Shown here: positions 1-64,000 of the stretch, in pieces
Layout: each line of letters begins with the position of its first letter
Position numbering within the stretch: the first letter of the stretch is position 1
Assembly: GCA_903928345.1 (NCBI GenBank)
Contig: CAIYQO010000266.1
Coordinates: 2,029 to 66,028 of the forward strand
Origin: an uncultured bacterium
GTDB taxonomy: Bacteria > Armatimonadota > Hebobacteria > CAIYQO01
Reading direction: 5' to 3'
Length of the DNA: 64,000 nucleotides
The notes under the pieces: model-generated
The model's database searches: none
Told to the model about the DNA's origin: nothing
Seen by the model: the letters and a program-made list of their open reading frames with translations, nothing else
Translations under genes and position numbers: made by a program

Positions 1-129
1 ATTTCGTCCCGTTACCATACCCCATCCATCCCTTTCATCCCCGTGAATTATCACCCACAATTAAGCTAGCCCTCGCAAACACAACCAAACAACTTAACTA
101 TTATTGCCCCCACAAATGACGTTTTTCCC

Positions 130-1266
130 TCACCGCCGCTTCCCCACCCGCGCCGGGGCGATGCGCACCGCCCCCTCCGGGCAGAGTTCGTGGCAGCAGA
201 AGCAGCGGAGGCAGGGCTTCAGGTTGATGGTGGGGACGGCGCCGCGGAGGTGGGTGATGGCGTGGGGCGGGCAGTGGCCGGCGCACTTGCCGCACTTGAT
301 GCAGCGGGCGGCGTCGATGACCGGGCGGGGGGCGAAGAGCCAGCTCGACAGGTCGGCGATCCACAGCGGCATGATGCCCGACCCCTTCAGCGTGGGCGCG
401 GGCACGAAGTCCGCCACGCGCACGTCCGCCGGGTCGGCGCCGTGCAGGGTAATCTCCCCCAGCGCCTTCGGCCCCAGGCCGCGCGCCGCCGCGGCGCCTA
501 CCGTGGGCACACCGAGCGGGTCGAGGCCGATGAGGTGCGTGCCCACGAAGTCCAGCGCGTAGACGCTGGGGCTGGCGAGGAGCAGCCCCACCTGGCGCGG
601 CGTGCCGTGCGACGGCCCGTTGCCCTCCATCGCCGTCACCGCGTCCATGATGGTCAGCGCGGGGGGCAGCGTCTCGGCGATGTCCAGCAGCAACTCGGCA
701 AAGTCGTCCAGCCGCTTGCCCGCGTGCAGGTGGTACTCCACCTTGCGCATCCCCGGCAGGTACCCGTAGAGCAGCTTCACCGCGCCGGTGTAGAACATGA
801 AGCCGTGGGTCTTCAGCTTGGGCAGCCCGATCACCACGTCGGCGTCGAAGGGCGCCTTCACCAGGGTGAGCTTCTTATACACCCGCGCCCGCGGGCAGTC
901 CACCTCGACGGTGTCCGCGTCGAAGAAGACCACCGCGCAACCTGTCTCGTCGATCACCTGCTGGATGCCCGTCGCCTTCAGCAGCGCCGGGTAGCCGCCG
1001 TTCATGTTGATCATGCCCGGCGAGTCGCCCACCACCGCCGTGGCGCCCAGCGCCTGCACCGCGCGCACCACCGCGCGCACCAGCGCCGGGTGGGTGGTCA
1101 CCGCCGCTTCGGGCGGTTTGGCCATCAGCAGGTTGAGCTTCAGCAGCACGCGCTGCCCGGGCTTAACGAAGGCGGCCAGCCCGCCGAGGGGGGCCAGCGC
1201 CTCCGCCAGCGCGGCGTCGACGGCGTCATAGGAGGGGCAGCGGGTGATGGTGACGGTGTTCGGCAT
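130..1266 (-). CDS. DUF362 domain protein with C-terminal 2x CxxCxxCxxxCP 4Fe-4S ferredoxin-type motifs
   Basis: 378-aa ORF. C-terminus has CIKCGKCAGHCP and CLRCFCCHELCP motifs. Lies 31 nt downstream of the ABC-F gene on the same strand. Confidence 0.7.
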   Translation of the reverse strand: MPNTVTITRCPSYDAVDAALAEALAPLGGLAAFVKPGQRVLLKLNLLMAKPPEAAVTTHPALVRAVVRAVQALGATAVVGDSPGMINMNGGYPALLKATGIQQVIDETGCAVVFFDADTVEVDCPRARVYKKLTLVKAPFDADVVIGLPKLKTHGFMFYTGAVKLLYGYLPGMRKVEYHLHAGKRLDDFAELLLDIAETLPPALTIMDAVTAMEGNGPSHGTPRQVGLLLASPSVYALDFVGTHLIGLDPLGVPTVGAAAARGLGPKALGEITLHGADPADVRVADFVPAPTLKGSGIMPLWIADLSSWLFAPRPVIDAARCIKCGKCAGHCPPHAITHLRGAVPTINLKPCLRCFCCHELCPEGAVRIAPARVGKRR

Positions 1267-1297
1267 GGGAAGAGTATACCCGTTTCCCGCTCCCCCG

Positions 1298-3103
1298 TCA
1301 GCCGCCCGCCTTCGCTTCCAGCTCCGCCCAGCGGGTGTAGAGGGTCTGCACGTGCTCCTGCGCGGCGTGGTGCTCGGTGCTCAAGGTGTGCAGGCGCTGA
1401 TGGTCGGCGAGCACGGCGGGGGTCTGCAGCAGCGCCGCAAGGCCGGCCAACGCGTCCTCCGCCGCCAGGATCGCCGCCTCCATCCCCTCCAGCTCGCGCT
1501 CCTCGCGCCAGGTCATCTTCTTGGCGGCGCGGGCCACGGTGGGGCGCGGGGCGGTCTTTACCGCCGGCTCCTTGCGCACTGCCGCCCGCGCCGCGGTGGC
1601 GCGCTCCCATTGGGACAGGTCGGCGTAGTAGGCGGGCACGGGGTCGTCGGATTCCAGCGCCAGCAGGCCGGTGCACAGGCGGTCGAGCATGAAGCGGTCG
1701 TGGGTCACCAGCAGCAGCGTGCCGGGGAAGTCGGCCAGGCTCTCCTCGAGCACCTGCAGCGAGGGGATGTCCAGGTCGTTCGTCGGCTCGTCGAGCACAA
1801 GCACGTCGGCGGGTTGGCGCATCAACTCGGCGATGTAGATGCGCGCCTGCTCGCCGCCGGAGAGTTCGCTCACCGGCAGCGGCAACTGCTCCGGGGTGAA
1901 GAGGAAGCGCTTGGCCCACGCAGTGACGTGGATATACGACCCGCGGTACGCCACCTGGTCGCCGGTGGGGGCGAGCGCCTCGCGCAGCGTGAGGTGCGGA
2001 TCGAGGGCGGGACGGTGCTGCGCGAAGTAGACCACCTTCAGGTCGTCCGCGCACCACACCGTGCCGTGGTCGGGGGGCAGCTCGCCGCCAAGTACGCGCA
2101 ACAGCGTGGTCTTCCCCGTGCCGTTGGCGCCAAGCAGGCCCAGGCGCATACCCGCCAGCAGTTCGATGTCGAGCCCGCGGAAGAGGCAGCGCCCACCGAG
2201 CGACTTCTCCAGCCCCGTGCCGATGACCAGCCGCTTGGTGCGGCGTCCCCCGGCGGTGAAGTCGATCTGCACGGTGCGCCCCTGCGTGTTGCGCTCCTTC
2301 GTCTCCGCCAGCGTGGCGATCATCGCTTCGGCATCCTCGATGCGCCCCTTCGCCTTGGTGGTGCGCGCCCGCGCGCCGCGCTGCAGCCACGCCACCTCGC
2401 GCCGCACGGTGCTCTCCAGCGCCTGCTGCTGGCTCTGCTGCCCCAGCACGAACTCCTCGCGCTTGAGCAGGAAGTCGCTGTAGCCGCCCTCCACGCTGAA
2501 GGCGCCGTCGGGGTAGACGCGGCTCAGCTCCAGCACGCGGGTGGCGGCGTGCTCCAGCAAATAGCGGTCGTGGCTGATGAAAACGCACGCGCACGACGCC
2601 GCCTGTAGCAGTGCCTCCAGCCAGAGGATGCCGGGCAGATCGAGGTGGTTCGTCGGCTCGTCGAGGAGGAGCAATTCGGGCTCCGTGACCAGCGCGCGCG
2701 CCAGTGCGAGGCGCTTCTTCCAGCCGCCGGAAAGGGTCGCGGCCAGGGCCGCGGGGTCGGGGAACTCCAGCTTGCCGCAGAGCATGTCCGCGCGCACGCG
2801 GCTGATGTGGGGGTCCAGCATGTGGTCCTCCGCCGCCAGCAGCACGTCGAGCACCGAGGCGCCGTCGGGGAAGGCATCCACCTGCGGCACGTACCCCACG
2901 CGCAGCCCGCGCCGCAGGGTGATCTCGCCGGCGTCCGGCGTCTCTTCCCCCGCCAACATGCGCAGCAGCGTGGACTTACCCGCCCCGTTCGGCCCGATCA
3001 CCCCCAGCCGCTCCCCTTCGCCCACGCCGAAGGACACCCCCGCAAAGAGGGTGCGCAGCCCAAACGCCTTACCGATCTTATCGCAGTTGAGTACAAGTGC
3101 CAT
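1298..3103 (-). CDS. ABC-F family ATPase (tandem ABC ATPase domains, no TMD; Uup/YheS-like)
   Basis: 601 aa. Two Walker A motifs (GPNGAGKST, GANGTGKTT), LSGG signature motifs, and a C-terminal charged or coiled tail. Confidence 0.85.
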   Translation of the reverse strand: MALVLNCDKIGKAFGLRTLFAGVSFGVGEGERLGVIGPNGAGKSTLLRMLAGEETPDAGEITLRRGLRVGYVPQVDAFPDGASVLDVLLAAEDHMLDPHISRVRADMLCGKLEFPDPAALAATLSGGWKKRLALARALVTEPELLLLDEPTNHLDLPGILWLEALLQAASCACVFISHDRYLLEHAATRVLELSRVYPDGAFSVEGGYSDFLLKREEFVLGQQSQQQALESTVRREVAWLQRGARARTTKAKGRIEDAEAMIATLAETKERNTQGRTVQIDFTAGGRRTKRLVIGTGLEKSLGGRCLFRGLDIELLAGMRLGLLGANGTGKTTLLRVLGGELPPDHGTVWCADDLKVVYFAQHRPALDPHLTLREALAPTGDQVAYRGSYIHVTAWAKRFLFTPEQLPLPVSELSGGEQARIYIAELMRQPADVLVLDEPTNDLDIPSLQVLEESLADFPGTLLLVTHDRFMLDRLCTGLLALESDDPVPAYYADLSQWERATAARAAVRKEPAVKTAPRPTVARAAKKMTWREERELEGMEAAILAAEDALAGLAALLQTPAVLADHQRLHTLSTEHHAAQEHVQTLYTRWAELEAKAGG

Positions 3104-3343
3104 AATGCAAGCGGCGTCCAGACACGCCGGAGGATATGATACAGGGATTTCGGGGTTCCGGCCACTGAGAGCGGTTGATGCGGGAGAATCCTCCCGAGCG
3201 GATGAGCCCCGTCAAGATCAATCGGCCCGAGAATCATCGTTACCATTTCCGTATTATTGCGGGATCAAGGAACAATGCAGGCTTCCCTGGTGTCCTACCA
3301 TACATTCCGGCATGTAGCCGATCCGATCTATGGAGGTTGACAC

Positions 3344-3802
3344 ATGGTACTCCTGACACGAAAACATCTCATCCTTGCGCTGCTTGGTGTGCTGGCGTTA
3401 GTCGTGACCGGCACGACGTTGTTCGGTGAAGAGCCGCCGGCACCGCCGGTCGATACCGCGGTCCGGTGGGCCAGTGCCGACGGCGCGATGGAGATCATCC
3501 TCACGCCGGTCGTCAACGCGAAGACCAAGACGAACTATCGCCTCATCGTCATCTCGGCGAAAGAGCTGCAGGTCACGTATCACACCAGCCTGAATAGCTC
3601 GACCAAGGTCGACAAGGTGCTCAAGCCTCTCGCCTCGACTTTACGCGATGTGAAGGTCTATGAATTCGGGCATGAGTTTTCGCGCACCACGATCTGGATG
3701 GCGCTGACATTCGCGCATAACGGGAAACCGGTGACGGAGCTGACCCGGACGTTCTATGACGGGATTGACCATACCGTGCCGAATGCGAACTTTCTGAAGT
3801 AG
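3344..3802 (+). CDS. hypothetical secreted protein (signal peptide)
   Basis: 152-aa ORF with an N-terminal hydrophobic signal-like segment (LILALLGVLALVVTG). Lower GC than the flanks. Confidence 0.5.
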   Translation: MVLLTRKHLILALLGVLALVVTGTTLFGEEPPAPPVDTAVRWASADGAMEIILTPVVNAKTKTNYRLIVISAKELQVTYHTSLNSSTKVDKVLKPLASTLRDVKVYEFGHEFSRTTIWMALTFAHNGKPVTELTRTFYDGIDHTVPNANFLK

Positions 3803-3900
3803 CGCTGGGAAACCGCTGCCGCCTGCCCGATGCGTGGCGACGGCTCCATGCCCAACCAGTCTGCTCGAGCAGCAGATGACCATACGAGAGGGAGAATGTT

Positions 3901-5142
3901 ATGACCAGACTCGCAGCATCTTTCGCCGCAACCAGGCACACGCGCACTCACCGCGGCCTATCCCGGCTTATGCAAAGTTTCGCCTTGCTGCTGCTCATTG
4001 CGACCGGAGACGCGCTTATCGTCACAAGAGCCGGCGCCGCGGCTCCCGCCACCGAGAAGGCGAATGCTGTGGTCGTCACCAAATGTCAGCAGGACCTGGC
4101 GCAACGGCTCAATATCCCGGTGAAGGATATCGCGGTCATCGATGCCGAAGCGAAGGTCTGGCCGGACGCCGCGCTGGGGATGCCGGAACCCGGAAAAGTG
4201 TACGCCCAGGTGCAGACACCCGGCTGGCGTATCGTGCTGGAAGCGCGGCAGATTCGCTATCTATATACCGCTAGTGACCACGGGTGCAAATTCGGTGGGC
4301 CGCTGTCCCTGTGGGACTACTCGATGCTCTACGTGCTGCCGGTGCCGCAAGAACCGAACCTCAATGGCGACCTGTATCAGTGCTCGTTGGTGGGCACGAA
4401 CCACCTCCGCCTCGTTTCCGGAGTCGATTCGTATTACCCACAGGCCAAAGGGGTGGTGCTCTTCACGCGGCGCACTTCACGTTCGGGGTTCGAGCTATTG
4501 TCGATAAAGGCCGGCGCGGGCAAAGAGGCGCAACGGCTCCATTCGGCATTCTCCATCGGTGCGGCGGCGCTCAATGAAGCGCAGGATACCTGGGCCGCCT
4601 TCGTGCGACCGGGCTTGGGCAACGGGTGGAAGGTCGTGGTCGCACGCATCGGGCAAGATGACGTCGTCACGCTCCCGTTGCCGGATGACGCACAGCAACC
4701 GCAACGTATCGTCTGGTCGGGTGAGCGGCTTATGATCCAGGTTGGCACCGCGAAGGGCACGGCCTGCTTTGCGACGACCCCGGCTAAGGCAGCCCCCGAG
4801 TGGCACGCGGTGGATCACGTCCAATTCCAGGAGGCACAGGGATACCGGCTGAACAAGAGCGAATGGTTGGAGATTACGCAAACCGGCACGGAGAAGAAAC
4901 CCTGCGTGGAAGTGTCGCGGGTCTGGTTTACCGGCGACCGCAATGACGTGGCGACGATCAATGGCTTGACATTACGCGGACACGAGTTGCTCAACGCTGG
5001 TTATGCCTTCATTTGGGGTGAACAGCATGGGCAGGCCGCCGCCTACACCGTGGATATCTCTTCCGGCGAGGTGACGCCCGGTTTCCATGGCGTGTGCCAG
5101 GATATCAAACCCTTCACCTACCCGCCCAGCACCACACCCTGA
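3901..5142 (+). CDS. hypothetical secreted protein
   Basis: 413-aa ORF with a hydrophobic N-terminus (FALLLLIATGDALIV). No recognisable motif. Lower GC. Confidence 0.5.
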   Translation: MTRLAASFAATRHTRTHRGLSRLMQSFALLLLIATGDALIVTRAGAAAPATEKANAVVVTKCQQDLAQRLNIPVKDIAVIDAEAKVWPDAALGMPEPGKVYAQVQTPGWRIVLEARQIRYLYTASDHGCKFGGPLSLWDYSMLYVLPVPQEPNLNGDLYQCSLVGTNHLRLVSGVDSYYPQAKGVVLFTRRTSRSGFELLSIKAGAGKEAQRLHSAFSIGAAALNEAQDTWAAFVRPGLGNGWKVVVARIGQDDVVTLPLPDDAQQPQRIVWSGERLMIQVGTAKGTACFATTPAKAAPEWHAVDHVQFQEAQGYRLNKSEWLEITQTGTEKKPCVEVSRVWFTGDRNDVATINGLTLRGHELLNAGYAFIWGEQHGQAAAYTVDISSGEVTPGFHGVCQDIKPFTYPPSTTP

Positions 5143-5198
5143 GCGCGGACGTTGACGGAGGCTGCGTGCACCGGCCTCCGTCAACGCGCGGTCGCAGA

Positions 5199-6374
5199 CT
5201 ATTTCCCGACAAATCCCCACTTGCCATTCAGCTTGACACCCGCCAAGCCGCCGTGGAAACCCAGCACTTCGTCGAAGGTGGGTGGGATCACTTCGCGCCC
5301 CGTCTTATCGATGAATCCCCATTTGCCGTCCAGTTGCACACCGGCCACACCTTCGCTAAATGAGAGTGCACTCGCGTAGCGCAGGGGGATCGCAAGCTGA
5401 CCGGTCGGATCGATGTAGCCCCATTGCTCGTTTAATTGTACACCAGCAAGACCTTCATGAAAGTTTGCGGCACGGGTATAGGTAAGCGGCACGACTTCAT
5501 GGCCGGTCTTGTCGATAAACCCCCATTTACCGTGCAGGCTCACGACCGCCATGCCTTCGGAGAAGGTACCGCCGGGAAACGTGGATTCGTAGCGGGGCGG
5601 CACGATCTCCTTGCCGGTGCGGTCGATGAAGCCCAAGCGGTTTTTGTTATTCTCCACGCCCGCGAGCCCTTCGGAAAAGGCCTCACACAAGTCATATTGG
5701 CAGGCGATGACTTCGCGCCCGGTGTTGTCGATATACCCCCACAGTTTATTGTGTTGCACGGCGGCCAACCCTTCATGGAAGGAGTCGGCGTCTTCGTACG
5801 TCAGTGGAATCACCTCGCGCCCGTTTTTATCGACGAATCCCCATTGTTTCTGCAGTTTCACGGCCGCCAGGTCACCGGCAAACGAGAAGACCAGGTCATA
5901 GCGTAGCGGAACGACCACATGTCCGGCCTTGTCGATGAACCCGCATTTTTCATCGCGCTTCACCATCGCCAGATCTTCAGCGAAGGGCCAGGCTTCATCA
6001 TACTGGAACGGAATAACCGTCTTCCCGGTCTTGTCGAGAAAGCCGAACCAATCGTCTTCGGTCGCCAGACAGGCCAGCGCTTCGGTCATGCCTTCGGTGG
6101 GAAAATACGTTTTATACTTACAGGGAATGACTTCGCGCCCCGTGGCATCCACATACCCCCAGAGCTTGTTGTGCTCCACGAGGGCCATGCCATCGGCAAA
6201 GCTATACACGTCATCATAGTTGCACGGCACAATGAGGGTGCCCGGCCGTGTTGGCGCCGTTTGGGCCTGCGCCTGCAAAGCCGGGAGAAAGAAAACACAA
6301 GCCAGTAGGAGCACAGCGCGCTGCATAGACGACATAACCACCATCCCTCCACTCAACCTGCACCATCCTATCAC
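5199..6374 (-). CDS. WG-repeat (KWG/WG_beta_rep-like) secreted protein
   Basis: 391 aa. Signal peptide, then about 10 tandem ~35-aa units of the form KWGFIDKTGKEVIP...F.EGLA.V. Confidence 0.75.
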   Translation of the reverse strand: MIGWCRLSGGMVVMSSMQRAVLLLACVFFLPALQAQAQTAPTRPGTLIVPCNYDDVYSFADGMALVEHNKLWGYVDATGREVIPCKYKTYFPTEGMTEALACLATEDDWFGFLDKTGKTVIPFQYDEAWPFAEDLAMVKRDEKCGFIDKAGHVVVPLRYDLVFSFAGDLAAVKLQKQWGFVDKNGREVIPLTYEDADSFHEGLAAVQHNKLWGYIDNTGREVIACQYDLCEAFSEGLAGVENNKNRLGFIDRTGKEIVPPRYESTFPGGTFSEGMAVVSLHGKWGFIDKTGHEVVPLTYTRAANFHEGLAGVQLNEQWGYIDPTGQLAIPLRYASALSFSEGVAGVQLDGKWGFIDKTGREVIPPTFDEVLGFHGGLAGVKLNGKWGFVGK

Positions 6375-6578
6375 GATCAGCCGTGGGTTGGAAGCCGGCG
6401 GTCATGCGCGGTCCGAGCAATGGCACATCGACTGTGACGGATCGGGTGTCACGCGCGAGCGAAATCAGATCAGCCGCGAAGGGGATACACGCTGAATATT
6501 TTCACGTTCTCAGTACCAACTTTATTTGTAATCAAATGCTACACGAGATAGACTATTTCCCTATTCGTCTCAATTTTG

Positions 6579-8111
6579 TTACCTCCCCGCCCCTCTATCC
6601 ATCGTCCGAAACTGCACCGCCTCCGCGACGTGGGGGACGGCTAGCGACTCGTCGCCGGCGAGGTCGGCGATGGTGCGGGCGAGTTTCAGGATTCTATCGT
6701 ACGCGCGGGCGGAGAGGTGGAGCTGGTCGATGGCGGTGCGCAGCAGGCGCTGCACATCGTCGTCGAGGGGGCAGAACTGGCGGATGTCCTTGGGGCGCAT
6801 CTGCGCGTTGTTGGCGATGGGCGTGCCGGCGAAGCGGCGCAGTTGCACCTCGCGGGCGCGCGTGACGCGGGCGCGCACATCAACGGACGCCTCGCCCAGG
6901 CGCGTGGAGAGCAGCTCGTCGTGGCGCAGGCGCGGCACCTCGATGTGGATGTCCAGCCGGTCGAGCAGCGGCCCGCTGATGCGCGCCTGATATTTGGCCA
7001 CCTGCGCGGCGGAGCAGGTGCACCCGCGCACGCCGTCGCCGCGATAGCCGCACGGGCAGGGGTTCATGCTGGCGATGAGCTGCAGCCGCGCGGGATACGA
7101 CAGGTTGGCGGCGGCGCGGGAGATGGTGACCAGCCCGTCTTCCATCGGCTGGCGCAGCACCTCCAGCGTGCGGCGGTCGAATTCGGGGAATTCGTCGAGG
7201 AAGAGCACCCCCTGGTGCGCCAGGCTGATCTCACCCGGGCGCGGAATGCTGCCCCCGCCCACCAGCCCGGCGCTGCTGATGGTGTGGTGCGGCGACCGGA
7301 AGGGGCGGTGGCGGATGAGCCCGCAGCCGGCGGGGAGCATGCCGGCGATGGAGTAGATCTTCGTGATGTCCAGCGCTTCGGTCAGCGTGAGGGGCGGCAG
7401 GATGGTGGGCAGGCGCCGCGCGATGAGCGTTTTGCCCGACCCCGGCGGGCCGATCATAATCATATTGTGCCCGCCCGCCGCCGCCACTTCCAGCGCGCGC
7501 TTCACATGCTCCTGCCCCTTGACCTCGGAGAGGTCCATCTCAAAGGCCAGGCTCTCGGGCGCCCATTCCACTTCGCCGGTCAACGGGGCGCGTGTGCCCG
7601 GGTCGCCGAGTACGGTCGCGGCTTCCGCCAGCGTGGCGACCGGGTAGACCGCCAGCCCCGCCACCACCGCGGCCTCTGGCGCGTTCTCCGTGGGCACGAT
7701 GATCGCCGTTTTGCCGCGCGCCTTGGCGTCCAGCGCGATGGGCAACACGCCGGAGACGGGGCGCACCGAGCCGTCGAGGGATAGCTCACCAATTGCCACG
7801 AACTGCGCGGCGTCGCCGCCCTCCACCTGCCCGCACGCCATGAGGATGGCCAGCGCGATGGGCAGGTCGAAGCCCGGGCCCTCCTTGCGGATATCCGCCG
7901 GGGCCAGGTTGATGACCATGTGGATATTGGAGGGGAATTTGAACTGCGAGTTGCGGATCGCCGTGCGCACGCGCTCGCCGGCCTCCCGCACCGCGGTGTC
8001 GGGCAAGCCGACGATAGTGAACTTGGCGTCTCCCGGTGCAGCATCCACCTCGACCGAGACGAGATAGGCGTCGATGCCCAGAATCGCCGCTGAATCCAAT
8101 TGCGCAAGCAT
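6579..8111 (-). CDS. YifB/ComM family Mg-chelatase-like AAA+ ATPase
   Basis: 510 aa. N-terminal MLAQLDSAAILGIDAYLVSVEVD (Lon-like/ChlI N-domain), Walker A GPPGSGKT, and a C-terminal Mg-chelatase ChlI-like segment. Confidence 0.85.
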   Translation of the reverse strand: MLAQLDSAAILGIDAYLVSVEVDAAPGDAKFTIVGLPDTAVREAGERVRTAIRNSQFKFPSNIHMVINLAPADIRKEGPGFDLPIALAILMACGQVEGGDAAQFVAIGELSLDGSVRPVSGVLPIALDAKARGKTAIIVPTENAPEAAVVAGLAVYPVATLAEAATVLGDPGTRAPLTGEVEWAPESLAFEMDLSEVKGQEHVKRALEVAAAGGHNMIMIGPPGSGKTLIARRLPTILPPLTLTEALDITKIYSIAGMLPAGCGLIRHRPFRSPHHTISSAGLVGGGSIPRPGEISLAHQGVLFLDEFPEFDRRTLEVLRQPMEDGLVTISRAAANLSYPARLQLIASMNPCPCGYRGDGVRGCTCSAAQVAKYQARISGPLLDRLDIHIEVPRLRHDELLSTRLGEASVDVRARVTRAREVQLRRFAGTPIANNAQMRPKDIRQFCPLDDDVQRLLRTAIDQLHLSARAYDRILKLARTIADLAGDESLAVPHVAEAVQFRTMDRGAGR

Positions 8112-8267
8112 GCCTTATCAATTCAAGGGTTCGCTGGGAATTCCTCCCGTGGCCGAAAAAATGTTTGCGTCACGTTAATTTTTCCGCCGGGGGGATTAAG
8201 GGAATTGTTAGTTGGGCAAGCTGTAAGCAGCAATGCGGGACGGCAGTCGTGCGTTGCGCTTCCTCGC

Positions 8268-8296
8268 TTGACGATTGTGTTTTGTCCTCGTAAGCT
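8268..8296 (+). promoter_or_regulatory. sigma70-like promoter TTGACG-17-TAAGCT upstream of the response regulator
   Basis: -35 at 8268-8273 and -10 at 8291-8296 with a 17-nt spacer. G-rich RBS GGGGGGA lies before ATG 8319. Confidence 0.4.
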
Positions 8297-8318
8297 ATGG
8301 ACAGGGGGGAATATTGCG

Positions 8319-9023
8319 ATGTCGTCGGAAATTCTCATCATTGAAGATGACGAGCAGGTACTCGGCCTGGTGGCGCGTTATCTGGAGCGCGAAGGATTCA
8401 GCACGGTGACGGCGCGCAACGGGCGCGTGGGCTTGGAGACGGCGATCGCGCGCCGGCCGATGCTGGTGCTGCTCGACGTGAACCTGCCCGACCTGGATGG
8501 CTGGTCCATCCTGCGCCGGCTGCGCGACGACCCGGCGCTGGCGCCGGCGGTGATTATGCTCACCGCGCGCAGCGACGAGCCCGACCGCCTGCTGGGGTTA
8601 GACCTTGGTGCGGACGATTACATCGTAAAACCTTTCAGTCCCCGCGAAGTGGTGGCGCGTGTGAAAGCCGTGCTGCGCCGCGTGCATCCCGCCAACGCGC
8701 CGGCCACCGACCAGGACATGGCCTTCCCCGGCCTGCGCATCGACCTGGCGGGCCGCACCGTGTGGCACAACAACGCCGCGGTGAACCTGACCCCGAAAGA
8801 ATTCGACCTGCTGGTGCTGCTGGCCAGCCACCCGAACCGCGTGCTCACCCGCACCGCCCTCTACGACGCCGTGTGGGGCAGCGACGGCCAGGGCGACGAC
8901 CACACCCTCGACGTGCATGTGAACCGCCTACGCCGCAAGCTCACCAACCCCGACGGCACCCAATTCCTCGTCACCGCCCGCGGTGTGGGCTTCAAGTTCG
9001 AGGTACCGCATGGCCGTGCGTAG
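8319..9023 (+). CDS. OmpR-family response regulator
   Basis: MSSEILIIEDDE..VLLDVNLPDLDGW receiver domain and a winged-helix C-terminus. The listed ORF 8100..9023 is extended; the internal ATG at 8319 follows a G-rich RBS. Confidence 0.85.
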   Translation: MSSEILIIEDDEQVLGLVARYLEREGFSTVTARNGRVGLETAIARRPMLVLLDVNLPDLDGWSILRRLRDDPALAPAVIMLTARSDEPDRLLGLDLGADDYIVKPFSPREVVARVKAVLRRVHPANAPATDQDMAFPGLRIDLAGRTVWHNNAAVNLTPKEFDLLVLLASHPNRVLTRTALYDAVWGSDGQGDDHTLDVHVNRLRRKLTNPDGTQFLVTARGVGFKFEVPHGRA

Positions 9024-10455
9024 GCCCTCCCTGCTGCTGCTCGTTGCGCGGAATTACCTGTGGGCGATGCTGGCGACACTGCTGGTGTTGCTGCTTATCG
9101 TGCTGGCGATCACCGACGGCGTGGTGTTGTACGCGCGGCGGAACGCGCTCTCCGCGCAGCTCTCCGCCGTCGAGTCGGTGGACAACGCCATGCTCATGCT
9201 CTATGAGATCAACGGCGGCGAAGGGCACGAACGCGCGGGGAACCTGCTGCTGGACGCCGAGGGGCACTGGGTGAGCGGGCCGGATTCCGACGGCCAACCG
9301 GCGGAGGCCGCGTCCACCCCCCCCACGATTCACCGCTGGCCGAAGGCGGCGGAAGTCAACCGGCGCGGCGGTCTGCACGGCATGGAGCGGCTGCCGTGGA
9401 CGCGGGACGTGGTGATCTGGGCCGCGCGCCCGATGACCAGCCCCGACGGCGAGCCGCAAATCCTCATCGCCTGGGAGCAGGTCGGCGCCATTCGCCACGC
9501 CACCATGCCGGTCTACCTCAGCGTCATCGTCACCACCCTGCTCGCCTTCGGCATTTGCGCCCTCATCGGCATGCGCACCGTGCGCGGTATCACGCGCGTG
9601 CTGGACGGCATCGCGGAATCCAGCTCGCGCATGGCCGCCGGCGACTATCACATTCGCCTCCCCGCGCAGCCCGCCGAGGAACTCGCGCGCGTCACCATGG
9701 CCATCACCAGCCTGGCGCGCAATCTGGAGCAGACCACAACGGCGCTGCGCGCGGAGCACGTGCGCCTGTCGCAACTGGAGGGCCTGCAGCGGCAATTCGT
9801 CGCCGACGCCTCCCACGAGCTGCGCGCCCCGCTCACCGCCATGCGCGTCACGCTGGAGGCCTGGCAGGACGGCATCCTGCGGACCGAGGAGCAACCGCAG
9901 GCGCTGGAGCAGTTGGCCGACGGCGTGACGCGGCAGAGCAAGCTGGTGACGCGGCTGCTCGACCTGTCGCGCATCGAGTCGGGCCGCGAGTTGGTGATTA
10001 CCGAGCCGGTGGATCTGCGCGCGGTGGCGCTGGGCGTGGCGCGCGACGTGGCCGGCACGCCGGGCGCGCCGGTCACCGTGGAGGTGCCCGCCCTGCCGCT
10101 GGCCCTCGGCGACCACGACGCCATCACGCGTATCCTGACGAACTTCGTGGAGAATGCCCGCCGCTTCACGCCGCCGGATGGCACGGTGCGCATCGTGGCG
10201 ACCTCCGCGGGGGACACGGTGCGGTTGGCGGTCAGCGACACTGGCTGCGGCATCGACCCCGACTTCCTCCCCCGTGTCTGGGACCGCTTCGCCCGCGACC
10301 CGCAGGCCCGCGCCCAGGGAAAATCCGGCAGCGGGCTGGGGTTGGCCATCGTGCAGGCACTGGCGCAGGCCATGAACGGCGAAGTCGGTGCCGACAGCAC
10401 CCTCGGCGTCGGCACCACTATGTGGGTCCGCCTGCCGGTAGCGGTGGAGGAGTAG
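9010..10455 (+). CDS. sensor histidine kinase (TM, HAMP, HisKA, HATPase_c)
   Basis: H-box SHELRAPL, N/G boxes. The start ATG at 9010 overlaps the RR stop (ATGGCCGTGCGTAG). Confidence 0.8.
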   Translation: MAVRRPSLLLLVARNYLWAMLATLLVLLLIVLAITDGVVLYARRNALSAQLSAVESVDNAMLMLYEINGGEGHERAGNLLLDAEGHWVSGPDSDGQPAEAASTPPTIHRWPKAAEVNRRGGLHGMERLPWTRDVVIWAARPMTSPDGEPQILIAWEQVGAIRHATMPVYLSVIVTTLLAFGICALIGMRTVRGITRVLDGIAESSSRMAAGDYHIRLPAQPAEELARVTMAITSLARNLEQTTTALRAEHVRLSQLEGLQRQFVADASHELRAPLTAMRVTLEAWQDGILRTEEQPQALEQLADGVTRQSKLVTRLLDLSRIESGRELVITEPVDLRAVALGVARDVAGTPGAPVTVEVPALPLALGDHDAITRILTNFVENARRFTPPDGTVRIVATSAGDTVRLAVSDTGCGIDPDFLPRVWDRFARDPQARAQGKSGSGLGLAIVQALAQAMNGEVGADSTLGVGTTMWVRLPVAVEE

Positions 10456-10466
10456 GGCATCTCTCT

Positions 10467-10549
10467 AATCGTAATCGTGCTCGTGCTCGTAATCGACCGT
10501 ACCCTCGGGCAAAAGCGTATCGATTACGATTACGAGCACGAGCACGATT
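10467..10549. repeat. long imperfect inverted repeat built from hexamer units (AATCGT)2(GCTCGT)2AATCGA / TCGATT(ACGATT)(ACGAGC)2ACGATT
   Basis: Arms at 10467-10496 and 10520-10549. Sits between convergent genes (HK and metalloprotease), consistent with a bidirectional terminator or REP-like element. Confidence 0.5.
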
Positions 10550-10558
10550 TTTGCGCCC

Positions 10559-11287
10559 TCACCGCATCCGCACCGTCACCAGCGGCCCGGTAGAAGGCGG
10601 CGGCGGGGCGAGGCGGGCTTTCGTGACGAAGAACTGCGGGTACAGCGACTCGATGGTGTTCAGGTCGTGGGCGCTGATCGTCACCACGCTGTTCAAGTCG
10701 AAGCTCGGGTACATGATGTCGGTCGGGTCGGGGCTGTGGCCGCTGATGCCCAATGCGTGGCCCATTTCGTGGGTGGCGGTGGCCAGGTCGTCGTCGAACT
10801 GCCGCGCCGACATGCCGTCCCACAGGTTGATGGTGATGTCGGCGCCCGCCAGCTCCAGCGTCGACTTGTAGTATTTATCGTTAGTCACCCCCAACTCGGC
10901 GCCGTTCGCCGGCGGGTCGACCTTGGCGAAGGTCACGGTGATGTCCGCCACGCTCGCATTGCTGATCCAATTGTAGGTAATCACGCCGTGCGTCGCCGAA
11001 ATCCAGGCGTCAAAACCGCTTTTGAAGTGTGCCTGCGCGCTGACGCCGTTGTAGGTCATGTCATTAGTGAAGGCGATGGTGCGCGGGAAGCTGCGCCACC
11101 AGAGCACGTGATCCAGCGACGCCACGTAGTTTGGCGTGTAGACGTTGAAGCCGTATTGCAGCGCCGGGTTGGCCGTGGTGCCGGCCGGACCGCCGGACGT
11201 GCCGCCCCTGGAACTCCCGCTGCCACACCCGGCCAGCGCCAGCAACACGCCCAGCCCCGCCACCCAGCCGATCCACCGCAATCGCAT
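10559..11287 (-). CDS. matrixin-like zinc metalloprotease, probable lipoprotein
   Basis: 242 aa. Signal peptide with ALAGC lipobox, and a HEMGHALGISGH zinc-binding motif (HExxHxxGxxH). Confidence 0.7.
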   Translation of the reverse strand: MRLRWIGWVAGLGVLLALAGCGSGSSRGGTSGGPAGTTANPALQYGFNVYTPNYVASLDHVLWWRSFPRTIAFTNDMTYNGVSAQAHFKSGFDAWISATHGVITYNWISNASVADITVTFAKVDPPANGAELGVTNDKYYKSTLELAGADITINLWDGMSARQFDDDLATATHEMGHALGISGHSPDPTDIMYPSFDLNSVVTISAHDLNTIESLYPQFFVTKARLAPPPPSTGPLVTVRMR

Positions 11288-11404
11288 CGCTTGCTCCCCT
11301 TACCCGTCGTTTATGGTATACTTCCAGCATAACATACCCATACTGTGGCGTCTCACACAGAGGTGTACAGCAAAGCAGGTAATTGCTTTGTCTGTAATAC
11401 TTTG

Positions 11405-11436
11405 TTGACGTTCTGTTGAGGTTTTCGTGTTACAAT
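11405..11436 (+). promoter_or_regulatory. candidate promoter with extended -10 (TGtTACAAT) and TTGACG -35-like
   Basis: TTGACG at 11405-11410, TG at 11428-29, TACAAT at 11431-11436. AGGAGG RBS at 11464-69 before ATG 11478. Confidence 0.35.
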
Positions 11437-11477
11437 AATCCAAGAGGCAATTCGCCTATCCAGAGGAGGAGGTTTCC

Positions 11478-11903
11478 ATGAAGAAAGTACTCGTTAGTCT
11501 CGTTTGCGTGGCCGTCCTGGCCAGTGCACTTGCCGCGTTCGCGCAGGCGCCGGCCAAGACTGCCCCGAAGGCTAAGGCTACGACAACGGCGAAGGCGCCC
11601 GTCAAGACCACCGCCAAGACCGCCGCCAAAACCACAGCCACGAAACCGGCGACCACGAAAAAGGTTGCGGCTCCGAAGAAGGCTGCCCCCGTTGCCAAGT
11701 CCGCTCCCGTGAAGAAGACCGCCAGCAAAAAGATGGTCAATAAGCACAAAAAGCACGGCAAAAAAGGCAAAAAGGGCGCCAAAAAGATGATGAAGCCCGC
11801 GACGAAGACCACCAAGCCGGCCGTGAAGACCGCTCCGAAGGCTGCCAAGCCGGCCCCGAAGGCCGCCCCGAAGGCCGTCAAGCCGGTCGCGAAGAAGAAA
11901 TAA
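11478..11903 (+). CDS. secreted lysine/alanine-rich low-complexity protein (histone H1-like composition)
   Basis: 141 aa. Signal peptide, then AKAP/KTTAK/PKKAA repeats. Strong RBS. Confidence 0.65.
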   Translation: MKKVLVSLVCVAVLASALAAFAQAPAKTAPKAKATTTAKAPVKTTAKTAAKTTATKPATTKKVAAPKKAAPVAKSAPVKKTASKKMVNKHKKHGKKGKKGAKKMMKPATKTTKPAVKTAPKAAKPAPKAAPKAVKPVAKKK

Positions 11904-11926
11904 GACCTGTACACACGTACACCCAC

Positions 11927-11966
11927 GGCCCCCGGCAAATCGCCGGGGGCCGTGTTGTTTGTATTT
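11927..11966 (+). terminator. intrinsic terminator
   Basis: Stem GGCCCCCGGC / GCCGGGGGCC with an AAATC loop, followed by GTGTTGTTTGTATTT. Confidence 0.6.
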
Positions 11967-12150
11967 GGGATTGGGGCGGGAGGGGGAGAGCGAGTCGCCT
12001 GCCTGGTGTTTGTCTGAACCTTGATTTGTCGGATTACTGGATGCCCTTGATTACATTGAGAGGAAAGCGGAAATCAGGGTAATCCGTTCATTCCATCAAT
12101 CAGGGTTCAGACAAGAACCGACCGTTCTTCCCCCCGCCCCAATCCAAAAT
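11961..12150. repeat. composite nested MITE-like element. Outer IR is GGGATTGGGGCGGGAGGGGGA / TCCCCCCGCCCCAATCC. Inner element at 12010-12114 has TTGTCTGAACC...GGTTCAGACAA termini.
   Basis: Inverted termini read directly from the sequence. The inner termini match the TIR family seen at 58088 and 59263. Confidence 0.5.
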
Positions 12151-12159
12151 CCAAGTGAC

Positions 12160-13167
12160 TCAGACCGGCGGCAGCGGGGTGAGCAGGGTGCCGTAGGGTG
12201 CTTCCGCCGTCTCGCGCGTCTGCCGGCGACCGGCGCAGAGGAAGTACAGCGTCAGCAGCACGGCCTCGCAGACGGCGACGGCGAACTTGATCCGCTCGTC
12301 GATATTCAGCGGCGAGAAGAGGCCCTCGATGAGGCCGGCGATCACCAGCATACTGGCCACGCCGATCATCAGCGGCAACGTCTCCTTGCCCGCCTCGCGC
12401 AGCGCCACCCGGCGCGGCAGCTCCCCCGGGTTCACGATGGCGTACGCCAGCAGCAACCCCGCCGCCCCCGCGATGAAGATCGCCGTCAGCTCGAACACCC
12501 CATGCGGTGCGATGAAGCCCCACAGGTTGATCGCCGTACGCGTACTGTAGCAGGACGCCGCCGTGGCGATGCCCAGCATCAACCCGTTGTAGATGAGCAT
12601 CAGCACCGTGACGATGCCCACGGTCATTCCCCCGGCGATCGTGACGATGGCGATGGTGATGTTGTGCGTGAGAATCGTCGTGGCCATCTGCGGGCGCTCG
12701 GTGGAGGTGGTCCAGTCCTTCGGGGCCTTGTGCCGGTCGATGAGGTAATCGATGGAGTTCATCAACTCCTTGGGCATCAACTGGTAGGCGATGGTGCGGT
12801 CGTGCATGGTGAGGCCGAAGCTGATGACCGCGGGCACCAGCGAAATGAGAATCGCCAGCACCACCCACAGCGCGTGGCGGCGGATGGCGCGTGGGAAGTC
12901 GCGCGTGTAGAAGGCCACCACGCTGGGCCAGGGACGGCGCGGCGCGGCGTAGACGTAGGGGTAGCAGCGCCCGAGCAGATCGTTGAGGTAGATCAAGCGG
13001 GCGGCGTCGGCTTCGTGGGTGCGAAAAAAGGCCAACTCGGCGGCCGCGCGCCGGTACAACTTGCCGAACTCGATGATCTCCTCGGCGTGCAGCGGGGCAA
13101 ATCCCTGCTCCTGCACCACGGCGAGCAGCTCCTCCATGCGCTTCCATTCCGGATAAGCGGTCGGCAT
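12160..13167 (-). CDS. SpoIIM/DUF95-family integral membrane protein
   Basis: Start chosen at MPTAYPEWK (ATG at 13167). Soluble N-domain followed by about 6 TM helices. Confidence 0.55.
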   Translation of the reverse strand: MPTAYPEWKRMEELLAVVQEQGFAPLHAEEIIEFGKLYRRAAAELAFFRTHEADAARLIYLNDLLGRCYPYVYAAPRRPWPSVVAFYTRDFPRAIRRHALWVVLAILISLVPAVISFGLTMHDRTIAYQLMPKELMNSIDYLIDRHKAPKDWTTSTERPQMATTILTHNITIAIVTIAGGMTVGIVTVLMLIYNGLMLGIATAASCYSTRTAINLWGFIAPHGVFELTAIFIAGAAGLLLAYAIVNPGELPRRVALREAGKETLPLMIGVASMLVIAGLIEGLFSPLNIDERIKFAVAVCEAVLLTLYFLCAGRRQTRETAEAPYGTLLTPLPPV

Positions 13168-13343
13168 GGACGCATTATACCATATTCGGCGCGGGGTGCG
13201 AGGGGGGACGGAATGACGGGGGGAACCGCGCGGCGCATGGTGTGGCGGCGGCACATCGGCGCGGAATGGTGTGTCCGCACCGCACACCGGGCAGGGCGGA
13301 CGCGGCACAATACGGGGCAATCGCTCTGCGTGAGGAGGCCACA

Positions 13344-13790
13344 ATGCAAGCCCGAGAAATCATGACGGCGAACCCGGTGTGCTGCACGACGTCGGATACG
13401 CTGCGCGCGGCCGCGCAACTGATGCGCGACAACGATTGCGGCTCGTTGCCGGTGGTGGATACGTTGGACGCCAAGCGCCTGGTCGGCGTGGTAACGGACC
13501 GCGACATGGTCTGCCGTGTGCTCGCCACGGAGCAGGATTGCAACACCGCCACCGTGGGCAGCGCCATGACGACCGGCCAGCTCTGGTCGGTGAATGCCGA
13601 AGCGTCCATCGACGACGTGATCGAACTGATGGAGGACGGCCAGGTGCGCCGCATCCCCGTCCTCGACGAGGACAAGCGCGTGATCGGCATCGTCTCCACC
13701 GCCGACCTCGCCCTCGAACTCGACGAGGTGGAGGACGTGGCGGAAGTCTTCGAAGAGATCTCCGAACCGACGCATCTGAACGGACGGTAA
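13344..13790 (+). CDS. CBS-domain pair protein
   Basis: MQAREIMTANPVCC... Two CBS motifs (GSLPVVD, RRIPVLDED). RBS GAGGAGG at 13333-39. Confidence 0.8.
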   Translation: MQAREIMTANPVCCTTSDTLRAAAQLMRDNDCGSLPVVDTLDAKRLVGVVTDRDMVCRVLATEQDCNTATVGSAMTTGQLWSVNAEASIDDVIELMEDGQVRRIPVLDEDKRVIGIVSTADLALELDEVEDVAEVFEEISEPTHLNGR

Positions 13791-13987
13791 CGGCGCCGGG
13801 TGCCCCCCCCGATTGCATCGGGGCAGGCTCCGGCTGATCGTCTCAAGCATGCTGATGCTCTTTGACAATTGTTTGCGGCTCGGGTAGCAGCTACGTGCGT
13901 TCGGCCTGTAGGGCATGGGCGCCGTCCCATGCCTGGTCGCCGCATTCCTATTCCGCTGGAGCAGCGAGCAATGGCCGACGCAAATTT

Positions 13988-14141
13988 TGGGAGGGCGAGC
14001 GTCCCCGCGAGCCGCGCGCGAGGCAGCCGTAGATGACAAAAAGACGGCCTGGACGTGAAACCCCTACACACATCCAGGCCGTCTTCTGTTAGCGATTCCC
14101 GGCTCAATTGCACGCGGCTCGCGGGGACGCTCGCCCTCCCA
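13988..14141. repeat. 154-bp element with a perfect 28-nt terminal inverted repeat and a nested inner hairpin
   Basis: GGGAGGGCGAGCGTCCCCGCGAGCCGCG at 13989-14016 is the exact reverse complement of 14113-14140. The inner hairpin has a 14-bp stem, GAAGACGGCCTGGA / TCCAGGCCGTCTTC (about 14040-14053 and 14072-14085). Confidence 0.55.
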
Positions 14142-14280
14142 AGGTTCTCACGGCGCTTCTCTGTTGGCTCCATCGGCATAGACCTGCGACGGGCAGACAG
14201 GGGCGGATGCGTACCCGTGAGGTAAATCAACGGACCGACTGGAAGTCGGTCCGTAAGTGATAAAACGACCGTATGGTGCC

Positions 14281-17200
14281 TTACTCGAAGAGGAACTCAC
14301 CCCAGTTGTTCGGCTCCATCTTCAGTTCATACACCTCGTCAGCGACGAGGCCGGTGGCCTGGTTGTTCCAGTAGGTGCGCAATACCGTGTCGGTGCCGGG
14401 GGCGTCGCCGTGGGTGGCCCCGATATCACCGGTGAGCTTCAGGCCGGAGCTGGGGGTCAGGCCGATGGCGCCGAGGGGCACGGCGGCTTCCACGGTGTAG
14501 CTCTTCCCGCGCGGATCGACCTTCACGCTGATCTTCGCGGCGTCGAGTACGATGACGCTCTGCATCTCATACCCGCCACGCACCACGCCCGAGTAGAACT
14601 TGCGCGGGTGCGCGTCCGCCGCCACGCGGCGATACACCACCGCGGTCGGTTTCCCCTGGAAGTTGCCGATGGACAGGCGCAGGTCGCCGAGGACCGCCTC
14701 GCCACGCTTGCGCGGCGCTTTCGGGTCGGTGCCGAGTTGGAAGTCCACCGTGTCGCCGGAGCAATACATCACCGCCGGTTCGGTCGCCCCGTTGACCCAC
14801 GGCGTATCGTCGTTGACCTTCCAGCCGAGGTAGAGGTTGGCGTCGTCGTAGGCGAGGGCGGCTTCGATGCGCGCGGCGGCGCTCTTCTCGAAGGCCAGCG
14901 GCTCCTTGGTGTTGAAGTCCTTGCGCATGTCGCCGGTGAAGGCCACGGTGGCCTTGCGCACGGTGGCGATGCGCGTGCCCACGCTCTGCTGCAACAGCTT
15001 CTCGCGGAAGCCGGCGGCGAGCTTCAGGTCGGTATCCTTCACGGTGAGCTTGCCGTTGCCGAGGCGTTGCACGGTCTCCAACCCGACGACCTTCATGTTG
15101 ATAAAGGCCGTTTTTCCCGCCTGCACGTAGAGCTGGCCGTCCTGCGTGACGCTGATGGAGCCGCCGAAGTCCTCCGCGCCCATGCCCGGGGGCACGCTGT
15201 CCATCACCGCGCCGGGCACGGCGGGGTTGGGCAAGTGGATCTTCATCGGGTCGCTCTCGAACAGCTTCGTCAGGTAGAACCCCTCGCCGGTGAGCAGGTG
15301 CCATTCGCCTTTGTCGGTGGGGATGGCAAAGATGTCGCCGATGGGGTCGGGCAGCTTGCCGGTGCCCACGATGTCATACGCGGCGCGGATCAGGCCGGCC
15401 GCCGGCGGGGGCGCCAGATGGCCGCCGTGCACGCCGACGTAGGTGTTCGGGTACGTCCATTTCAACTGCCCGGTGTTCACGTCGAAGCACTGGAAGTCGC
15501 TGTGGGCGGCGGCGTAGTGGCCGTTGTAGACCATCAGCGTGCCGTCTTCGTTGCCGCAACCGCGCTGGGCGCCCATGCCGCCGCGCGCCTGCACGTCGGC
15601 AGGGGCGGGCAGTTGTTTCTCCTGCGCCAGGTCGTACTCCGGCGCGCCGCAGGCCGTCCAGCCGGTGGGCGCGATGCGGTAGAAGCCGCCGTAGAAGGTG
15701 AGCGACTGCGTCATCGGCATGTACCAGCCGTTCACCCAGCCGCCCAGGTTCATCGGGAAGTCGTGCATTTCGTTCGGCTGGACCTGCTCGTCGCCGTTCT
15801 CGTCGGACCACACGCGGATGCCGGCGAGCTGGCCTTCACGTACCGACTCGCCCAGGTAGCTCTTCTCGTCCTTGCCGATGGCCAGCAGCTTGGTGCGCAG
15901 CTTCCACTGTCCGGCGGCGATGCGTTCATAAATCGACACGGGGTGCGAGCCGTGCCCGCCGTTGCCCACGGCGACGTAGAGCCGGTTGTCCTTCCCCAGG
16001 CCGAAGCGCGCGTTGCTCACGCCGCCGCGGTGGAAGACCGCCAGGCACGTCGCTTTGCCGGTGGTGGGATCCAGGTGCCACTCGCACCCCTGGCCGACCA
16101 TCGTCAGCGTGTCGAGGGGGTCGATGGCGCCACCGCCCGCGCCGTAATCGGTGGGGCCGAAGAATTCCTTCACGAAGGCGCCCGTTTTGGCGTCCCACAC
16201 GGAGATGCGCCGCGGCGTGTCGTCGTTTTCCGCCACCCAGAGCTTGCCCTGGACATCGACGCGCAGGCCGCTGATGAAGCGCATGCCGCCCTGTTCCCAC
16301 GGCCCGAGCAGCGCGCGCCCGCCGGTCTTACCGATGGTGCGCAGTGGCGTGCCGTCGGCGCCGAAGACCTTCACCTGGTTGTCGGGGTCGCCCACGCCGA
16401 CATAGAGCGCGCCGGCGGCGTCCACCGCCAGTGCGTTGGCGGCGGTGAGGCCGTCGACGACGGTGGCGGTTTTGTTATCGGCCAGATTTACGCGCAGCAC
16501 CTTGCCCCCCGCGGCGAGCACGTACAGCGCGCCGTCGGGGCCGATTTCCAGGTCGCCGGCGCCGTCCACAGGAATGGTGGTGAGCAGTTTGCCGGTGGCA
16601 ATATCGACCACGCCGACCACGTTGTCCCCCGCGCAACTGAGGAGCAGCTTGCCATTGACGGCGGTCATGCCGGTGAGCACCGGGGTGGCGCCGGCGGGGG
16701 TGACGTCCTTCAGCAGCGCGGTGATGTCCAGCGTGGCGCTCTCGGTGCCCGGCCAGGAGGAGTACGCGTCCTTCACGGCATCGAGCCGGTAGACGACGTT
16801 GTCGCCCTGCTGGCGGTCGTAGACGTAGAGGATGCCGCCGTCCACGGCGAGCAGCCGCGCGTTGCCGAAGCCGCCGCGCTTATGGCGCCACTTCACGTTG
16901 CCGTCCAGGTCGGTGCACACCACCGCCTGCCCGGCCTCCGCGCCGCTCCAACCCAGGAAGATCGACGTGCCGTCGCTGTCCACCGCCATCGGGTTGCCCT
17001 GGTCGCCGCCCCAGTTGCCGCCGGGGCTGTCGAAGGGCGCGCGGCCCCCGTTGTGCGCCCAGCCGACCAGCCGCAGGCCGATGTCGCCGTGGCGGATCGC
17101 TGACCAGGTATACGCGCCGGCGGGCACCACCTCGCCCGGCTGCATGTGGCTCATATTCGTCAGCCCGTCCCACGGCACGCTGTGCTTGCCCTTGGTGTAA

Positions 17201-18147
17201 AAGGCGGCGTTGAGCAGTTGTCGCACCACCTGGCCGTCGGCGTTCTTGATGTTCAGCGACACGTAGCCGTCTTCCGGCATGGTGAAGGGGATATCGGTGA
17301 AGCCGGCCATCTTCTTCTCTTCGAAGAGGCCGGTCCAATCGACCGCGGGGGTGCCTTTGTCCAGACGCACGGGGAACTCGCGGTTGTCGGCCAGGCGGAG
17401 CGGCTGCGGCTCGACGCCGTCTTTGGCGGCCAGGAAGCCGTAGCCCCAGCAGTTGACGGCGCGGAAGGTGAAGACGCGGTCGGGGGTGACGCCGGGGCGG
17501 AAGATGTCCTTCATGGTGATGCGGAAATGCGCGTCGGTGCAGAAGTTCGGCTCGGCGGAGATGACGATGCGCCCGCCCGTCTTCGGCGTAATGCCACCCT
17601 TGATGAGGGTCGTCCACGGCAGCGCGATCTCCTGCGTGTAGCCCTTGCCGTCGGCGTTCTTCAGGAAGGCCTGCTGGGCGCCCAACTTCTTCGCGTCGGG
17701 GGTGTTGATGCCGTCGCCTTTGTAGCATTGCAGCGCGACTACGTCCTTGGCATCGCGGTCACGCCAGGCGGTGAGCCAGCAGATGGATGGGTTGGCGTCG
17801 TCCGGGTTGACGATAAGGCGCAACTGCAGGCAGTCGCCGTTCCAGCCCATGTCGCCGGCGATGCTGCCGGGGTTGTTCATCGGCGTTTCGTCGACCCAGC
17901 GCGCCAGAATGTACAGGTTGTCCTTGTCATACTGGGCGTGCAGCCACACCGCCAGCTTGTCGCGCAAGTGCTCCACGTCGCTGCAGGTGAAGACCCCGCC
18001 GGAGAGATCCCAGTCGTCGGTCTTGCCGTCGATGACCATCTTCCCCGGCGTGGGGAGGACGCGGATGTTCAGGTTTTCCGTCTCCGTTGCCAGGACGGCG
18101 GTACCGAGCGCCAGCAACACGAGCGCAAGCAGGAAGAAGCGAGTCAT
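14281..18147 (-). CDS. giant secreted multidomain protein, type A (CBM9-like N-domain, FlgD-Ig-like, NHL/beta-propeller-like repeats, CBM9-like C-domain)
   Basis: 1288 aa. Signal peptide. IDGKTDDWDLSG motif (CBM9-like). WDGL..G..VP.GAYTW (FlgD-Ig-like). Repeated ALAVDAAGALYVG..DPDNQVKVF (NHL-like). Paralog of the ORFs at 28533 and 54257. Confidence 0.8.
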   Translation of the reverse strand: MTRFFLLALVLLALGTAVLATETENLNIRVLPTPGKMVIDGKTDDWDLSGGVFTCSDVEHLRDKLAVWLHAQYDKDNLYILARWVDETPMNNPGSIAGDMGWNGDCLQLRLIVNPDDANPSICWLTAWRDRDAKDVVALQCYKGDGINTPDAKKLGAQQAFLKNADGKGYTQEIALPWTTLIKGGITPKTGGRIVISAEPNFCTDAHFRITMKDIFRPGVTPDRVFTFRAVNCWGYGFLAAKDGVEPQPLRLADNREFPVRLDKGTPAVDWTGLFEEKKMAGFTDIPFTMPEDGYVSLNIKNADGQVVRQLLNAAFYTKGKHSVPWDGLTNMSHMQPGEVVPAGAYTWSAIRHGDIGLRLVGWAHNGGRAPFDSPGGNWGGDQGNPMAVDSDGTSIFLGWSGAEAGQAVVCTDLDGNVKWRHKRGGFGNARLLAVDGGILYVYDRQQGDNVVYRLDAVKDAYSSWPGTESATLDITALLKDVTPAGATPVLTGMTAVNGKLLLSCAGDNVVGVVDIATGKLLTTIPVDGAGDLEIGPDGALYVLAAGGKVLRVNLADNKTATVVDGLTAANALAVDAAGALYVGVGDPDNQVKVFGADGTPLRTIGKTGGRALLGPWEQGGMRFISGLRVDVQGKLWVAENDDTPRRISVWDAKTGAFVKEFFGPTDYGAGGGAIDPLDTLTMVGQGCEWHLDPTTGKATCLAVFHRGGVSNARFGLGKDNRLYVAVGNGGHGSHPVSIYERIAAGQWKLRTKLLAIGKDEKSYLGESVREGQLAGIRVWSDENGDEQVQPNEMHDFPMNLGGWVNGWYMPMTQSLTFYGGFYRIAPTGWTACGAPEYDLAQEKQLPAPADVQARGGMGAQRGCGNEDGTLMVYNGHYAAAHSDFQCFDVNTGQLKWTYPNTYVGVHGGHLAPPPAAGLIRAAYDIVGTGKLPDPIGDIFAIPTDKGEWHLLTGEGFYLTKLFESDPMKIHLPNPAVPGAVMDSVPPGMGAEDFGGSISVTQDGQLYVQAGKTAFINMKVVGLETVQRLGNGKLTVKDTDLKLAAGFREKLLQQSVGTRIATVRKATVAFTGDMRKDFNTKEPLAFEKSAAARIEAALAYDDANLYLGWKVNDDTPWVNGATEPAVMYCSGDTVDFQLGTDPKAPRKRGEAVLGDLRLSIGNFQGKPTAVVYRRVAADAHPRKFYSGVVRGGYEMQSVIVLDAAKISVKVDPRGKSYTVEAAVPLGAIGLTPSSGLKLTGDIGATHGDAPGTDTVLRTYWNNQATGLVADEVYELKMEPNNWGEFLFE

Positions 18148-18388
18148 ACAGGTCTCCTCGGGTGGATTCGTTGCGCGACACGTCCGGGGAAATACGGCGC
18201 AAGCCCTTGTTCCCGGCGTGGCGGGTGATATACATACCTTGCCCCATTATACCTGATAGATGACCGGTAATACCAGCCTCCTTTTAGGGGTTGCGGCAGG
18301 CAAATAATAGGCGACCTGACAGGACAATCCGTGCGGAACGCGAAAGTGCTGTATCTATAAGCAGAAACCGATCCGGAAAGGTGTCTCC

Positions 18389-20515
18389 ATGCCGCAATCC
18401 TCTCGCGTCCTCCTCCTGCTCATCGTCGTGCTGCTCGCCGCCGGCGCGTGCGCGGCGGAGACGCCGTTGAAGTATTCCGCCGGGTGGCTCGGGAACAGCT
18501 TTGCCAACCCGCAGTGGATTCAAAAGGACGGCCTGGGGCTGGCGGTGGGGGCGGACGGCGCCTGCTACCTCACCGCGTCGTGGGACGAAGTCGGCAAGGG
18601 GCTGGGTATCTATCGCGACGGCAACGCGGTCGGGATGTGCCAGGGCATCAGCGTCGGCGACGGCGCGGTGGCGGTGGACGACAAATACATCTATGGCGGC
18701 ACCTACCGCGACATCGCGGGCAAAGGGACGCATGGCATCGGGCGTTGGGGGCTGGACGGCTCGCCGGCACCGACCGCGGGGGGCTCGAACTTCCTGCCCA
18801 TCGGGGCGGCGTGGATGGCCGCCGCGACGGCGTACCAGGGCGAATTATTCGTCGGGGATACCGACGCGATTCGCGTCTACGACCGGGAGACGCTGGTGGA
18901 GAAGCGCCACTTCCCCTGCCCGCACCCGTTTCGGCTGGCGGTGGACCACACCGGGCTGCTGTGGGTGATCGGGTGCGTCGCGACCACCGAGGCGGGCATG
19001 CCGGCCACGCTGACGCAATACACCCGCGACGGGGCGCTCACCGGCGTGCGGATCGCCGATGTGGACGGCGCCACCGCGCTGGCGATCACCCCGACGGGGG
19101 GGCTGCTGGTGGCCGGGCCGCGGCAGCAGGTGCTGAAATACGACCTGTCAGGCCAGGCGCCTAAACTGGTCGGCACACTGGGCGTGGCGGGCGGCGTGTG
19201 GGCCGGCACGCCCGGCGCGATGGCACCGAACAAGCTGCTGGGGCTGATCGGCGTGGGGTGCGACGCGCTCGGAAATATCTACACGTTGGGGCGCGCCCCG
19301 GCGGTGGGCGGCGGCGTGGACTTGCGCAAGTTCAAGGCCGACGGCACCCTCATCTGGCAGCGCTTCAACACCGGCTTCACCGACTGCGCGGACGTGGACC
19401 CGGCGTCGGACGGCCTGGACGTCTACACCCGCGACGAGCACTTCGTTTTCGACGCCAAGAAGCCGCTCGGGGCGCAGTGGGTATGGAAGGGCTACACCCT
19501 CGACCCGCGCTATGACGACGGTCGCGCCGAGGGGCGCGCTTGCGGCGACAGCATGTTCAACTGGGGCTCGCCCCTCGTGCGGCGGCTGCAGGGGCGGCTG
19601 TACCTGTTCACGCGCCCGGGCAGCTACTTCGGCATCTTCCGCCAGGGGAAGGGCGAGGTGTTCCTCCCCAGCGGGCTCATCGGGCTCACGCCGACATGGC
19701 TTATCGTCGCCCCCGCCGACAACCGGCGCGACACCGTGTGGCCCCCGCAGCAACCCACCCCGCGCTCGCGGTGGAACTGGCGCGACGCCAACGGCGACGG
19801 CAAAATTCAGCCCGAGGAGATCACCAACTCCCCCAAGCTGCTGACCGAAGTGGAAGCGATCAACGGCTCCTGGGTGGATGACCAGGGGGATATCTGGCTG
19901 GCCGGCTCCTCGAGCGGCATCCGCTGCCTGTGGCACATGCCGCTGCTGGGCTTCGACGCGCAGCAGAACCCGATCTACACGTGGGAGAAGACGCAGCGCC
20001 TGCCCTTGCCCAAGGAGTTCACCGATTGCGGCCGCATCCAGTATGACGCGCGCACGGATACCATGTATCTCTCCGGCATGACCCCGGAGCACCCGAACGA
20101 CACGCACTGGGGGGACATCGGGCCGGTGATCGCGCGGTATGACCACTGGTCGAAACCGGAACGCACCCTGCGCTGGACAATTCAGGAGCCGGCCGGCCCG
20201 CCGAAGTCGGCGAACGGCGACGCCTTCTTCCCCGCGCTCGCCATCGCCGGCAATCGCGTCTTCGTGATGCAGCGCTACGGGGCGCGCATCTGGGTCTACG
20301 ACGCGGACAGCGGCGCCTACGCCGGCATGGTCACCACCACGCCGGAGGTCGGCCCCTCCGGCTGGTGCGATATGCCCTTCGGCCTGTCCGCCTTCGCGCG
20401 CAAAGACGGCAGCGTGTTGCTGCTGGCGGAAGACGACTACCGCCCGAAGGTGCGCACCTACCTGGTGCCGCCGCAGCCGCTGGACCCCAAGGCGGTGCGC
20501 CCGGCGGCGTGGTAA
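18389..20515 (+). CDS. large secreted beta-propeller-like protein, type B paralog
   Basis: 708 aa. Signal peptide. Shares GFDAQQNPIYTWEK and a C-terminal AEDDY module with 25884 and 45163. Divergent from type A gene 14281. Confidence 0.7.
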   Translation: MPQSSRVLLLLIVVLLAAGACAAETPLKYSAGWLGNSFANPQWIQKDGLGLAVGADGACYLTASWDEVGKGLGIYRDGNAVGMCQGISVGDGAVAVDDKYIYGGTYRDIAGKGTHGIGRWGLDGSPAPTAGGSNFLPIGAAWMAAATAYQGELFVGDTDAIRVYDRETLVEKRHFPCPHPFRLAVDHTGLLWVIGCVATTEAGMPATLTQYTRDGALTGVRIADVDGATALAITPTGGLLVAGPRQQVLKYDLSGQAPKLVGTLGVAGGVWAGTPGAMAPNKLLGLIGVGCDALGNIYTLGRAPAVGGGVDLRKFKADGTLIWQRFNTGFTDCADVDPASDGLDVYTRDEHFVFDAKKPLGAQWVWKGYTLDPRYDDGRAEGRACGDSMFNWGSPLVRRLQGRLYLFTRPGSYFGIFRQGKGEVFLPSGLIGLTPTWLIVAPADNRRDTVWPPQQPTPRSRWNWRDANGDGKIQPEEITNSPKLLTEVEAINGSWVDDQGDIWLAGSSSGIRCLWHMPLLGFDAQQNPIYTWEKTQRLPLPKEFTDCGRIQYDARTDTMYLSGMTPEHPNDTHWGDIGPVIARYDHWSKPERTLRWTIQEPAGPPKSANGDAFFPALAIAGNRVFVMQRYGARIWVYDADSGAYAGMVTTTPEVGPSGWCDMPFGLSAFARKDGSVLLLAEDDYRPKVRTYLVPPQPLDPKAVRPAAW

Positions 20516-20523
20516 GGGCGTAA

Positions 20524-21264
20524 TCATTCCCCCGCGCGCACCACTTCGGTGTAGTCATACACGCCGGTGATGCGCTGGCCGGCGGGCACGGTCAGGTATT
20601 CGGCCGCGGACCATTCGCCGTCGATGAGGCCGCGAATCAGGCGGATGTCGCCGTCCAGGCGGGTGCAGGCGCGGCCCTCGGCGGCCGCCTTCACGCGGAA
20701 CTCCTCGGCGTAGCCCAGGTGCGCGGTTTCGGGCAAGTCGATGAAGACGGCGGGGTGGCCTTCGGCGGGCTCGGGGTGCATCGTCTCCCACACATAGCGC
20801 GCATCCTCCTCGCCGTACTGCTCCACCAGCGCGGCGAAGGCATCGCCCACGAAGAGCTTGTTCTCGCCATCCTCGACGCGCAGGAAGTAATCACCGCGCT
20901 CCAGGTAGCCAGCAGAGCTGAAGGGTGTGCTGGGGTGGTCGCCGAAGTGTTCCACAAAGCGCTCCCGGGCCCCGAGCAATATAGTGCAGCAGTCGTGGGC
21001 GCGCGGCAACACCAGTGGCACGCGTCCCGCCTGCAGGCCGACCGTGGCATTGCCGCACACGCCGAAGAGGAGCAATATGGCGTCGTACGCCTTGCCGGCG
21101 GAGTCGGCGGCATCGATGCGCGCCTGCAGCGACGCGCGCAGCGTGTCGCTGTGCACGTGCTCGCCCAGCTCGGTGAATTCCACGTCGAAGACGTGCGGCG
21201 ACCGGGAAACGCACAGGCAGGCTTCCCGGAGAAAAACGTTGCAGGCAATCAGCTTCAACAGCAT
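20524..21264 (-). CDS. DUF1638-family protein
   Basis: 246 aa with LLLFGVCGN and AHDCCTILLG motifs typical of DUF1638. Confidence 0.6.
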   Translation of the reverse strand: MLLKLIACNVFLREACLCVSRSPHVFDVEFTELGEHVHSDTLRASLQARIDAADSAGKAYDAILLLFGVCGNATVGLQAGRVPLVLPRAHDCCTILLGARERFVEHFGDHPSTPFSSAGYLERGDYFLRVEDGENKLFVGDAFAALVEQYGEEDARYVWETMHPEPAEGHPAVFIDLPETAHLGYAEEFRVKAAAEGRACTRLDGDIRLIRGLIDGEWSAAEYLTVPAGQRITGVYDYTEVVRAGE

Positions 21265-21365
21265 GGATCATCCCCCCGAGGCAAGTGTACCGGGGGGCAC
21301 GGCAACCTGTAAAGGGGTAAGTCGCCGGGCGGTTCAGCTAAGCGTTTCGCGCTCTCGCGCGACCC

Positions 21366-21520
21366 TCATCCCCCAGCCCCTTCTCCCAGGGGGAGAAGGG
21401 GGGCGTCCGATCGGCGTACACGCACGGGGACCAACACGCCCTCTCCCCGCTGGGAGAGGGTTGGGGTGAGGGCCGCGCCGGGAGGCGCGGAACGTATAAG
21501 TGAACCGTATTGGGGCAGAT
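21366..21520. repeat. G-rich hairpin repeats (CCCTTCTCCC-AGGG-GGAGAAGGG; CCCTCTCCCCGCTGGGAGAGGG...GGGTGAGGGCCGCGCCGGGAGGCGCGG)
   Basis: A block of about 85 nt at 21437-21520 is about 90% identical to 28343-28425. A related hairpin lies at 59368-59389. Confidence 0.45.
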
Positions 21521-21658
21521 CGCCGCGCGGGGTGTTCACTGTTCGCTTATCTGTTTCCGAGCTGACAATCAATCATCAGGTCGAAGAGCAGGCAACCGCA
21601 TACAAAGATCAAACAAGTATAATGGGAGCCGACGCATCCCTCGCTAATCCAGTCGGAG

Positions 21659-23731
21659 GTGAACGCCATGTCCCGCGAGCATATCTGTCAGACCCTGAAA
21701 CCTTTCCCGATGGCCCCGTACGTCTTCATCACCGAAGAGACGACGGCGGACGATCTGGCGCGCTACTTCGCCGACATCAAGGCGTGCGGCTTCGACGCCG
21801 TGCGCACCGGCAACGCGCCGACCTACCTGGGTCCCGACGAGATCGACTACACGGTGAGCGACCTGTTCTTCCGGCTGGCGGAGGAGCACGGGCTGCTGCT
21901 CTTCCCGCACTTCCAGATGAGTTACTGCGGCTGGATGGGCGCGGCGCCGCACGCTATCGATCCCGTGCGCAACCTGCTGGACGAGCGCTACCATGCCCTG
22001 CTCGACGCCTACTTCACCGCCGTGGTGCGCCGCTACCGCGAACACCCCGCGCTGCTGGCGTGGATCGGCATCGGCGAGCCGGGCAGCTTTCCCGAGGCGC
22101 TGCTCGACGACCCGCAGGTGCGCGCCCTATACCGTGCCTGGCTGCAGGAACAGTACGGCTCGCTGCCGGCGCTGGAGCACGCGTGGGGATTCGGCAGCCG
22201 GTTGCCGTATGGCCACGAAGAGGTGACGGCGTGGGACGCCGGGGCGCACTGGGCCGGGCAGGTCTTCGAAAAGTACCGCCATCAGCGCGACTGGCTGCGC
22301 TTCCAGACGGAGTTCCTGCTGGAGCAGACGACGACCTGTGAACGGGTGACCATGCGCGAGGACGACCGACATCCTCTCCTCACCGGCATCCACAACGTGC
22401 TGGCGAACGCGGCGGCGAAGACGTGGGATTTCGGCCTGCAGGCGAGCCGCGCGGACGGGCTGATGTCCTCCATCCACGCGGGGTGGCACTCGGGACTCGG
22501 CGACTACGAATTCTTCCTGCCGCTGTATGTCCAGGCGCGCATGACGCGCGATTTTTGCAAGGACGGCTGGGCAATCGCCTACGAAACCACCGGCGGCCCG
22601 AACTTCCGCTCCGCCGACCGCGGCTACAACCTGCACCCGCGCGAGCGGTATCAGATGATGCTCGGGTACCTGGCCGCCGGGCTGCAAGGCGGCGGCTTCT
22701 GGACGTGGAACGCCCGCCTGACCGGCTACGAGGCGGGGGAATACGCGCTGACCACGCTGCAAGGCACGCCCGCCGCGCGGGCACGGCTGCTGGGCGACTT
22801 TGCCCGCCGCATGGCGCAGTGGCGGGAGGAGCTGTACGACGCGAAGCCCGAACGCCTCGCCGCGGTGCTCTACAGTTGGGAGAGCGAGGCCTTCTGCGCC
22901 TACGACCGGCTCACCCACGCGGAGTCCATGCAGCGCGACGCGGGCTCGCGCCACCGCCTGGGTGCCGCGCGCAGCCTGACGGACGCCAACATCCCGTGGG
23001 AGTTCGTCACCGACGCGGAGCTGTGCGACGGCACCGTGCACGCCTACCCGGTGCTCGTGATCCCCGGGATGCCGGTGGTGTCCGATGCCGCGCTGGCGGC
23101 GCTGGACGACTACGTCCGCGGCGGCGGCACGCTGATCGTCGATATGCCCTTCGCGGTCTACGATGAAAACGGCCGCATCCGCACCGCAGGCGCCGGGGGC
23201 GCGGTCGACCGCGTGCTGGGCGCCTACCTCGCCGACATCTATGACACCTTCAACGAGCCGATGGCGCTGGGCGCGCTGCCGGTGGAGGGCACCTTCGGCG
23301 AGTGGGTGCCGACGGCGGCCACCGTGCAGGCGACCTTCGCCGACGGACGCCCGGCGGTATTGGAGCACCGGCTGGGCGCGGGGCGTGCCGTGTGCTTCGC
23401 CTTCGAGGTGTGCGGCCGGAGCGCGTCGGCCGGCCAACCCGACTATGAACACCTGCTGGCGGAGACGGTGCTGGCGGGGCGCGCACACCCCTGGACGTGC
23501 CCCGACGCCGTGGCCTTCCGGCGGCAAGTGGGCGCGGTTGATTACTACTACCTGGTCAACCTCGGCGCGGCCCGCGACACGACCCTGCAGGTGCACGACG
23601 CGGCGTACCGCACCGTGCACGATGTCATGGCCGACGCCGCCCTCCCATACACGACGAACGACGAGGGGTGCGCGGTCCCCGTGCATCTGCCCGCGGGCAT
23701 GGGCGCCTGGCTGCGTTGCGAGCGCGGGTGA
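21659..23731 (+). CDS. glycoside hydrolase, GH42-like beta-galactosidase family (TIM barrel plus trimerisation-like middle domain)
   Basis: 690 aa. The middle domain YPVLVIPGMPVVSDAALAALDDYVRGGGTLI resembles the GH42 M-domain. The N-terminal TIM-barrel region is consistent. Confidence 0.55.
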   Translation: MNAMSREHICQTLKPFPMAPYVFITEETTADDLARYFADIKACGFDAVRTGNAPTYLGPDEIDYTVSDLFFRLAEEHGLLLFPHFQMSYCGWMGAAPHAIDPVRNLLDERYHALLDAYFTAVVRRYREHPALLAWIGIGEPGSFPEALLDDPQVRALYRAWLQEQYGSLPALEHAWGFGSRLPYGHEEVTAWDAGAHWAGQVFEKYRHQRDWLRFQTEFLLEQTTTCERVTMREDDRHPLLTGIHNVLANAAAKTWDFGLQASRADGLMSSIHAGWHSGLGDYEFFLPLYVQARMTRDFCKDGWAIAYETTGGPNFRSADRGYNLHPRERYQMMLGYLAAGLQGGGFWTWNARLTGYEAGEYALTTLQGTPAARARLLGDFARRMAQWREELYDAKPERLAAVLYSWESEAFCAYDRLTHAESMQRDAGSRHRLGAARSLTDANIPWEFVTDAELCDGTVHAYPVLVIPGMPVVSDAALAALDDYVRGGGTLIVDMPFAVYDENGRIRTAGAGGAVDRVLGAYLADIYDTFNEPMALGALPVEGTFGEWVPTAATVQATFADGRPAVLEHRLGAGRAVCFAFEVCGRSASAGQPDYEHLLAETVLAGRAHPWTCPDAVAFRRQVGAVDYYYLVNLGAARDTTLQVHDAAYRTVHDVMADAALPYTTNDEGCAVPVHLPAGMGAWLRCERG

Positions 23732-23738
23732 AGGCGCG

Positions 23739-24740
23739 CTACGCCTCGTCGGTATAACGCAACAACACCTTGCCGGTTTGCCCCGCGGCGAAGCGCGCGT
23801 AGGCATCGGCGGCGTCGGCGAAGGGCAGGCGGTCGGTGATAAGGTCGTGCAGGCGCAGCCCGTCGCGGTACAGTTGCAGCATGGCGGGATATTCGCCGAA
23901 GTGATAGAACCACGCGCCGACGGCGGTAATGTCGCGGCGGATGAACTGCTCGCTGGGCGAGATGGGCAGCGCCCCCTGCTCGCCGTTGAAGACCACGGTG
24001 CCCGCGGTGCGCACGGCGGCGAAGCAGGCCAACGCGCTTTCCGGGCGCCCCGCCGCTTCGATGCAGACGTCCGCGCCGGTGTCGTCGGTCAGCGCGCGCA
24101 CGGCGGCCACGGGGTCGCCATCGTCGACCTGCACCACCGCCTGCGCCCCCAGGCGCCGCGCCAGCGCGAGGCGGGTGGCCGAGCGGTCCACCGCGATGAC
24201 GCGCCGCCCCAGGTGGGCCTGCAGCAGCACGCTGCCCAACCCCACCGGTCCCACGCCGAAGACCGCGACGGTACGCACGGAATCCGCGAGCTTCGTCGAG
24301 GTATGGTACGGCACGCCCAGCCCGTCGCCGGTGAGCAGCACGCCGGCCTCCCAGGCGACATCATCGGGCAACGGGTGGCAGGCGTTGGCGGCGGCAAGGA
24401 ACTGCTCCGCGTGCATATTGCCGTAGAAGCTGAAGCCCCGGCACCAGGTATACTGTCCCAGCGCGCAATAGGTGCAGTGCCCGCACCCCGCGATGGCGCT
24501 CACGCCCACACGCTGCCCCACCGTGAGGCCGGTCACCCCCGCGCCGAGGGCACGCACCCACCCCGCGGCTTCGTGCCCGTTGTTGCCGCCCGCCACGCCG
24601 CCGCTGCGATAGTCGTGCAATTCGCTGCCGCACAGCGCGGAGACCGCGGTCTGAATCACGACCTCACCCGGGCCGGCCACCGGCTCCGGCGCGTCGGCCA
24701 TTGTCACCCGGCTCTCGCCGTCGAGGATAAGGCGTTTCAT
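23739..24740 (-). CDS. zinc-dependent alcohol dehydrogenase (MDR family)
   Basis: MKRLILDG.., GHEAAGWV, CGHCTYC structural-Zn motif, and GVGPVGLG Rossmann. The ATG overlaps the TGA of the upstream gene (ATGA). Confidence 0.8.
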   Translation of the reverse strand: MKRLILDGESRVTMADAPEPVAGPGEVVIQTAVSALCGSELHDYRSGGVAGGNNGHEAAGWVRALGAGVTGLTVGQRVGVSAIAGCGHCTYCALGQYTWCRGFSFYGNMHAEQFLAAANACHPLPDDVAWEAGVLLTGDGLGVPYHTSTKLADSVRTVAVFGVGPVGLGSVLLQAHLGRRVIAVDRSATRLALARRLGAQAVVQVDDGDPVAAVRALTDDTGADVCIEAAGRPESALACFAAVRTAGTVVFNGEQGALPISPSEQFIRRDITAVGAWFYHFGEYPAMLQLYRDGLRLHDLITDRLPFADAADAYARFAAGQTGKVLLRYTDEA

Positions 24741-25729
24741 ACGCGAACTCCTAACATCGGCAGCGGGAATTCCCCCTGCACGTCGACCGGGCGGCGTTCC
24801 GCGACGGCGCGCCGCAGTGCCGCTTCGAATTGCAGCTCCACCACGCCGGCCAACCCCGGCACGGGCGGGGGCGCGTCGGCGCGAATGCTGTCGAGATACG
24901 CGCCCAGCGCCTGCTCGAAGGAGGCATCGTACTGGTGCCAGCGCGAATGGTTGGGGATGAGGGCGTGGGTTTCCGCGTAGCGGCTCCCGTTTTCGTAGAC
25001 TTCCAGCGTGCCGTCCAGATCGCGGAAGCGCAACATGCCGTGGGCAAAGCACAGCGTCATGTCGTACAGCGCCAGCGAGAAATCCGTGCCGCCGGTGCCG
25101 AGAATCGTGCCGGTGGCCCCCTGGACCAGCGTGAAGGCCGCCGCCACGTCGCCCGCCTGGCCGGCGTCGCCCGCCAGCGCGGTGATCGTCGCCGCCCGCC
25201 CGCCGAACAGGTGCAGCAGGTCGATGCAGTGGCTCCAGCAGGCGAAGTGCACCAGCAGCGTGGCCTGCTGCAAGGGGCCGAAGTTGCGCTCCGCCACAAT
25301 GCGCCGGGCGCGCTGCGACTGGGCGAAGAAACGGTAGTTGAAGACCATCGCCGTCTGCACGCCCGCCCCCTCCGCGCGCGCCAACAGCGCCGCGGCGCGG
25401 GTGAAATCGCCCTCGCACACCTGCGCCTGCCCATGTTGGGCGACGAGGGGTTTCTCGAAGAAGAGGCGCTTCACCGGCCCGGCGTCGAGCAGTGCGGTGG
25501 CCGCCGCGTCGCGGGTAGTCTCATTAGTGAGCAGCAGCACGGCATCCGGCGCGTCGTCCACCAGCGCGCGCAGGGAGTCGTAGACGCGCCCGCCGAAGTC
25601 GCGCGCGCAGGCCTCCGCCTTCTCCCGCGTGCGCGAGAAGTAGCTCAGCGTCACGTCCGCCTGCCCCGCGAGAAACGGGAGATAGTTGCCGCGGGCCACG
25701 GCGCCCGTGCCGACGATGGCGATCTTCAT
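24737..25729 (-). CDS. Gfo/Idh/MocA-family NAD(P)-dependent oxidoreductase
   Basis: MKIAIVGTGAVARGNYLPFL N-terminal Rossmann fold. 330 aa. Confidence 0.8.
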   Translation of the reverse strand: MKIAIVGTGAVARGNYLPFLAGQADVTLSYFSRTREKAEACARDFGGRVYDSLRALVDDAPDAVLLLTNETTRDAAATALLDAGPVKRLFFEKPLVAQHGQAQVCEGDFTRAAALLARAEGAGVQTAMVFNYRFFAQSQRARRIVAERNFGPLQQATLLVHFACWSHCIDLLHLFGGRAATITALAGDAGQAGDVAAAFTLVQGATGTILGTGGTDFSLALYDMTLCFAHGMLRFRDLDGTLEVYENGSRYAETHALIPNHSRWHQYDASFEQALGAYLDSIRADAPPPVPGLAGVVELQFEAALRRAVAERRPVDVQGEFPLPMLGVRV

Positions 25730-25883
25730 CGGGTCACCTTTCTGCGTGCCGGCTACCGATGGCCGGGTTGGTTCATCTTACCAACTGCCGACCGGGTTGG
25801 CAATGCAACGTAACGCGTCATCGGAAGGGATTTGCACCGGAATAGCAAATAACAGAGCTATCCGTTTTCGGGGAGGCGTGCCC

Positions 25884-28250
25884 ATGCACACCCGCCTGTT
25901 CCTTATCGTCGCGCTGCTGTTCGCCGGGCTGGCCGTGTCCGCGGCGGAGCCGTCGCGCTACCGCTTTACCTACACGCTGCCGACGGCGGCGGCGCTGACC
26001 AGCGCGGGGGTATACGATGCCCACGACCACCTGGTGAAGACGCTGTGGACGCTGCAGCCGCTGGCGGCGGGGGTGCAAACGGCCGCCTGGGACGGGCTGG
26101 ACGCCGACGGGCAGCCCGTGCCGGCGGGCGCCTACACCTGCAAGGTGGTGGTGAACCGCGGGGTCTACACGCAGCGCGGCATCATCGGCAACACGGGCAC
26201 ACCGAGTAATACCTTCGGCCACGTGCCCATCAACTTCGAGGCGGTGGCGGTGGATCGCGACGGCTTCATCTACACCGTGCATGACTGGGATGAGCCGCAC
26301 AACGACGTGATCCGCTGGAACCCCGCCACCGGCGCCGTGGCCTCGCACTCCGGGCACCCCATCGGCGACCTGATGAAGGCGGTGGCGGTGGACGACGCTT
26401 ACGCCTACGTCTCCCTTTACAGCAACCTGGACGACCGCGCCAAAGCGAAGTTTTACCTGGCTCGCCTGCGCATCGACAAAACGCCAGGCGCCGCGGGATG
26501 GGCGGTGACGCCCTTCACCAAAGCGGGGCGTTTCCTCATGGTTTACGACGACGGCGCGGCGTACCCCGACGGGGTCAGCGACGCCGACCGCGGGCTGATG
26601 CGCGTGCCGCTGCTGTCGCTGGCGGTGCACGGACAGACCCTCTACGCCGTCGACGCGCTGGCCGGGCTGGTGCGGATGTATGACAAAACGACCGGCGAGG
26701 CCACGGGCCACATCGCCGTACCGCTGCCGCAAGCGGTGGCGGTAGCCCCCGACGGGCGGGTGTGGGTGGGCCACGCGCACCACCGGGTGAGCGTCTTTAC
26801 TGCCGACGGCAAAGCGGTCGGCACGCCGATCACCGACCTGACGGAGGTGAACGCGCTGGCCTTCGGCCCCGACGGCGCGCTCTACGTGGCCGACCAGGGG
26901 GCCGGGCAGGTGAAGGTCTACGCGGTAGCCGGCGCCGCCGTCACGCCGCGCCGCACGCTGGGCACCCCGGCACTGCCCGGCGACCGCGCGGCGGACCACT
27001 TCTTCCACCTGCACGGGCTGGCGGTAGACGGCCAGGGCAACGTGATCACCGCGCAGAACGAATACTTCTTCAACGGCGGGCGGCTGGCCAAATTCGCCGC
27101 GGACGGCACGGTGCAGTGGGAGCAGTACGGGCTGGAGTTCCAGTCCAACGGCACCTACGGGGCCAACGATCCGGACACCTTCATCTCCGTGATGGACCAC
27201 GCCTACCGGCTGAACCGCGCCACGGGGAGCGCCGCCTACCTGGGGCAGGGCTACACCGGCACCGGCTATCACGGCGGCCCCAGCGGCACGCCGCGGGTGT
27301 GCCGCCTGGGTGCGCACGACTTCTACTACTTCCCCAGCGGAGACGGCGTGCAGGTGTACCGCATCGACCCCAACCCCGCCGGCGGCAGTCCGCTGCTCAC
27401 CTTCGTGTCCATCCTGGGCCGCGCCCAGCCGCTGCCCACCGGCGTGATGGCCGAGGCGGTGTGGAAGGGCGAGAACTACTACCTGTGGTCGTGGCACGAC
27501 GCGCGCGGCGACCACACCGTGCACCCGGAGGACGTCTCCCTGTGGGCGAAGCCGGAGGACAAGCGTCCCCTGTGGCAGTACGGCCCGCTGACGGTGGACG
27601 CCGACAAAAATATCTGGATGCCGTCCTACGACCGTGGCGGCAACACGCCGGAGCAGAACTCCGTGTGGATGGTGCCGCTGGCCGGGCTGGACGCGCAAGG
27701 CAACCCGATGTACGAGTGGAAGAACGTTGTGTGCGTGGTGCCGCGCGGGTCGCTGCTGTGGGACACCGGCGTGAAGATGGTGCAGCACGACGCCGACGGC
27801 TACACCTACCTTTACGGCGCGACGAAGCGCAAGGACGCGCCGCAGAACGGCGGGGTGTGGATGGGCGGCAACACGCTGGCCTGTTTTGACGGCCCCGAGC
27901 GCCGCTGGCAGATTCTGCTGCCCGACATCTGCGTGGGGATGGACGTGATCCCCGGCAACCAGGGTGGCTGCATTCTCGGCGGCGACCCCTTCCACGGCGG
28001 GCTGCACCATTACACGCGCGACGGGTTGCTCATCGGCAAGGTCGGCCCCGACCCGAAGCTGATGGGTGCGCCGCCGAATAACCCCAGCGGACTGCTCGAC
28101 TTCTTCGGCGCGGTGGTGGTGAAACGCAACCCGCGCGACGGTATCCTGGACGTCTTCGCCGAGGACGACTACAACCTGCGCATCGCCTGGTACCGCATCG
28201 ACGACCGCGCCATCGACACCATCAGCGGCCCGCTGACCGTTGCGCGGTAA
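25884..28250 (+). CDS. large secreted protein, type B paralog (FlgD-Ig-like plus NHL/beta-propeller-like plus C-terminal AEDDY module)
   Basis: Start at MHTRLFLIVALLF (RBS GGGAGG at 25871-76). Motifs WDGLDADGQPVPAGAYTCK and LAFGPDGALYVADQGAGQVKVY. Confidence 0.7.
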   Translation: MHTRLFLIVALLFAGLAVSAAEPSRYRFTYTLPTAAALTSAGVYDAHDHLVKTLWTLQPLAAGVQTAAWDGLDADGQPVPAGAYTCKVVVNRGVYTQRGIIGNTGTPSNTFGHVPINFEAVAVDRDGFIYTVHDWDEPHNDVIRWNPATGAVASHSGHPIGDLMKAVAVDDAYAYVSLYSNLDDRAKAKFYLARLRIDKTPGAAGWAVTPFTKAGRFLMVYDDGAAYPDGVSDADRGLMRVPLLSLAVHGQTLYAVDALAGLVRMYDKTTGEATGHIAVPLPQAVAVAPDGRVWVGHAHHRVSVFTADGKAVGTPITDLTEVNALAFGPDGALYVADQGAGQVKVYAVAGAAVTPRRTLGTPALPGDRAADHFFHLHGLAVDGQGNVITAQNEYFFNGGRLAKFAADGTVQWEQYGLEFQSNGTYGANDPDTFISVMDHAYRLNRATGSAAYLGQGYTGTGYHGGPSGTPRVCRLGAHDFYYFPSGDGVQVYRIDPNPAGGSPLLTFVSILGRAQPLPTGVMAEAVWKGENYYLWSWHDARGDHTVHPEDVSLWAKPEDKRPLWQYGPLTVDADKNIWMPSYDRGGNTPEQNSVWMVPLAGLDAQGNPMYEWKNVVCVVPRGSLLWDTGVKMVQHDADGYTYLYGATKRKDAPQNGGVWMGGNTLACFDGPERRWQILLPDICVGMDVIPGNQGGCILGGDPFHGGLHHYTRDGLLIGKVGPDPKLMGAPPNNPSGLLDFFGAVVVKRNPRDGILDVFAEDDYNLRIAWYRIDDRAIDTISGPLTVAR

Positions 28251-28294
28251 GCGGCGCGAAGAGGAAGAAACGGTCGCCGGTGATGGGAACCGGA

Positions 28295-28440
28295 CGAAAA
28301 ACTGGTATTAGCCCAATACCGTTCAAATATCCGCATCCGTCAGAGCCCCTCTCCACGCTGGGAGAGGGGTTGGGGTGAGGGCCGCGCGGGAGCGCGGAAC
28401 GACGGTTGAACGGTATTGGGTATTCGCCCGAAGTATAAGC
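28295..28440. repeat. MITE-like element carrying the G-rich core, with TIRs GGTATTAGCCCAATACCGTTCAA / TTGAACGGTATTGGGTATTCGCC
   Basis: TIRs at 28296-28321 and 28405-28430. The core is about 90% identical to 21437-21520. Confidence 0.5.
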
Positions 28441-28493
28441 TCACCGCCCGCAAGCCGACCGGTATATCGCTGTGTTTTTTCGGCCAAATCGCC

Positions 28494-28499
28494 TATAAT
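28494..28499 (+). promoter_or_regulatory. consensus -10 TATAAT about 34 nt upstream of ATG 28533
   Basis: GCCTATAATAGG. The -35 is weak. Confidence 0.3.
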
Positions 28500-28532
28500 A
28501 GGCACATCATTACCCCACGAAAAGGTGTCACC

Positions 28533-31500
28533 ATGCCTACCCGCGCGTTTTTCCTCGCCCTCGGCGTTTGCGCCGTGCTGTGCCTCGCCGCTCTGACGGC
28601 GCGCGCCACGGAGACGGAGCATCTCGGCCTGCAGGTCCTCCCCGCGCCCGGCGCGGTGACGGTGGACGGCAACGCCGCCGACTGGGATCTCTCCGGCGCC
28701 ATCTTCACCTGCGGTGATGTGGAAGGGCAGCGCGAGCAATACGCCGTATGGCTCTCCGCCATGTACGACGCCAAATACCTCTACGTGCTGGCGCGCTGGG
28801 CCGACTCGACGCCGATGAACAACCCCGGTCAGACGATTGCCGACTACGGGTGGGACGGCGACTGCCTGCAGGTGCGCCTCATCACCAACGACGGCACCCC
28901 GCGGAAGCAGGTCAGCGTGGCGAACTGCTGGAAGGGCAGCGATGGCGCGGACGTGGTGCAGATGGACATCGAGGGGCAGGGGCACGGCCCGCGCGGCCTC
29001 GACATGAAGCCGCAGGGTGTGCTGCAGGCCTTCCGCGCCAATCCGGACGGCAAAGGGTACGTGCAGGAGATCGCCTTCCCGTGGGCGCTGCTCACCGCCG
29101 ACCACCAGCCGCTGACCGCCGGCGGCTCCTTCATCCTCACCATGGAACCCAACTTCACCATCGGGCGCAAGGGGCGCCTGAGCATCAAGGACATCTTTCG
29201 CCCCGGCGTCACCATCGACCGCGTCTTCACCTTCATGGCCGCGAACACCTGGGGCGTTGCCACGCTGGAGAAGAAGGGCCACGTCGTCCCGCGCCCGGTG
29301 CGCCTCTCCGACGCGCGCGAGTTCCCGGTGAAGTATGCCGACGGCCAGCCGGTTATCGACTGGACGGGGCTGATCAAGCAAAAGACGTTACTCGGCTTCA
29401 AACCGATCACCTTCACCATGCCCGACGACGGCTATGTGTCGTTGAACCTGTACGATAAGGACGGCACCGTGGTGCGCCAGTTGCTGAACAGCGAATTCCG
29501 CACCAAGGGCAAGCAGACCGTGCTGTGGGACGGGCTGACGACGACGAATTTCCGCACGCCGGGCACGCCGGTCGCCGCCGGCAGCTACACCTGGCATGCC
29601 ATCGTGCACAAGGGCATCGGCGTGCGCCTGCGCGGCTGGGCCGCCAACAGCGGCAGCGCCCCGTGGGACGCCAGCGCCACCAGCAACTGGGGCGGCGACC
29701 ACGGCATCCCCTGTGCCTGCGTCGCCGACGACGAGCGCGTCTACCTGGGCTGGAGCGCCGCGGAAGCCGGCAAGGCGCTCCTCGCCTGCGACCGCCAGGG
29801 CCACGTGCTCTGGAAGAACAGCCGCGAGGGCATGGCCGGCGCCGAGTTGCTGGCCGCGGACCACGGCACCCTCTACGTGCAGCACTGGGGCGGCTGCCTG
29901 TACCGCCTCAACACGAAGGACGGCAGCTACCTGGCGTGGGACGGCACCACCTCCGCCGACATCTTCGTGAAAAACTTGTGGGGTGATGCCAAGGGCATGC
30001 CCGAGCGCGCCGACACCATGGCGGTGACCAACGGCACGCTGTACCTGGGCTTCACCAAGGAAAACCTGATCCTCGCCGTCGACGGGAAGAGCGGCGCCGT
30101 GCGCGGAAAGTTCGCCTGCCCGGCGCCCGTATCCCTCTACGCCACCGCCGGCGCGCTGTACGCGGTGAGCGGCGGCACGCAGGTGCTGCGCCTCGACCCG
30201 CGGGACGGCAAGACGACGCCCGTCCTCACCGACCTGACCGCCGCCCACGCGCTCACCCGCGACGCCGCCGGCAACTTCTACGTGGGCATAGGCGACCCGG
30301 ACAACCAGGTGAAGGTGTATTCACCCGACGGCAAGCTCCTCAAGGCGCTCGGGCGTCCCGGCGGGCGCGCGCTGCTCGGTACCTGGCAGCCGGACGGCAT
30401 GCGCTTCATCAGCAGCCTGGCCATCGATGCCGACGGCCAACTGTGGGTGGCGGAGAATGACCGCGTGCCCAAGCGCTTCAGCACGTGGAACACCACCACG
30501 GGCGCGCTGGTAGCCGAATTCTTCGGCCCCTCCTCCTACGGCGCGCTGGGTGGCGCCATCAACCCCCGCGATCCCTACCTGATGGTCGGCCAGGGCTGCG
30601 AGTGGCGGCTGGACCCGAAGACGGGCACGGCACGCTGCCTGGGCGTCATCACCCGCGACGGCATGGAGAACGCGCGCTTCGGCATCGGCGCCAACGGCCG
30701 CCTGTACCTGGCGGTGGCCGCGGACTGGTTCAACGGCCCGGTGGCGATCTATGAGCGGCTGGGCGACGCGAACTACAAGCTGCGTACGCTCCTCACCCCG
30801 CCGAAGCAGGGGCAGCAGATGATTACCGTCTGGTCCGACGCCAACGACGACGGCCGGCAGCAGCCCGAGGAAGTCAAAACATATACCCTGGACCTGAAGG
30901 GCTGGCTCAGCGGCTGGTTCATGCCGATGACCGGCGACCTGACCTTTTGGGGCACGGTGTATGGGATTAAGGTCACCGGCTACACCGCCTGCGGCGCGCC
31001 GCTCTACGATCTGACGCAGGCGGTCAAGCTGCCGGAGCCCGCCAATCTGGCCGGACGCGGTGGCATGGGCGCGCAGTTGGGCCTGGGTTCCACCGACGGG
31101 AAGTTCATGCTCTACAACGGGCATTACATGGCGTCGAACAGCGACTTCGTCTGCTACGACATCGCCTCCGGCAAGGTGAAGTGGACGTACCCCAACAACT
31201 TCGTCGGCGTGCACGGCTCGCATAACGCCGGCCCGCCGGAGCCCGCGCTGATCCGCGGCGCTTATGACATCGCCGGCGCCGCCAAGCTGCCGGTCGTCGG
31301 CGACGTATGGGTGATCGGCACCAACTTCGGCGAGTGGCACCTGCTCACGCAGGACGGTTTTTACCTCACCCGCCTCTTCGAGCCCGACCCGTTGAAGGTG
31401 AAGTGGCCGGATCCGGCGGTGCCCGGCGTAGATATGAACCACGTGCCCAGCGGCATGGGCGGCGAAGACTTCGGCGGCTCAGTCACGCAAGGCACCGACG

Positions 31501-32351
31501 GCACGCTGTCGCTGCAGGTCGGCAAAACGGGGTACTGGAACGTGGAAGTGACCGGCCTGCCGGAGATCCAGGCGTTGAAGGGCGGCGCGGTGACGATCAA
31601 GCCGGCCGAGGTGGTGCAGGCGCAGGGCTTCCGCGAAGGATATCTGCAGGCTGCGGTGGGCAAGCAGCGGCTGAGCGTGGCCCACGCCTCCCCCGCCTTC
31701 ACGGGCGACCCGGCGGCGGATTTCAAGGGGTGCACCCCCGCCGCCTACCGCAAGCAGGACGACGCCGCGGTGAAGACGATGGCCGCCTGGGACGACACCC
31801 ATCTGTACCTGAGCTGGGACGTGGCGGACGCCACCCCGTGGCAGAACAGCGCCACCGACCCCTTCCAGATGTATATCGGCGGCGACACGGTGGACCTGCA
31901 ACTGGGCACCAACGCGGCGGCGGATAAGAACCGCGGCGAAGGCGTCCTCGGCGACCTGCGCGTCTCCATCGGCAACTTCCGCGGCACGCCCACGGCGGTG
32001 CTCTACCGCAAGGTCTCCGCGGTGAAGCAGCCGTATACCTTCAGCTCGGGCGTCATCCGCGCCTACCCGATGGACTACGTGAGCCTCATCGACGGCGCCC
32101 TCATCCACGTGAAGGTGCAGCCGGGCAAGGGGTACGTGGTGGAAGCCTCCCTGCCGCTGGCGGCGCTGGGCTTCACCCCGCGCGAAGGCCTCACCCTGCA
32201 CGGCGACTTCGGCGTCACCCACGGCGACGCCGCAGGCCGCACCCGCCTGCGCACCTACTGGAGCAACCAGCACACCGGCATCGTGGACGACGCCGTCTTC
32301 GAGCTGCAAGTGGAGCCGAAGAACTGGGGCGAGTTGGAATTCAAGCCGTAA
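28533..32351 (+). CDS. giant secreted multidomain protein, type A paralog
   Basis: 1272 aa from MPTRAFFLALGVCAV. VDGNAADWDLSG (CBM9-like). The C-terminal 250 aa are about 60% identical to the C-terminus of 14281. Confidence 0.8.
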   Translation: MPTRAFFLALGVCAVLCLAALTARATETEHLGLQVLPAPGAVTVDGNAADWDLSGAIFTCGDVEGQREQYAVWLSAMYDAKYLYVLARWADSTPMNNPGQTIADYGWDGDCLQVRLITNDGTPRKQVSVANCWKGSDGADVVQMDIEGQGHGPRGLDMKPQGVLQAFRANPDGKGYVQEIAFPWALLTADHQPLTAGGSFILTMEPNFTIGRKGRLSIKDIFRPGVTIDRVFTFMAANTWGVATLEKKGHVVPRPVRLSDAREFPVKYADGQPVIDWTGLIKQKTLLGFKPITFTMPDDGYVSLNLYDKDGTVVRQLLNSEFRTKGKQTVLWDGLTTTNFRTPGTPVAAGSYTWHAIVHKGIGVRLRGWAANSGSAPWDASATSNWGGDHGIPCACVADDERVYLGWSAAEAGKALLACDRQGHVLWKNSREGMAGAELLAADHGTLYVQHWGGCLYRLNTKDGSYLAWDGTTSADIFVKNLWGDAKGMPERADTMAVTNGTLYLGFTKENLILAVDGKSGAVRGKFACPAPVSLYATAGALYAVSGGTQVLRLDPRDGKTTPVLTDLTAAHALTRDAAGNFYVGIGDPDNQVKVYSPDGKLLKALGRPGGRALLGTWQPDGMRFISSLAIDADGQLWVAENDRVPKRFSTWNTTTGALVAEFFGPSSYGALGGAINPRDPYLMVGQGCEWRLDPKTGTARCLGVITRDGMENARFGIGANGRLYLAVAADWFNGPVAIYERLGDANYKLRTLLTPPKQGQQMITVWSDANDDGRQQPEEVKTYTLDLKGWLSGWFMPMTGDLTFWGTVYGIKVTGYTACGAPLYDLTQAVKLPEPANLAGRGGMGAQLGLGSTDGKFMLYNGHYMASNSDFVCYDIASGKVKWTYPNNFVGVHGSHNAGPPEPALIRGAYDIAGAAKLPVVGDVWVIGTNFGEWHLLTQDGFYLTRLFEPDPLKVKWPDPAVPGVDMNHVPSGMGGEDFGGSVTQGTDGTLSLQVGKTGYWNVEVTGLPEIQALKGGAVTIKPAEVVQAQGFREGYLQAAVGKQRLSVAHASPAFTGDPAADFKGCTPAAYRKQDDAAVKTMAAWDDTHLYLSWDVADATPWQNSATDPFQMYIGGDTVDLQLGTNAAADKNRGEGVLGDLRVSIGNFRGTPTAVLYRKVSAVKQPYTFSSGVIRAYPMDYVSLIDGALIHVKVQPGKGYVVEASLPLAALGFTPREGLTLHGDFGVTHGDAAGRTRLRTYWSNQHTGIVDDAVFELQVEPKNWGELEFKP

Positions 32352-32511
32352 CTGCACGCGCGACCATGCGGTTCGCCGCGGTGGGGCAAGCGGGCACACA
32401 CAGGCCGCACCCGTAGCAGCGGGTGCGGTCGAGGTGCAGCGCGCCCTCCGCCATGGTGCGCGCGTGGAAGAGGCAGTGGTCGACGCAGGCGCCGCAATCG
32501 GTGCAGCGCAC
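32341..32511 (-). CDS. small 2x[4Fe-4S] ferredoxin (57 codons, GTG start), absent from the ORF track
   Basis: Hand translation gives (V/M)RCTDCGACVDHCLFHARTMAEGALHLDRTRCYGCGLCVPACPTAANRMVARAVTA*. Two CxxCxxCxxxC(P) motifs. The purine-rich GGTGAGGGG lies 6 nt upstream of the GTG. The stop overlaps the 3' end of 28533 by 11 nt (convergent). Confidence 0.5.
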   Translation of the reverse strand: MRCTDCGACVDHCLFHARTMAEGALHLDRTRCYGCGLCVPACPTAANRMVARAVTA

Positions 32512-32521
32512 TCGGTGCCCC

Positions 32522-33181
32522 TCACCCCAGCAACATCCCCGCCAGTTCGAGCACCGAGGGGAGGAGCAGGTCGGGGTGGGCGGCGGTGAGGGCGGCGGCG
32601 TCGGACTGGCCGGTGAGCACCGCCACGGTGGGCATGTGCGCGGCGTGGCCCATTTCGATATCCATCGGGTGGTCGCCGACCATCAGCGTGACGGCGGGGG
32701 TGCGCTCCAGCAGGTGCAGCATCTCCAGCACGTGCGCCGGGTGCGGCTTGGGACGGTGCACGGCTTCGCGGCAGAGCAAGGCGTCGAAGGGCAGCGGCGC
32801 GTCGCCGATGATGCGCGCCACCGCGGCGCTGGAGTTGCGCGTCACGATGCCCAGCCGATACCCCGCCTGCCGCAAGGCGGCCAGCGCCTCGACCACCCCC
32901 GGCAGCAGGCGGGTGACGGCGGCGGCTTCGTATTCCAACGCGCTCAGCCGCCCCATCGCCTCGTCGCGGAAGGCCGCCGCGCGCAACTGATCCGCCCCCA
33001 GCAGCTCCGCCCCCGCCGCGATCGTCTCCAGCAGTCCCAGCTCGCCCAGGTGCAGCGGGTCCAGCCCGTGTGCGCGCGCCGCGTCCAGCACCACGCGCCG
33101 CATGTGGGCGAAGTCATACGGGCACGTGGCCAGCGTGCCGTCGAAGTCAAAAACCAGCGCCGTTATCCCGAGCAAATGCAT
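32522..33181 (-). CDS. HAD-superfamily hydrolase (phosphoglycolate phosphatase-like)
   Basis: Start MHLLGITALVFDFDGTLA (DxDGT motif I). Motif III/IV GDHPMDIEMG. Confidence 0.75.
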   Translation of the reverse strand: MHLLGITALVFDFDGTLATCPYDFAHMRRVVLDAARAHGLDPLHLGELGLLETIAAGAELLGADQLRAAAFRDEAMGRLSALEYEAAAVTRLLPGVVEALAALRQAGYRLGIVTRNSSAAVARIIGDAPLPFDALLCREAVHRPKPHPAHVLEMLHLLERTPAVTLMVGDHPMDIEMGHAAHMPTVAVLTGQSDAAALTAAHPDLLLPSVLELAGMLLG

Positions 33182-33240
33182 ACCGGCTTCTTCCCCGGTT
33201 GACCGGGATCTCCTGCCACCCCGCGCGTACCATGCCGATA

Positions 33241-33269
33241 TTGACAACGCAAAAGAGCAGTCGTATAGT
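33241..33269 (+). promoter_or_regulatory. sigma70 consensus-like promoter TTGACA-17-TATAGT
   Basis: -35 at 33241-46 and -10 at 33264-69. RBS CAGGAGG, then ATG 33299. Confidence 0.5.
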
Positions 33270-33298
33270 TAGCTATTCTTTTCCCAGGAGGTTCCCCC

Positions 33299-34453
33299 AT
33301 GCGCAAGGGCTTTACCCTGATCGAACTCCTTGTCGTGATAGCGATAATTGCTATCCTGGCCGCTATCCTTTTCCCCGTCTTCGCCAAGGCGCGCGAGAAG
33401 GCGCGGCAGACGGCGTGCATCAACAATCAGAAGCAGATCACCACCGCGACGCTGATGTATGCGCAGGACAACAACGAAATGCTCCCCGACGCCGGCAGCT
33501 TCTGGGGCGCGCTGAACATCGACCGCGGCGTGTTGAAGTGCCAGACGAAGAGCCGCCTCGCCAACGGCTACGTCTACTACAGCGCGATCTCCGGGCAGGC
33601 GCTGGGGAAGATCAACGCGCCGGAGAGCACCGCCCTGACGGGTGATGGGTTGCACAACGCCACGACGACCCCGCTCACCTATGACAACGTGGCCTACACC
33701 GACGCCGACTTCGATACCGCGCGCCACGGCGGCAAATATATCGTCTCCTTCGTCGACGGCCACCAGGAGCTGTACAGCACCGGCGTCTTCGGCAACGCGG
33801 CCGTCTTCGCGCTGGACGAAAACACCGGCACGTCGGCCGGCGACTCCAGCGGCAAAGGCGGCACCGGCACGCTCTTCAACACCGCCAGTTGGACCGCCGG
33901 GCATCTGGGCTACGCGGTGAAGTGCGACGGCAACAACAGCTACGTCGAAATCACCAACAACGCCAACCTGGAGAACGTGCAGGAAAGCAACTACACGCTG
34001 GCGGCGTGGTTCAAGCCCAACAGCAACCCCGCCGGCACCGGCTCCGCCAACAACGCCTGCTACGGCATCATCTGCAAGCAGGGGTACCATACCGGGCTCA
34101 CCTACAACAACGGCGGCACCTTTTCGATGTCGCAGTGGTATAACCCGGGGCCGGCGTGCGCGGGCGCCACGACAAGCGGCACCTACGCGCCGGGGAGCTG
34201 GTATCATGTGGCGGCCACCATCGACCGCACCAACGGCATCGTGAAGCTCTATGTCAACGGGACGCAGGACGGCACGAGCAGCTATACCAAGAACGCCGCC
34301 ATTTACGAGTACAACCAGATGCAGTGGCGCATCGGCATCGCGCAGCCCGGCGCCGGCACGTACCGCTGGTGCGCTGACGGCATCATCGACGACGCGCGCA
34401 TCTACAACAAGGCGCTCTCCGACGCGGAAGTCGCCTACCTCGCCGCGCAGTAA
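33299..34453 (+). CDS. prepilin-type N-terminal cleavage/methylation domain protein with LamG-like (concanavalin-type) domain
   Basis: [28 protein letters not shown] (type IV pilin-like N-terminus). C-terminal ...[24 protein letters not shown]...[16 protein letters not shown] (LamG-like). Confidence 0.8.
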
Positions 34454-34473
34454 GGCGCCGCGCTTCCCCCCCG

Positions 34474-34503
34474 CCCCGGCGGCACCGCCGGGGCGGGTTT
34501 TTT
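34474..34503 (+). terminator. intrinsic terminator
   Basis: CCCCGGCGG-CA-CCGCCGGGG stem followed by CGGGTTTTTTGT. Confidence 0.6.
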
Positions 34504-34534
34504 GTGGAGTCCACCTCCCGCGCGCGGGCACGAG

Positions 34535-34563
34535 TTGACAGCCGCCGTGCGCTCTGGTAGTGT
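34535..34563 (+). promoter_or_regulatory. candidate promoter TTGACA-17-TAGTGT upstream of the NSS transporter
   Basis: -35 at 34535-40 and -10 at 34558-63. Confidence 0.35.
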
Positions 34564-34596
34564 GATGATACTCTAAACGTGACTGAAGGCGTCGGT

Positions 34597-36237
34597 ATGA
34601 CACGTCGCAATGACGAGCACTGGGCGAGTCGGATGGGGGTCATCCTGGCGGTGGCGGGCAGCGCGATCGGGTTGGGGAGTTTTCTACGTTTCCCGACCCA
34701 GGCCGCGCAGTACGGCGGCGCGTTTCTCATCCCCTACCTGGTCGTCCTGCTCTTCATCGGGTTGCCGCTCATGTGGCTGGAGTGGTCCTTCGGCCGCTAC
34801 GGCGGCATTTGGGGCAAACACACCCTGCCCGGCATCTACGAAGCGGCCACCGGTAAAAGCTGGGCGCGCTATCTCGGCGTGCTCGGGCTCTACATCCCCT
34901 TCGTCATCGTCGTCTACTACCTCTACGTCGAGTCGTGGACGCTGGCCTACTCCTTCTTCACCGCCACGAACCAATTCGCCGAGGGGCATGGCGCGGCCGA
35001 CTACCTGCATACCTTCCGCGCCTTCCTGGGCATGAACGATGGCCGGTACGCCTTCTCCTGGCTCGCGGTCGGGGTGCTCGTGCTCACCCTCGTCATCAAC
35101 TTCGTCGTGGCGGCCCAGGACGAGCGCCGCGGCTTGGAGCGCCTCACCTCGGTGGCCATGCCGCTACTATTCCTGCTCTCCGTGGCGTTGGTGGTGCGCG
35201 TGTTCACTCTGCCCGGCGTCGAGGCGGGGCTGGGCCACTTGTGGAAGCCCGACCTGGGCAAGCTGGTGGCGCCCATGACCCTCTTCGGGCACACCTTCCC
35301 CTTCCTGGAACCGAAGGTCTGGCTGGCGGCGCTGGGGCAGGTCTTCTTTACCCTCAACCTGGGCCTCGGCACCGTGCTGGTGGGCGCCAGCTATCTGCGC
35401 AAGGACGACGACACCGCGCTCTCCGGCCTCACCGCGGTCTCGCTGAACGAATTCGGCGAGGTGGTCCTCGGCGCGAGCATCGCGCTACCGGCGGGCATCG
35501 CGCTCCTCGGCGCGTCGACGGTGCTGAAGGTCGCCGCCGACGGCCCGTATACGCTGGGCCTGGTGACCATCCCGCTCATCTTCGAGCGCATGCCCTTCGG
35601 CAGCATATTGGGCGCGGTATGGTTCGTGCTCATCTTCTTCGCCGCCGTGGGCGCCTCCATCGCGCTGCTGCAGCCGATCATCGGCTTTTTCGTGCACGAA
35701 ATCGGCTGGTCGCGGCGCAAGGCGACGATGACGCTGCTCGTCATGACGCTGCTGTATCTCGTCCCCGTGGTGCTCTTCCAACGGCAAGGCTTCATGGCGG
35801 AGATGGACTTCAACGCCGTCAACCTGCTGCTGGCCTTCGGGGCGCTGGTGGAGCTGATCATGTTCCTGGGCGTGTTGGGCATCGAGCGCGGCTGGCAAGG
35901 CATCACCGCCGGCGCCCGCCTGCGCCTGCCGCGCCTGTGGAAAAGCATTCTGTGTTACGTCACCCCCACGCTGCTGATCGTCATCCTGCTAAACTGGTTC
36001 GTGCAGGTCGGCGACGATGCCGCCACGCTGGTGGGGATACCGGACGAGTTCCGTAAGTTCCACATCCTGTCGCGCGTCTGCATGGCGGTGGCGCTGCTGG
36101 GGATGCTGCTGGTCGTGCGCGCGGCCTGGCGCCGCCCGCTGCCCGCGCCCGACGCGGGCCCCGAAGCGGACCTGGGCAGCCTACTCCCGCCGGACGACGC
36201 GCCGCTCATCGCCGAGGAGGTGCCCGGTGTCCACTGA
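34597..36237 (+). CDS. neurotransmitter:sodium symporter (NSS/SNF) family transporter
   Basis: HWASRMGVILAVAGSAIGLGSFLRFP NSS N-terminal signature and about 12 TM helices. ATG 34597 is preferred (RBS GAAGG) over the upstream GTG 34579. Confidence 0.85.
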   Translation: MTRRNDEHWASRMGVILAVAGSAIGLGSFLRFPTQAAQYGGAFLIPYLVVLLFIGLPLMWLEWSFGRYGGIWGKHTLPGIYEAATGKSWARYLGVLGLYIPFVIVVYYLYVESWTLAYSFFTATNQFAEGHGAADYLHTFRAFLGMNDGRYAFSWLAVGVLVLTLVINFVVAAQDERRGLERLTSVAMPLLFLLSVALVVRVFTLPGVEAGLGHLWKPDLGKLVAPMTLFGHTFPFLEPKVWLAALGQVFFTLNLGLGTVLVGASYLRKDDDTALSGLTAVSLNEFGEVVLGASIALPAGIALLGASTVLKVAADGPYTLGLVTIPLIFERMPFGSILGAVWFVLIFFAAVGASIALLQPIIGFFVHEIGWSRRKATMTLLVMTLLYLVPVVLFQRQGFMAEMDFNAVNLLLAFGALVELIMFLGVLGIERGWQGITAGARLRLPRLWKSILCYVTPTLLIVILLNWFVQVGDDAATLVGIPDEFRKFHILSRVCMAVALLGMLLVVRAAWRRPLPAPDAGPEADLGSLLPPDDAPLIAEEVPGVH

Positions 36238-36319
36238 CGCCCTGCTCTTCATGAGTATCACCTGGTGTAGCATTGCCCTGGTCACTTTCTACTGCCTGTG
36301 GCGGCTGGAAAAACGTTAG
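36227..36319 (+). CDS. 30-aa single-TM peptide overlapping the NSS stop (MetS-like small subunit candidate)
   Basis: GTG at 36227, preceded by GAGGAGG (36214-20). Translation VSTDALLFMSITWCSIALVTFYCLWRLEKR. Codon third positions are GC-biased as in genes. Confidence 0.4.
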   Translation: MSTDALLFMSITWCSIALVTFYCLWRLEKR

Positions 36320-36436
36320 CCACGCGCATGAAACTGCCGCGCGCCGGGTACGATACCCCAACGACGCGCCGCCCTGCCGCGTGTTGACCCGCCCTCCCCG
36401 CCGGGTCGCCCATTCCGAGAAGGAGAAGCTCCGCCG

Positions 36437-37291
36437 ATGCCGATATTTGCCGCGTCACCCCTGCCGGATGCCGCGCCGCCCAGCTTCTGGGTGGTCCAGA
36501 CGCTGCCGCACTTCTGGCTCTACGTGCTGGTCAGCACCGTGCTCTTCGTCGGCTTCATGGCCCTGCTGCACCAGTTGCCCGCGCGCGGCAAAAAATGGCT
36601 GATGCTCGGTACCACCTTCCTGGCCGGGTGCTACTTCGTGCTGGAATACTTCCTGCCCGTCCACAAGCTGGATGACGGCACCCTGGGGAACTTCATCACC
36701 CCGACGACGGACCCGGTCAATAACTTCATGATGATCGTGCTGTCGTGGCCGGTGCTGCTGGGCCTCATCAGCCTGGCGACCGTACACGGCACGCGCCTCG
36801 CGAAGGGCAAACCGGGGTGGCACAACAGCCTGGCCTTCTTCCTGGCGCTTATCGGCATGCTCGTGGTCGGCTTCTGGGCGGAGGGGCACGCCAACGCGCC
36901 CGCCGCCGTGCAATTCATTCACGACTCGCTCTATAACGGCCTGCTGGTGAACCTGGACTCCGCCATGTTCGCGCTGCTCGCCTTCTACATTGCCTCCGCC
37001 GCCTACCGCGCCTTCCGCATCCGCACCGCGGAGGCCGCGCTGCTGATGGTTTCCGCGCTGGTGGTGATGCTCGGTGTGGTGGGCGTGGGCGTGGCCATCA
37101 CCAGCCATATCCCCGAGAGTTCGAACTGGGCCTTCTTCCGGCTGGAAAATCTCTCCCTCTGGCTGCTCAAGTGGGTGAATATGCCCGGGCAGCGCGCGGT
37201 GATGATCGGCGTGGCGGTGGGCGCGCTGGCGATGGCGATCCGCCTGTGGCTCAGCCTGGAGCGCGGCGCCTTCTTTTCGGTGGAGGGGTAA
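36437..37291 (+). CDS. polytopic membrane protein (about 6 TM), uncharacterised
   Basis: 284 aa. RBS GAAGGAG. First of three tightly linked membrane-protein genes. Confidence 0.6.
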   Translation: MPIFAASPLPDAAPPSFWVVQTLPHFWLYVLVSTVLFVGFMALLHQLPARGKKWLMLGTTFLAGCYFVLEYFLPVHKLDDGTLGNFITPTTDPVNNFMMIVLSWPVLLGLISLATVHGTRLAKGKPGWHNSLAFFLALIGMLVVGFWAEGHANAPAAVQFIHDSLYNGLLVNLDSAMFALLAFYIASAAYRAFRIRTAEAALLMVSALVVMLGVVGVGVAITSHIPESSNWAFFRLENLSLWLLKWVNMPGQRAVMIGVAVGALAMAIRLWLSLERGAFFSVEG

Positions 37292-37294
37292 ACA

Positions 37295-38245
37295 ATGGGG
37301 CGTTTTCTCGATCTCATGCAGAATCTCGACCGCCGCATCATTTACCTGGTGATCGGCGTGTTGCTGGTAGTGGTGCTGCTCCTCGGCAAGTCGGAAACCG
37401 GCGTGGTGCTGGAGCCGACGCAGAAGTTCTTCGACTCGGTGCAGGCCGCGGATACCTCGCCGCAATCGCACAAGATCATCGTCGTCGGCGTCACCTTCGC
37501 CGCCAACACGCTGGCGGAGAACGGCAACCAGATGCGCGCGCTGGTGCGCCACTTGATGCTCACACACAAACGCTTTGCCGTCGTCGCGGTGGGCGAGCCG
37601 CAGGGCGCCGCCCAAGGCCCACGCATCGTGAAGGATCTGGCCGCGCAGTACGGGTACACCTACGGCACCGACTGGATCGACTTCGGCTACCAGCTCCCGT
37701 CGCTGGGCTTCTACAAGCTCTATACGAAGGACATTCCGAACGCCATCAAGGAAGACGGGCAACTGAAAAAGCCGATCGCCTCCTTCCCGATCATGGACGG
37801 GATCAAGACGGTGAGCGACAATGTCGCGATGCACGTGGAGATCACCGCGTCCTCCAGCGTCTTCGACTGGATTCAATACGTGCAGAACGCGACGCACTTG
37901 AAGATCGGGTATGCCTGTACCGGCGTGATGGCCTCGGAAGCCTACCCGCTGCTCGACTCCGGGCAAATCTCCGGGCTGATGGCCGGGCTGAAGGGCGCGG
38001 CGGACTACGAGCAGTTGACGGACAGCCTGGAGCAGGCACAGGTGCAGGCCGGCACGCGCAAGGCGATGTATGACCCGAAGGCCACCCCCAGCCTGCAGTT
38101 GCCGCAGCCGGCACGCATGTTGATGTTCACGCAAAGCGCCGCTCACCTGGCGATCATCATCTTTATCATCCTGGGCAACGTAGGCCTGTTGTTGTCGACG
38201 CGTCTCGCCCGCAAGAACGGAAAGGAGAGTTCCGCGCATGACTGA
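37295..38245 (+). CDS. bitopic membrane protein with large extracytoplasmic domain, uncharacterised
   Basis: 316 aa with N- and C-terminal TM segments. Starts 4 nt after the previous stop. Confidence 0.6.
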   Translation: MGRFLDLMQNLDRRIIYLVIGVLLVVVLLLGKSETGVVLEPTQKFFDSVQAADTSPQSHKIIVVGVTFAANTLAENGNQMRALVRHLMLTHKRFAVVAVGEPQGAAQGPRIVKDLAAQYGYTYGTDWIDFGYQLPSLGFYKLYTKDIPNAIKEDGQLKKPIASFPIMDGIKTVSDNVAMHVEITASSSVFDWIQYVQNATHLKIGYACTGVMASEAYPLLDSGQISGLMAGLKGAADYEQLTDSLEQAQVQAGTRKAMYDPKATPSLQLPQPARMLMFTQSAAHLAIIIFIILGNVGLLLSTRLARKNGKESSAHD

Positions 38246-39080
38246 CGACACGCAAGCACAACCGGTGCGCCGCCCGGACGGTGAAGAGTCTCCCCTGTGG
38301 ATCGGCGGGCTGCTCGCGCTGATGGTGGTGCTGGTGGTGATCGGCGCGGTCTTCGTCGCGCCCACCCAAGCCTATCACGGGCCGTGGATCACCGTCCTCG
38401 GCGTCATCGCGACGCTGGGCATCTTCTCCATCCTGTACAAGGAGAACCCGCTCTTTCGCTTCTTCGAGCACATCTATATCGGGTTGGCGACGGCTTTCGG
38501 TATCTATTTTCTTTGGAACGACTTCATGATGGCGCACTGGTGGCAGCCGATGTTGCCCAAAATGGCCTCCAATCCGGCTGGCCAGGGGCAGTGGTGGCTG
38601 ATCTTCACCTTGCTCATCGGGGGGCTATTCTTCACCGTCTACTTCGCGAAGATTACCTGGATGAACCGCTTCATCATCGGCGTGCTGATGGGCTGGGGCG
38701 CGGGGTATGCCTTCTCCGCCTTCATGAGCCTCATCGCCCCGCAGCTCACCGCCTCCTTCCGCCCGCCGGTGTCGCACGAGTCGATGGTGGCCGTGGGGAT
38801 GACCAAGGAAAACAACTTCCCGTGGCACGGCCTGTACTGGCACCCGTGGCTGCTCATTTCGCTCATCGTGCTGCTCTGCGTGATGGCGTACTTTTTCTTC
38901 TCCGTGGAGCACCGCTCGGGACTCATCAAGCACCCCGCCATCGCCGGGCGCTACTTCCTGATGATCACCCTGGGCGCCATCTTCGGCACCACGGTAATGA
39001 GCCGCTTCACGCTCCTCATCGGCCGCCTCGACTTCCTCATCCACGCGGTGAAGGACCTGCTGGCGGCGATACACCACTAA
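38238..39080 (+). CDS. polytopic membrane protein (about 7 TM), uncharacterised
   Basis: 280 aa. Overlaps the previous gene by 8 nt. Confidence 0.6.
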   Translation: MTDDTQAQPVRRPDGEESPLWIGGLLALMVVLVVIGAVFVAPTQAYHGPWITVLGVIATLGIFSILYKENPLFRFFEHIYIGLATAFGIYFLWNDFMMAHWWQPMLPKMASNPAGQGQWWLIFTLLIGGLFFTVYFAKITWMNRFIIGVLMGWGAGYAFSAFMSLIAPQLTASFRPPVSHESMVAVGMTKENNFPWHGLYWHPWLLISLIVLLCVMAYFFFSVEHRSGLIKHPAIAGRYFLMITLGAIFGTTVMSRFTLLIGRLDFLIHAVKDLLAAIHH

Positions 39081-39081
39081 G

Positions 39082-39160
39082 CGTTCCACGTTCCACGTTC
39101 CAAGTTCAACGGGATGACCGACTTGCGTATCGCGTTGAACCTTGAACGTGGAACGTGGAA
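39082..39160. repeat. near-perfect 29-bp stem hairpin built from (GTTCCAC)3
   Basis: CGTTCCACGTTCCACGTTCCAAGTTCAACG ... CGTTGAACCTTGAACGTGGAACGTGGAAC. Starts 1 nt after the stop of 38238..39080. Confidence 0.55.
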
Positions 39161-39180
39161 CTCGTCCGAAGGACGCTTGC

Positions 39181-39705
39181 ATGCTCGACCGTTTTCGCCC
39201 ACATCGCCTGGCCCGCCGGCTGGAGGAAGTCGACATCGCCGATCTCCTCGCCCGCGGGGTGCAGGGGGTGATCCTCGACCTGGATAACACGCTAACGCTG
39301 TGGAAAAGCACCGCGGTGACACCCGCGGTAGTGGCGTGGGTCACGCGGCTGCGCGCGCAGGGGCTGCAGGCGTGCGTGCTGAGCAATGCCGCCGGCGCGC
39401 GGCGCGTGCGCGTGGTGGCCGACGCGCTGGGCCTCCCGTGGATCACCCGCGCGGGCAAACCGCTGCCACGCGGCTTTCGCCAGGCGATGACGCGCATGGG
39501 CACCACCCCGGAAACTACCGTCGCCATCGGCGACCAGGTCTTCACCGACGTATGGGGCGGCAACCGCCTCGGCCTCTACACCATCCTCCTCGACCCCACC
39601 TCGCCCCACGAATCGTGGTTCACCAAACTCGTGCAACGCAACCTGGAGCGCGCCATCGGCCGCATTGCCAAAGACGACGCGGCGCCGACGGCGGGGGCGC
39701 GCTAA
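39181..39705 (+). CDS. YqeG-type HAD-IIIA phosphatase
   Basis: Start MLDRFRP. DLDNTLT motif I and GDQVFTDVWGGN motif. Confidence 0.7.
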   Translation: MLDRFRPHRLARRLEEVDIADLLARGVQGVILDLDNTLTLWKSTAVTPAVVAWVTRLRAQGLQACVLSNAAGARRVRVVADALGLPWITRAGKPLPRGFRQAMTRMGTTPETTVAIGDQVFTDVWGGNRLGLYTILLDPTSPHESWFTKLVQRNLERAIGRIAKDDAAPTAGAR

Positions 39706-39795
39706 CACTTATCCGCAACGCCAGCACCCTACCCAGAGAAACATCCAGTTTGCCACATGCAGGTATGCTCCGGTACAGGCATTCCGTGCTCGAGC

Positions 39796-39832
39796 CTGCA
39801 ATCCGCATTCTGCAATCCGCATTCCGCAATCT
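39796..39832. repeat. tandem GCAATCCGCATT(C) units. An inverted copy lies at 41203-41232, on the other side of argF.
   Basis: CTGCAATCCGCATTCTGCAATCCGCATTCCGCAATC here and GATTGCGGATTGTAGATTGCGGAATGCGGATT at 41203-41232 share the 19-mer AATCCGCATTCCGCAATCT in inverted orientation. Confidence 0.4.
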
Positions 39833-39888
39833 TTCGACCCACCGACCCTTCCGCGAACACAAACGGCCGACCACCTTCTGCCTTGCCC

Positions 39889-39917
39889 TTGGCATCCTTT
39901 CCGTTGCCGAGTACAAT
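39889..39917 (+). promoter_or_regulatory. sigma70 consensus-like promoter TTGGCA-17-TACAAT (argF operon)
   Basis: -35 at 39889-94 and -10 at 39912-17. Confidence 0.45.
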
Positions 39918-39922
39918 AAGGC

Positions 39923-40267
39923 GTGCAAGATGCGACGGTATTGATGTTGGGCGTGACGGCGGTAGCGCTGCTGCTGGTGAGCTACCTGCTGTACCTGCGG
40001 CTCGGATCCGAAGGGGCGTCGCCGCGGCGCCTCCGGTGGACGATAGCGGAGCTGTGGGTGACCTTTGCCCTCATTGCCACCGCCTTTGTCGTCGCGCGTC
40101 ACCTGCTGGGCGCCGGCGAGCTGCTCGAGCTGCTCAGCCATGCCCGCGCGTTGCCGCTGCCCGAGCAGGTCGCCATCTACGGGCTGCTGCTCATCGGCGT
40201 GCTGCTCTTTGTCCATCTGCTGCTCACGCTGCGCCCAGCGAAGCCAAGGGAGGATCACCATGACTAG
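39923..40267 (+). CDS. small 3-TM membrane protein upstream of argF (GTG start; alternative ATG at 39944)
   Basis: Hydrophobic 107-114 aa. GC3-rich codons. The stop overlaps the argF start. Confidence 0.35.
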   Translation: MQDATVLMLGVTAVALLLVSYLLYLRLGSEGASPRRLRWTIAELWVTFALIATAFVVARHLLGAGELLELLSHARALPLPEQVAIYGLLLIGVLLFVHLLLTLRPAKPREDHHD

Positions 40268-41201
40268 CCTGCGAGGCCGCCATCTGCTGTCGATTGCCGA
40301 CTACACGCTCGACGAACTCACCAGCGTACTCGACGCCGCGCTGCGCCTGAAGCGCCAACCGTCGCTGGTAGCGGGATTGGCCGCGGGCAAAACGCTGGCG
40401 ATGATCTTCGAAAAGCCCTCCCTGCGCACGCGCGTGACCTTTGAAACCGCCATGACGCAGATGGGCGGGCACGCCATCTACCTGCAACCGTCCGACATCG
40501 GCATCGGCACGCGCGAAACGGCGCAGGACGTGGCGCAGAACCTGTCGCGCTGGGTGCAGGCGATCATGGCGCGCACCTTCAAACACGGCACTATCACGGA
40601 ACTGGCGCAATACGCCACCGTACCGGTGATCAACGCCCTCTCCGACCTGGAGCATCCCTGCCAGGCGCTGGCGGATTTCCTCACCCTTACCGAGCATAAG
40701 GCGTACCTGAAAGGGCGCAAACTGGCCTATGTGGGCGACGGCAACAACGTGGCGCACAGCCTGATGCTGCTGGCCGCGCTGGTAGGCACGCACTTCACCA
40801 TCGCCTGCCCCGAGGGGTACGACCCGTCGCCGGAGGTGCTGGCCCAGGCCCGCGCGCTGGCGAAGGAGAGCGGCGCGAAGATCAATGTCGTGCGCGATCC
40901 GGTCGAGGCGGTGAAGGGCGCCGACGCCCTCTACACCGACGTGTGGACGAGCATGGGCCAGGAGGAGGAGCGCGCCAAACGGCTGGCCGTCTTCCCGCCC
41001 TACCAGCTCAACGCCGCGCTGCTGCGCCACGCCAAGCCCGACGCCATCGTAATGCACTGCCTGCCCGCCCACCGCGGCGAGGAGATCAGCGCCGAGGTGC
41101 TCGACGGCCCGCAGTCCGTAGTGCTCGATCAAGCCGAAAACCGCCTCCACGCCCAAAAAGCCGTCCTCGCGCTGGCACTGGGGTGGGTGCCGAACGAGTG
41201 A
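40260..41201 (+). CDS. argF: ornithine carbamoyltransferase
   Basis: STRTR carbamoyl-phosphate motif (SLRTRVTFE), HPCQALAD, HCLPAHRGEE. RBS AAGGGAGG. Confidence 0.9.
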   Translation: MTSLRGRHLLSIADYTLDELTSVLDAALRLKRQPSLVAGLAAGKTLAMIFEKPSLRTRVTFETAMTQMGGHAIYLQPSDIGIGTRETAQDVAQNLSRWVQAIMARTFKHGTITELAQYATVPVINALSDLEHPCQALADFLTLTEHKAYLKGRKLAYVGDGNNVAHSLMLLAALVGTHFTIACPEGYDPSPEVLAQARALAKESGAKINVVRDPVEAVKGADALYTDVWTSMGQEEERAKRLAVFPPYQLNAALLRHAKPDAIVMHCLPAHRGEEISAEVLDGPQSVVLDQAENRLHAQKAVLALALGWVPNE

Positions 41202-41382
41202 TTTGATTGCGGATTGTAGATTGCGGAATGCGGATTAAGGCTGGGAGTCGTTCCGCTCTTCTGTAATCGACCCCCGGCCCCGCCCCCGTCACAGGATTGT
41301 TACGGGGGTGAGGGGCCGACAACAGGTAAACGGAACGATTCACAATACGATCCACCATTTACGATCCCCAGGAGGCCCCCCC

Positions 41383-43566
41383 ATGCAGCCGTTGACCTTC
41401 GACCACACCAGTTTCCTCGCGAACGGGGAGCGCATCTTTCTCATCTCCGGCGAGGTGCACTACTTCCGCGTGCCGCGGGCGGGGTGGGGCGATCGGCTGC
41501 GGAAGATGCAGGACGCCGGGGGCAACTGCGTGGCGACCTATGTCCCCTGGCTGCTGCACGAGCCGGAGGAGGGGCGCTTCGACTTCGACGGCGCGCAATT
41601 GGAACTGGAGGCCTTTCTCGACCTCTGCAACGAGGTGGGCCTCTGGGCGCTGGTGCGGCCCGGGCCGTATCAGTACTCCGAGCTGGCGTACGACGGCCTG
41701 CCCGGCTGGTTGTGCGAGGGGTATCCCACCCTGCGCGCGCAAAACCTGGCGGGCAAGGATTTCCGCGTCTCCTCCATCTCCTACCTGCACCCCGACTTCC
41801 TCGCCAAGGCGCGCCGCTGGTTCCACGAGGTGGCGCCGCGCATCGCCCGGCACCTCACCTCGCACGGGGGCGCCGTGGCGGCGGTGCAAGTGGATAACGA
41901 ATTGATGGGCATCCACGAATGGTTCGGCAGCCTGGATTACCACCCCGCGGCGATGGGCGTGGGACGGGAGATGGGGCGCTGGCCGGCCTTCCTGCAGACG
42001 CGCTACGGTTCGCTGGACGCGGTGAACGCCGCCTACGGCCTGCGTGCCAAGACGTGGGCAGCGGTGCGACCTCTCGACGCGGTGACCGCCGGCACGCCGG
42101 AAGAACGGCGGCGCGTGCAGGACTACGCGGAATGCTACCGCGGCAGCGTGGCCCACTACGCGCGCATCCTGGCCGATTGGCTGCGCGAGGGCGGCGTGGA
42201 CGTGCCCATCGTGCACAACTCGCCCAACCCCACGTCGAACGCCGACTTCCGCGAGCTGGTCGAACGCATGGGGCCGGACTTCCTGCTCGGTTCGGACCAC
42301 TACTACGCACTGGACATGGACTGGGACGGCAACAACCCCACACCGAAGTATGCCGCCAAATGCTTCTACTCCCTCGAGGAGTTGCGCCACTTCGGCGTGC
42401 CGCCCACCGTGTTCGAAATGCCCGGCGGCAGCCTGTCCGACTTCCCGCCCGTCACCGCTCACGACGCCGAGTGCGCCTACCTGCTCAACGTGGCCTACGG
42501 GTTGAAGGGGTACAACTACTACATCTTCGCCGGGGGTTACAACGTGCCCGGCACCGGCACCACCAGCGAAGTCTACGACTACGGCGCGGCGGTCTCCCCC
42601 GACGGCGAGTTGCGCCCCCTCTACGGCGCGCAGCAACGGCTGGGGCAATTCCTGGCCGACCACCGCTGGCTCGCGGGCGCGGGGTGCGCCGCCGATTGCC
42701 GCATCGGGCTGCTGTGGGAGTACAGCCGCGCGGGTAAGCACGGGGCCGACCACAAGGGCGGCATCGACTTCTCCGCCGCCGACGCGTGGGGACTCTTCTG
42801 GAAGGGCCTGCTGATGACCGCCTTCAGCGCCGGACTCACCCCGGAACTGGCGGATCTCGCCAGCGACGACGTGCTGGCGCGCCTGGATCTCCCCCTCGTG
42901 GTGCCCACGGCGCACACGATGTCCCGCGCCGTGCAAGAAGGCCTGGTCGACTTCGTGCGGGCGGGGGGGCAGTTGCTCCTTGCGCCGGTGGTGCCCGCCC
43001 TCGACGAAGCGTACCGCCCGTGCACCGTGCTGGCGGACTTCCTCGGCGCGCCGGTGCAGGAGGCCTACCGCTGCATGGCGCCGCTGCTCACCGCCTTCGA
43101 CGTGCGCAACGTCTTTGTGAACGGCGGCCTCTTCGCCACCACCGCCCGCCCCGAGGACGCCGTGCCGGTGGCCGTGGAGGAGCGCGGGAACCGCGAGATC
43201 GGCTGGCGCCGCGCCTACCCCGGCGGCGGCTGCGCCACCATACTCGGCCTGCACTGGAAACACGCCAAGCACGAACACGCGACCATGCTCGCCAACGCCC
43301 TCACCGACCTCGGCCTGCAGCGCCGCGTGCAGTGCAGCAACCCGTTGATCTGGACGGCCTTGCGCAGCGACGGGCAACGCACCATGCTCTTTCTGCTCAA
43401 CCTCTTCACCGCCCCGCTCACCACCCGCGTCTCCTTCCGCGACACCACCGGCACGTGGATCGACACCGGCGAGCACACCCTCCCCGGCATCTCCGTCACC
43501 GCGTGGACGGACGGGCGGGTGGTGTATAACACGGCGGATGGGGCGAAAATAGGAGGACGGGGATGA
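41383..43566 (+). CDS. glycoside hydrolase family 35 beta-galactosidase-like
   Basis: ISGEVHYFRVP...WGDRLRKMQDAG.N.VATYVPW.LHEPEEG.FDF.G...LE.F...C...GLWALVRPGPY...E...GLPGWL. Nucleophile region VQVDNELMG. Confidence 0.8.
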   Translation: MQPLTFDHTSFLANGERIFLISGEVHYFRVPRAGWGDRLRKMQDAGGNCVATYVPWLLHEPEEGRFDFDGAQLELEAFLDLCNEVGLWALVRPGPYQYSELAYDGLPGWLCEGYPTLRAQNLAGKDFRVSSISYLHPDFLAKARRWFHEVAPRIARHLTSHGGAVAAVQVDNELMGIHEWFGSLDYHPAAMGVGREMGRWPAFLQTRYGSLDAVNAAYGLRAKTWAAVRPLDAVTAGTPEERRRVQDYAECYRGSVAHYARILADWLREGGVDVPIVHNSPNPTSNADFRELVERMGPDFLLGSDHYYALDMDWDGNNPTPKYAAKCFYSLEELRHFGVPPTVFEMPGGSLSDFPPVTAHDAECAYLLNVAYGLKGYNYYIFAGGYNVPGTGTTSEVYDYGAAVSPDGELRPLYGAQQRLGQFLADHRWLAGAGCAADCRIGLLWEYSRAGKHGADHKGGIDFSAADAWGLFWKGLLMTAFSAGLTPELADLASDDVLARLDLPLVVPTAHTMSRAVQEGLVDFVRAGGQLLLAPVVPALDEAYRPCTVLADFLGAPVQEAYRCMAPLLTAFDVRNVFVNGGLFATTARPEDAVPVAVEERGNREIGWRRAYPGGGCATILGLHWKHAKHEHATMLANALTDLGLQRRVQCSNPLIWTALRSDGQRTMLFLLNLFTAPLTTRVSFRDTTGTWIDTGEHTLPGISVTAWTDGRVVYNTADGAKIGGRG

Positions 43567-43694
43567 ATGAAAAGTGAAAAGTGAATAATGGAAAATGAAA
43601 ATTGGCGGGTTTCGGCCTAATAGAAGACGGTTACACCTTCTGAACGGCCATTCCCAATTTTCACTTTCAACTTTTCATTTCTCACTTTTCATTC
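43565..43694. repeat. AT-rich long imperfect inverted repeat (GAATGAAAAGTGAAAAGTGAATAATGGAAAATGAAAATTGG / CCAATTTTCACTTTCAACTTTTCATTTCTCACTTTTCATTC)
   Basis: Arms of about 40 nt at 43565-43605 and 43654-43694. AT-rich in a 70% GC background. Lies between GH35 and the amidase. Confidence 0.5.
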
Positions 43695-43711
43695 CCTCGC
43701 AGGATATCCCC

Positions 43712-44392
43712 ATGTCGCATCGCGCCTGGACAATTCTGCTGACGACGAGCATCGCGCTGGCGGTTTTCGCGGTGAGTTGGGCGGCGGTGGTGCTGGTGCG
43801 GCACTTCCACCGCGGCGTCGTCGTGTCACGCACCAGTTTCCCGGTGGGCATCGTCATCCACCACACCGCCACGCCGCCGCGGGTGGGGGGCCGGTTGGTG
43901 GACTCCGCTTTCATCGACCGCATGCACGCGGTGCGTAGCTTCTGGGTGGCCGACAGCAACGGGGCGGTCTACCACATCGGCTACCATTTCCTCATCATGC
44001 AGGACGGCACGGTGCAGCGCGGGCGGCCCGAGCACCTGCACGGCGGGCACGCGCGCGGACACGCGGATATGCTGGGCATCGTGCTGGTGGGCAACTTCCA
44101 CGCCGCCAGCAACCGCGGGCAGGAAGGCCCCCTCACCCCGCCGCCCGCGCAGCTCCTCGCCACCGAGCGCCTTACGCGGCAGCTCATGACCAAGTACGGC
44201 CTCACCCCCGCGGATGTCTATCTGCACCGCGACCTCTGCCCCACCGCCTGCCCCGGCGACCACTTCCCGGAAAAAGCGTTCCGCGCCGCCCTCACCCACC
44301 CCGACCCCGGCCCGCCGGTCGTCGTAAAACCCTTCCCGCCCCCGGCATGGCTGCCGAAGACGGTGGTAAAAACGGTACCGGTCACCCATTGA
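43712..44392 (+). CDS. N-acetylmuramoyl-L-alanine amidase (Amidase_2/PGRP fold), membrane-anchored
   Basis: GIVIHHTA, HGGHARGHADMLGIVLVGNF, HRDLCPTACPG zinc-ligand pattern. N-terminal TM. Confidence 0.7.
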   Translation: MSHRAWTILLTTSIALAVFAVSWAAVVLVRHFHRGVVVSRTSFPVGIVIHHTATPPRVGGRLVDSAFIDRMHAVRSFWVADSNGAVYHIGYHFLIMQDGTVQRGRPEHLHGGHARGHADMLGIVLVGNFHAASNRGQEGPLTPPPAQLLATERLTRQLMTKYGLTPADVYLHRDLCPTACPGDHFPEKAFRAALTHPDPGPPVVVKPFPPPAWLPKTVVKTVPVTH

Positions 44393-44451
44393 ACGTGTTC
44401 AATTCCCGGCTAAACGCCGACTTGCCGCCCGGCGTGCTATACTGAAACGAG

Positions 44452-45135
44452 ATGATGAGACACCGGCTGATCGCGGTAGGGGTGTTGCTGGCGCTGGCGC
44501 GGCTGTGCGCCGGGGCGACGGTGCTGCCGACCGTGCATGCGGCGGTAAAGCTGGTGGTGGACGGCGACGCGGGCGAGTGGGCCGCGCTGCCCGGCGTGCT
44601 CACACGGCAGTTGGGCGACAAGCCGGACGGCCCCACCGTGGCGATGACCTGGGACGGCGCCAACCTCGACCTCGCCTTCACCGTGCCGCAGCCCAAGGAT
44701 ACCGTGACGCGCGTGCCCATCAGCCTGCCCTTCAGCGACGGCCTGTGGCGGCGCGGCGACCGGGTGGAGTGGTACGTCACCGTCGGCGACGACACCTTCC
44801 ACTACGTCTTCATGCCCACCGGCGACTGCTTCCGCATCATCGTGAAGAAGGGCGGTTTCGAGGAAGGGCACGACGCGGACTTCGCCTACAAAGCGCGCAT
44901 CCTGCCCGACCGCTGGTGCGGCGAGGTGCAGATCGGCCTCGAAGACAGCCCCTTCCCGCTCCCCAAGCGCCACCCGGACTGGGCGATGCGCTTCGTGTAT
45001 ACCAACATCGCCGCAAAGACCACCCTCGCCTGGCCGGTGCCGAAGGCCGACGCCGATCCGCCACCGAGCGAAACGGTCCACTTCTCCCCCGACCCGCCGG
45101 CGAAACCCGTGCCCCCGGCGCCCGCGGGGAAATGA
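44452..45135 (+). CDS. secreted stand-alone CBM9-like domain protein
   Basis: Signal peptide. VVDGDAGEWAALPG motif. 227 aa. Immediately upstream of type-B gene 45163. Confidence 0.6.
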   Translation: MMRHRLIAVGVLLALARLCAGATVLPTVHAAVKLVVDGDAGEWAALPGVLTRQLGDKPDGPTVAMTWDGANLDLAFTVPQPKDTVTRVPISLPFSDGLWRRGDRVEWYVTVGDDTFHYVFMPTGDCFRIIVKKGGFEEGHDADFAYKARILPDRWCGEVQIGLEDSPFPLPKRHPDWAMRFVYTNIAAKTTLAWPVPKADADPPPSETVHFSPDPPAKPVPPAPAGK

Positions 45136-45162
45136 CGTTCTGCCGACAATACGAGGTGCCCC

Positions 45163-48100
45163 ATGCATATCACACTGCGCCTGTTCGTACTGGCCGGGCT
45201 CTGCGCCCTGGCGCTCTTCCCCTGTCGTGTGTGGGCGGAGGACGACACCGCCGTTATGCCCATCTACCCCGTCGCCGGGCCGATCACCGTGGACGGCAAC
45301 CTGACCGACGCCGAGTGGGGGGGCGACCGGCTGGCGTGGCCCATCGACATCCCCGAATTCGGCACGGTGGCCGTCTACTGGCTGCGCTACGACCAGCACA
45401 CCCTGTACGGCGCCTTCAAAGTGACGGACTCCTCCCCGGCGAAGAATACGCGGTTGATGCACGACCGCTGGGAAGGCGACCAGCTCGAAATCTGCCTGTG
45501 CACCGACCCCGCCAATCACCCGCAGCACAGCAGCTTCGGCGACTACGACCACCAGGTCTTCCTGGGTCGCGACGGCGAAGGCGCGGTGAACGCCTACGTG
45601 AACATCAACGACAAGCTCAGCGGCACCCTGCCGGTGGGCAGCCACGTGGCTATCACGCCGTGGGCGGACGGCAAAGGGTACAACCTGGAGTTCAGCCTCC
45701 CGTGGGCCTCCCTCAACCGCCCGGCAGACTTTGCGCCCAAGACGGGCCTGCAGATCGGCTGGCAGGTGCAGGTGGACTTGAGCACGCCGGACGGCGAGCG
45801 GCTGGCCTACACCGCGAAGTGGTGGCCGCATGGCATCCATTTTCAGCACCCCAACCAGTGGGCGTGGGCTCGCTTCCTGGCGCCGGGCGAGGAGCGCCCG
45901 GCCCCGCCGCGCCCCGCCGCCGCCATCGCCACCTCCGGCAGCGAGGTGCAGTTCCCCACGCCAACCGACGGGTTGGTGAGTGTCAACATCACCGACGACA
46001 AAGGCGCGCTGGTACGCCGGTTGGTCATCGGGCAACACCTGAACAAGGGCACCAACGCCGCGCTGTGGGATGGGAAGGATGACGCGGGCCACGCCGTGCC
46101 TCCGGGCACGTATAAGCTGAAGGGCAGCGTGGCGAACCTGGGTGTGAAGTACCTGACCACGCTGGGCAACACCTCGCCGGAACCATACGGCGGCCTGCGC
46201 CGCAGCGCCGGGGGCGAATACCGGCACGGCTGCTGGTCGGATGTGATTACCAACCCCGACGGCACCTTCTATGTGCTCAACTGGGGCGGCGAAGGCCCGC
46301 CCGCCCTGCAACAGGTCGATCCCAAACAGCACTTCCGCGTGATCTGGGGCGGCACGACCACCACCTCCGGCAACGAGTTCCAGGAATACGGCGCCCGCGA
46401 CGGGAACACGCTCTATTTCACCCACGAGCGCCGCGTGGGTGCGGCGCAACGCATCAGCACCCTGTCGCGCATGAACGCCGTCACCCACAAGGGCGAGCGC
46501 TTCACCTCCGGCGAGTGGACGGTGCCGCTGGGGGAGCCGCGTACCGGGCAGTGGGCCCCCGACGCCGACGTGTGCGGCCTGGGCGCGCACGGCGGAAAGG
46601 TCTACGTGCCGTGTCGCTACGAGAACCGTGTCGATGTCTACGACGGCACCAGCGGCGACAAGGTGGGCACGATCACCAACCCGGCCTTCACCGGCCCGAT
46701 GGACATTGCCTTCGCCGCCGACGGGACGATGTTCGTGGTGGATAAAACGTCGGTCTACACCTACGACACGGCGCAAAAGTGCACGGGCACCATCACCACC
46801 GGCCTCACCCAGGGTGCGGCGGTGACCGCAGAGCCGACCGGCGGGGTATACGTCACCGACGCCGGCACCAATCAGGTGAAGGCCTTCACGTTAGCCGGCA
46901 AGCCGCTGAAAACCATCGGGCCGAAAGGCGGCGCGGCGTCCACGCTGGCGAAGTACGGCATCGACGGCGTAGGCGGCAAGATCCACGACGACTGGTTCTA
47001 TCACCCCGCCGGGCTGGCGTTCGACGCGGTGGGCAACCTGGTGGTGGTCGACACCGGCAACCTGCGCATCCAGGTCTTCAACCCAGCCGGGAAATGCGTC
47101 AAGAGTCTGCTCGCCGCCATGTATGCGAACCTCTGCATCGATCCCAAGCATCCCGAGACGGTCTTCGAGTTCGACGCGCAGGGGGTGATGCTGGCCCACC
47201 ATATGAACTGGCAGACCGGCGCCTCGCGGATCGACGGGGAATACACCCTCAACGCCCGGGCGAGTTTCGTGAAATTCCACCACGGCACGCCGTATTTCTT
47301 CGGCGGCGATTGCTCGGTGTGGACGATCGACAAGGGCAAAGCGCGCATGCGCACCGCGCTGTACCGCTATGCCTACCCCTCGTACGAGCAGTTTGCGCCG
47401 GTGCTGGAGAACGGCAAGGTGGTGCGGAAGAACTACCAGCAGATCTCCGGCAACAAGATTCCCATCTCCCTCCCGTGGGAGTTCCGCGACCTGAACGGCG
47501 ACGGCCTGCCGCAACTAAGCGAGTACCGCTGCTACACCAAGGAGCAGGCCAGACCGTGGTGGGGCTACAACGGCGGCGACTTCTACGTGGACGACGACTG
47601 GAACATGTACCTGGGCAACTGGAATTGGCAGGACGGCCATTCGTATGTGGTGAAGATCCCCTTCCAGGGCTTCGACAAGACGGGCAACCCGATCTACACC
47701 TGGGAGAAGTCGGAGATGAAGTTCAGCTCCGCCAACGACCCGGCGTGGAACAGCGACAACTTCAAGGCGCCGCAGATGAGCGGCATCCACCTCGGCGCGG
47801 ACGGCTCCGTCTACCTGGCGCTCAACGACCGCCCCGGCTTCGAGCCCCTCGACAACCGGCTACGCAAATATAACCCGGACGGCACCCGCGCGTGGAGCAT
47901 CTGCCACGGCACGCGCGGCTTCTGGCACAAACCGGGCGAGGAGCTGACGTGGATCACCGACATGGGCGGCCCCATCGATGGCCTGCTGGTGGGGATTGAG
48001 GAGACCGGTTCCTTCGAGTTCTTCAATCCGGATGGCTTCTACATCGGCACCGCGCTGCAGCCGTCGGACATGACGCCGGATGCCTACGGCACCGACGTGC

Positions 48101-48279
48101 GCTACCAACCGACGGGCGAGCAATGGGCCGGGCAGGTCTTCAAACACCCGAAGACGGGCCGCGTCTACATCGTCGCCCAGCCCAACGCCCAACCGCTCCT
48201 GCTGCTCTACGAAGTGACGGGCACCGACAAGGTGCAGTACTTCACCGGCACCTGCCAACTGCCGGCGGGCGGGAAGTAA
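45163..48279 (+). CDS. giant secreted protein, type B paralog with N-terminal CBM9-like domain
   Basis: 1038 aa. ITVDGNLTDAEWGGD (CBM9-like). ALWDGKDDAGHAVPPGTYKLKG (FlgD-Ig-like). NHL-like repeats (LAFDAVGNLVVVDTGNLRIQVF). FQGFDKTGNPIYTWEK. Confidence 0.75.
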   Translation: MHITLRLFVLAGLCALALFPCRVWAEDDTAVMPIYPVAGPITVDGNLTDAEWGGDRLAWPIDIPEFGTVAVYWLRYDQHTLYGAFKVTDSSPAKNTRLMHDRWEGDQLEICLCTDPANHPQHSSFGDYDHQVFLGRDGEGAVNAYVNINDKLSGTLPVGSHVAITPWADGKGYNLEFSLPWASLNRPADFAPKTGLQIGWQVQVDLSTPDGERLAYTAKWWPHGIHFQHPNQWAWARFLAPGEERPAPPRPAAAIATSGSEVQFPTPTDGLVSVNITDDKGALVRRLVIGQHLNKGTNAALWDGKDDAGHAVPPGTYKLKGSVANLGVKYLTTLGNTSPEPYGGLRRSAGGEYRHGCWSDVITNPDGTFYVLNWGGEGPPALQQVDPKQHFRVIWGGTTTTSGNEFQEYGARDGNTLYFTHERRVGAAQRISTLSRMNAVTHKGERFTSGEWTVPLGEPRTGQWAPDADVCGLGAHGGKVYVPCRYENRVDVYDGTSGDKVGTITNPAFTGPMDIAFAADGTMFVVDKTSVYTYDTAQKCTGTITTGLTQGAAVTAEPTGGVYVTDAGTNQVKAFTLAGKPLKTIGPKGGAASTLAKYGIDGVGGKIHDDWFYHPAGLAFDAVGNLVVVDTGNLRIQVFNPAGKCVKSLLAAMYANLCIDPKHPETVFEFDAQGVMLAHHMNWQTGASRIDGEYTLNARASFVKFHHGTPYFFGGDCSVWTIDKGKARMRTALYRYAYPSYEQFAPVLENGKVVRKNYQQISGNKIPISLPWEFRDLNGDGLPQLSEYRCYTKEQARPWWGYNGGDFYVDDDWNMYLGNWNWQDGHSYVVKIPFQGFDKTGNPIYTWEKSEMKFSSANDPAWNSDNFKAPQMSGIHLGADGSVYLALNDRPGFEPLDNRLRKYNPDGTRAWSICHGTRGFWHKPGEELTWITDMGGPIDGLLVGIEETGSFEFFNPDGFYIGTALQPSDMTPDAYGTDVRYQPTGEQWAGQVFKHPKTGRVYIVAQPNAQPLLLLYEVTGTDKVQYFTGTCQLPAGGK

Positions 48280-48280
48280 A

Positions 48281-49399
48281 CTACTTTCCGCCCGGCACCT
48301 TCTCTCGCGGCACGAAGGTGAGCGACGCGGAATTCATGCAGTAGCGCAGGCCGGTGGGCTTGGGGCCGTCGTCGAAGACGTGGCCGAGGTGGGCGCCGCA
48401 GCGGCGGCAACGCAGCTCCGTGCGCGCCATGCCGAAGGTGGTGTCGGTGACCGTGCTGATATTCTCCGGCGCCACGGGAGCCCAGAAACTCGGCCAGCCG
48501 GTGCCGGAGTCGAACTTCGTCGCCGAGGTGAACAGGTCGGTGCCGCACCCCGCGCAGCGGTAGAGGCCCGTCGCGTGGTTGTCCCAGTATTTGTTATTGA
48601 AGGGCGGCTCGGTGCCGGCGTGGCGCGCGATATTGAAGGCATCGCCGACGAGGATGGTCTGCCACTCCGCCTCGCTGATCGTCACCGGTGGCAGCTCCTC
48701 ATACGTCCCCTTATCCACGTTGTACAGCTTCACCTTGGCGTCCGGGTGCGCGGGGTCGACGCCGGAGGTCGTTTCCACCGGCACCGTGCCGCACGAGCCG
48801 GGCGTGGTGCCGCAGGTGTTGGCCGGCGGCGTCGCGGGCCTGGCGGACGCGGCGCACACCCCGTGGGTGATGCCATGCTTGGTGTAGTAGTGCTGGTGGT
48901 AGCCCTCCGCCGGGTAGAAGGTGGGCGCAGGTTCCACGGCGGTGAGGGGTTTCTCGCCCTTCGCCTCCAGGCGCGCCAGCGCCGCCACCGCCTGCGCGTG
49001 CTGTGCCGGGGTGTGGAAGAAGATCACCGAGCGGTACTGCCGCTTCTCGTACGCCGTCGGGTCGTGCGCGGCAAAGAAGACCTCCAGCAGCGTGTCGTAG
49101 TTCGTTTTCGCCGGGTCGTAGGTCACCTCCACGCTCTCGGTATGCCCGGTGGTGCCCGAGCAGACCTGCTCGTAGCTGGGATTCTGTGTCGTCCCGCTCG
49201 CGTAGCCCACGCGCGTGGCCGTCACGCCGTCGAGGTGCTCGAAGGCGGACTCCACGCCCCAAAAACAACCGGCGCCAAATGTTGCTGTCTCCATAGTATC
49301 CTTCTTCCCCGCCGTCGGCCCCGTGCCGCATACGCGGGACACCAATAACGTCAGCCCCACCAGCCCGACCGCCACCAACAGCACGCGCATTGCACCCAT
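48281..49399 (-). CDS. msrAB: secreted bifunctional peptide-methionine sulfoxide reductase MsrA-MsrB fusion
   Basis: GAGCFWG (MsrA active site) and RCGAHLGHVFDDGP plus CxxC pairs (MsrB zinc ligands). N-terminal signal peptide. Confidence 0.85.
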   Translation of the reverse strand: MGAMRVLLVAVGLVGLTLLVSRVCGTGPTAGKKDTMETATFGAGCFWGVESAFEHLDGVTATRVGYASGTTQNPSYEQVCSGTTGHTESVEVTYDPAKTNYDTLLEVFFAAHDPTAYEKRQYRSVIFFHTPAQHAQAVAALARLEAKGEKPLTAVEPAPTFYPAEGYHQHYYTKHGITHGVCAASARPATPPANTCGTTPGSCGTVPVETTSGVDPAHPDAKVKLYNVDKGTYEELPPVTISEAEWQTILVGDAFNIARHAGTEPPFNNKYWDNHATGLYRCAGCGTDLFTSATKFDSGTGWPSFWAPVAPENISTVTDTTFGMARTELRCRRCGAHLGHVFDDGPKPTGLRYCMNSASLTFVPREKVPGGK

Positions 49400-49499
49400 C
49401 GCCTGGCCTCCCTCGGAAATGCGACATTTCCGATGAAGTTATTCCCCTTACCGCCTGCTTCAAACAGCGGAAGGAGGGGTGCGTCGCACCCCCAACCCC

Positions 49500-49660
49500 G
49501 TACGAAAACCGCAAAGACGCAGAGTACGCAAAGGGGACACGAAGGGAAACGGATTGGGCCAAGGTGGAATGTCATGGCCGAACACAAACATCTACGTGTG
49601 AAGTTGAAAAATCTCTTCGCGGTCTCCTTTGCGTCCTTTGCGTCTTTGCGGTTTTCGTAC
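49500..49660. repeat. MITE-like element with 35-nt near-perfect TIRs (GTACGAAAACCGCAAAGACGCAGAGTACGCAAAGG / CCTTTGCGTCCTTTGCGTCTTTGCGGTTTTCGTAC)
   Basis: Three mismatches in 35 nt. The 91-nt spacer is itself 59% AT. Confidence 0.5.
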
Positions 49661-49704
49661 AAGCGCAACAAAGGGCGGCCCGCCTGCCACACGGCGCGGT
49701 GCCG

Positions 49705-49713
49705 TGGTATAAT
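49705..49713 (+). promoter_or_regulatory. extended -10 promoter TGgTATAAT upstream of the HEAT-repeat gene
   Basis: TG at 49705-06 and TATAAT at 49708-13, about 25 nt before ATG 49738. Confidence 0.35.
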
Positions 49714-49737
49714 AAGGTTACCGAACGAGGTGCGGCC

Positions 49738-50988
49738 ATGGACCGGCGCGTTATGCTCTTACTCCTGCTCCTCGCCCTCCCGGCGGCCCTGCCCGCCGCC
49801 TCCCCCGCACGCCTGCGCGCGATGCTGGCGAGTTCCGACCCCCACGTGCGCCTGCAAGCCGTGACGGTGCTGACGCACCAACGCGTCCCCCATACGCGGT
49901 GGCGCTTGGCGAAATTACTGGGTGACGAAGACCCGGCCATCGAACGCGCGGCGTTGCATGCCTATGTATTTCAGGGGGGATCGCGGATTGCGGCGCTGAT
50001 GCAATTGATGGTCGATCATCCCTGCACGGATTACATTAAAGCCGCGCGACTACGCAGCGACGCGAAATGGGCACTGGCGCACCTGCGAAACCCGAAACTC
50101 ATCCCCGAGATGCTCGATCGCATTGGCCTTTGCTATCTTTCGAGCGGACCAGAGATGTATTTCAATGATGATGGCAGTAAGGATCTTCGCACCAGTATTG
50201 TCTCGATGGGCGCAACGGCAATCCCGGCATTATGCCGCGCGATGAAAGAGCCGGATCGCTTTAAGCGCTTTATCGGTGTGGATATTTACACGACGCTCGC
50301 CGGCCACGACCTTGGCGCCTTGCTGGCTATTTACAACGATACCAGCTTCGCTTTTGACGACGTTCGCGTGGCGTTGCTGACCGCCATCGATGCGACGCAC
50401 GACGCGCGAGGGGTCGATGTCGTCCTCATCGCGCTCGACGACCCGTCGGATGACGTGAAGACATTTGCCGCCCGTCTGGCCGCCCCCTGGTATGCCGGAC
50501 CTAACAAGGCTCGTTTACGCCGCTTTGCCGTAGAACACTCCGCGCTGGCCATCCCGATTCTGCGGCAAATGGCGGATGCCCATGATCCGGATGCGACCCG
50601 GTTGTTGGTTTCAGTGTTATGTCAGGATAATGAGTCGAGTGTAACTAATGCCGCGTATACCCTCCATGATATTTACGACAATCATGAAGAAAGCTTCCTG
50701 CAAATGGCTATCGATGCTGGTGCCCCCCAAATGCACCTGTTAAAGATATATCTAAATTTCTGGCACGGTCCGAATCCCGTTGTCCCGAGCCCGTTACCCG
50801 ATGATGACCTCCTCCCCATGTTCCGACAGCATCAAGTAGCTGCGCCGCCACGACCCGCGCCAGCCCCCGATGCTTTCGAGCAACAATACCACTGGCTGGC
50901 GCGCACCGACCGGCGGATGGATAGGGAGTATCACGCAGACACGCTGAACGAACGATTCATCCCCTATTTTCGTCCAATGAACTTCTGA
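49738..50988 (+). CDS. HEAT-repeat (PBS-lyase-like) secreted protein
   Basis: Start MDRRVMLLLLLLALPAALPAASP. Repeated DP.VR..A...L HEAT-like units. About 53% GC in the gene body. Confidence 0.55.
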   Translation: MDRRVMLLLLLLALPAALPAASPARLRAMLASSDPHVRLQAVTVLTHQRVPHTRWRLAKLLGDEDPAIERAALHAYVFQGGSRIAALMQLMVDHPCTDYIKAARLRSDAKWALAHLRNPKLIPEMLDRIGLCYLSSGPEMYFNDDGSKDLRTSIVSMGATAIPALCRAMKEPDRFKRFIGVDIYTTLAGHDLGALLAIYNDTSFAFDDVRVALLTAIDATHDARGVDVVLIALDDPSDDVKTFAARLAAPWYAGPNKARLRRFAVEHSALAIPILRQMADAHDPDATRLLVSVLCQDNESSVTNAAYTLHDIYDNHEESFLQMAIDAGAPQMHLLKIYLNFWHGPNPVVPSPLPDDDLLPMFRQHQVAAPPRPAPAPDAFEQQYHWLARTDRRMDREYHADTLNERFIPYFRPMNF

Positions 50989-51049
50989 CCAAACACCACC
51001 GGGCGCCCTCCCGGGCGCCCGGCGGTGTTTTGCGGAATAACGGCGTGCC

Positions 51050-52252
51050 TTACATCGTCGATGCCGAGCCTTTGATACTGGCCTGGGCGAGGCGGCGGAT
51101 CATCTGGCGCATTTCGGTGGGGTTGCCGGCGTAGGCGATGGCGCTATTTTCGCTGATGGAGCCGTCGCGGAAGTGGTTGAGCAGCGACATATTCATCGAC
51201 TGCATGCCCCAGTAGGCGCCCTCGGTGATGGCTTGCGGCACGTTGCCGGCGCGGCCCTCTTCGATGAGTTTGGCGATGGTGGGGGTGTTGATCATCACCT
51301 CGATGCCGCAGCGGCGCCCCTTGCCGTCCACCGTAGGCACCAACTTTTGCGAGCAGACGCCCAGCAGGGTGGCGGACAGGCGCAGACAGATCTGCGGCTT
51401 CTCGTGCGGCGGGAACATGTTGACGATGCGTTCGATGGTTTCCGCGGCGCTGTTGGTGTGCAGGGTGGAGTAGACCAGGTGGCCGGTTTCCGCCGCGGTC
51501 ATCGCCACGGCCATCGTTTCCACGTCGCGCATCTCACCGACGAGGATGACGTCCGGCGCTTGGCGGAGCACGGCGCGCAGGGCGTTGCCGAAGTTGAGGG
51601 TGTCCAGCCCGATCTCACGCTGGCTGATGATGGACAGTTTGTCGCGGTGGGCGAACTCGATCGGGTCCTCGATGGTGATGATGTTGGTGCGGCGGTTGGT
51701 GTTGATCAGGTCGATCATGGCCGCCAGGGTGGTGGACTTGCCGGAGCCCGTCGGGCCGGTGACGATGCACATGCCCTTCTTGTGCGTGACCAGCGAGGCC
51801 AGCACCTTGGGCAGCCCGAGTTCTTCCAGCGTGGGGATTTCCAACGGAATGAGGCGCATCACGCTCGCCATCCCGCCGCGCTGCTTGTAGATGTTGACGC
51901 GGAAGCGGATGACATCGGGGATTTCCAACGCGGTGTCGATCTCCGGGTTCTTTTTGAAGCGTTCGCGCTGCTCCTCGTTCATCACCGAGTAGAAGAAGAT
52001 CTCTTCCATCTGCTTCATGGTCAGCGGCTCGATGTCCAACTGCGCGATGCGGCCCGCGAGGCGGAGGCACGGCGGCGAACCGACCTTCCAAAAGATGTCC
52101 GACGCGCGCTCTTCCACCGCCTGCAGACAAATGGCGTCGAAAAACGCGCGGGGATTCGTGGCCAACAGGTCCTGCAGCTCGCCTTCGGAGAGCTTGGGAC
52201 TTACGACTTCGCGAATCTCGGTGAAGAGTTCGTTGAGACTACCTTCGATCAT
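51050..52252 (-). CDS. pilT: type IV pilus retraction ATPase PilT/PilU family
   Basis: Walker A GPTGSGKST, Asp box, His box (TLHTNSAAETIERI), AIRNLIRE-like motif. Confidence 0.85.
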   Translation of the reverse strand: MIEGSLNELFTEIREVVSPKLSEGELQDLLATNPRAFFDAICLQAVEERASDIFWKVGSPPCLRLAGRIAQLDIEPLTMKQMEEIFFYSVMNEEQRERFKKNPEIDTALEIPDVIRFRVNIYKQRGGMASVMRLIPLEIPTLEELGLPKVLASLVTHKKGMCIVTGPTGSGKSTTLAAMIDLINTNRRTNIITIEDPIEFAHRDKLSIISQREIGLDTLNFGNALRAVLRQAPDVILVGEMRDVETMAVAMTAAETGHLVYSTLHTNSAAETIERIVNMFPPHEKPQICLRLSATLLGVCSQKLVPTVDGKGRRCGIEVMINTPTIAKLIEEGRAGNVPQAITEGAYWGMQSMNMSLLNHFRDGSISENSAIAYAGNPTEMRQMIRRLAQASIKGSASTM

Positions 52253-53000
52253 GCTCGGCCCCTTGCTCCTCCCGCGCCCGTCGCGCCGGAAGGAAACGCA
52301 CCATGATGAATCCTACGCAGGCCCCGACGATACCCGCCAGCAGCACGCCCAGCAGCACCAGCCAGAGCGTACGGTGCCCGTTGGGCGGCGGCGGCGCGTC
52401 GGGCACGTCGGCTTGCAACGTGGAATTCCTAATAATAGCATGCACGCCATAAAATGCAACGGGTTGCGGCGCGTCGGCGGTTGTTTGATCGGGTTTATCG
52501 ACGGTGTATTCGACATCGGAACGCGTAAAGTGCTCGTAGCCGGTGTAGATGAAAGGCCCCTGGATGATGTAGGCGATCTCGATATGGTGCACGTAGGACG
52601 CCAGGGCTTCGACAAAGGGCCCGATGGGCAAGCGCCCCCCCCGATTCGACACCAGGGGCAACTGGCACCGCAGCCCGATTCCGTGGTCATGGACCACCTC
52701 GGGGTCGGGCGGGGCAAAGGTGACATCGGTAGGGGTGGTGTTGAGCTTGGCCGCGATGGCTTGCGCGATGGCCGCGAGCACCGTGGTGTCGGTGTTGTCC
52801 ACAATGCGCACCGTCACGTCGTCCAGGCGATTGGTGCTGAGGTCGGCAATCACGCCTACCTCTGCCGTGCCGCGCTCCCAGGCCGTCTGCGCGTGAGCGA
52901 GGGATAAACACGCGAGAGAGAGGAAGAGGAGGGCCAGGCCGCGCCATGCCGGGCGCCACCTCGACTGCGGAGTACCTGTGTCGTGCATCCCGGTGTTCAT
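52239..53000 (-). CDS. hypothetical protein with signal peptide and C-terminal TM anchor
   Basis: 253-aa ORF upstream of pilT. The 3' end overlaps pilT by 14 nt. Start uncertain. Confidence 0.4.
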   Translation of the reverse strand: MNTGMHDTGTPQSRWRPAWRGLALLFLSLACLSLAHAQTAWERGTAEVGVIADLSTNRLDDVTVRIVDNTDTTVLAAIAQAIAAKLNTTPTDVTFAPPDPEVVHDHGIGLRCQLPLVSNRGGRLPIGPFVEALASYVHHIEIAYIIQGPFIYTGYEHFTRSDVEYTVDKPDQTTADAPQPVAFYGVHAIIRNSTLQADVPDAPPPPNGHRTLWLVLLGVLLAGIVGACVGFIMVRFLPARRAREEQGAEHDRR

Positions 53001-53101
53001 GATGCGGAAACGCTCACCTCATACGGGGCGACAGAGGGGGAAAGGACCGACCGCTCGGGAAAAAAAATCCGTGCCGCCGACCGGCACGGATGGAAAACGG
53101 G

Positions 53102-53177
<76 letters not shown>

Positions 53178-53189
53178 ACGCACAGGATT

Positions 53190-53218
53190 ATGATACCTCA
53201 ACGCCGGCGGGGTGTCAA
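53190..53218 (-). promoter_or_regulatory. promoter TTGACA-17-TATCAT for tRNA-Ala
   Basis: Reverse complement of 53190-53218. Confidence 0.45.
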
Positions 53219-53243
53219 TAGCCGTTGTGAGGCACGTCGCGCC

Positions 53244-53272
53244 TTGACCCCACCCAGGCGCGCGGGTACAAT
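53244..53272 (+). promoter_or_regulatory. promoter TTGACC-17-TACAAT for tRNA-Arg
   Basis: -35 at 53244-49 and -10 at 53267-72. The tRNA starts at 53282. Confidence 0.5.
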
Positions 53273-53281
53273 ACGACAGGC

Positions 53282-53358
<77 letters not shown>

Positions 53359-53366
53359 ATCCGTAA

Positions 53367-53406
53367 CAATGCAAAATGAACAATGGAGAATGGAAAATGC
53401 AGAATG
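53367..53406. repeat. A-rich AATG-periodic repeat (AATGCAAAATGAACAATGGAGAATGGAAAATGCAGAATGG)
   Basis: Shares the 11-mer AATGGAAAATG with the 43565 element. Confidence 0.4.
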
Positions 53407-53443
53407 GTTTGACCGCTGACACGCTTTCGGAAAGGTAGTTCCC

Positions 53444-54169
53444 ATGACACTTGCGACTCGGTATGCCGCGGAGACGGCGCTGTTTATTGACGTGCTGCAA
53501 CGGCTGGCGCGCAACCGGTTCGTCACCTCGTCCGGCGGCAACGCCGCGTGGAAGGTGGCGGACGACGTGATCCTCATCACCCCCACGCAGTTGTACAAGG
53601 GGGACGTGACCGTGGATGACGTGGTCTTCCTCAACCCCGCCGGGGAGACGATGGAAGGCCGCCGCCGCCCCACCGGCGAGAAGCCGATGTACCTGAAATT
53701 CTTCGCCGACCGGCCGGACATCGTCTCCGTGATCCACTGCCACCCGCCCTGCGTGTGCGCCGCCGCGGTGCTGCGGGACCCGACCTTTCTGATGCGCCCG
53801 TACTTTCCGGAGACGAGCATCGAAGTCGGCCCGGTGCCGGTGGTGCCGTACGCGCAGCCGCTCACGCAGCGCCTCGCCGACAACTTCGCCCCCTACCTGC
53901 CCAAGTACAACAGCTTCATCATGGAGAACCACGGCCTGGTCACCATGTCCCGCGCGGATATCTACACCACCTACCAGCTCGTCGAGCTGCTGGAAGGCTC
54001 GGTGGACTCCCTGCTGCGCGCCATGGCCGTCGGCGCGCTCAAGGAGATCCCCCGCGAAGGCGTGCGCGAACTCAGCGACGTGATGGCCACCCGCAGCCTC
54101 CCCCTCTTCGGCGCCCCCGGCGCCAACGCGTCGCTGGAAGCGTTGTACTTTGAGACGGTGACGGCGTAG
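53444..54169 (+). CDS. class II aldolase/adducin-family protein
   Basis: VTSSGGNAAWKV.., VIHCHPP metal-ligand region, MENHGLV. Confidence 0.8.
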   Translation: MTLATRYAAETALFIDVLQRLARNRFVTSSGGNAAWKVADDVILITPTQLYKGDVTVDDVVFLNPAGETMEGRRRPTGEKPMYLKFFADRPDIVSVIHCHPPCVCAAAVLRDPTFLMRPYFPETSIEVGPVPVVPYAQPLTQRLADNFAPYLPKYNSFIMENHGLVTMSRADIYTTYQLVELLEGSVDSLLRAMAVGALKEIPREGVRELSDVMATRSLPLFGAPGANASLEALYFETVTA

Positions 54170-54256
54170 GGTTCCGGCGAATACACTGCGAAACTAAACG
54201 GCCTGTGCAGAGGATGTATTCTCCGCACAGGCCGTTTTTGTGCCTCGAACAACTCC

Positions 54257-57200
54257 CTACTCTACTGCCGCCGTCCCCCAGTTCGCCGGCTCCAGGCGGC
54301 TTTCGTTGGGTACGTCGTCCACCACGTTGGCGGAGAAGCTGTTGTTCATCCAGTAGGCGCGCAGGGCGGCCTGGGTGCCTTGCGCGTTCTTCGCGAAGAT
54401 GTACCCCGCGTCCATGCGCACGGCGCTACCGGGTTGTGGCGTCCAGCCGAGTAGCGCGAGGGGCACGGTGACGACGGCGGTGAACTCCTCCTGGCCCGCG
54501 CGGTACTCCAGCTTCACGTCGCTCGCCACGGTGATGGCGTCGAAGGCTTCCTGGCCGGTGGGCGATTTGAGCACGATCGGGTCGCCGGCGAAACCCTGCA
54601 CCTTCGGGCGGTAGAGCACCGCGAAGGGCTTGCCGTCTTGCCGGGTGACCACCAGCCGCACGTCGCCGACGGCCGGCGTTTTGCGCGTCGGGTCGGCGGC
54701 AGGATCGGCGGCGAATTGCAGGTCGATGGCGTTGCCGCCCTTGAAGAGCAATCGCGGGTCGGCGCTGCTGTTCGCCAGCGCGTAGGGGCTGCGCACGGTA
54801 TACTGCACGTACAGGTTCGTCGCGTCATAGGTGGCGCGCACGGTGAAGTCCCGCGTGGCGTCCACCACCTTGTGCACTTCCTTGGCGGCTTCCAGCCCGG
54901 CGCGCCCGCCGCGGCCGATCTCAAAGCGCGCGGTGCGGGTGAGTTGCGCGGCGTAGGCGGCCTGCGCCTGCACGCAGCGCTGCACATCGGCGTCCGTGTG
55001 GGTATACATGCCACCGGGGAGGCGCTGCACGGTGTCCAGCCCGCGGATCTCCGTCACGCGGCCATCCTGGTCGCCGGCGAGCAGGAAGTAGCGTTGCGAC
55101 CCCACGGGCTGCACCAGTTGGCCGACGAAGTTCTCACACGCCTCGATGTCCGCCCCCAGGCCGCCGCCCAGCCGCCCGTCGCGCATCACCATGCCCACGT
55201 AGAGCCCGTCGCGCGTGAAGAGGTGGAAGGGGCCGAAGTAGGTGGCGATGCCGGTGTAGTCGCCCGCCACGCCCAGCGGCATCGTCGGACCCCACAGCTT
55301 GCCCGCGGTGACCGGCGGCATGTTGATGGCGGCATGCCAGTCCACCGTGCCGGTGTAGCCCCACCGCAGCTTGCCGTCCGGCGACCAGCGCGCCAGGCCG
55401 GGGGTGGAGCCGGGCGAGGAGGTATACACCGTGCCGTCCCGCGGGTCCGTCCACAGCCCGCCGGTGTTGCTCACGGCGAGGGTCTCCGGCTTGGTGAAGT
55501 CGTAACGTGGGCGACCGTCGGGGTCGAAGCCCAGGCAGCGGTAGACGCGCCCGTTCGCCCACAGGTCCAGGTTGGCGTCCATCCACTGCGGCGGGTAGAA
55601 GTTCCACGCCGCCTTGCGGTCGTCGCCGATCATCGTCATTTCGCTGTCCTGCATGATCCCGTCGCGGTTGGTATCCGACCAGATGTAGGTGCCGTTCGGA
55701 TACTTCTTGATATCGTTCATGAACGGGTACGCGGGCCACGGGGTGAGGGAGTGCCCGTTGGTGCTGCGCAGGTAGAACAGATACGGCTTGAAAACGTCCT
55801 TGTCGCGCATGAAGAGGACGGTCCCCTTGGCGTGCAGGCTGCCCCAGGCGTACTGGCGTCCGTTCTTCGCGGTGATGACGTGCAGATCGTGCGGCACGGC
55901 AGGCGAGTTCGGGTCGCTGGATCGCCAGCAGGTGCTCACCGGACTCCACGTGCCTTTGTCCAGGTCGATCTTCCACTCCGTGCCGTGACAGTAGACGGTG
56001 TCGGCGTGCTGGGGGTCCATCCACACGAAGGTGGAGTAGTTGCTGCCGCCGAAGAAGTCGCGTACGATGGCGCCCTTCCGGGTGTCCCACACGCTCACGC
56101 GGCGCGGTTCGTCGAGGTTTTCCGCCACCCACAACCGGTGCTGCGCGTCCACCGCGATGCCGCCGGGCTCCAGCATCCCCGTGCCGCTGAAGGTACCCAG
56201 CCGCGGGCGCCCGCCCTTGGTGCCGATGCTGCGCCGATATTTGCCGACGGCGGTGAAGACGCTCACGTTCTGCAATTTCCCGCGGTTGGCCACGTAGATG
56301 GCGCCCGCGGCGTCCACGGCGAGGCTCACCGGCGCGTCGAGGTGCGTCGTGACGCACGGCGTCGCCTTGCCGTCCCGCAGCGCGAGTACCGCGCCGCCGC
56401 TGATCACCAGCAGGCGGCCATCGGGATGCACCGCCAGCCGCCCCGGCGCGGGCACGGGCCAAGTGGCTTTCAGGTCGCCGCTCACGGCGTCGTAGGCCGC
56501 CACCAGGTTGCGCGCCCCCCAGGCGACGTACACCGTGCCCGCGGCGTAGGCCAGGCCGGTGGCGACGTTCGTCTTCGCGTCGCCGCCGTCCGGCGCGGCG
56601 AGGGCGGGCTTGCCGTTGCCCCAGTTGAGCGGGCGCGCGTCGGCCATGTCGAAGACCTTCACCGAGTGCTCGCCTTCGCTGCCGTTGTCGCCGCGCACGA
56701 AGAAGCGCGGGCCGTCGCAGGCCAGATCCTCCGCGTTGTGCTTGCTGCCCCACTTCTTTTTGCCGTTCGCATCGACGCGGATGATCCCCCAGCCGCTCTC
56801 GCAGTAGGTCCAACCGAGTAGCAGATCGTTCCCCGCGGCGGCGGCGCATTCCGGCACGCCGTGGTCGCCGCCCCAGCCGCCGGTGTTGTCGTCCGTCTTA
56901 TACGGCGGATTACCCGAGTTGTGCACGGAGAGCTTGAATTTGGTCGTCAGTGGTTGGTGGATGAGCCCCTTCCACGTGTATGAGCCCGCGGGGACCGGCT
57001 TGCCGGCGTCGTCCAGGCCGTCCCACGCTACCGTGTCGTGCCCGGCCTTACGCGGGGCGGAAGCTACCAGCGTGCGCACCGCCATGCCCGCGTCGCTCCA
57101 CAACTGCACCGTCACCTCGCCGTCGGCGGGCACGTCGTAGCCGAAGGTCAGCGGCGTGGGCGGCACGGGGGGCGTGGCGTCCTCCACCATCTCGTGCGGC

Positions 57201-58000
57201 AGGTTGCCCGTCTTCGCGAAGGCGATCTTCCCCCAGCAGGCGGAACTCTGGAAGGTGAAACCGGGGCCGGCCATCACGTCATACAACCACCCGCCGCCCG
57301 CGGAGAGGCCGTCGGGTGTGCTGAAGTTGAGCTGCACGGTGCCGGGCACCAGATCGCCGCCGACGGGGATATGCTTCGCGCCCAGCGTGCTCCACGGGAT
57401 GCGGTATTCGAAGGTGTAGCCCTTGCCGTCCGGCTTGAGCAGGTACGCCGCCTGGTAGAGGTCGTGCGGCACGATGCCGAAAGGCGCCCACGCGGGCCGC
57501 CCCGGCAGGTAGTTCATGCCGGTCTGCACTTCCAGCACGGGCTCCTTGCGGTCGGTGTAGTACCACAGCGTGAAGTGCGCCATCTGGTCGTTGGGCACCG
57601 GATTAAACGTACCCTGCGTCACCGGAAAGCCTTGCGTGGGGTCGAGCACCATGCGGAACTGGCAGGAGTCGCCGTTCCATCCCTTGTCGCCGTTCACTTG
57701 CGGGTCGTTGCGGTTCATCAGCGGCGAGCCGTCGCGCACGTCGCCGGAGAGGTAGACGGCGTCGGCGTCGTACATCATGGCGAACTTCGCGCTGATCTGA
57801 TCGGCGGTCTCCGACACGATATACATGTACAACTGGCCGGATAAATCCCAGTCGTCCAGCTTGCCGTCGATCACCACCTTGCCCGGCACCGGCACGGCGA
57901 AGAGCTTCTTATGCTTCCCCCGTCCGCTGTCCGCCGACGCCGCCAGCGCCAGCAACAGGGCAACGAACAGCACGAGAAAACGCGACAGGGGGATACGCAT
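54257..58000 (-). CDS. giant secreted multidomain protein, type A paralog
   Basis: 1247 aa. Signal peptide. IDGKLDDWDLSG. TVAWDGLDDAGKPVPAGSYTWKG. NHL-like LAVDAAGAIYVANRGKLQNVSVF. C-terminal CBM9-like domain. Confidence 0.8.
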   Translation of the reverse strand: MRIPLSRFLVLFVALLLALAASADSGRGKHKKLFAVPVPGKVVIDGKLDDWDLSGQLYMYIVSETADQISAKFAMMYDADAVYLSGDVRDGSPLMNRNDPQVNGDKGWNGDSCQFRMVLDPTQGFPVTQGTFNPVPNDQMAHFTLWYYTDRKEPVLEVQTGMNYLPGRPAWAPFGIVPHDLYQAAYLLKPDGKGYTFEYRIPWSTLGAKHIPVGGDLVPGTVQLNFSTPDGLSAGGGWLYDVMAGPGFTFQSSACWGKIAFAKTGNLPHEMVEDATPPVPPTPLTFGYDVPADGEVTVQLWSDAGMAVRTLVASAPRKAGHDTVAWDGLDDAGKPVPAGSYTWKGLIHQPLTTKFKLSVHNSGNPPYKTDDNTGGWGGDHGVPECAAAAGNDLLLGWTYCESGWGIIRVDANGKKKWGSKHNAEDLACDGPRFFVRGDNGSEGEHSVKVFDMADARPLNWGNGKPALAAPDGGDAKTNVATGLAYAAGTVYVAWGARNLVAAYDAVSGDLKATWPVPAPGRLAVHPDGRLLVISGGAVLALRDGKATPCVTTHLDAPVSLAVDAAGAIYVANRGKLQNVSVFTAVGKYRRSIGTKGGRPRLGTFSGTGMLEPGGIAVDAQHRLWVAENLDEPRRVSVWDTRKGAIVRDFFGGSNYSTFVWMDPQHADTVYCHGTEWKIDLDKGTWSPVSTCWRSSDPNSPAVPHDLHVITAKNGRQYAWGSLHAKGTVLFMRDKDVFKPYLFYLRSTNGHSLTPWPAYPFMNDIKKYPNGTYIWSDTNRDGIMQDSEMTMIGDDRKAAWNFYPPQWMDANLDLWANGRVYRCLGFDPDGRPRYDFTKPETLAVSNTGGLWTDPRDGTVYTSSPGSTPGLARWSPDGKLRWGYTGTVDWHAAINMPPVTAGKLWGPTMPLGVAGDYTGIATYFGPFHLFTRDGLYVGMVMRDGRLGGGLGADIEACENFVGQLVQPVGSQRYFLLAGDQDGRVTEIRGLDTVQRLPGGMYTHTDADVQRCVQAQAAYAAQLTRTARFEIGRGGRAGLEAAKEVHKVVDATRDFTVRATYDATNLYVQYTVRSPYALANSSADPRLLFKGGNAIDLQFAADPAADPTRKTPAVGDVRLVVTRQDGKPFAVLYRPKVQGFAGDPIVLKSPTGQEAFDAITVASDVKLEYRAGQEEFTAVVTVPLALLGWTPQPGSAVRMDAGYIFAKNAQGTQAALRAYWMNNSFSANVVDDVPNESRLEPANWGTAAVE

Positions 58001-58087
58001 GGCAAAGCACTCCCGGGTGGAATTTCTACGTAGAAAGACACGTTAACGGGGCAAACGTTGCGGGGATCACGACGCCTCGCCGCGCAA

Positions 58088-58255
58088 TTGTCTGAACCGG
58101 GATTTGGGGGGATGAAAGGATTTCCGTGATGGGAGAACGGAATAAGGCTTGCATGGCTGCGAATCACGGGAGGAAATGAGAGGGAATATGGGATTTCTCA
58201 ATTCGTTCCCCCATCATGGAAATCCCTGAATCCCCCCAAATCCCGGTTCAGACAA
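58088..58255. repeat. 168-bp MITE-like element with about 52-nt TIRs (TTGTCTGAACCGGGATTTGGGGGGAT... / ...ATCCCCCCAAATCCCGGTTCAGACAA)
   Basis: Arms at 58088-58140 and 58204-58255 with about 5 mismatches. Lies in the upstream region of gene 54257..58000. Confidence 0.6.
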
Positions 58256-58364
58256 TTCCGATTCCAAGCGCGCCGCGCGGAGCTTGTAGCGGATCGACGG
58301 TTCGTCGGAAGCCAGCATTTGTTTGAGGATCGGTTCCATCGCGCGACCATGTTTCTCGGGAACG

Positions 58365-58946
58365 CTATAAATCCAATCTCCCAGTTCCTGGTACTTTATC
58401 ACTCGTCTCCTCGTAGGTGCCATACACACGAATACGGCAATGCGGGCAATAGACATATGGTTGGCTATTTAGCAAGCTTTCGCAATACAGACAATGATCC
58501 GTTTCCAGCGGGATGACGCGCTGCCGTCGTTCTTCATTGAGCAGATCGACCGACTTGGTTTTCCTGACGAAGGCAAAGTAGAGCAAAAAGCAGGCAGCCA
58601 GGGGGAGCGCGAAGCGCAATACCCAGTTAAGGACTGCCCCGTCAGGACTGACGGGTGATTCCCACTCGACGATGGTTGGGACGATGAAGATGAGCGATGA
58701 GACGCCGGCGATGACTTTCCAAAAGCTGGGTGACGATCGATAGCGCGCGCGCGGATCTGCTCCACATGAGGTGCATTGCCATTCCGCACGCCACCATAAT
58801 GGCACCAATGGAATGAAAAAGAAATGCCAGACCCAGAATGCACGGATTTGTTCGGTGTGTGTTTCGTGCAGGCAGGCGTTACAGAAATCCCGGCGTGTGC
58901 CGATGCACTGCGGTTTGAACCGGTAGATGCCATGGATCAGATGCAT
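58365..58946 (-). CDS. zinc-ribbon (two CxxC pairs at each end) polytopic membrane protein
   Basis: Start MHLIHGIYRF (ATG 58946, RBS GGGAGG). CNAC...CTSC and CLYC...CPHC. About 48% GC. The listed ORF's N-terminal extension was not accepted. Confidence 0.5.
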   Translation of the reverse strand: MHLIHGIYRFKPQCIGTRRDFCNACLHETHTEQIRAFWVWHFFFIPLVPLWWRAEWQCTSCGADPRARYRSSPSFWKVIAGVSSLIFIVPTIVEWESPVSPDGAVLNWVLRFALPLAACFLLYFAFVRKTKSVDLLNEERRQRVIPLETDHCLYCESLLNSQPYVYCPHCRIRVYGTYEETSDKVPGTGRLDL

Positions 58947-59018
58947 GACGGTTGCCTCCCTGGTAGCGACCATATTCCGTATACATGACGGGCATACCTG
59001 CCGCCTCCCCTGTCGTGC

Positions 59019-59051
59019 CCGTAATCGTGCTCGTGCTCGTGCTCGTAATCG
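59019..59051. repeat. hexamer-unit element GTAATCGT(GCTCGT)3AATCGA, the same unit set as 10467-10496
   Basis: Direct sequence identity of the units. Located about 75 nt upstream of the start of the zinc-ribbon gene. Confidence 0.4.
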
Positions 59052-59091
59052 AAAATCCATACAACAACGCGAATCCTCCTCATCCCCAATA

Positions 59092-59190
59092 CTGTTCAAA
59101 TCTGAAAAGTGGCACGGGCGTCCCGCCCGTGGGACCTTCGTCGTGGCCTGGCCGTCTCGGCCATGCCACTTTTCAGATTTGAACGGTATT
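59092..59190. repeat. nested palindromes: 20-nt perfect IR TTCAAATCTGAAAAGTGGCA / TGCCACTTTTCAGATTTGAA, plus inner CACGGGCG-TCC-CGCCCGTG
   Basis: Read directly from the sequence. Confidence 0.45.
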
Positions 59191-59221
59191 GCCGTGATCC
59201 GCAACTGAGCACGCTCAACCA

Positions 59222-59284
59222 TGTTCTCCCATCATGTAAATCCCTTCATCCCCCCAAATCCCGGTTCAGACAATTCCGATTCCA
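59222..59284. repeat. solo copy of the right TIR of the 58088 element plus 11 nt of shared flank (direct repeat of 58204-58266)
   Basis: GTTCTCCCATCATGTAAATCCCTTCATCCCCCCAAATCCCGGTTCAGACAATTCCGATTCCA. No TTGTCTGAACC left end was seen nearby. Confidence 0.55.
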
Positions 59285-59420
59285 TGCCCGGAAGCCCGGG
59301 GGTCTAGGCCCGCGGGGGGAGAATCGTGTATCATAAGGGGATATCATTGGGATCTTCCCCCGTTTCCCCCCTTCCCGCGAGGGAAGGGGTCGGGGGGTTA
59401 GGTCCTACGAAGGAATGTGC

Positions 59421-61097
59421 ATGTCCGACCAGCAGGTCATTTACTCGATGGTGCGCGTAGGGCGGGTGTATCCGCCGGGCAAGCAGGTGCTGCGCGACAT
59501 CTCCCTGGGCTTTTATTACGGCGCTAAGATCGGCGTGCTGGGCCTCAACGGCTCCGGCAAGAGCACGCTGCTGCGCATCATGGCGGGCACCGATCCCGAC
59601 TATCTGGGCGAAACGGTGCGCTCGGAGGGGTACACCACGGGCATGCTGGAGCAGGAGCCCTACCTCGACCCCGCCAAAACGGTGAAGCAGGTGGTGGAAG
59701 AGGCGATGCAGCCGATTGTCGACCTGGTGGCGCGCTACGACGCCGTCTGCGCGTCCTTCGGCGACGACGACGCGGACATCGACGCGCTCATCGACGAGCA
59801 GAGCAAGCTGCAGGAACAACTGGACAAGCATGACGCGTGGACGCTCGATCAGCGGCTGGAAGTGGCGATGGAAGCGCTGCGCTGCCCGCCGGGCGAGACA
59901 GCGGTCAACGTGCTCTCCGGCGGCGAGCGGCGCCGCGTGGCGCTCTGCCGCCTGCTGCTCACCGAGCCGGACATCCTCCTGCTCGACGAGCCGACGAACC
60001 ACCTGGACGCTGAGTCCGTGGCGTGGCTGGAGCGGCACCTGCAGCAGTACAAAGGCACGGTGATCGCCGTCACCCACGATCGCTACTTCCTGGACAACGT
60101 GGCGGGGTGGATTCTGGAACTCGACCGCGGCCACGGCATCCCGTGGAAGGGCAACTACTCCTCGTGGCTGGAGCAGAAGCACGCGCGATTGGCGCAGGAG
60201 AAGAACACGGAAAACAAGCGCCGCCGCACGTTGGAGCGCGAGTTGGAGTGGATTCACCTGTCGCCCAAGGCGCGCCAGGCCAAGGGTAAGGCCCGCGTCA
60301 CCGCGTACGAATCGCTGCTGAGCCAGGAGACGGAACAGCGCCGCGAAGAGCTGGAGATCTTCATCGCCCCCGCGCCGCGGTTGGGCGACGTGGTGATCGA
60401 GCTGTCCGGCGTCACGAAAGCCTACGGCGACCGCCTGCTGCTGGACAACTTCACCGCGTCCATTCCGCCCGGCTCCATCGTGGGCGTGATCGGCCCCAAC
60501 GGCGCGGGCAAAACGACGCTGCTGAAGCTCATCACCGGCGCGGTGGCACCCGACGCGGGGGAGATCACCATCGGCAAAACGGTGCAACTGGCCTGCGTGG
60601 ATCAGTCGCGCGAGACGCTGAACGACGCACGCACGGTGTGGGAAGAGATCTCCGGCGGGCAGGAATTCCTGCAACTCGGCCCGCGCTCGGTGAACTCGCG
60701 CGCCTATGTGTCGAGCTTCAACTTCCAGGGCACCGACCAGCAAAAAACGGTGGGCAACCTCTCCGGCGGCGAGCGCAACCGTGTGCACCTGGCGAAGATG
60801 CTCGCGCAGGGGGCCAACGTAATTCTCTTCGACGAGCCGACGAACGACCTGGACATCAACACGCTGCGCGCGCTGGAAGAGGCCATCGAGACCTTCGCCG
60901 GCAGCGCGGTGGTGGTGAGCCACGACCGCTGGTTCCTCGACCGCGTGGCCACGCATATCCTGGCCTTCGAGGAGGACGGCAGCGTCACTTGGACCGAGGG
61001 GAACTTCTCCGACTACGACGCCGCGCGCCGCACCCGGATGGGCGTCGCCGCCGACACCCCGCATCGCCTGACCTATCGCCGGCTGACGCGGGACTAA
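59421..61097 (+). CDS. ettA: energy-dependent translational throttle ABC-F ATPase EttA
   Basis: Collinear with E. coli EttA throughout as recalled ([16 protein letters not shown].., [26 protein letters not shown]). Confidence 0.9.
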
Positions 61098-61101
61098 CGA
61101 C

Positions 61102-61197
61102 GCGTCACTCGTCATCGTAACGCGTTATCGTCGTCGAAATCGGTCGTCTGTCCGTCCGATTACGATAACGCGTTACGACGACGATGACGATTAATGG
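61102..61197. repeat. hairpin-forming repeat built from CGTCG and TAACGCGTTA units. A related direct copy lies at 61990-62058.
   Basis: Shared blocks ACTCGTCATnGcGTTATCGTC and GATAACGnGnTACGACGACGAnnCGATT at both ends of the comB-like gene. Confidence 0.4.
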
Positions 61198-61205
61198 GAT
61201 AACAC

Positions 61206-61991
61206 ATGACTAATCCTTGCACCCATCTCACCCGCGGCACCGCCGGGTGCGCGCTGGCGGTGCGCGACGGCGCGGTGGCAATCGTGGTCGACGCATTGCG
61301 CGCCAGCACCACGTTGGCCGTGTTGCTGGCGCACGGCGCGGCACGCATCCTGGTGGTGGCGCGCGTGGAGGATGCCCGCGCGCTGGCGGAGACGTTGCCC
61401 GACGCGCTGCTGGTGGGCGAGCGCGGCGGCGAGCGCCTGCCCGGCTTTCACCTGGGCAACAGCCCGCTGGAGGTGCTCGCCTCGCCGCGCATGGACGGGC
61501 GCACGGTAGTCTTCACCTCCAGCAACGGGGCGCAACGCCTCACCGCGAGCTGCCTGGCCGACCGGGTGCTGGTGGGTAGCGTCGCCAACGCCTCCGCGGT
61601 GGCGACCTTCGCCCGCCCCTACGCCGACGCCACGGGCCGCGACGTAGTGTGCGTCGCCGCCGGCAAGTATCCCGACGAAACGTACGTCTCCCCCGAGGAC
61701 GAAGCCACCGGCGCCTACCTGGCGCTGCGCATCGGCCTGCCCTTCGCGGAGGACAGCCAGGCCGACGCCGACGCCTGGGAGCGCCGGCTGGTGCTCGACG
61801 GCCTGGAGTCGATCTTCCGCGCCTCCCGCCACGCCCAACGGCTGATGGAGATCGGCTACGGCGAGGACGTCCTCTACTGCACGCGCCCCGACACCGTCAC
61901 CGCCGTCCCCACCGTCACCGCCGTCGTCACCCTGCACAACCGCGACATCGGGGTGGAGCTGGTGGCGCTGGCCCCCAATCGTCCCGCGTAA
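61206..61991 (+). CDS. 2-phosphosulfolactate phosphatase (ComB)-family protein
   Basis: IVVDALRASTTL motif typical of the ComB family. 261 aa. Confidence 0.65.
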   Translation: MTNPCTHLTRGTAGCALAVRDGAVAIVVDALRASTTLAVLLAHGAARILVVARVEDARALAETLPDALLVGERGGERLPGFHLGNSPLEVLASPRMDGRTVVFTSSNGAQRLTASCLADRVLVGSVANASAVATFARPYADATGRDVVCVAAGKYPDETYVSPEDEATGAYLALRIGLPFAEDSQADADAWERRLVLDGLESIFRASRHAQRLMEIGYGEDVLYCTRPDTVTAVPTVTAVVTLHNRDIGVELVALAPNRPA

Positions 61992-62058
61992 CTCGTCATG
62001 CGTTATCGTCACTCGAATACCGAGTGACGATAACGAGATACGACGACGACTCACGATT
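61990..62058. repeat. repeat copy with perfect 15-bp hairpin CGTTATCGTCACTCG-AATAC-CGAGTGACGATAACG
   Basis: Related to 61102-61197. Confidence 0.4.
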
Positions 62059-62233
62059 GGGCGTCGTCCTCTTTCCCCCGGTCGAACCGCACGCGCTCGT
62101 GCACGAATTCGGCGCACATGGGCAGGCCGTCTTCGATCTTCACCTCGCGCAGCGTGCCGAACCGCCAGCGGCGCAACTGCTGCAAAAACCGCATCTCGAT
62201 CGGATGCACTTCCACCAACATTCGTTGCATCAT
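62051..62233 (-). CDS. hypothetical 60-aa protein
   Basis: AGGAGGTG RBS 6 nt upstream of the ATG. Candidate promoter TTGACA-18-TATGCT (62301-62330, minus). GC3-rich codons. Confidence 0.4.
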   Translation of the reverse strand: MMQRMLVEVHPIEMRFLQQLRRWRFGTLREVKIEDGLPMCAEFVHERVRFDRGKEDDAQS

Positions 62234-62403
62234 TCCACCTCCTGCACTCGTTACTCGTCAATCAGTACTCGGCTTGGCCAATACATACATACCGTCGCCT
62301 AGCATAGCAAACATTTGTTTCATTTGTCAAGAGGGGCGCCGGGATAAGTTATCCACAGCGTGGGGATGAGGTGTGGTTAATGGCCGCGATGCCCCCGTAT
62401 AAC

Positions 62404-62447
62404 GCAAAAACGCGTGTGACCCCGGCGAAAAGCCGGGGTCACACGCG
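62404..62447 (-). terminator. intrinsic terminator of gpmI
   Basis: CGCGTGTGACCCCGGC-GAAAA-GCCGGGGTCACACGCG, followed on the minus strand by a T-run. Confidence 0.6.
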
Positions 62448-62469
62448 ATGTATCCATGTAAAAGCGCTA

Positions 62470-64000
62470 TTACCGCGCCACCAGCTCCGCCGCCCCCACG
62501 TTGACGACGCTCGGGTCGTAATCCGCCGGGGCCTGGAAACCGAGCAGGTTGAGCACCGTGGCGGCCAGGCTGCTGATGCCCAGGCCGGGGATTCCGCTGA
62601 GCGTCACCTGCGCCGTGCCGGCGGGATCGTAAATATACACCGGCACGGGGTTGAGCGAGTGCGCCGTCTTCACCTTGCGCTTGCCCGTCTCCGGGTCCAC
62701 CGGCACCGCGCCGGTCTTCTTCAGGTGCTCGAACATGTCATCCGCGTTGCCGTGGTCGGCGGAGATAACCAGGATACCCCCGGCGGCCTCCACCGCGGGC
62801 AGCAGGCGCCCGAGGCACAGGTCCACCGTCTCCACGCCGATCTGCGTCGCCTGATACACCCCCGTGTGCCCCACCATGTCGCCGTTCGGGTAGTTCAGGC
62901 GGATGAAGCGGTAGTCGCCGCTCGCGATGGCCTTGAGCACGTAGTCGGTGATCTCCGCTCCCTTCATCCACGGGCGCTGCTCGAAGGGCAGGATGTCGGA
63001 GGGGATCTCCACGTAGTCCTCCAGCGCCGCGTCGAACTTGCCGGAGCGGTTGCCGTTGAAGAAGTACGTCACGTGCCCGAACTTCTGCGTCTCGCTGATG
63101 GCGAGCTGCTTCACCCCCGCGTGCACCAGGAACTCCCCCACCGTGCGGTCGATGGCAGGCGGGTCCACCAGGAAGTTCGTCGGCAGTTTCAAGTCGCCGT
63201 CGTACTGCATCATCCCCGCGTAGACCACCCGCGGGCGCACGCCGCGGTCGATCTTGGTGAGGCTGTCGTCCTCGAAGGCGCGGGTGATTTCGATGGCCCG
63301 GTCGCCGCGGAAGTTGAAGAAGACCACGCTGTCGCCGTCGCAAATCGGCCCGACGGGTTGCCCGTGCTCGGCGACCACGAAGGCGGGCAGATCCTGATCG
63401 ATCACGCCCGGCTTCTCGGCGCGGAACGCCGTGATGGCTTCCCGCGCGGAGGCGAACTGCCGCCCCTGGGCGTGCACGTGGGTGTCCCACCCGCGCTGCA
63501 CCATCGACCAGTCGGCGCCGTAGCGGTCCATGGTGATATACATGCGCCCGCCGCCCGAGGCAATGCGGAAATCCACCCCGCCCGCGTTGCAGTCGGCCAG
63601 GAAGGCTTCGAACGGATCGACGTAGTCCAGCGCGGAGGTTTCCCCTACGTCGCGGCCGTCGAGCAGGATGTGCACGCGGGCGCGGGTGACCCCCTCGGCC
63701 TGCGCCTGAACCAGCATGGCACGCAGGTGATCCAGGTGGCTGTGCACGTTGCCGTCGCTGAAGAGGCCGATGAAGTGCAGCACCGAACCGTTCGCTTTAC
63801 AGTTGGCGATCAACTGCTGCCACACCGCGCCGCGGAACATGGCGCCGGACGCGATGGCCGCGTTCACCAGCTTGGCCCCCTGCGCAAAGACGCGCCCGCA
63901 GCCGATGGCGTTGTGCCCCACCTCGCTGTTGCCCATGTCGTCGTCGCTGGGCAGCCCCACCGCCGTGCCGTGCGCCTGCAATTCACTATAAAGCGCGTGC
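62470..64000 (-). CDS. gpmI: 2,3-bisphosphoglycerate-independent phosphoglycerate mutase, N-terminus beyond the window
   Basis: GNSEVGHNAIG, DGRD, SADHGN motifs. About 35 N-terminal residues are missing. Confidence 0.85.
   Translation of the reverse strand, partial: HALYSELQAHGTAVGLPSDDDMGNSEVGHNAIGCGRVFAQGAKLVNAAIASGAMFRGAVWQQLIANCKANGSVLHFIGLFSDGNVHSHLDHLRAMLVQAQAEGVTRARVHILLDGRDVGETSALDYVDPFEAFLADCNAGGVDFRIASGGGRMYITMDRYGADWSMVQRGWDTHVHAQGRQFASAREAITAFRAEKPGVIDQDLPAFVVAEHGQPVGPICDGDSVVFFNFRGDRAIEITRAFEDDSLTKIDRGVRPRVVYAGMMQYDGDLKLPTNFLVDPPAIDRTVGEFLVHAGVKQLAISETQKFGHVTYFFNGNRSGKFDAALEDYVEIPSDILPFEQRPWMKGAEITDYVLKAIASGDYRFIRLNYPNGDMVGHTGVYQATQIGVETVDLCLGRLLPAVEAAGGILVISADHGNADDMFEHLKKTGAVPVDPETGKRKVKTAHSLNPVPVYIYDPAGTAQVTLSGIPGLGISSLAATVLNLLGFQAPADYDPSVVNVGAAELVAR

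Follow-up and report, generated by a model that had tools for sequence, protein, structure and literature searches.

What are the seven open reading frames (ORFs), six large and one small, that crowd the window, that is, the whole stretch of 64,000 nucleotides analysed here, and what could their products do once exported? The host is most likely an Armatimonadota MAG (metagenome-assembled genome), as suggested by a ComM-like housekeeping protein. A sequence-only reading had grouped the seven ORFs into one paralogous family filling about 30% of the window. All seven are present at the coordinates it gave, with a third-codon-position GC (GC3) of about 0.9; they sum to 19,725 bp, or 30.8% of the window, in line with that estimate. 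The predicted starts of A1 and B2 match database proteins of equal length.

14281..18147, minus strand: A1, 1288 aa; signal peptide, CBM9-like domain, FlgD-Ig, NHL propeller, second propeller, long helix and CBM9-like domain; A1-like clade.
18389..20515, plus strand: B1, 708 aa; signal peptide and two propellers, without Ig and without CBM9-like domain.
25884..28250, plus strand: B2, 788 aa; signal peptide, FlgD-Ig, NHL propeller and second propeller.
28533..32351, plus strand: A2, 1272 aa; architecture as A1; A2-like clade; CBM9_1 at 38 bits.
44452..45135, plus strand: C, 227 aa; small exported protein, distantly CBM9-like, with a weak claim to family membership.
45163..48279, plus strand: B3, 1038 aa; signal peptide, CBM9-like domain, FlgD-Ig, NHL propeller and second propeller; between the A and B types.
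54257..58000, minus strand: A3, 1247 aa; architecture as A1; divergent third clade; FlgD_ig, CBM9_1 and NHL above threshold.

Each ORF starts with a single N-terminal hydrophobic, signal-like segment, in agreement with the signal peptides read in the type A ORFs, and none of the seven contains a second membrane segment beyond it. An AxA-type signal peptide is also kept in the family consensus. The C-terminal sorting signals proposed for checking are absent from the window proteins: there is no LPXTG, no PEP within the last 60 aa and hence no PEP-CTERM, no hydrophobic tail (maximum 19-residue hydropathy ≤1.5 outside the signal peptide), and no conserved C-terminal T9SS sorting domain, the type A C-terminus being the CBM9-like domain itself.

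The homology claimed within each type is confirmed by BLASTP. A1 and A2 are 51% identical over their full length, and A3 aligns with each of them from end to end at 28% identity (E 1e-106 to 1e-108); B1/B2 (E 5e-27), B2/B3 (E 6e-19) and B1/B3 (E 2e-11) match as well, residues 51-699 of B1 pairing with residues 121-778 of B2. Only the identity of the last 250 aa or so of A1 and A2 had been overestimated, at about 60% instead of the 55% measured. The two types are moreover related to each other, B3 matching the A proteins at E 1e-24 to 1e-33, with a match to A3 over residues 1-996 (E 2e-33). The six large proteins are shown to form one superfamily of Sec-exported, soluble proteins; the seventh proposed member, C, is not a demonstrable paralog.

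The division into types A and B is not supported: both are built, with or without CBM9-like ends, on a common core of some 700 aa (hhalign 99.9%, E 9e-37). The layout read for type A (CBM9-like domain, FlgD-Ig, NHL propeller, C-terminal CBM9-like domain) is correct except that a second propeller of about 350 aa was overlooked. For type B, the combination of FlgD-Ig and propeller stands for B2 and B3 but not for B1, which has no Ig domain and lacks the WDG...PAG.Y motif. No CBM9-like end had been listed for type B; B3 carries one at its N-terminus, which matches the A N-terminal profile at 98.2% in profile comparison. Finally, the GFDAQGNPxYxW module, thought to be a C-terminal hallmark of type B, is the second propeller and occurs in type A too, where G[WYF]TACGAPxYD aligns with it inside this common domain; AEDDY, read as part of the same module, is absent from B3. 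The shared core of about 700 aa is thus shown to begin with a FlgD-type Ig domain, which B1 has lost, followed by a six-bladed NHL propeller and then by the second one; type A is this core with a CBM9-like beta-sandwich at each end, and B3 the core with the N-terminal one. Because the predicted models reach pTM values of 0.84 and 0.90, the packing of the domains appears fixed, and they are predicted to form one rigid body.

The domains are delimited in A1 as follows.

17383..18084, minus strand: N-terminal CBM9-like beta-sandwich (aa 22-255).
17056..17298, minus strand: FlgD-Ig-like domain (aa ~284-364), FlgD_ig at 21.8 bits; its profile matches the FlgD structures 7eh9 and 7bhq.
16153..17055, minus strand: propeller 1, six-bladed NHL type (aa ~365-665).
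15040..16110, minus strand: propeller 2 (aa ~680-1036), all-beta, with high pLDDT; its counterpart in B2 is homologous by hhalign.
14284..14961, minus strand: C-terminal CBM9-like domain (aa 1063-1288), Pfam CBM9_1 at 18.9 bits, against 28.3 for the equivalent domain of A2.

The domain guesses of the sequence-only reading are backed by Pfam, CBM9_1, FlgD_ig and NHL each exceeding the gathering threshold in several members. CBM9_1 (PF06452, gathering score 23.4 bits) is found above threshold in A2 (38.0), A3 (28.3), B3 (28.2) and the C-terminal domain of A2 (28.3), and below it in the N-terminal (16.7) and C-terminal domains of A1 and in the C-terminal domain of A3 (16.0). The C-terminal and N-terminal CBM9-like domains of type A are homologous (hhalign 96.8%, E 2.6e-10), show the CBM9 beta-sandwich fold, and their profiles match xylanase CBM9s. 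CBM9 is a binder of chain ends, and the ligand residues of CBM9-2 are the stacking aromatic pair Trp71 and Trp175 together with polar residues, Glu77 among them. In the family, a W/F/Y position and a nearly invariant Q87 align opposite the W and E of 'PWEQDSVE' in 1i82, and the alignment stops short of the second Trp. Compared with the CBM9s of GH10 xylanases (Thermotoga maritima Xyn10A CBM9-2, 1i82; 7nwn), two copies here flank a non-GH10 core, and they are as conserved as this core and seemingly packed rigidly against it (pTM 0.84), rather than being mobile appendages.

C had been described as a free-standing CBM9-like domain, and this is partly upheld. It has no BLAST match to the other window proteins and no Pfam match, CBM9_1 included; its five relatives among 1.84e9 representative proteins nevertheless include two with CBM9_1, and it matches the CBM9-like profile weakly (hhalign 72%, E 3.4e-5). 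C is only a distant CBM9-like protein, whose paralogy to the others is not demonstrable.

The FlgD_ig profile (PF13860, threshold 27 bits) is passed by B2 (46.9), B3 (42.7) and A3 (33.2); A1 stays below it, the Ig domain of A2 is seen only via homology to A1, and none is present in B1 by Pfam, BLASTP alignment or motif. Propeller 1 exceeds the NHL threshold of 20 bits in A3, B2 and B3 (37.1 bits in the last), and its six-bladed fold superposes on NHL domains. For propeller 2, sequence comparison with Pfam and the PDB detects no relatives; in A1 it bears the motifs GWTACGAPEYD, VGVHGGH, GEWH and GAEDFGGS and an EF-hand-like loop, WSDENGDEQVQPNE, at aa 780; in B1, DANGDGKIQPEEI at aa 466 is a canonical loop of EF-hand type. 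At the sequence level, the second propeller is shown to be a type new to Pfam and the PDB, with an EF-hand-like loop. In the propellers, many His, Tyr, Trp and charged residues are invariant, and A and B have seven of the charged positions in common. As the His-rich loop of type A is not present in type B (hhalign comparison), a common active site is not established.

Searches against known proteins gave matches to parts of this architecture. With single proteins and profiles, the PDB yielded only FlgD-Ig, NHL-type propeller and CBM9 matches, and NCBIfam only sub-threshold ScyE/ScyF and FlgD matches, which reflect the NHL and Ig similarity; B1 has no match in either Pfam or NCBIfam. Structure searches returned only generic six-bladed or tandem propellers, many of them non-enzymes, and no solved structure spanning the whole architecture. 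The nearest relatives combining Ig and NHL-type propeller are the TRIM71 filamin-NHL (6fpt), the Mycobacterium tuberculosis PknD sensor (1rwi) and, from Bacteroides glycan loci, 3hrp and 3tc9 ('auxiliary nutrient binding protein'). They cover at most about 250-280 of the 790-1290 residues, whereas the present family adds a second propeller, unrelated in sequence, and CBM9-like ends. Exported tandem beta-propellers of glycan-degrading bacteria are likewise found in GH74 xyloglucanases and in the periplasmic sensor domains of the hybrid two-component systems BT4663 and BT4673, both among the Foldseek matches (E about 1e-11).

The paralog expansion predicted beyond the window does exist, related genomes usually holding 2-4 A-type copies. 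The A family comprises hundreds of 90% clusters, with hundreds of full-length relatives of 45-78% identity in Planctomycetota, Verrucomicrobiota, Lentisphaerota and Kiritimatiellota; they span about 1,290 aa at fixed length over at least five phyla, and conservation is roughly even across all domains (49-61%). Even the divergent A3 has a 49% relative, at locus L080. All of these relatives are labelled hypothetical or bear generic propeller names; B homologs go under the name 'sugar lactone lactonase YvrE'. In open-access full text, searches covering propeller lyases, CBM9/FlgD/NHL, tandem propellers in PVC and FlgD_ig found no description of the architecture, nor did one on NHL with polysaccharide utilisation loci. 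The family is widespread among bacteria yet unstudied.

To see these proteins in context, the neighbouring genes of the window were annotated by Pfam.

21659-23731, plus strand: GH42-like glycosidase, between B1 and B2.
About 23739-24740, minus strand: Zn-dependent alcohol/sugar dehydrogenase, between B1 and B2.
24737-25729, minus strand: GFO/IDH/MocA oxidoreductase, between B1 and B2.
33299..34453, plus strand: pseudopilin-like protein (N_methyl, DUF1559, Laminin_G_3).
41308-43566, plus strand: GH35/GLMA_2nd glycosidase, upstream of C and B3.
43595-44392, plus strand: Amidase_2, upstream of C and B3.

By adjacency, the genes at 21659..25729 may be functionally linked to the family. The GH35/GLMA_2nd and Amidase_2 genes, C and B3 lie on the same strand with gaps of 27-60 bp, a spacing that points to a probable operon. 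Neither 79 A loci nor about 70 B loci preserve the pairs A1/B1, B2/A2 and C/B3, and an 81% ortholog of B2 and a 59% homolog of C have neighbours other than those of the window. When every window protein was compared by tblastn with 82 loci, B-like matches fell almost only within A genes, which led to the rejection of a two-component A/B system. In Verrucomicrobiaceae bacterium 227, a possible B homolog upstream of the A homolog proved to be a GH101C-like protein. The three A/B pairs are a local arrangement and not a conserved system.

The genes beside A and B homologs are for the most part housekeeping genes unrelated to them, and among 120 neighbours of the B family (about 70 metagenome loci) no partner recurs above 3/120. 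Glycan-related genes often lie nearby. In 15 of the 79 A loci, the gene immediately upstream of an A2-like gene, on the same strand, encodes a GDSL/SGNH esterase; these otherwise dissimilar loci belong to three phyla (Planctomycetota, Chthoniobacterales, Lentisphaerales), and regulators with GntR and sugar-binding domains adjoin the pairs. At L086, a divergent GntR regulator is followed by a SASA esterase and a B homolog. A GH101C/CBM35-like protein adjoins A1-like genes, and GH127, GH95, GH2, GH4, GH116, sulfatase, fucosidase, GH35 and GH42-like genes occur near homologs or window members. Pseudopilin-like genes also recur beside A/B homologs (tblastn matches in 9 A loci and in L002/L003; N_methyl in 6/109 neighbours). 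Of the proposed glycan-binding, adhesion or processing system, what is supported is a set of exported, uncharacterised proteins made of carbohydrate-binding-type and propeller domains in a context often linked to glycan catabolism; a seven-member 'system' is not.

As noted from the sequence alone, no catalytic motif of a known family is found. PQQ-dependent dehydrogenases were rejected (PQQ_2 21.1 vs 27.6 bits, no stretch being significant; PQQ_ABC_repeats of NCBIfam 15.5 vs 287), as was a haem DOMON/EB_dh domain, which has invariant axial ligands (His/Met or Lys/Met); here a partly conserved H (26/34) is lost in A2/A3 and an M (28/34) in A1. Sialidase/GH33-type propellers were discarded for want of Asp-box repeats (S-x-D-x-G-x-x-W) and FRIP motif, and PL11, PL22, PL24, PL25, PL42, GH74 and GH145 for want of detectable sequence or fold similarity. 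B2 alone exceeds the threshold of the SMP-30/gluconolactonase/LRE-like profile (SGL, PF08450; 30.9 vs 26.3 bits), with partial coverage (92-216 of 246); lactonases of this family carry a metal-binding Glu/Asn/Asn/Asp set in their central tunnel.

We prefer to read the family as exported glycan-processing proteins with a possibly catalytic core, to which we give a probability of about 0.4. Their substrates would be extracytoplasmic complex glycans, often O-acetylated and held by the CBM9-like domains, while conserved polar and aromatic propeller residues would probably bind the chain and cleave or modify it. The candidate residues are E404, R454, D631, R647, R742, Y838 and D993, with H907, H910, H950 and E992 in type A. 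The core would then be a candidate new carbohydrate-active catalytic module. A fuller version, a little more tentative, makes the Ig and double-propeller core the catalytic module of an unrecognised lyase or hydrolase family, using the Glu/Asp/Arg/Tyr set and, in type A, the His-rich, possibly metal-binding, loop; the family would have been transferred horizontally among Armatimonadota and the PVC phyla (Planctomycetota, Verrucomicrobiota, Lentisphaerota and Kiritimatiellota), one clade being coupled to its own SGNH O-acetylesterase. In this A2-like clade, the core would act straight after the dedicated esterase has removed acetyl groups. Propeller enzymes are known to team up with SGNH esterases, as do PL11 rhamnogalacturonan lyase with CE12 esterase and GH33 sialidase with sialate O-acetylesterase. 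Strong constraint, seen in identity, fixed length, even conservation, predicted packing and invariant propeller residues, argues for the preferred reading, as do the architecture and homology, the export, the likeness to xylanase CBM9s and the glycan-related neighbours. Against it stand the lack of a catalytic motif or known enzyme family, the generic structure matches, the His-rich loop missing from type B, the mostly housekeeping neighbours, the B family devoid of recurrent partner, and the nutrient-binding annotation of the closest Ig and NHL-like precedents from glycan loci (3tc9, 3hrp).

Nearly as likely as the preferred reading, though doubtful in itself, is a non-catalytic capture of glycans, in which CBM9-like ends and propeller faces bind polysaccharide and pass it to enzymes, pseudopilin-like fibres or transporters, as a would-be functional analogue of Bacteroidota surface glycan-binding proteins. 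The missing catalytic signature, the Foldseek match to the two-propeller heparin-sensing domain of BT4663 and the recurring N_methyl/DUF1559 genes agree with it, and adjoining real enzymes (esterase, GH101C-like, GH127) could supply the chemistry. However, binding proteins usually diverge fast, so that orthologs 60-78% identical in different phyla, whose His, Glu, Asp, Arg and Tyr motifs do not vary, speak against a pure binder, and the modules of regulator, esterase and A-type gene would be left without a depolymerase. It is rather improbable that the propellers serve a non-polysaccharide ligand, either as a lactonase or lyase of the SMP-30/gluconolactonase/PAL kind on small sugar lactones or peptides, or by binding cell-wall peptide or protein like the PknD sensor and eukaryotic NHL domains. 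The SGL match of B2, the YvrE name of B homologs, the GFO/MocA and Zn-dependent alcohol dehydrogenase genes beside B2, a GFO/MocA or aldo-keto reductase beside a B homolog elsewhere and the Amidase_2 upstream of C and B3 would fit; but that match is partial and confined to B2, two CBM9-like domains and the second propeller are left unexplained, and the signal peptides direct the proteins out of the cytoplasm, to surroundings in which sugar lactones would not be expected. An extracellular redox enzyme like fungal AA8-AA12, joining a DOMON/CBM9-superfamily cytochrome domain to a PQQ-type sugar dehydrogenase propeller, is very improbable. CBM9 and haem-binding DOMON domains do form one superfamily, a kinship that hints this way, as do the name 'PQQ-binding-like beta-propeller repeat protein' on A homologs and weak matches to EB_dh and PQQ_2, at 19 and 21 bits. 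Those matches nonetheless fall below the thresholds of 33.3 and 27.6 bits, the CBM9-like domains have no invariant haem-ligating His/Met, and the closest match of propeller 1 is with NHL domains rather than with PQQ enzymes.

In soils, lakes, digesters and guts, a major part in the breakdown of complex glycans falls to Armatimonadota and the PVC phyla, which are still poorly understood as degraders and whose secreted proteins largely lack annotation. The family described here is large, unusually conserved for an exported protein, and built round a propeller without sequence relatives in Pfam or the PDB. If its core is catalytic, a new enzyme family would be defined, and the paired SGNH esterase would hint at an acetylated substrate. 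A core restricted to binding would make this the first type of glycan-capture protein to be defined for Armatimonadota and the PVC phyla. Either way, it offers a well-delimited target for expression and structure work.

The seven ORFs that the sequence-only reading had assigned to one paralogous family are all present in the window (GC ~66%), with a GC3 near 0.9, and they together represent 19,725 bp, that is 30.8% of it, for about 30% claimed:

14281-18147, minus strand: A1, a "type A" double-propeller protein
18389-20515, plus strand: B1, a "type B" protein
25884-28250, plus strand: B2, type B
28533-32351, plus strand: A2, type A
44452-45135, plus strand: ORF C, a small exported protein
45163-48279, plus strand: B3, type B
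54257-58000, minus strand: A3, type A

The start choices of A1 and B2 agree with equally long database proteins, both encoded on a single 67,330-bp contig. One hydrophobic, signal-like segment opens each of the seven translations, which contain no further membrane-spanning stretch; LPXTG and PEP-CTERM sorting signals and hydrophobic C-terminal tails are absent from all seven.

The CBM9-like and NHL propeller domains that had been guessed from motifs are supported by Pfam, CBM9_1 being above threshold in A2, A3 and B3, and NHL in A3, B2 and B3; SGL is also above threshold in B2. The FlgD-type Ig domain is likewise found in A3, B2 and B3 (FlgD_ig above threshold), but not in B1. As proposed, type A proteins have a second CBM9-like domain, formed by their C-terminal 230 residues (28.3 bits in A2) and homologous to the N-terminal one (hhalign 96.8%, E 2.6e-10); against the profile of the A N-terminal domain, the B3 N-terminus scores 98.2%. 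By BLASTP, A1 and A2 share 51% identity along their full length, and A3 is 28% identical to both across the whole of A3 (E 1e-106 or better). Homology along the whole length, claimed within each type, holds for type A; in type B, B1 has lost the Ig domain. The last ~250 aa of A1 and A2 are indeed homologous, but at 55% identity and not ~60%. The type B pairs give E values of 5e-27 (B1/B2), 6e-19 (B2/B3) and 2e-11 (B1/B3), and residues 1 to about 600-1000 of B3 match the A proteins as well (E 1e-24 to 1e-33).

The two types had been considered as separate, type B having a C-terminal module of its own; a single common core was found instead. When a profile of 34 A-family proteins was compared with a profile of 37 B-family proteins, 654 columns were aligned (A 290-1011, B 37-761; 99.9% probability, E 8.7e-37), and the "type B" motif GFDAQGNPxYxW is, in this alignment, the counterpart of type A G[WYF]TACGAPxYD. 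A core composed of the Ig domain, propeller 1 (NHL) and propeller 2 is therefore common to the six large proteins. The CBM9-like domains are optional ends: type A has both, B3 the N-terminal one, B2 none, and B1 lacks them together with the Ig domain. Propeller 2, at about aa 680-1036 of A1 and aa 420-788 of B2, has no Pfam match and, by profile search, no PDB relative. It contains an EF-hand-like loop, W-x-D-x-N-x-D-x3-Q-x(1-2)-[DE], which occupies aa 782-793 in A1, is retained in 34/34 A-family sequences, fits the canonical EF-hand pattern of PROSITE in B1 and A3, and is degenerate in the B2 clade.

ORF C gives no BLASTP match to the other six ORFs, and only five relatives were found for it in 1.84 billion representative proteins, two of them with CBM9_1 above threshold. 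The small C-family profile weakly matches the A N-terminal domain (72%, E 3.4e-5), and no B3-like gene lies beside the closest ORF C homolog. ORF C is best regarded as a free-standing protein of distant CBM9 likeness, and not as a proven paralog.

More than 680 clusters at 90% are homologous to A1. The top 120 show 50-96% identity to it; apart from two partial sequences (P0006, 926 aa, and P0095, 1162 aa), they cover 98% or more of A1 and measure 1262-1374 aa. The names they bear, if any, are BamB, YncE, 'PQQ-binding-like beta-propeller repeat protein' or hypothetical. When one genome per species was scanned, 191 relatives were obtained. The best 80 of these all come from MAGs, labelled Planctomycetota, Lentisphaerota, Verrucomicrobiota, Kiritimatiellota and Armatimonadota, with a single relative each in Anaerolineales and Bifidobacteriales. 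Several related genomes carry 2-4 copies, which bears out the suspected paralog expansion, and the A family is divided into an A1-like, an A2-like and a divergent A3-like clade. Verrucomicrobiaceae bacterium 227 (CP144259) is an example of a cultured carrier. For B2, 71 homologous clusters were obtained, some of them with fused PA14 or InlB B-repeat domains. The host is probably an Armatimonadota bacterium, since the best named matches of the window's ComM-like housekeeping protein (up to 78% identity) are solely in Armatimonadota MAGs, and the family seems to have been transferred from phylum to phylum. The A homolog of an Armatimonadota MAG (L006, 10001-10720) shows an in-frame stop within its first 720 nt, which reflects a pseudogene or else an error of assembly.

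The neighbourhood of these genes in the window includes the following:

between B1 and B2: DUF1638, a GH42-like gene, a Zn-dependent dehydrogenase and a GFO/MocA oxidoreductase
20524-21264, minus strand: the DUF1638 gene, between B1 and the GH42-like gene
downstream of A2: a pseudopilin-like N_methyl/DUF1559/Laminin_G gene
41308-48279, plus strand: operon-like run of a GH35/GLMA_2nd glycosidase, an Amidase_2 protein (N-acetylmuramoyl-L-alanine amidase type), ORF C and B3
adjoining A3: a class II aldolase gene

The genes of the run ending in B3 are separated by gaps of 27-60 bp, and its substrate could be amino-sugar or cell-wall glycans, given that it pairs a muramoyl amidase with a glucosaminidase-like enzyme. 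DUF1638 and URO-D-like genes usually serve corrinoid methyltransferase systems as accessories; their presence near B genes hints at demethylation of O-methylated sugars. The URO-D-like gene is in a B-homolog operon elsewhere (L084, 5420-6541).

Other features of the window are a 391-aa protein consisting of ten WG_beta_rep repeats (5199-6374, minus strand; E 2e-121) and, at 34579-39080 (plus strand), an SNF-family sodium symporter followed by three successive genes (284, 316 and 280 aa) without Pfam match; the 284- and 280-aa products have many hydrophobic stretches, the 316-aa one only close to its ends. GC is lower, compared to ~0.66, at 50001-52000 (0.597) and 58001-60000 (0.584); the latter patch contains an ORF directly upstream of A3 (58365-59222, minus strand) that matches only Zn_ribbon_15.

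At loci elsewhere, the A-B adjacency observed in the window was not found. GDSL/SGNH hydrolases account for 18 of the 109 immediate neighbours of A homologs, the remainder being scattered; no SGNH gene is present in the window. A conserved two-gene unit, a ~420-aa GDSL/SGNH esterase directly upstream of an A2-like gene on the same strand, occurs in 15 loci of three phyla (L021, L044, L053-L055, L057, L060, L061, L066, L068, L070, L075, L077, L081 and L082; the esterase gene ends shortly before position 10001 or its equivalent), in Planctomycetota, Chthoniobacterales and Lentisphaerales MAGs, the flanking genes being otherwise different. In L054 and L070, a GntR regulator with a sugar-binding domain directly precedes the esterase. 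A1-like genes are accompanied, in four loci, by a 637-749-aa GH101C/CBM35-like protein, which matches the C-terminal beta-sandwich of GH101 and CBM35-like domains and whose 440 N-terminal residues are unannotated:

L001 7730-9979: immediate neighbour
L012 13990-16068: immediate neighbour
L017 5095-7008 and 15903-18404: immediate neighbour
L024 3472-5388: several kb upstream

B homologs are found in operons with GH127, with GH4 and a sulfatase, with GH95, GH2 and GH130, or with a SASA esterase and a GntR regulator, but a census of 120 neighbours revealed no recurrent partner. One Lentisphaerae locus (L002/L003, 1-14918) has on one strand two pseudopilin-like genes, a 1130-aa B-like protein, a 966-aa B homolog, GH127, a GntR/sugar-binding regulator, and 979-aa and 709-aa proteins without Pfam match.

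In the A family, all domains are about equally conserved (mean pairwise identity 0.49-0.61 per domain), the CBM9-like ends and the Ig domain as much as the propellers. This, together with high pTM values, suggests that the domains of an A protein would form a single rigid unit, and not a catalytic module to which binding modules are loosely tethered. Residues conserved in both families (A1/B2 numbering) are E404/E137, R454/R194, D631/D382, R647/R400, R742/R493, W780-D782/W537-D539, Y838/Y610 and D993/D739. In type A, H907, H910, H950 and E992, located in a loop absent from type B, are invariant or nearly so. Sialidase membership was considered and rejected, the Asp-box and FRIP motifs not being matched.

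We favour, with a probability of about 0.4, the core as a candidate catalytic module, because it is strongly conserved across phyla, because charged, His and Tyr residues of its propellers are invariant, and because the esterase-then-A pair, preceded by a regulator in two loci, contains no other depolymerase. That the double-propeller proteins would be purely glycan-binding is only slightly less likely; the lack of a catalytic signature speaks for it, as does the analogy with Bacteroides Ig-plus-propeller 'nutrient-binding' proteins. Both readings are more likely than a lactonase- or lyase-type chemistry on small ligands, which the SGL match, being only partial, leaves improbable, and than a DOMON-PQQ redox enzyme, which is very improbable as PQQ and EB_dh score below threshold and no haem ligand is invariant.

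The component domains are already known, but no description of their combined architecture, of propeller 2 or of the family itself was found in Pfam, NCBIfam, PDB or the literature searched. The broader kind to which the family belongs, exported propeller proteins bearing domains of carbohydrate-binding type, is known. In view of the architecture, the export signal, the CBM9-type domains and the neighbours, which are often glycan-related, the most likely role is one outside the cytoplasm, on complex glycans.

Follow-up and report, generated by a model that had tools for sequence, protein, structure and literature searches.

In their classical form, CBM9 modules occur as appendages of xylanases and other glycoside hydrolases. 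Along with these, the described systems to which the locus considered here is most alike are proteins that combine NHL/SGL (SMP-30-gluconolactonase-like) with FlgD-Ig domains, the periplasmic, double-propeller glycan sensor BT4663 of Bacteroides hybrid two-component systems, and CAZyme gene clusters, or PULs, in which there are several binding or degrading paralogs. The locus is found within what we describe here as the window, that is, the whole of the 64,000-nucleotide stretch of DNA that was analyzed. Its genes, designated by the first of their coordinates along with, where applicable, an A or B architecture, are as follows:

14281..18147, (-): A-type gene (A14281), 1288 aa; signal peptide, CBM9-like N-module, FlgD-Ig, propeller core of ~670 aa, CBM9-like C-module
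18389..20515, (+): B1-type gene (B18389), 708 aa; signal peptide plus propeller core, without CBM9 or Ig
21659..23731, (+): context gene; GH42-like beta-galactosidase-family protein
25884..28250, (+): B2-type gene (B25884), 788 aa; signal peptide, FlgD-Ig, tandem beta-propeller
28533..32351, (+): A-type gene (A28533), 1272 aa; architecture as in A14281
41308..43566, (+): context gene; GH35 beta-galactosidase-family protein
44452..45135, (+): small secreted CBM9-like protein, 227 aa; a rare family
45163..48279, (+): hybrid gene, 1038 aa; its own CBM9 N-module, FlgD-Ig, B2-like tandem propeller, without a C-module
54257..58000, (-): third, divergent A-class gene (A54257), 1247 aa; beyond the range covered by the preliminary description

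Comparison with described systems

With regard to CBM9 (PF06452; DOMON/EB_dh-like beta-sandwich clan), the N-modules of A28533, 45163, and A54257 score 38.0, 28.2, and 28.3 bits, respectively, all above the gathering cutoff of 23.4. A14281 gives no direct CBM9_1 match in Pfam, yet is 51% identical to A28533 over its full length, and the N-module HMM also matches the C-module of the A-type proteins. Unlike with classical CBM9, the modules here flank an Ig domain and a propeller core that lacks a recognisable catalytic domain, with sugar binding by these modules being putative.

Likeness to NHL/SGL plus FlgD-Ig proteins is seen as matches above cutoff in B25884, 45163, and A54257, i.e., to FlgD_ig (PF13860; cutoff 27) at 46.9, 42.7, and 33.2 bits and to NHL (PF01436; cutoff 20) at 24.4, 37.1, and 25.8 bits, with B25884 matching SGL as well (30.9 bits). 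The FlgD_ig scores of A14281 (21.8 bits) and A28533 (15.5 bits) fall below cutoff and neither protein has an NHL match, while B18389 matches neither FlgD_ig nor NHL in Pfam. Unlike NHL/SGL proteins, the core here is far larger (~670 aa, a tandem propeller), offers no assignable catalytic residues, and has no PDB sequence relative, with A28533 and B18389 searched against PDB sequences yielding no match at E<=1.

A tandem propeller is common to BT4663 and to the proteins considered here, with a Foldseek E of ~1e-12. TM-scores nevertheless are just 0.22-0.25 and, unlike in BT4663, there are no transmembrane, kinase (HisKA, HATPase), or receiver domains here. Membership among Reg_prop (PF07494) sensors was rejected as well, as scores are 15.8-15.9 bits versus a cutoff of 20.4 and kinase and receiver are absent. 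The AlphaFold2 model of B25884 (pLDDT 92.5) is all-beta with tandem propellers and, when searched with Foldseek against the PDB, finds generic tandem WD/propeller proteins on top, at a TM-score of <=0.44, and no enzyme among its matches. An NCBIfam scan gave FlgD and ScyD/E/F matches, all of them sub-threshold, and membership in ScyD/ScyE/ScyF was rejected (at best 31 bits for ScyE_fam and 54 bits for ScyF versus curated cutoffs of 80/350).

As in CAZyme clusters, CBM-bearing secreted paralogs here are found beside glycoside hydrolases (GH35, GH42-like), with a sugar oxidoreductase and an aldolase also in the neighbourhood. At other loci, too, such paralogs are found beside glycoside hydrolases and regulators (GH2, GH95, GH130, GH3, and GntR/LacI-type regulators). 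Unlike in a Bacteroidota-type PUL, there is no SusC/SusD-like pair among the scanned genes (Pfam scans of 30 window context genes found neither a TonB-dependent receptor nor SusD), neighbours are not conserved, and the clusters are loose, being interrupted by housekeeping genes. Of 31 context genes from the window searched with tblastn against all loci retrieved, none recurs specifically at A or B loci and no conserved synteny is seen, the matches being limited to generic ABC-F, histidine-kinase, and N-methyl/LamG ones. The function of the superfamily may be extracellular glycan binding or processing. A literature search on CBM9 plus propeller in Planctomycetes, or on FlgD-Ig plus NHL plus polysaccharide, found nothing relevant, and existing annotations of the A family consist only of 'hypothetical', 'PQQ-like propeller', or 'sugar-binding'.

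The superfamily and its members in the window

A check of open reading frames places the six genes making up the three adjacencies, their strands, and the gaps between partners (241, 282, and 27 nt) just as in the preliminary description. Its term 'giant' for the encoded proteins, at 708-1288 aa, is overstated, these being large only. GC3 is ~0.9 in all of the paired genes, which is typical of real genes in a window of ~66% GC, and an N-terminal signal-peptide-like sequence is present in all six paired-gene products.

Architectures were set by domain HMMs (A_Ncbm, A_Ig, A_core, A_Cdom, B1, and B2) together with a Pfam scan, with A14281, for example, scoring 388, 137, 1018, and 374 bits against the four A-type models in that order. 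Exactly six members of the superfamily are found in the window (A14281, B18389, B25884, A28533, 45163, and A54257), and all six are homologous, with A versus B identity of ~25% over the core. B25884 and B18389 are 26% identical to each other. A54257 is 28% identical to each of the main A genes and has no family neighbour; an ortholog is found at another locus (L025; 49% identity). Superfamily members are Sec-secreted proteins of modular make-up, with a core consisting of Ig plus a tandem beta-propeller with NHL-type blades. In A-types this core has a CBM9-like beta-sandwich module on either side, in B-types it has none, and in 45163 it has an N-terminal module alone.

The A family is large, with at least 869 homologs (protein clusters) at 53-63% identity to A28533 and, in contigs from a one-genome-per-species set, 276 matches. 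It is very common in MAGs of Planctomycetota, Verrucomicrobiota, Lentisphaerota, and Armatimonadota. The B families consist of 28 homologs for B1, some of them cyanobacterial, and 71 for B2, so that family sizes differ more than 10-fold.

Probable local accumulation of paralogs

The reading that we favor, at a probability of roughly 0.7, is that the region represents a lineage-specific local build-up of six superfamily paralogs plus one small CBM9-like gene, with A/B adjacencies being by-products rather than reflecting an obligate pair. The two A/B adjacencies, that is, would have arisen from the accumulation of paralogs in one carbohydrate-gene neighbourhood. Descriptively, the region at present is an ordinary paralog cluster belonging to an uncharacterised superfamily.

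Such clustering is seen elsewhere. Another, divergent paralog is found within 10 kb of the A gene at 30 of 79 A loci, these paralogs belonging to several subfamilies, and is directly adjacent to A at 20 of those 30, with 19 of the 20 lacking an N-CBM9 module. The commonest paralog beside A is an NHL+PA14 'D-type' (11 loci), which in the closest A28533 orthologs is found directly upstream of A. The co-localisation that had been pointed to previously holds to the extent that superfamily members generally do cluster, but they do not do so as A:B pairs. Origin of the A-B pairs by one segmental duplication was considered and rejected. That is, since A-A (51%) and B-B (26%) divergences differ, as do the orientations of the two pairs, no A-B unit was duplicated.

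The sequences separating the genes of these two pairs are as follows:

18148..18388, no strand: 241-bp divergent intergenic region between A14281 and B18389; separate TATAAT-like boxes, one facing each way, as read from the sequence and with a presumptive promoter role
28251..28532, no strand: 282-bp spacer between B25884 and A28533; REP/MITE-like palindrome at 28312-28420 plus a TATAAT box

The latter box is found ~35 nt upstream of the A28533 start, and further copies of the REP/MITE-like element occur at 59086-59192 and at ~21420-21513. A scan of both intergenic regions for consensus sigma-70 promoters and terminators found none. Each of these genes probably possesses a separate promoter.

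From a different perspective, the adjacencies might be viewed as a recent coupling specific to this lineage, with B-clade propellers having been recruited beside CBM9-bearing genes in this organism only, there to be co-regulated and to act in a complementary manner on one substrate, though not ancestrally so. We consider this to be doubtful. Consistent with such coupling, each of the three B-clade genes in the window has a neighbour that bears a CBM9-like module, GH35 and GH42-like genes lie in between, and A elsewhere is often found beside a paralog without an N-CBM9 module (19 of 79 loci). Against it, the upstream regions share only -10-like and RBS-like 9-mers, a mobile-looking palindromic element sits between 25884 and 28533, and random order alone gives a P of a few percent. 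Specifically, with the order of genes in the window randomised and the family as dense as it is here, at least two A-B adjacencies are seen with P=0.025-0.058 and, if 44452 (C) is counted as A-like and 45163 (X) as B-like, at least three with P=0.011-0.039, so that the adjacencies in the window nominally exceed what random order predicts, the test being post hoc and its result marginal.

A-type and B-type genes in related loci

In the preliminary description, repeated adjacency of the two architectures was taken to suggest a two-component functional unit. Stated more fully, A and B would form a conserved unit, either as a heteromer or through obligate cooperation, to which A would contribute the carbohydrate-binding modules and B a propeller without any. 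There indeed are three adjacencies in one window, the within-window permutation P is ~0.01-0.06, and the A and B architectures are complementary. Synteny in related loci nonetheless makes such a unit highly improbable.

Surveyed in this regard were 79 A genome loci, representing 1.08 Mb of flank, plus three further loci (L133, L144, and L145), as well as 50 metagenome B2 loci and 3 B1 loci, with the closest relatives compared being at ~80% protein identity. Many of the loci compared are short contigs, with at least 2 kb of flank available for 32 of the 50 B2 loci and on both sides for 15 of the 50. A B1- or B2-family neighbour was seen at none of the 79 A genome loci, where the neighbours of A genes have B1/B2 scores of at most 112 bits versus ~1000 for true members, nor at any of the three further loci. 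An A-type neighbour similarly was seen at none of the 50 B2 loci and at none of the 3 B1 loci. No A:B adjacency, that is, is found across 82 A, 50 B2, and 3 B1 loci, an outcome that the preliminary description itself had named as refuting the proposed unit. Of the B2 orthologs, the closest two (81% and 79% identity) have no A partner and are found beside GH2, GH71-like, GH95, and aldo-keto reductase genes. B partners likewise are lacking in the closest A orthologs (63-69% identity). Also standing against a two-component unit is that A outnumbers either B1 or B2 more than 10-fold, that B1 is found in cyanobacteria too, that A54257 is without a partner, and that the pairs in the window are unlike in both orientation and divergence.

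For annotation, the lack of fixed A:B pairs keeps out a false operon or complex model. Clusters that instead are variable, with D-type to A and 44452 to 45163 recurring, show which combinations merit experiment.

The 44452 to 45163 gene pair

This pair had previously been described as a CBM9-like gene followed by a type-B gene. The 27-nt adjacency stands, but 45163 is a hybrid rather than a plain B, carrying its own CBM9 while its core scores 155 bits against the B2 HMM versus 61 against A_core. For 44452, a CBM9-like identity is retained through indirect profile links, but not through any direct Pfam match. That is, no Pfam match is seen even at E<=10, with the CBM9_1 gathering cutoff not reached, whereas 44452 matches P0223 (E=3.3e-6), which itself matches CBM9_1 (E=7.9e-9), and also matches a home-made generic CBM9-like HMM (24 bits, E=3.4e-6). 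An AlphaFold2 single-sequence model of 44452 is poor (pLDDT 42), as well as all-beta.

The 44452 family consists of 5 homologs among 1.84 billion representatives. The order of a 44452-family gene followed by a 45163-family gene is seen on two other independent contigs, namely L137 (with a gap of 167 bp, at 48% and 57% identity) and L140/L141 (with an overlap of 4 bp, at 37% and 42% identity). Counting the window as well, the order is kept in 3 of 4 contexts of close family members, a small sample, with L136 the exception. Downstream of the highest-identity ortholog of 44452 (P0220; 59%) there is no 45163-like gene, and a tblastn search of the 135 A/B1/B2 loci found orthologs of neither 44452 nor 45163. 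The 44452 to 45163 pair is the sole conserved two-gene module here and, with a gap of 27 nt, the two genes probably are co-transcribed.

It is possible, though we put this forward only tentatively, that the pair represents a two-protein system, e.g., with 44452 serving as a substrate-capture or anchoring subunit, and that the wider PVC/Armatimonadota superfamily is an undescribed extracellular, glycan-active propeller class employing variable paralog combinations (A with D-type, C with X). If glycan-active, then the superfamily would be a new propeller-based family for carbohydrate degradation in these phyla.

That a gene split or frameshift instead has cut 44452 off from an A-type or 45163-type protein, whose N-terminal CBM9 module it would be, a version of which was proposed in the preliminary description for an A-type N-module, is scarcely credible since, although the two genes are on the same strand, 27 nt apart, and 44452 is distantly CBM9-like, 45163 already is complete with signal peptide, CBM9_1 module, and Ig domain, its orthologs likewise keep their own CBM9, 44452 has its own signal peptide plus a Pro-rich tail, its match to the A N-module profile is weak (hhalign probability 43%, just 16% identity), and free-standing 44452 orthologs of similar length exist (P0220 and P0221). 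The one fusion found joins a 44452-like module to a LamG domain rather than to a propeller. The two-gene arrangement, because it is conserved at 37-57% identity, is old rather than a recent break.

Superfamily members and architectures

The giant-protein genes of this window would be best explained, with a probability of roughly 0.7, as a lineage-specific build-up of paralogs from a widespread, uncharacterized secreted CBM9/Ig/tandem-propeller family, within which 44452 and 45163 form one real, small module. This family is common yet unstudied, and a specific A:B association fails. The genes are these:

14281-18147, (-): A14281, A-type, ORF of 1288 aa
18389-20515, (+): B18389 (B1), ORF of 708 aa
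25884-28250, (+): B25884 (B2), ORF of 788 aa
28533-32351, (+): A28533, A-type, ORF of 1272 aa
44452-45135, (+): 44452, putatively CBM9-like, ORF of 227 aa
45163-48279, (+): 45163, hybrid, ORF of 1038 aa
54257-58000, (-): A54257, 1247 aa, a third A-class paralog, beyond the range of the preliminary description

The first six, along with the distances separating the three pairs, i.e., 241 (14281/18389), 282 (25884/28533) and 27 nt (44452/45163), are all confirmed as first described, and each of the six begins with a hydrophobic, signal-peptide-like segment. GC is approximately 66% across the window, with GC3 of about 0.9 in real genes.

As judged from their sequences, the listed genes other than 44452 are paralogs of one superfamily, with exactly six members in the window. 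By all-against-all BLAST of window proteins, A14281 and A28533 are 51% identical over their full length, A54257 is 28% identical to either, B18389 and B25884 are 26% identical, and A-type and B-type proteins share about 25% identity centrally. Architectures were assigned using HMMs made from homolog alignments. A-type proteins (14281, 28533, 54257) thus consist of a CBM9-like N-module (residues ~25-255), FlgD-Ig (285-362), a core of ~670 aa, and a C-module (1045-1272) that is likewise CBM9-like, as the N-module HMM cross-matches it. B25884 is Ig plus B2 core, and B18389 is the B1 core alone. Initially taken as plain B-type, 45163 is instead a hybrid, possessing its own CBM9 N-module, Ig, and a core nearer to B2 (155 bits for the B2 HMM vs 61 for A), but without the C-module. 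This rests on HMM architecture as well as on Pfam, whose above-cutoff matches agree with the home-built HMMs: CBM9_1 for A28533, 45163 and A54257, FlgD_ig and NHL for B25884, 45163 and A54257, and SGL for B25884.

A confident AlphaFold2 model of B25884 (30-sequence alignment, pLDDT 92.5) predicts an Ig domain and, after it, tandem beta-propellers. In the PDB, Foldseek matched this model only to tandem propellers of generic type (Utp21-like, EML-like) and, as a weak match, to the double propeller of the BT4663 glycan sensor, with TM-scores of at most 0.44. PDB sequence searches gave no match to family proteins, and literature searches turned up nothing on the family.

The size of the families varies widely. 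A-type comprises at least 869 clusters at 53-63% identity, from MAGs of Planctomycetota, Verrucomicrobiota, Lentisphaerota and Armatimonadota, with 276 matches in a species-representative genome collection; B2 has 71 homologs, and B1 has 28. B1 is rare and patchy, its members including cyanobacterial proteins (P0138-P0145; 33-37% identity) of Nostoc, Nodularia and Richelia, far from the window's PVC/Armatimonadota-like source.

Adjacency of A-type and B-type genes elsewhere

Adjacency of A-type or CBM9-like genes with B-type genes at three places had been read as indicating a two-component functional unit. There is no such conserved A:B unit: A-type and B-type genes are not neighbors at the related loci compared, which is what the preliminary description had given as grounds for refutation. 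Specifically, 79 genome loci centered on A-type genes (flanks up to 10 kb, 1.08 Mb in total; 64 of them with 5 kb or more to one side) were scanned with HMMs across all six-frame ORFs, and not one B1 or B2 family neighbor was found, the top neighbor score being 112 bits vs ~1000 for true members. By BLAST, the closest match of all but one of these neighbors was A-class, the sole exception being a weak, 41-bit match to 45163. In the reverse direction, among 52 metagenome loci around B2 homologs, the gene was present in 50 (32 with at least 2 kb of flank), none with an A-type neighbor and one with a second B2 paralog. Nor are A-type genes found at the loci of three B1 homologs (identities of 58%, 51% and 45%).

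Close orthologs are similar in this regard. Genes for GH2, GH71-like, GH95 and aldo-keto reductase proteins surround the B2 ortholog at 81% identity, and that at 79% (L081) is without an A-type neighbor. A28533 orthologs at 63% and 62% have, instead of a B-type gene, a 1700-aa NHL + F5/8-type-C + PA14 paralog upstream, while the A14281 ortholog at 69% (locus L036) adjoins another A-type gene. A54257, of a separate ortholog group (49% identity to its ortholog in locus L025), lies in the window between a class II aldolase and a Zn-ribbon ORF, with no family neighbor.

Under random gene order, and given local family-gene density, the window's A-B adjacencies have P of ~0.01-0.06. B-clade genes and their CBM9-bearing neighbors could have become functionally coupled recently, in this lineage only, and this seems unlikely. 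Duplication of an ancestral A-B unit is ruled out, as the two A genes (51%) and the two B genes (26%) have diverged unequally and the A-B pairs are differently oriented.

Two B2 homologs adjoin ~1000-aa secreted proteins (L081 12461-15652, (-); L105 4287-7298, (+)) that are 24-25% identical to each other, without Pfam match, and with a weak C-terminal CBM9-like segment. This family bears no relation to A-type and has no member in the window.

Clustering of paralogs in general

Clustering within the superfamily is general, as a further paralog with a propeller lies no more than 10 kb away at 30 of the 79 A loci, but partners vary and ~60-75% of A genes have none. At 20 of these 30 loci the paralog is directly adjacent (gap of at most 1.5 kb), in 19 cases without an N-terminal CBM9 module. 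Paralog neighbors split into several subfamilies, the largest and most recurrent being D-type (NHL + PA14 +/- discoidin + A-like C-module, 1250-1800 aa, 11 loci). D-type genes, none of which occur in the window, are found directly upstream of the closest A28533 orthologs, on the same strand and at distances of -4 to 35 bp (NHL + PA14 +/- F5/8 type C, 1250-1700 aa):

L133, 4899-10004
L145, 4863-9965
L144, 6226-9984

B18389, B25884 and 45163 are singletons in this subfamily clustering and are mutual nearest relatives. Flanking genes at other loci are often carbohydrate-related (GH130, GH3 + CBM6, GH2, GH95, GntR/Peripla_BP_3 regulators), and the family presumably functions in extracellular glycan binding or processing. 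None of the window's specific non-family neighbors was seen to recur in comparison loci. Relatives of one window protein (33299-34453, (+); N-terminal prepilin-type methylation motif [N_methyl], DUF1559 fragment, LamG domain), of a type typical of PVC/Armatimonadota genomes, are present in four A-type loci (L006, L015, L042, L060).

The 44452-45163 module

Without a Pfam match of its own, 44452 appears to be a distant CBM9-like protein. It scores 24 bits against a generic CBM9-like HMM. Its homologs in a set of 1.84 billion representatives number only five: two that are free-standing (at 59% and 47% identity), a 669-aa protein in which a 44452-like module is fused to LamG, a 222-aa protein matching CBM9_1 (E=7.9e-9), and a protein with two CBM9_1 domains. 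The suggestion that 44452 is a split-off A-type N-module does not hold, as hhalign against that module's profile gives 43% probability and 16% identity, and as 45163 still has a signal peptide and a CBM9 module of its own.

There is good evidence, from a small sample, that 44452 and 45163 form a small conserved module, the pair being kept, with its gene order, in three of four contexts of close 44452 family members. In L137, a 44452 ortholog (47%) is followed 167 bp on by a 57%-identical 45163 ortholog, and in L140/L141 the relative fused to LamG has a 4-bp overlap with a 45163 ortholog of 42% identity. In L136, the next gene after the 59% ortholog is instead of AAA-ATPase/PDDEXK type, and no member of the family lies within 10 kb. 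The distant relative P0223 is without a 45163-like partner. Of the preliminary interpretation, which was otherwise largely wrong, it is this pairing that stands, rather than the A:B unit or the split N-module.

Intergenic regions

Only 27 nt, GAGG included, lie upstream of 45163, which suggests co-transcription with 44452. Consensus scans of intergenic regions called no promoters or terminators, so that separate promoters for individual genes are only something that we infer. The 241-bp divergent region of 14281/18389 has -10-like boxes in both directions, and the 282-bp spacer of 25884/28533 has a TATAAT box, ~35 nt before the 28533 start, following a REP/MITE-like palindromic element. Copies of this element are as follows:

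28312-28420: upstream of A28533, in the 282-bp spacer
59086-59192: ~1.1 kb upstream of A54257
~21420-21513: partial, upstream of a GH42-like gene

Its 15-nt perfect terminal arms (CCCAATACCGTTCAA ... TTGAACGGTATTGGG) enclose ~79 nt, with an inner GC hairpin (CCCCTCTCC/GGAGAGGGG) and a GGGTTGGGGTGAGGGCCGCGC core. Short strings recur in the upstream regions 18148-18388, 21270-21658 and 28251-28532: those of A14281 and the GH42-like gene have TATAATGGG in common, and AAAGGTGTC is immediately 5' of the ATG in A28533 as well as in B18389. They may represent -10 and RBS contexts. The family genes yielded no operator-like motif in common that was longer than these.

Two patches are of low GC relative to the ~0.66 overall. 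That at 58000-60000 (0.58) contains a Zn-ribbon ORF and one palindromic element copy, and that at 4000-6400 (0.60) contains, besides a 413-aa ORF without Pfam match, a 391-aa protein at 5199-6374 that consists of 10 WG_beta_rep repeats.

What the first reader, a model, noticed from the sequence alone, without database searches (positions are those of the whole stretch)
21366..28440. G-rich approximately 85-nt structured repeat present upstream of two unrelated genes
21437-21520 and 28343-28425 are about 90% identical (CCCTCTCC(C/A)CGCTGGGAGAGGG(G)TTGGGGTGAGGGCCGCGC(C)GGGAG(G)CGCGGAACG...GAAC(C/G)GTATTGGG). Each sits 110-140 nt upstream of a plus-strand gene (GH42-like; giant protein A2). The 28-kb copy has its own TIRs (28296-28321 / 28405-28430), so it looks like a MITE. 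Related CCCTYCYCC-N4-GGRGRAGGG hairpins occur at 21380-21408 and 59368-59389. The spurious ORF 21366-21572(-) reads these as PLLPLGEGAGG-type low-complexity peptide.
Basis: seen in the sequence. Interest (0 to 1): 0.55.

Follow-up and report, generated by a model that had tools for sequence, protein, structure and literature searches.

The report
Small transposon carrying a BoxC motif
The repeat is a roughly 105-bp non-coding mobile element (a MITE) that carries the already known, very widespread "BoxC / intrastrand-triplex" DNA motif, and its position in front of two genes looks incidental rather than regulatory.

Summary
A third, inverted, more diverged copy lies at 21325-21401.

The G-rich core (CCCTCTCCC-loop-GGGAGAGGG-TT-GGGGTGAGGG) is the known BoxC / PIT / TM_ECO / HPGQ motif. 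It matches 5401 of 5426 complete E. coli genomes and is found in many phyla.

In this window the motif is cargo of a MITE. Copy B (28314-28418, 105 bp) has 13-bp terminal inverted repeats (CAATACCGTTCAA) and a 10-bp target-site duplication (GGTATTAGCC / GGTATTCGCC). The same termini bound an unrelated 105-bp element at 59087-59191, and 91 metagenome stretches carry such elements. Their interiors fall into at least 16 unrelated groups. 41 of 74 have 10-bp flanking duplications identical at 8 or more positions, against at most 5 of 10 in controls. Five of these contigs carry the same interior as copy B.

The ends resemble E. coli IS4 (13 of 18 bases), and a 10-bp duplication is typical of the IS4 family. 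No transposase gene was found.

Locus A is a head-to-head dimer of two 5'-truncated units.

Nothing supports a leader-RNA role. Verdict: a new MITE family carrying a known motif; moderate-to-low interest.

The parts
28314..28418 (+). Complete 105-bp MITE (copy B): left TIR, 19-nt linker, BoxC/TM motif, GC hairpin, right TIR.
   Evidence: Full-length profile match, model positions 1-104, E = 9.5e-27. Folds as a foldback: DNA -32.6 kcal/mol, z -5.1; RNA -71 kcal/mol, z -5.7. Same architecture as L242, L257, L317, L318 and L322.
28314..28326 (+). Left terminal inverted repeat, CAATACCGTTCAA.
   Evidence: Perfect inverted repeat with 28406-28418.
28406..28418 (+). Right terminal inverted repeat, TTGAACGGTATTG.
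28304..28313 (.). Left copy of the 10-bp target-site duplication, GGTATTAGCC.
   Evidence: 9 of 10 identical to 28419-28428. The family-wide 10-bp duplication is shown.
28419..28428 (.). Right copy of the target-site duplication, GGTATTCGCC.
28346..28381 (+). BoxC/TM motif of copy B: C-arm 28346-28355, purine arm 28360-28369, third block 28372-28381.
   Evidence: 9 of 10 base triads fit the purine-motif triplex rule, and the G-quadruplex consensus is present.
28382..28397 (+). Second hairpin, CCGCGC-GGGA-GCGCGG.
   Evidence: Paired in all 8 family members: one compensatory C-G to U-A change and four G-U wobbles.
21325..21512 (.). Locus A: a 188-bp head-to-head dimer of two units, with a candidate decayed duplication GGGTAAGTCG (21315-21324) / GGGCAGATCG (21513-21522), 7 of 10 identical.
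   Evidence: nhmmer hits 21426->21329 (-) and 21421->21512 (+). Folds as a long palindrome: DNA -65.7 kcal/mol, z -7.3. Flanks read.
21439..21512 (+). Unit A+: TM motif 21439-21472, hairpin CCGCGCC-GGGA-GGCGCGG 21473-21490, right TIR GTGAACCGTATTG 21500-21512. No left TIR.
   Evidence: 9 of 9 triads.
21325..21401 (-). Unit A- (diverged, about 74% identical to the others): TM variant CCCCTTCTCCC / GGGAGAAGGGG / GGGGATGAGGG at 21363-21401, hairpin TCGCGC-GAGA-GCGCGA at 21347-21362, decayed TIR at 21325-21337.
   Evidence: 11 of 11 triads.
59087..59191 (.). Second MITE of the same superfamily (105 bp). Same termini (CAATACTGTTCAA / TTGAACGGTATTG) but an unrelated palindromic interior containing GGGCGTCCCGCCC. 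Flanking 10-mers are 6 of 10 identical.
   Evidence: Clusters with L269, L271, L273 and L280.
59368..59402 (+). Solitary degenerate BoxC/TM copy, CCCCTTCCC / GGGAAGGGG / GGGGTTAGG, just upstream of the EttA gene. No terminal repeats.
   Evidence: 8 of 9 triads and no G-quadruplex consensus. EttA assignment.

Best explanation

**Shown**
- Its 13-bp terminal inverted repeats are 5'-CAATACNGTTCAA.
- Each insertion is flanked by a 10-bp duplication of the target. The inferred target consensus is symmetric, roughly N-G-Y-Y-T-A-R-M-C-N.
- Between the termini, this subfamily carries two passenger modules. The first is the known BoxC / PIT / TM_ECO motif: a pyrimidine arm, a complementary purine arm, and a mirror-symmetric G-rich third block. 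The second is a short GC hairpin with a GGGA loop.
- Copy B (28314-28418) is an intact insertion.
- Locus A (21325-21512) is a head-to-head dimer of two units that have lost their inner (left) termini.

**Inferred**
- The termini are recognised by a transposase supplied in trans, most likely a DDE enzyme of the IS4 family.
- The elements land in intergenic DNA because insertions there are tolerated, so their position upstream of the GH42-like gene and the giant protein gene is incidental.
- What the BoxC/TM module itself does remains unknown, as it does in E. coli. The strongest signal here is that its third block co-varies with the purine arm exactly as a purine-motif DNA triple helix requires. 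This points to a DNA-level structure rather than an RNA.
For: **Terminal repeats**
- The window has 5 matches to the TIR against 0.6-0.8 expected. They bound two unrelated 105-bp elements and end copy A+.

**The family in metagenomes**
- They contain 64 distinct elements of 92-121 bp in at least 16 unrelated interior groups.
- The host contigs span 45-65% GC.

**Target-site duplication**
- 41 of 74 elements have 10-bp flanks identical at 8 or more positions, and 23 are perfect. Offset controls never exceed 5 of 10.
- The duplicated sequence differs between copies.
- Most low scorers are composite 239-336-bp elements whose outer ends have perfect duplications.
- Copy B scores 9 of 10.
- TM-bearing elements L242, L317, L318 and L244 score 10 of 10 at different sites.

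**Location**
- 63 of 82 elements are intergenic, against about 20% expected. There is no bias in the orientation of flanking genes.

**Core motif is BoxC/TM**
- The three blocks are identical to the TM_ECO table of Holder et al. 2015 (PMC4666352).
- The core matches 5401 of 5426 E. coli genomes, with a median of 15 sites per genome.
- The triplex rule is met at 9/9, 11/11, 9/10 and 8/9 triads in the four window copies.

**Link to the IS4 family**
- That family makes duplications of about 10 bp, and the IS4 subgroup has ends -AATR--------WTW with direct repeats of 10-13 bp (PMC2266710).
- The E. coli IS4 end TAATGCCGATCAGTTAAG matches CAATACCGTTCAAATAAG at 13 of 18 positions.

**Third-block covariation**
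- 17 of 34 non-canonical hairpins have a perfect triplex-rule third block. The expectation with blocks drawn from other classes is 0.95, with a maximum of 4 in 1000 permutations.
Against: - No autonomous insertion sequence with these termini, and no IS4-like transposase, was found in the window or in any of the 327 fetched loci.
- No empty site could be examined. GH42 homologues are at most 73% identical and not syntenic.
- The 'WTW' part of the IS4-subgroup end consensus is present at only 53 of 128 ends.
- The source genome was not recovered, so the genome-wide copy number is unknown.
- The 59-kb element and locus A have only degenerate flanking duplications (6 of 10 and 7 of 10).
- The dimer structure of locus A is inferred from profile alignment, and its origin is unexplained.
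Confidence: 0.8

Rival explanations
1. The repeat is a cis-regulatory structured RNA, a 5' leader or riboswitch-like element that controls the downstream GH42-like and giant-protein genes.
For: Both copies have their G-rich strand on the coding strand of the downstream gene, 115-156 nt from the start codon. As RNA they fold much better than shuffled sequence: z -5.7 for the full elements and -2.7 to -3.1 for the ~85-nt units.
Against: - No Rfam family matches, even at E <= 1.
- Across 8 family members there is only one compensatory pair, which is not above the shuffled control (126 of 500 shuffles reach it).
- Family members occur in tandem, convergent and divergent intergenic contexts without bias.
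- A third copy at locus A points the other way.
- BoxC/PIT elements showed no promoter or terminator activity in E. coli (Hoyne and Maher 2002, as cited in PMC4666352).
- Purine-motif triplexes do not form in RNA (same source).
- Each gene has a TATAAT box (21618-21623 and 28494-28499) downstream of the element. This is read by eye and is an inference.
Confidence: 0.04
2. The repeat is a REP/REPIN-type element: a palindromic repeat, often in inverted doublets, spread by a RAYT tyrosine (HUH) transposase acting on single-stranded hairpins.
For: Locus A is an inverted doublet. BoxC/TM motifs occur as inverted pairs at 5 E. coli loci (10 of the 23 motifs), and many genome hits are paired as well. 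The hairpins are GC-rich. One related contig, L318, also has GTAG-tagged REP-like repeats next to the element.
Against: By established knowledge, REP/REPIN and IS200/IS605-type elements do not make target-site duplications. This family has 10-bp duplications of varying sequence at 41 of 74 sites, and terminal inverted repeats starting with 5'-CA, as DDE elements do. No RAYT gene was seen, but 64 kb cannot exclude one.
Confidence: 0.05
3. The repeat is a local segmental duplication or gene conversion between two intergenic regions, with no mobility.
For: Only three copies of the unit are present in 64 kb, and the source genome could not be scanned.
Against: The same unit, with the same termini, occurs in five unrelated metagenome contigs with different flanks and perfect duplications (L242, L317, L318). 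The homology stops exactly at the terminal repeats and the duplication.
Confidence: 0.02
4. The BoxC/TM module is the functional entity and the MITE is merely one of its vehicles. In this reading the module is a host-selected non-B DNA structure, either an intrastrand triplex or a G-quadruplex/hairpin switch, that affects replication, recombination or local genome plasticity. This does not exclude the best explanation.
For: - The sequence is almost invariant across phyla.
- The third block co-varies with the purine arm under the triplex rule.
- The motif forms a triplex in vitro, and E. coli loci that carry it are more variable between strains (PMC4666352).
- A G-quadruplex/hairpin switch was seen by circular dichroism (PMC5100583).
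- TM copies cluster next to each other in L318, L322 and locus A.
Against: In vivo DMS footprinting did not detect a triplex in E. coli. No phenotype is known. The 59368 copy lacks a G-quadruplex consensus. Most MITEs of this superfamily carry other interiors, so the module is not needed for mobility.
Confidence: 0.25

Closest known systems
BoxC (Bachellier and co-workers, 1990s), also described as PIT elements (Hoyne et al. 2000), TM_ECO intrastrand triplex motif (Holder et al. 2015, PMC4666352) and the HPGQ G-quadruplex/hairpin/duplex switch (Kaplan et al. 2016, PMC5100583)
   Same: The three blocks have the same sequence: CCCTCTCCC, GGGAGAGGG and GGGGTGAGGG, with short loops. The elements are strictly intergenic and frequently occur as inverted pairs. 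They fit the G-quadruplex consensus, and their function is unknown.
   Different: In E. coli the motif was reported as not associated with transposons, phages or plasmids. Here it sits inside an element with terminal inverted repeats and a target-site duplication, followed by an extra GC hairpin. It was also found in more than 120 IMG/VR contigs and at 65 sites on E. coli plasmids.
Bacterial MITEs, for example MIC231 (IS231, IS4 family), Correia/NEMIS, RUP and ERIC
   Same: Small size (92-121 bp), no coding capacity, terminal inverted repeats, a fixed-length target-site duplication, foldback structure and intergenic location.
   Different: One 13-bp terminus is shared by at least 16 unrelated interiors in hosts of 45-65% GC. 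A survey found 97% of prokaryotic MITEs to be genus-specific (PMC11602168). No parent insertion sequence has been identified.
IS4 (E. coli) and the IS4 subgroup of the IS4 family (De Palmenaer et al. 2008, PMC2266710)
   Same: Terminal sequence -AATR..., with 13 of 18 identity to the IS4 inverted repeat. The duplication length (10 bp) falls within the 10-13 bp range.
   Different: No transposase gene was found. The WTW positions are conserved at only 41% of ends. The host is probably in the PVC group (nearest named relative is a Lentisphaerae MAG), not Proteobacteria.
REP / REPIN elements mobilised by RAYT transposases
   Same: GC-rich palindromes in intergenic DNA that can occur as inverted doublets.
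   Different: REP/REPIN elements make no target-site duplication and have no DDE-type terminal repeats. This family has both.

Membership tests
BoxC / PIT / TM_ECO (G/C-rich class II intrastrand triplex motif) | Three consecutive blocks: a pyrimidine arm, its Watson-Crick purine complement, and a third block antiparallel-mirror to the purine arm (G*G-C and A/T*A-T triads). Stems are 6-15 nt and loops 1-6 nt. | tested here: met
   Full triads: A+ 9/9, A- 11/11, B 9/10, the 59368 copy 8/9. Loop 1 is 3-4 nt and loop 2 is 2-4 nt.
BoxC / PIT / TM_ECO (G/C-rich class II intrastrand triplex motif) | Sequence identity with the E. coli consensus blocks. | tested here: met
   Blocks are identical to the TM_ECO type B entries. 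BLAST gives 94% identity over 35 nt in 5401 of 5426 E. coli genomes.
BoxC / PIT / TM_ECO (G/C-rich class II intrastrand triplex motif) | Intergenic location, with some copies as inverted pairs. | tested here: met
   All four window copies lie between ORFs that have Pfam or NCBIfam support. Locus A is an inverted pair.
BoxC / PIT / TM_ECO (G/C-rich class II intrastrand triplex motif) | Forms a stable intrastrand triplex as single-stranded DNA (CD/NMR). | not testable with these tools
   Only indirect support is available: the third block co-varies with the purine arm, 17 of 34 against 0.95 expected.
HPGQ G-quadruplex motif (Kaplan et al. 2016) | G3+ N1-7 G3+ N1-7 G3+ N1-7 G3+ with a 5' C-rich complement. 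| tested here: met
   Present in A+, A- and B, absent from the 59368 copy.
MITE (non-autonomous DDE transposon) | Terminal inverted repeats. | tested here: met
   13-bp perfect TIRs at copy B and at the 59-kb element. 64 distinct elements were found in metagenomes.
MITE (non-autonomous DDE transposon) | A target-site duplication of fixed length whose sequence differs between insertions. | tested here: met
   10 bp. 41 of 74 elements are identical at 8 or more of 10 positions and 23 are perfect; controls reach at most 5 of 10. Copy B scores 9 of 10.
MITE (non-autonomous DDE transposon) | Small, non-coding and dispersed in several copies. | tested here: met
   Elements are 92-121 bp. There are three loci in the window and 91 metagenome stretches.
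MITE (non-autonomous DDE transposon) | A cognate autonomous insertion sequence with the same termini. | tested here: inconclusive
   None was found among TIR pairs 130-6000 bp apart, nor by tblastn with the IS4 transposase InsG, in any held sequence. The source genome was not available.
MITE (non-autonomous DDE transposon) | Presence/absence polymorphism (empty sites). | tested here: inconclusive
   Relatives found through the GH42 protein are at most 73% identical and not syntenic.
Mobilised by an IS4-family (IS4-subgroup) transposase | Duplication of about 10 bp (10-13 bp), ends -AATR--------WTW----. | tested here: inconclusive
   The 10-bp duplication is met. AATR is met, but it is fixed by the search pattern. 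WTW is present at 53 of 128 ends. Identity to the E. coli IS4 inverted repeat is 13 of 18.
REP / REPIN (RAYT-mobilised) | No target-site duplication; association with a RAYT gene. | tested here: not met
   A 10-bp duplication is present. No RAYT gene was looked for beyond the ORF list of the window.
Curated structured RNA family (Rfam) | A match at the gathering score, or covariation that supports a structure. | tested here: not met
   Only two tRNAs pass the gathering score. The weak hits are generic hairpins far below threshold. Pair counts are not above the shuffled control.

The most novel reading that the evidence does not exclude
MITEs with IS4-like ends may be a vehicle that moves the BoxC / intrastrand-triplex motif around genomes, and possibly between lineages. 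This could help explain a puzzle that is about thirty years old: why a ~35-nt non-coding sequence is almost identical from E. coli to PVC bacteria. The three-way covariation suggests that the motif is kept because it forms a DNA triple helix, perhaps one that assists the element, for example through foldback or hairpin formation, or through effects on replication or repair at the insertion site.
Probability: 0.12. Interest if true: 0.6.

Novelty: new member of a known kind. Interest (0 to 1): 0.35.

Why it matters
There are three practical consequences and one more general point.

1. It removes a false lead. The repeat is not a shared regulatory leader of two carbohydrate-related genes.
2. It flags a source of spurious ORFs of the 'PLLPLGEGAGG' type, and probably of assembly breaks, in metagenomes.
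3. It defines a MITE superfamily (termini CAATACNGTTCAA, 10-bp duplication, target about NGYYTARMCN) that could be added to repeat libraries for environmental genomes.

More generally, the 2015 study of the BoxC/triplex motif reported no association with mobile elements. Here the motif is found inside bona fide MITE insertions at different sites, and in many viral-catalogue contigs. That gives at least one concrete route for its spread. The covariation of the third block also favours the triplex reading over a plain G-quadruplex reading, and this can be tested biophysically.

Tried and rejected
**Scans that did not recover the source genome**
- The genome-contig scan with the junction pattern GGGNNGGGGTGAGGGCCGCGC was meant to recover the source genome. 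The junction turned out to be common in many GC-rich phyla.
- Viral-contig scans for the paired termini and for the hairpin-2/right-end junction found nothing.

**Searches for the source, relatives or a transposase**
- An exact-protein look-up of the DUF1638 neighbour found nothing. The GH42 protein is on record only in ENA sample ERZ1426627, for which no DNA is held.
- An empty-site comparison through GH42 homologues failed. The best is 73% identical and gene order is not conserved. About 70 kb from relatives held one solitary TM copy and no MITE.
- The search for an autonomous insertion sequence found only composite MITEs. It used TIR pairs up to 6 kb apart with matching flanks, and tblastn with E. 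coli InsG.

**RNA and regulatory signals**
- Rfam at permissive E-values gave only sub-threshold matches to microRNA-precursor models and one cis-regulatory motif (mgtE), all far below gathering score.
- Covariation counts on 8 units were uninformative.
- Promoter and terminator consensus scans found nothing inside the elements.

**Analyses redone or uninformative**
- A first, register-free version of the triplex covariation test picked the wrong registers. It was replaced by a version with equal register freedom for real and control pairs.
- NCBIfam gave no lineage-specific families with which to place the organism.

**Literature**
- Literature searches for the terminal-repeat sequences, and for a link between BoxC and MITEs, found nothing relevant.
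Full report
**1. Observation**

It gives 85.5% over the unit proper, 21439-21512 against 28346-28418.
- Each unit has four parts:
  - a hairpin CCCTCTCC(C)-N4-6-GGAGAGGG;
  - a G-rich block, TTGGGGTGAGGG;
  - a second hairpin, CCGCGC(C)-GGGA-(G)GCGCGG, where copy A has one extra C:G pair;
  - a tail, AACG...TGAAC(C/G)GTATTG.
- The ORF 21366-21572(-) translates to ...APLLPLGEGAGG* as stated. It is a read-through of the repeat.

**2. A third copy, and the structure of locus A**

A loose pattern search and an nhmmer profile of the unit showed that the 'related hairpin' at 21380-21408 belongs to a complete but more diverged unit on the minus strand, 21325-21401 (E = 1.7e-13).
- This unit is about 74% identical to the other two.
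- It has its own second hairpin, TCGCGC-GAGA-GCGCGA, and a decayed end, CCGGGCGGTTCAG.
- Locus A is therefore a head-to-head dimer spanning 21325-21512. The two units overlap by a few bases in the middle, and neither has a left terminus.
- As single-stranded DNA the 188 nt fold into one long palindrome (-65.7 kcal/mol, z -7.3).
- The 10-mers outside it, GGGTAAGTCG and GGGCAGATCG, are 7 of 10 identical. That is above anything seen in the control, but it is only suggestive.

**3. The core is a known motif**

A literature search with the sequence blocks led to two papers.
- Holder et al. 2015 (PMC4666352) list 23 'TM_ECO' motifs in E. coli K-12 MG1655. Their blocks (CCCTCTCCC / GGGAGAGGG / GGGGTGAGGG) are identical to those here.
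- The same motif had been described earlier as BoxC and as the PIT element. According to that paper:
  - it occurs in more than 260 genomes;
  - it is always intergenic;
  - it occurs as inverted pairs at five MG1655 loci;
  - it forms a triplex in vitro but was not detected as one in vivo;
  - it showed no promoter or terminator activity;
  - loci that carry it are more variable between strains.
- Kaplan et al. 2016 (PMC5100583) describe the same motif as a G-quadruplex/hairpin/duplex switch.

I confirmed the identity directly.
- The 43-nt core of copy A matches 5401 of 5426 complete E. coli genomes at up to 94% identity. The median is 15 places per genome, and none is annotated.
Nearly all have the expected CCCTC(T/G)CCC arm upstream.
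- A genome scan with the junction to CCGCGC also hit its limit (111 stretches). The hits include Lysobacter, Xanthomonas, Burkholderiales, Ktedonobacterales, Planctomycetota and Verrucomicrobia MAGs, among others.
- All four window copies obey the purine-motif triplex rule, at 9/9, 11/11, 9/10 and 8/9 triads. Three of them also fit the G-quadruplex consensus.

**4. The motif sits inside a MITE**

Copy B is bracketed by a perfect inverted repeat. Searching for that repeat found the same termini around a different 105-bp palindromic element at 59087-59191. Its interior is unrelated.

- They contain 64 distinct elements of 92-121 bp, in at least 16 unrelated interior groups.
- The central N of the two termini is complementary in 58 of the 64.
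- The host contigs range from 45 to 65% GC, so several lineages are involved.

The flanks give the decisive evidence.
- Of 74 non-redundant elements with both flanks, 41 have 10-bp flanks identical at 8 or more positions, and 23 are perfect. Offset control windows never exceed 5 of 10.
- The duplicated sequence differs from site to site (AGCAGCGCCT, CTCCTAACCC, GATTTAGCCC and others). These are therefore target-site duplications, not part of the element.
- They give a symmetric target consensus of roughly N-G-Y-Y-T-A-R-M-C-N.
- Most low-scoring cases are composite elements of 239-336 bp with an extra internal terminus. Their outer ends carry perfect duplications.

Copy B itself has GGTATTAGCC | GGTATTCGCC (9 of 10).

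Five metagenome contigs (L242, L257, L317, L318, L322) carry the same interior as copy B: TM motif, GGGA-loop hairpin and AACGACTT.
- L242, L317 and L318 have perfect duplications at different sites.
- L322 has no recognisable duplication, and L257 lies at a contig edge.
- Two more contigs (L244, L270) carry the same modules in a different order.

Elements of the superfamily are intergenic in 63 of 82 cases, where a crude gene caller marks 80% of the bases as coding. The orientation of flanking genes shows no bias.

**5. Which transposase?**

This step is inferred.
- The IS4 family review (PMC2266710) states that IS4-family elements make duplications of about 10 bp. It gives the IS4 subgroup ends as -AATR--------WTW---- with 10-13 bp repeats.
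- The MITE ends begin with CAATA. The E. coli IS4 inverted repeat TAATGCCGATCAGTTAAG matches CAATACCGTTCAAATAAG at 13 of 18 positions in the same register.
- WTW at positions 14-16 is present at 53 of 128 ends, against about 6% expected by chance.
- No transposase gene and no long element with these termini were found in the window or in any fetched locus. The partner therefore remains unidentified.

**6. What the module might do**

Evidence for an RNA role is weak.
- Rfam finds nothing.
- On 8 units, 95% of cells are paired. There is only one compensatory pair, which is no better than shuffles.

One test does separate the published models for the DNA motif.
- I collected all perfect pyrimidine/purine hairpins with a G-rich tail in the held sequence.
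- Of 34 with a non-canonical pattern of A positions, 17 have a third block that fits the triplex rule perfectly.
- When the tails are drawn from other classes, the mean is 0.95 and the maximum is 4 in 1000 permutations.
- Asymmetric examples are GGGAGAAGG with GGATGAGGG, and GGGAGAAGGGG with GGGGATGAGGG or GGGGTTGAGGG. They show that the relation is a mirror, not a direct repeat.
- A G-quadruplex needs only the G-tracts, whereas a purine-motif triplex needs this exact relation. The data therefore favour selection on a triplex-compatible DNA geometry.
- This is a small sample and is not corrected for shared ancestry.

**7. Relation to the genes**

- Locus A lies in the divergent region between a DUF1638 gene (start at 21264, minus strand) and the GH42-like gene (ATG at 21668).
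- Copy B lies 64 nt after the stop codon of an 854-aa FlgD-Ig/NHL protein and 115 nt before the ATG (28533) of a 1272-aa CBM9 protein.
- Each downstream gene has a TATAAT box, at 21618-21623 and at 28494-28499, between the element and its start codon. This was seen by eye. The consensus scanner called no complete promoter on the plus strand.
- Nothing ties the elements to the genes' function.

**8. Source organism**

- The GH42 protein is on record in ENA metagenome ERZ1426627.
- Its nearest homologues are unnamed metagenome proteins at up to 73% identity. The nearest named one, at 50%, is from a Lentisphaerae MAG.
- A related contig carries a DUF1559-type prepilin gene. From general knowledge, this gene family is typical of the PVC group.
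- The assignment is tentative.

**9. Verdict**

The finding is a real repeat and a real MITE. Its conserved core is an already described and very widespread motif, and the position upstream of genes is incidental.

Three things appear to be new relative to the papers I could search:
- the MITE superfamily itself;
- the presence of the BoxC/TM motif as MITE cargo, with an accompanying GC hairpin;
- the covariation evidence for the triplex geometry.

These are modest advances, not a new kind of system.

Noticed in passing
window 58205-58272 and 59223-59290 (direct, 91% identical), with an inverted partial copy at about 58100-58140: A 68-nt repeat (GTTCYCCCATCATG.AAATCCCT...CCCGGTTCAGACAATTCCGATTCCA) brackets a segment of about 1 kb. 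The segment holds an unannotatable 285-aa ORF (58365-59222, minus strand; no NCBIfam hit) and the 59-kb MITE. It may be another repeat family or a small mobile unit.
   Followed up: partly
window 43545-43605 and 53368-53407: Low-complexity GAAAATG/GAAAAGTG-type repeats. The second lies right next to the two divergent tRNA genes (53105-53177 minus strand, 53282-53355 plus strand).
   Followed up: no
window 10466-10496 and 59010-59052: A shared 31-nt string, TAATCGTGCTCGTGCTCGTAATCGA (94% identical). On the minus strand it would encode a DYEHEHEHDY-like acidic/His-rich peptide, possibly a short motif shared by two proteins.
   Followed up: no
window 18389-20515, 25686-28250, 28533-32351 and about 45200-47800: Several large secreted proteins share repeated segments (repeat families D3, D5, D6, D8 and D12). 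They form a paralogous family with CBM9 / NHL / FlgD-Ig domains.
   Followed up: no
L258 4376-4614, L300 1494-1732, L303 544-870, L316 6063-6389, L280 5298-5633: Composite MITEs of 239-336 bp carry an extra internal terminal repeat. Their outer ends have perfect or 9 of 10 identical 10-bp duplications, so the composite moved as one unit.
   Followed up: partly
L318 486-501 and 793-808: A 16-bp perfect inverted repeat, GTAGGGAACGCCCCAT / ATGGGGCGTTCCCTAC (GTAG-tagged, REP-like), brackets a region of about 320 bp. That region contains an inverted TM+hairpin unit and the B-type MITE, so different repeat families are nested.
   Followed up: no
L001-L120 (IMG/VR contigs); E. coli plasmids: The BoxC/TM motif occurs in more than 120 viral-catalogue contigs and at 65 places on E. 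coli plasmids. The 2015 study reported no association with phages or plasmids.
   Followed up: partly
L134, L155, L164, L188, L210, L211, L217, L221, L226 (several are Xylophilus sp. Leaf220; L188 is a Sphingomonas record): In these genomes the TM motif is the head of a different, longer repeat that ends in ...TCCGGAGGCGGGGATTTCGCC. The motif appears to be a module reused by lineage-specific repeat families.
   Followed up: no
window 28296-28313: The sequence just left of copy B (AAAACTGGTATTAGCC) resembles a right terminus (TTGAACGGTATTG) with one indel. Copy B may have inserted next to the remnant of an older element.
   Followed up: no
L325 6044-6106: A relative of the window organism has a solitary TM motif abutted by TAATACGTTCTCAA (read on the G-rich strand). 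This loosely resembles the MITE terminus and may be a decayed element.
   Followed up: no
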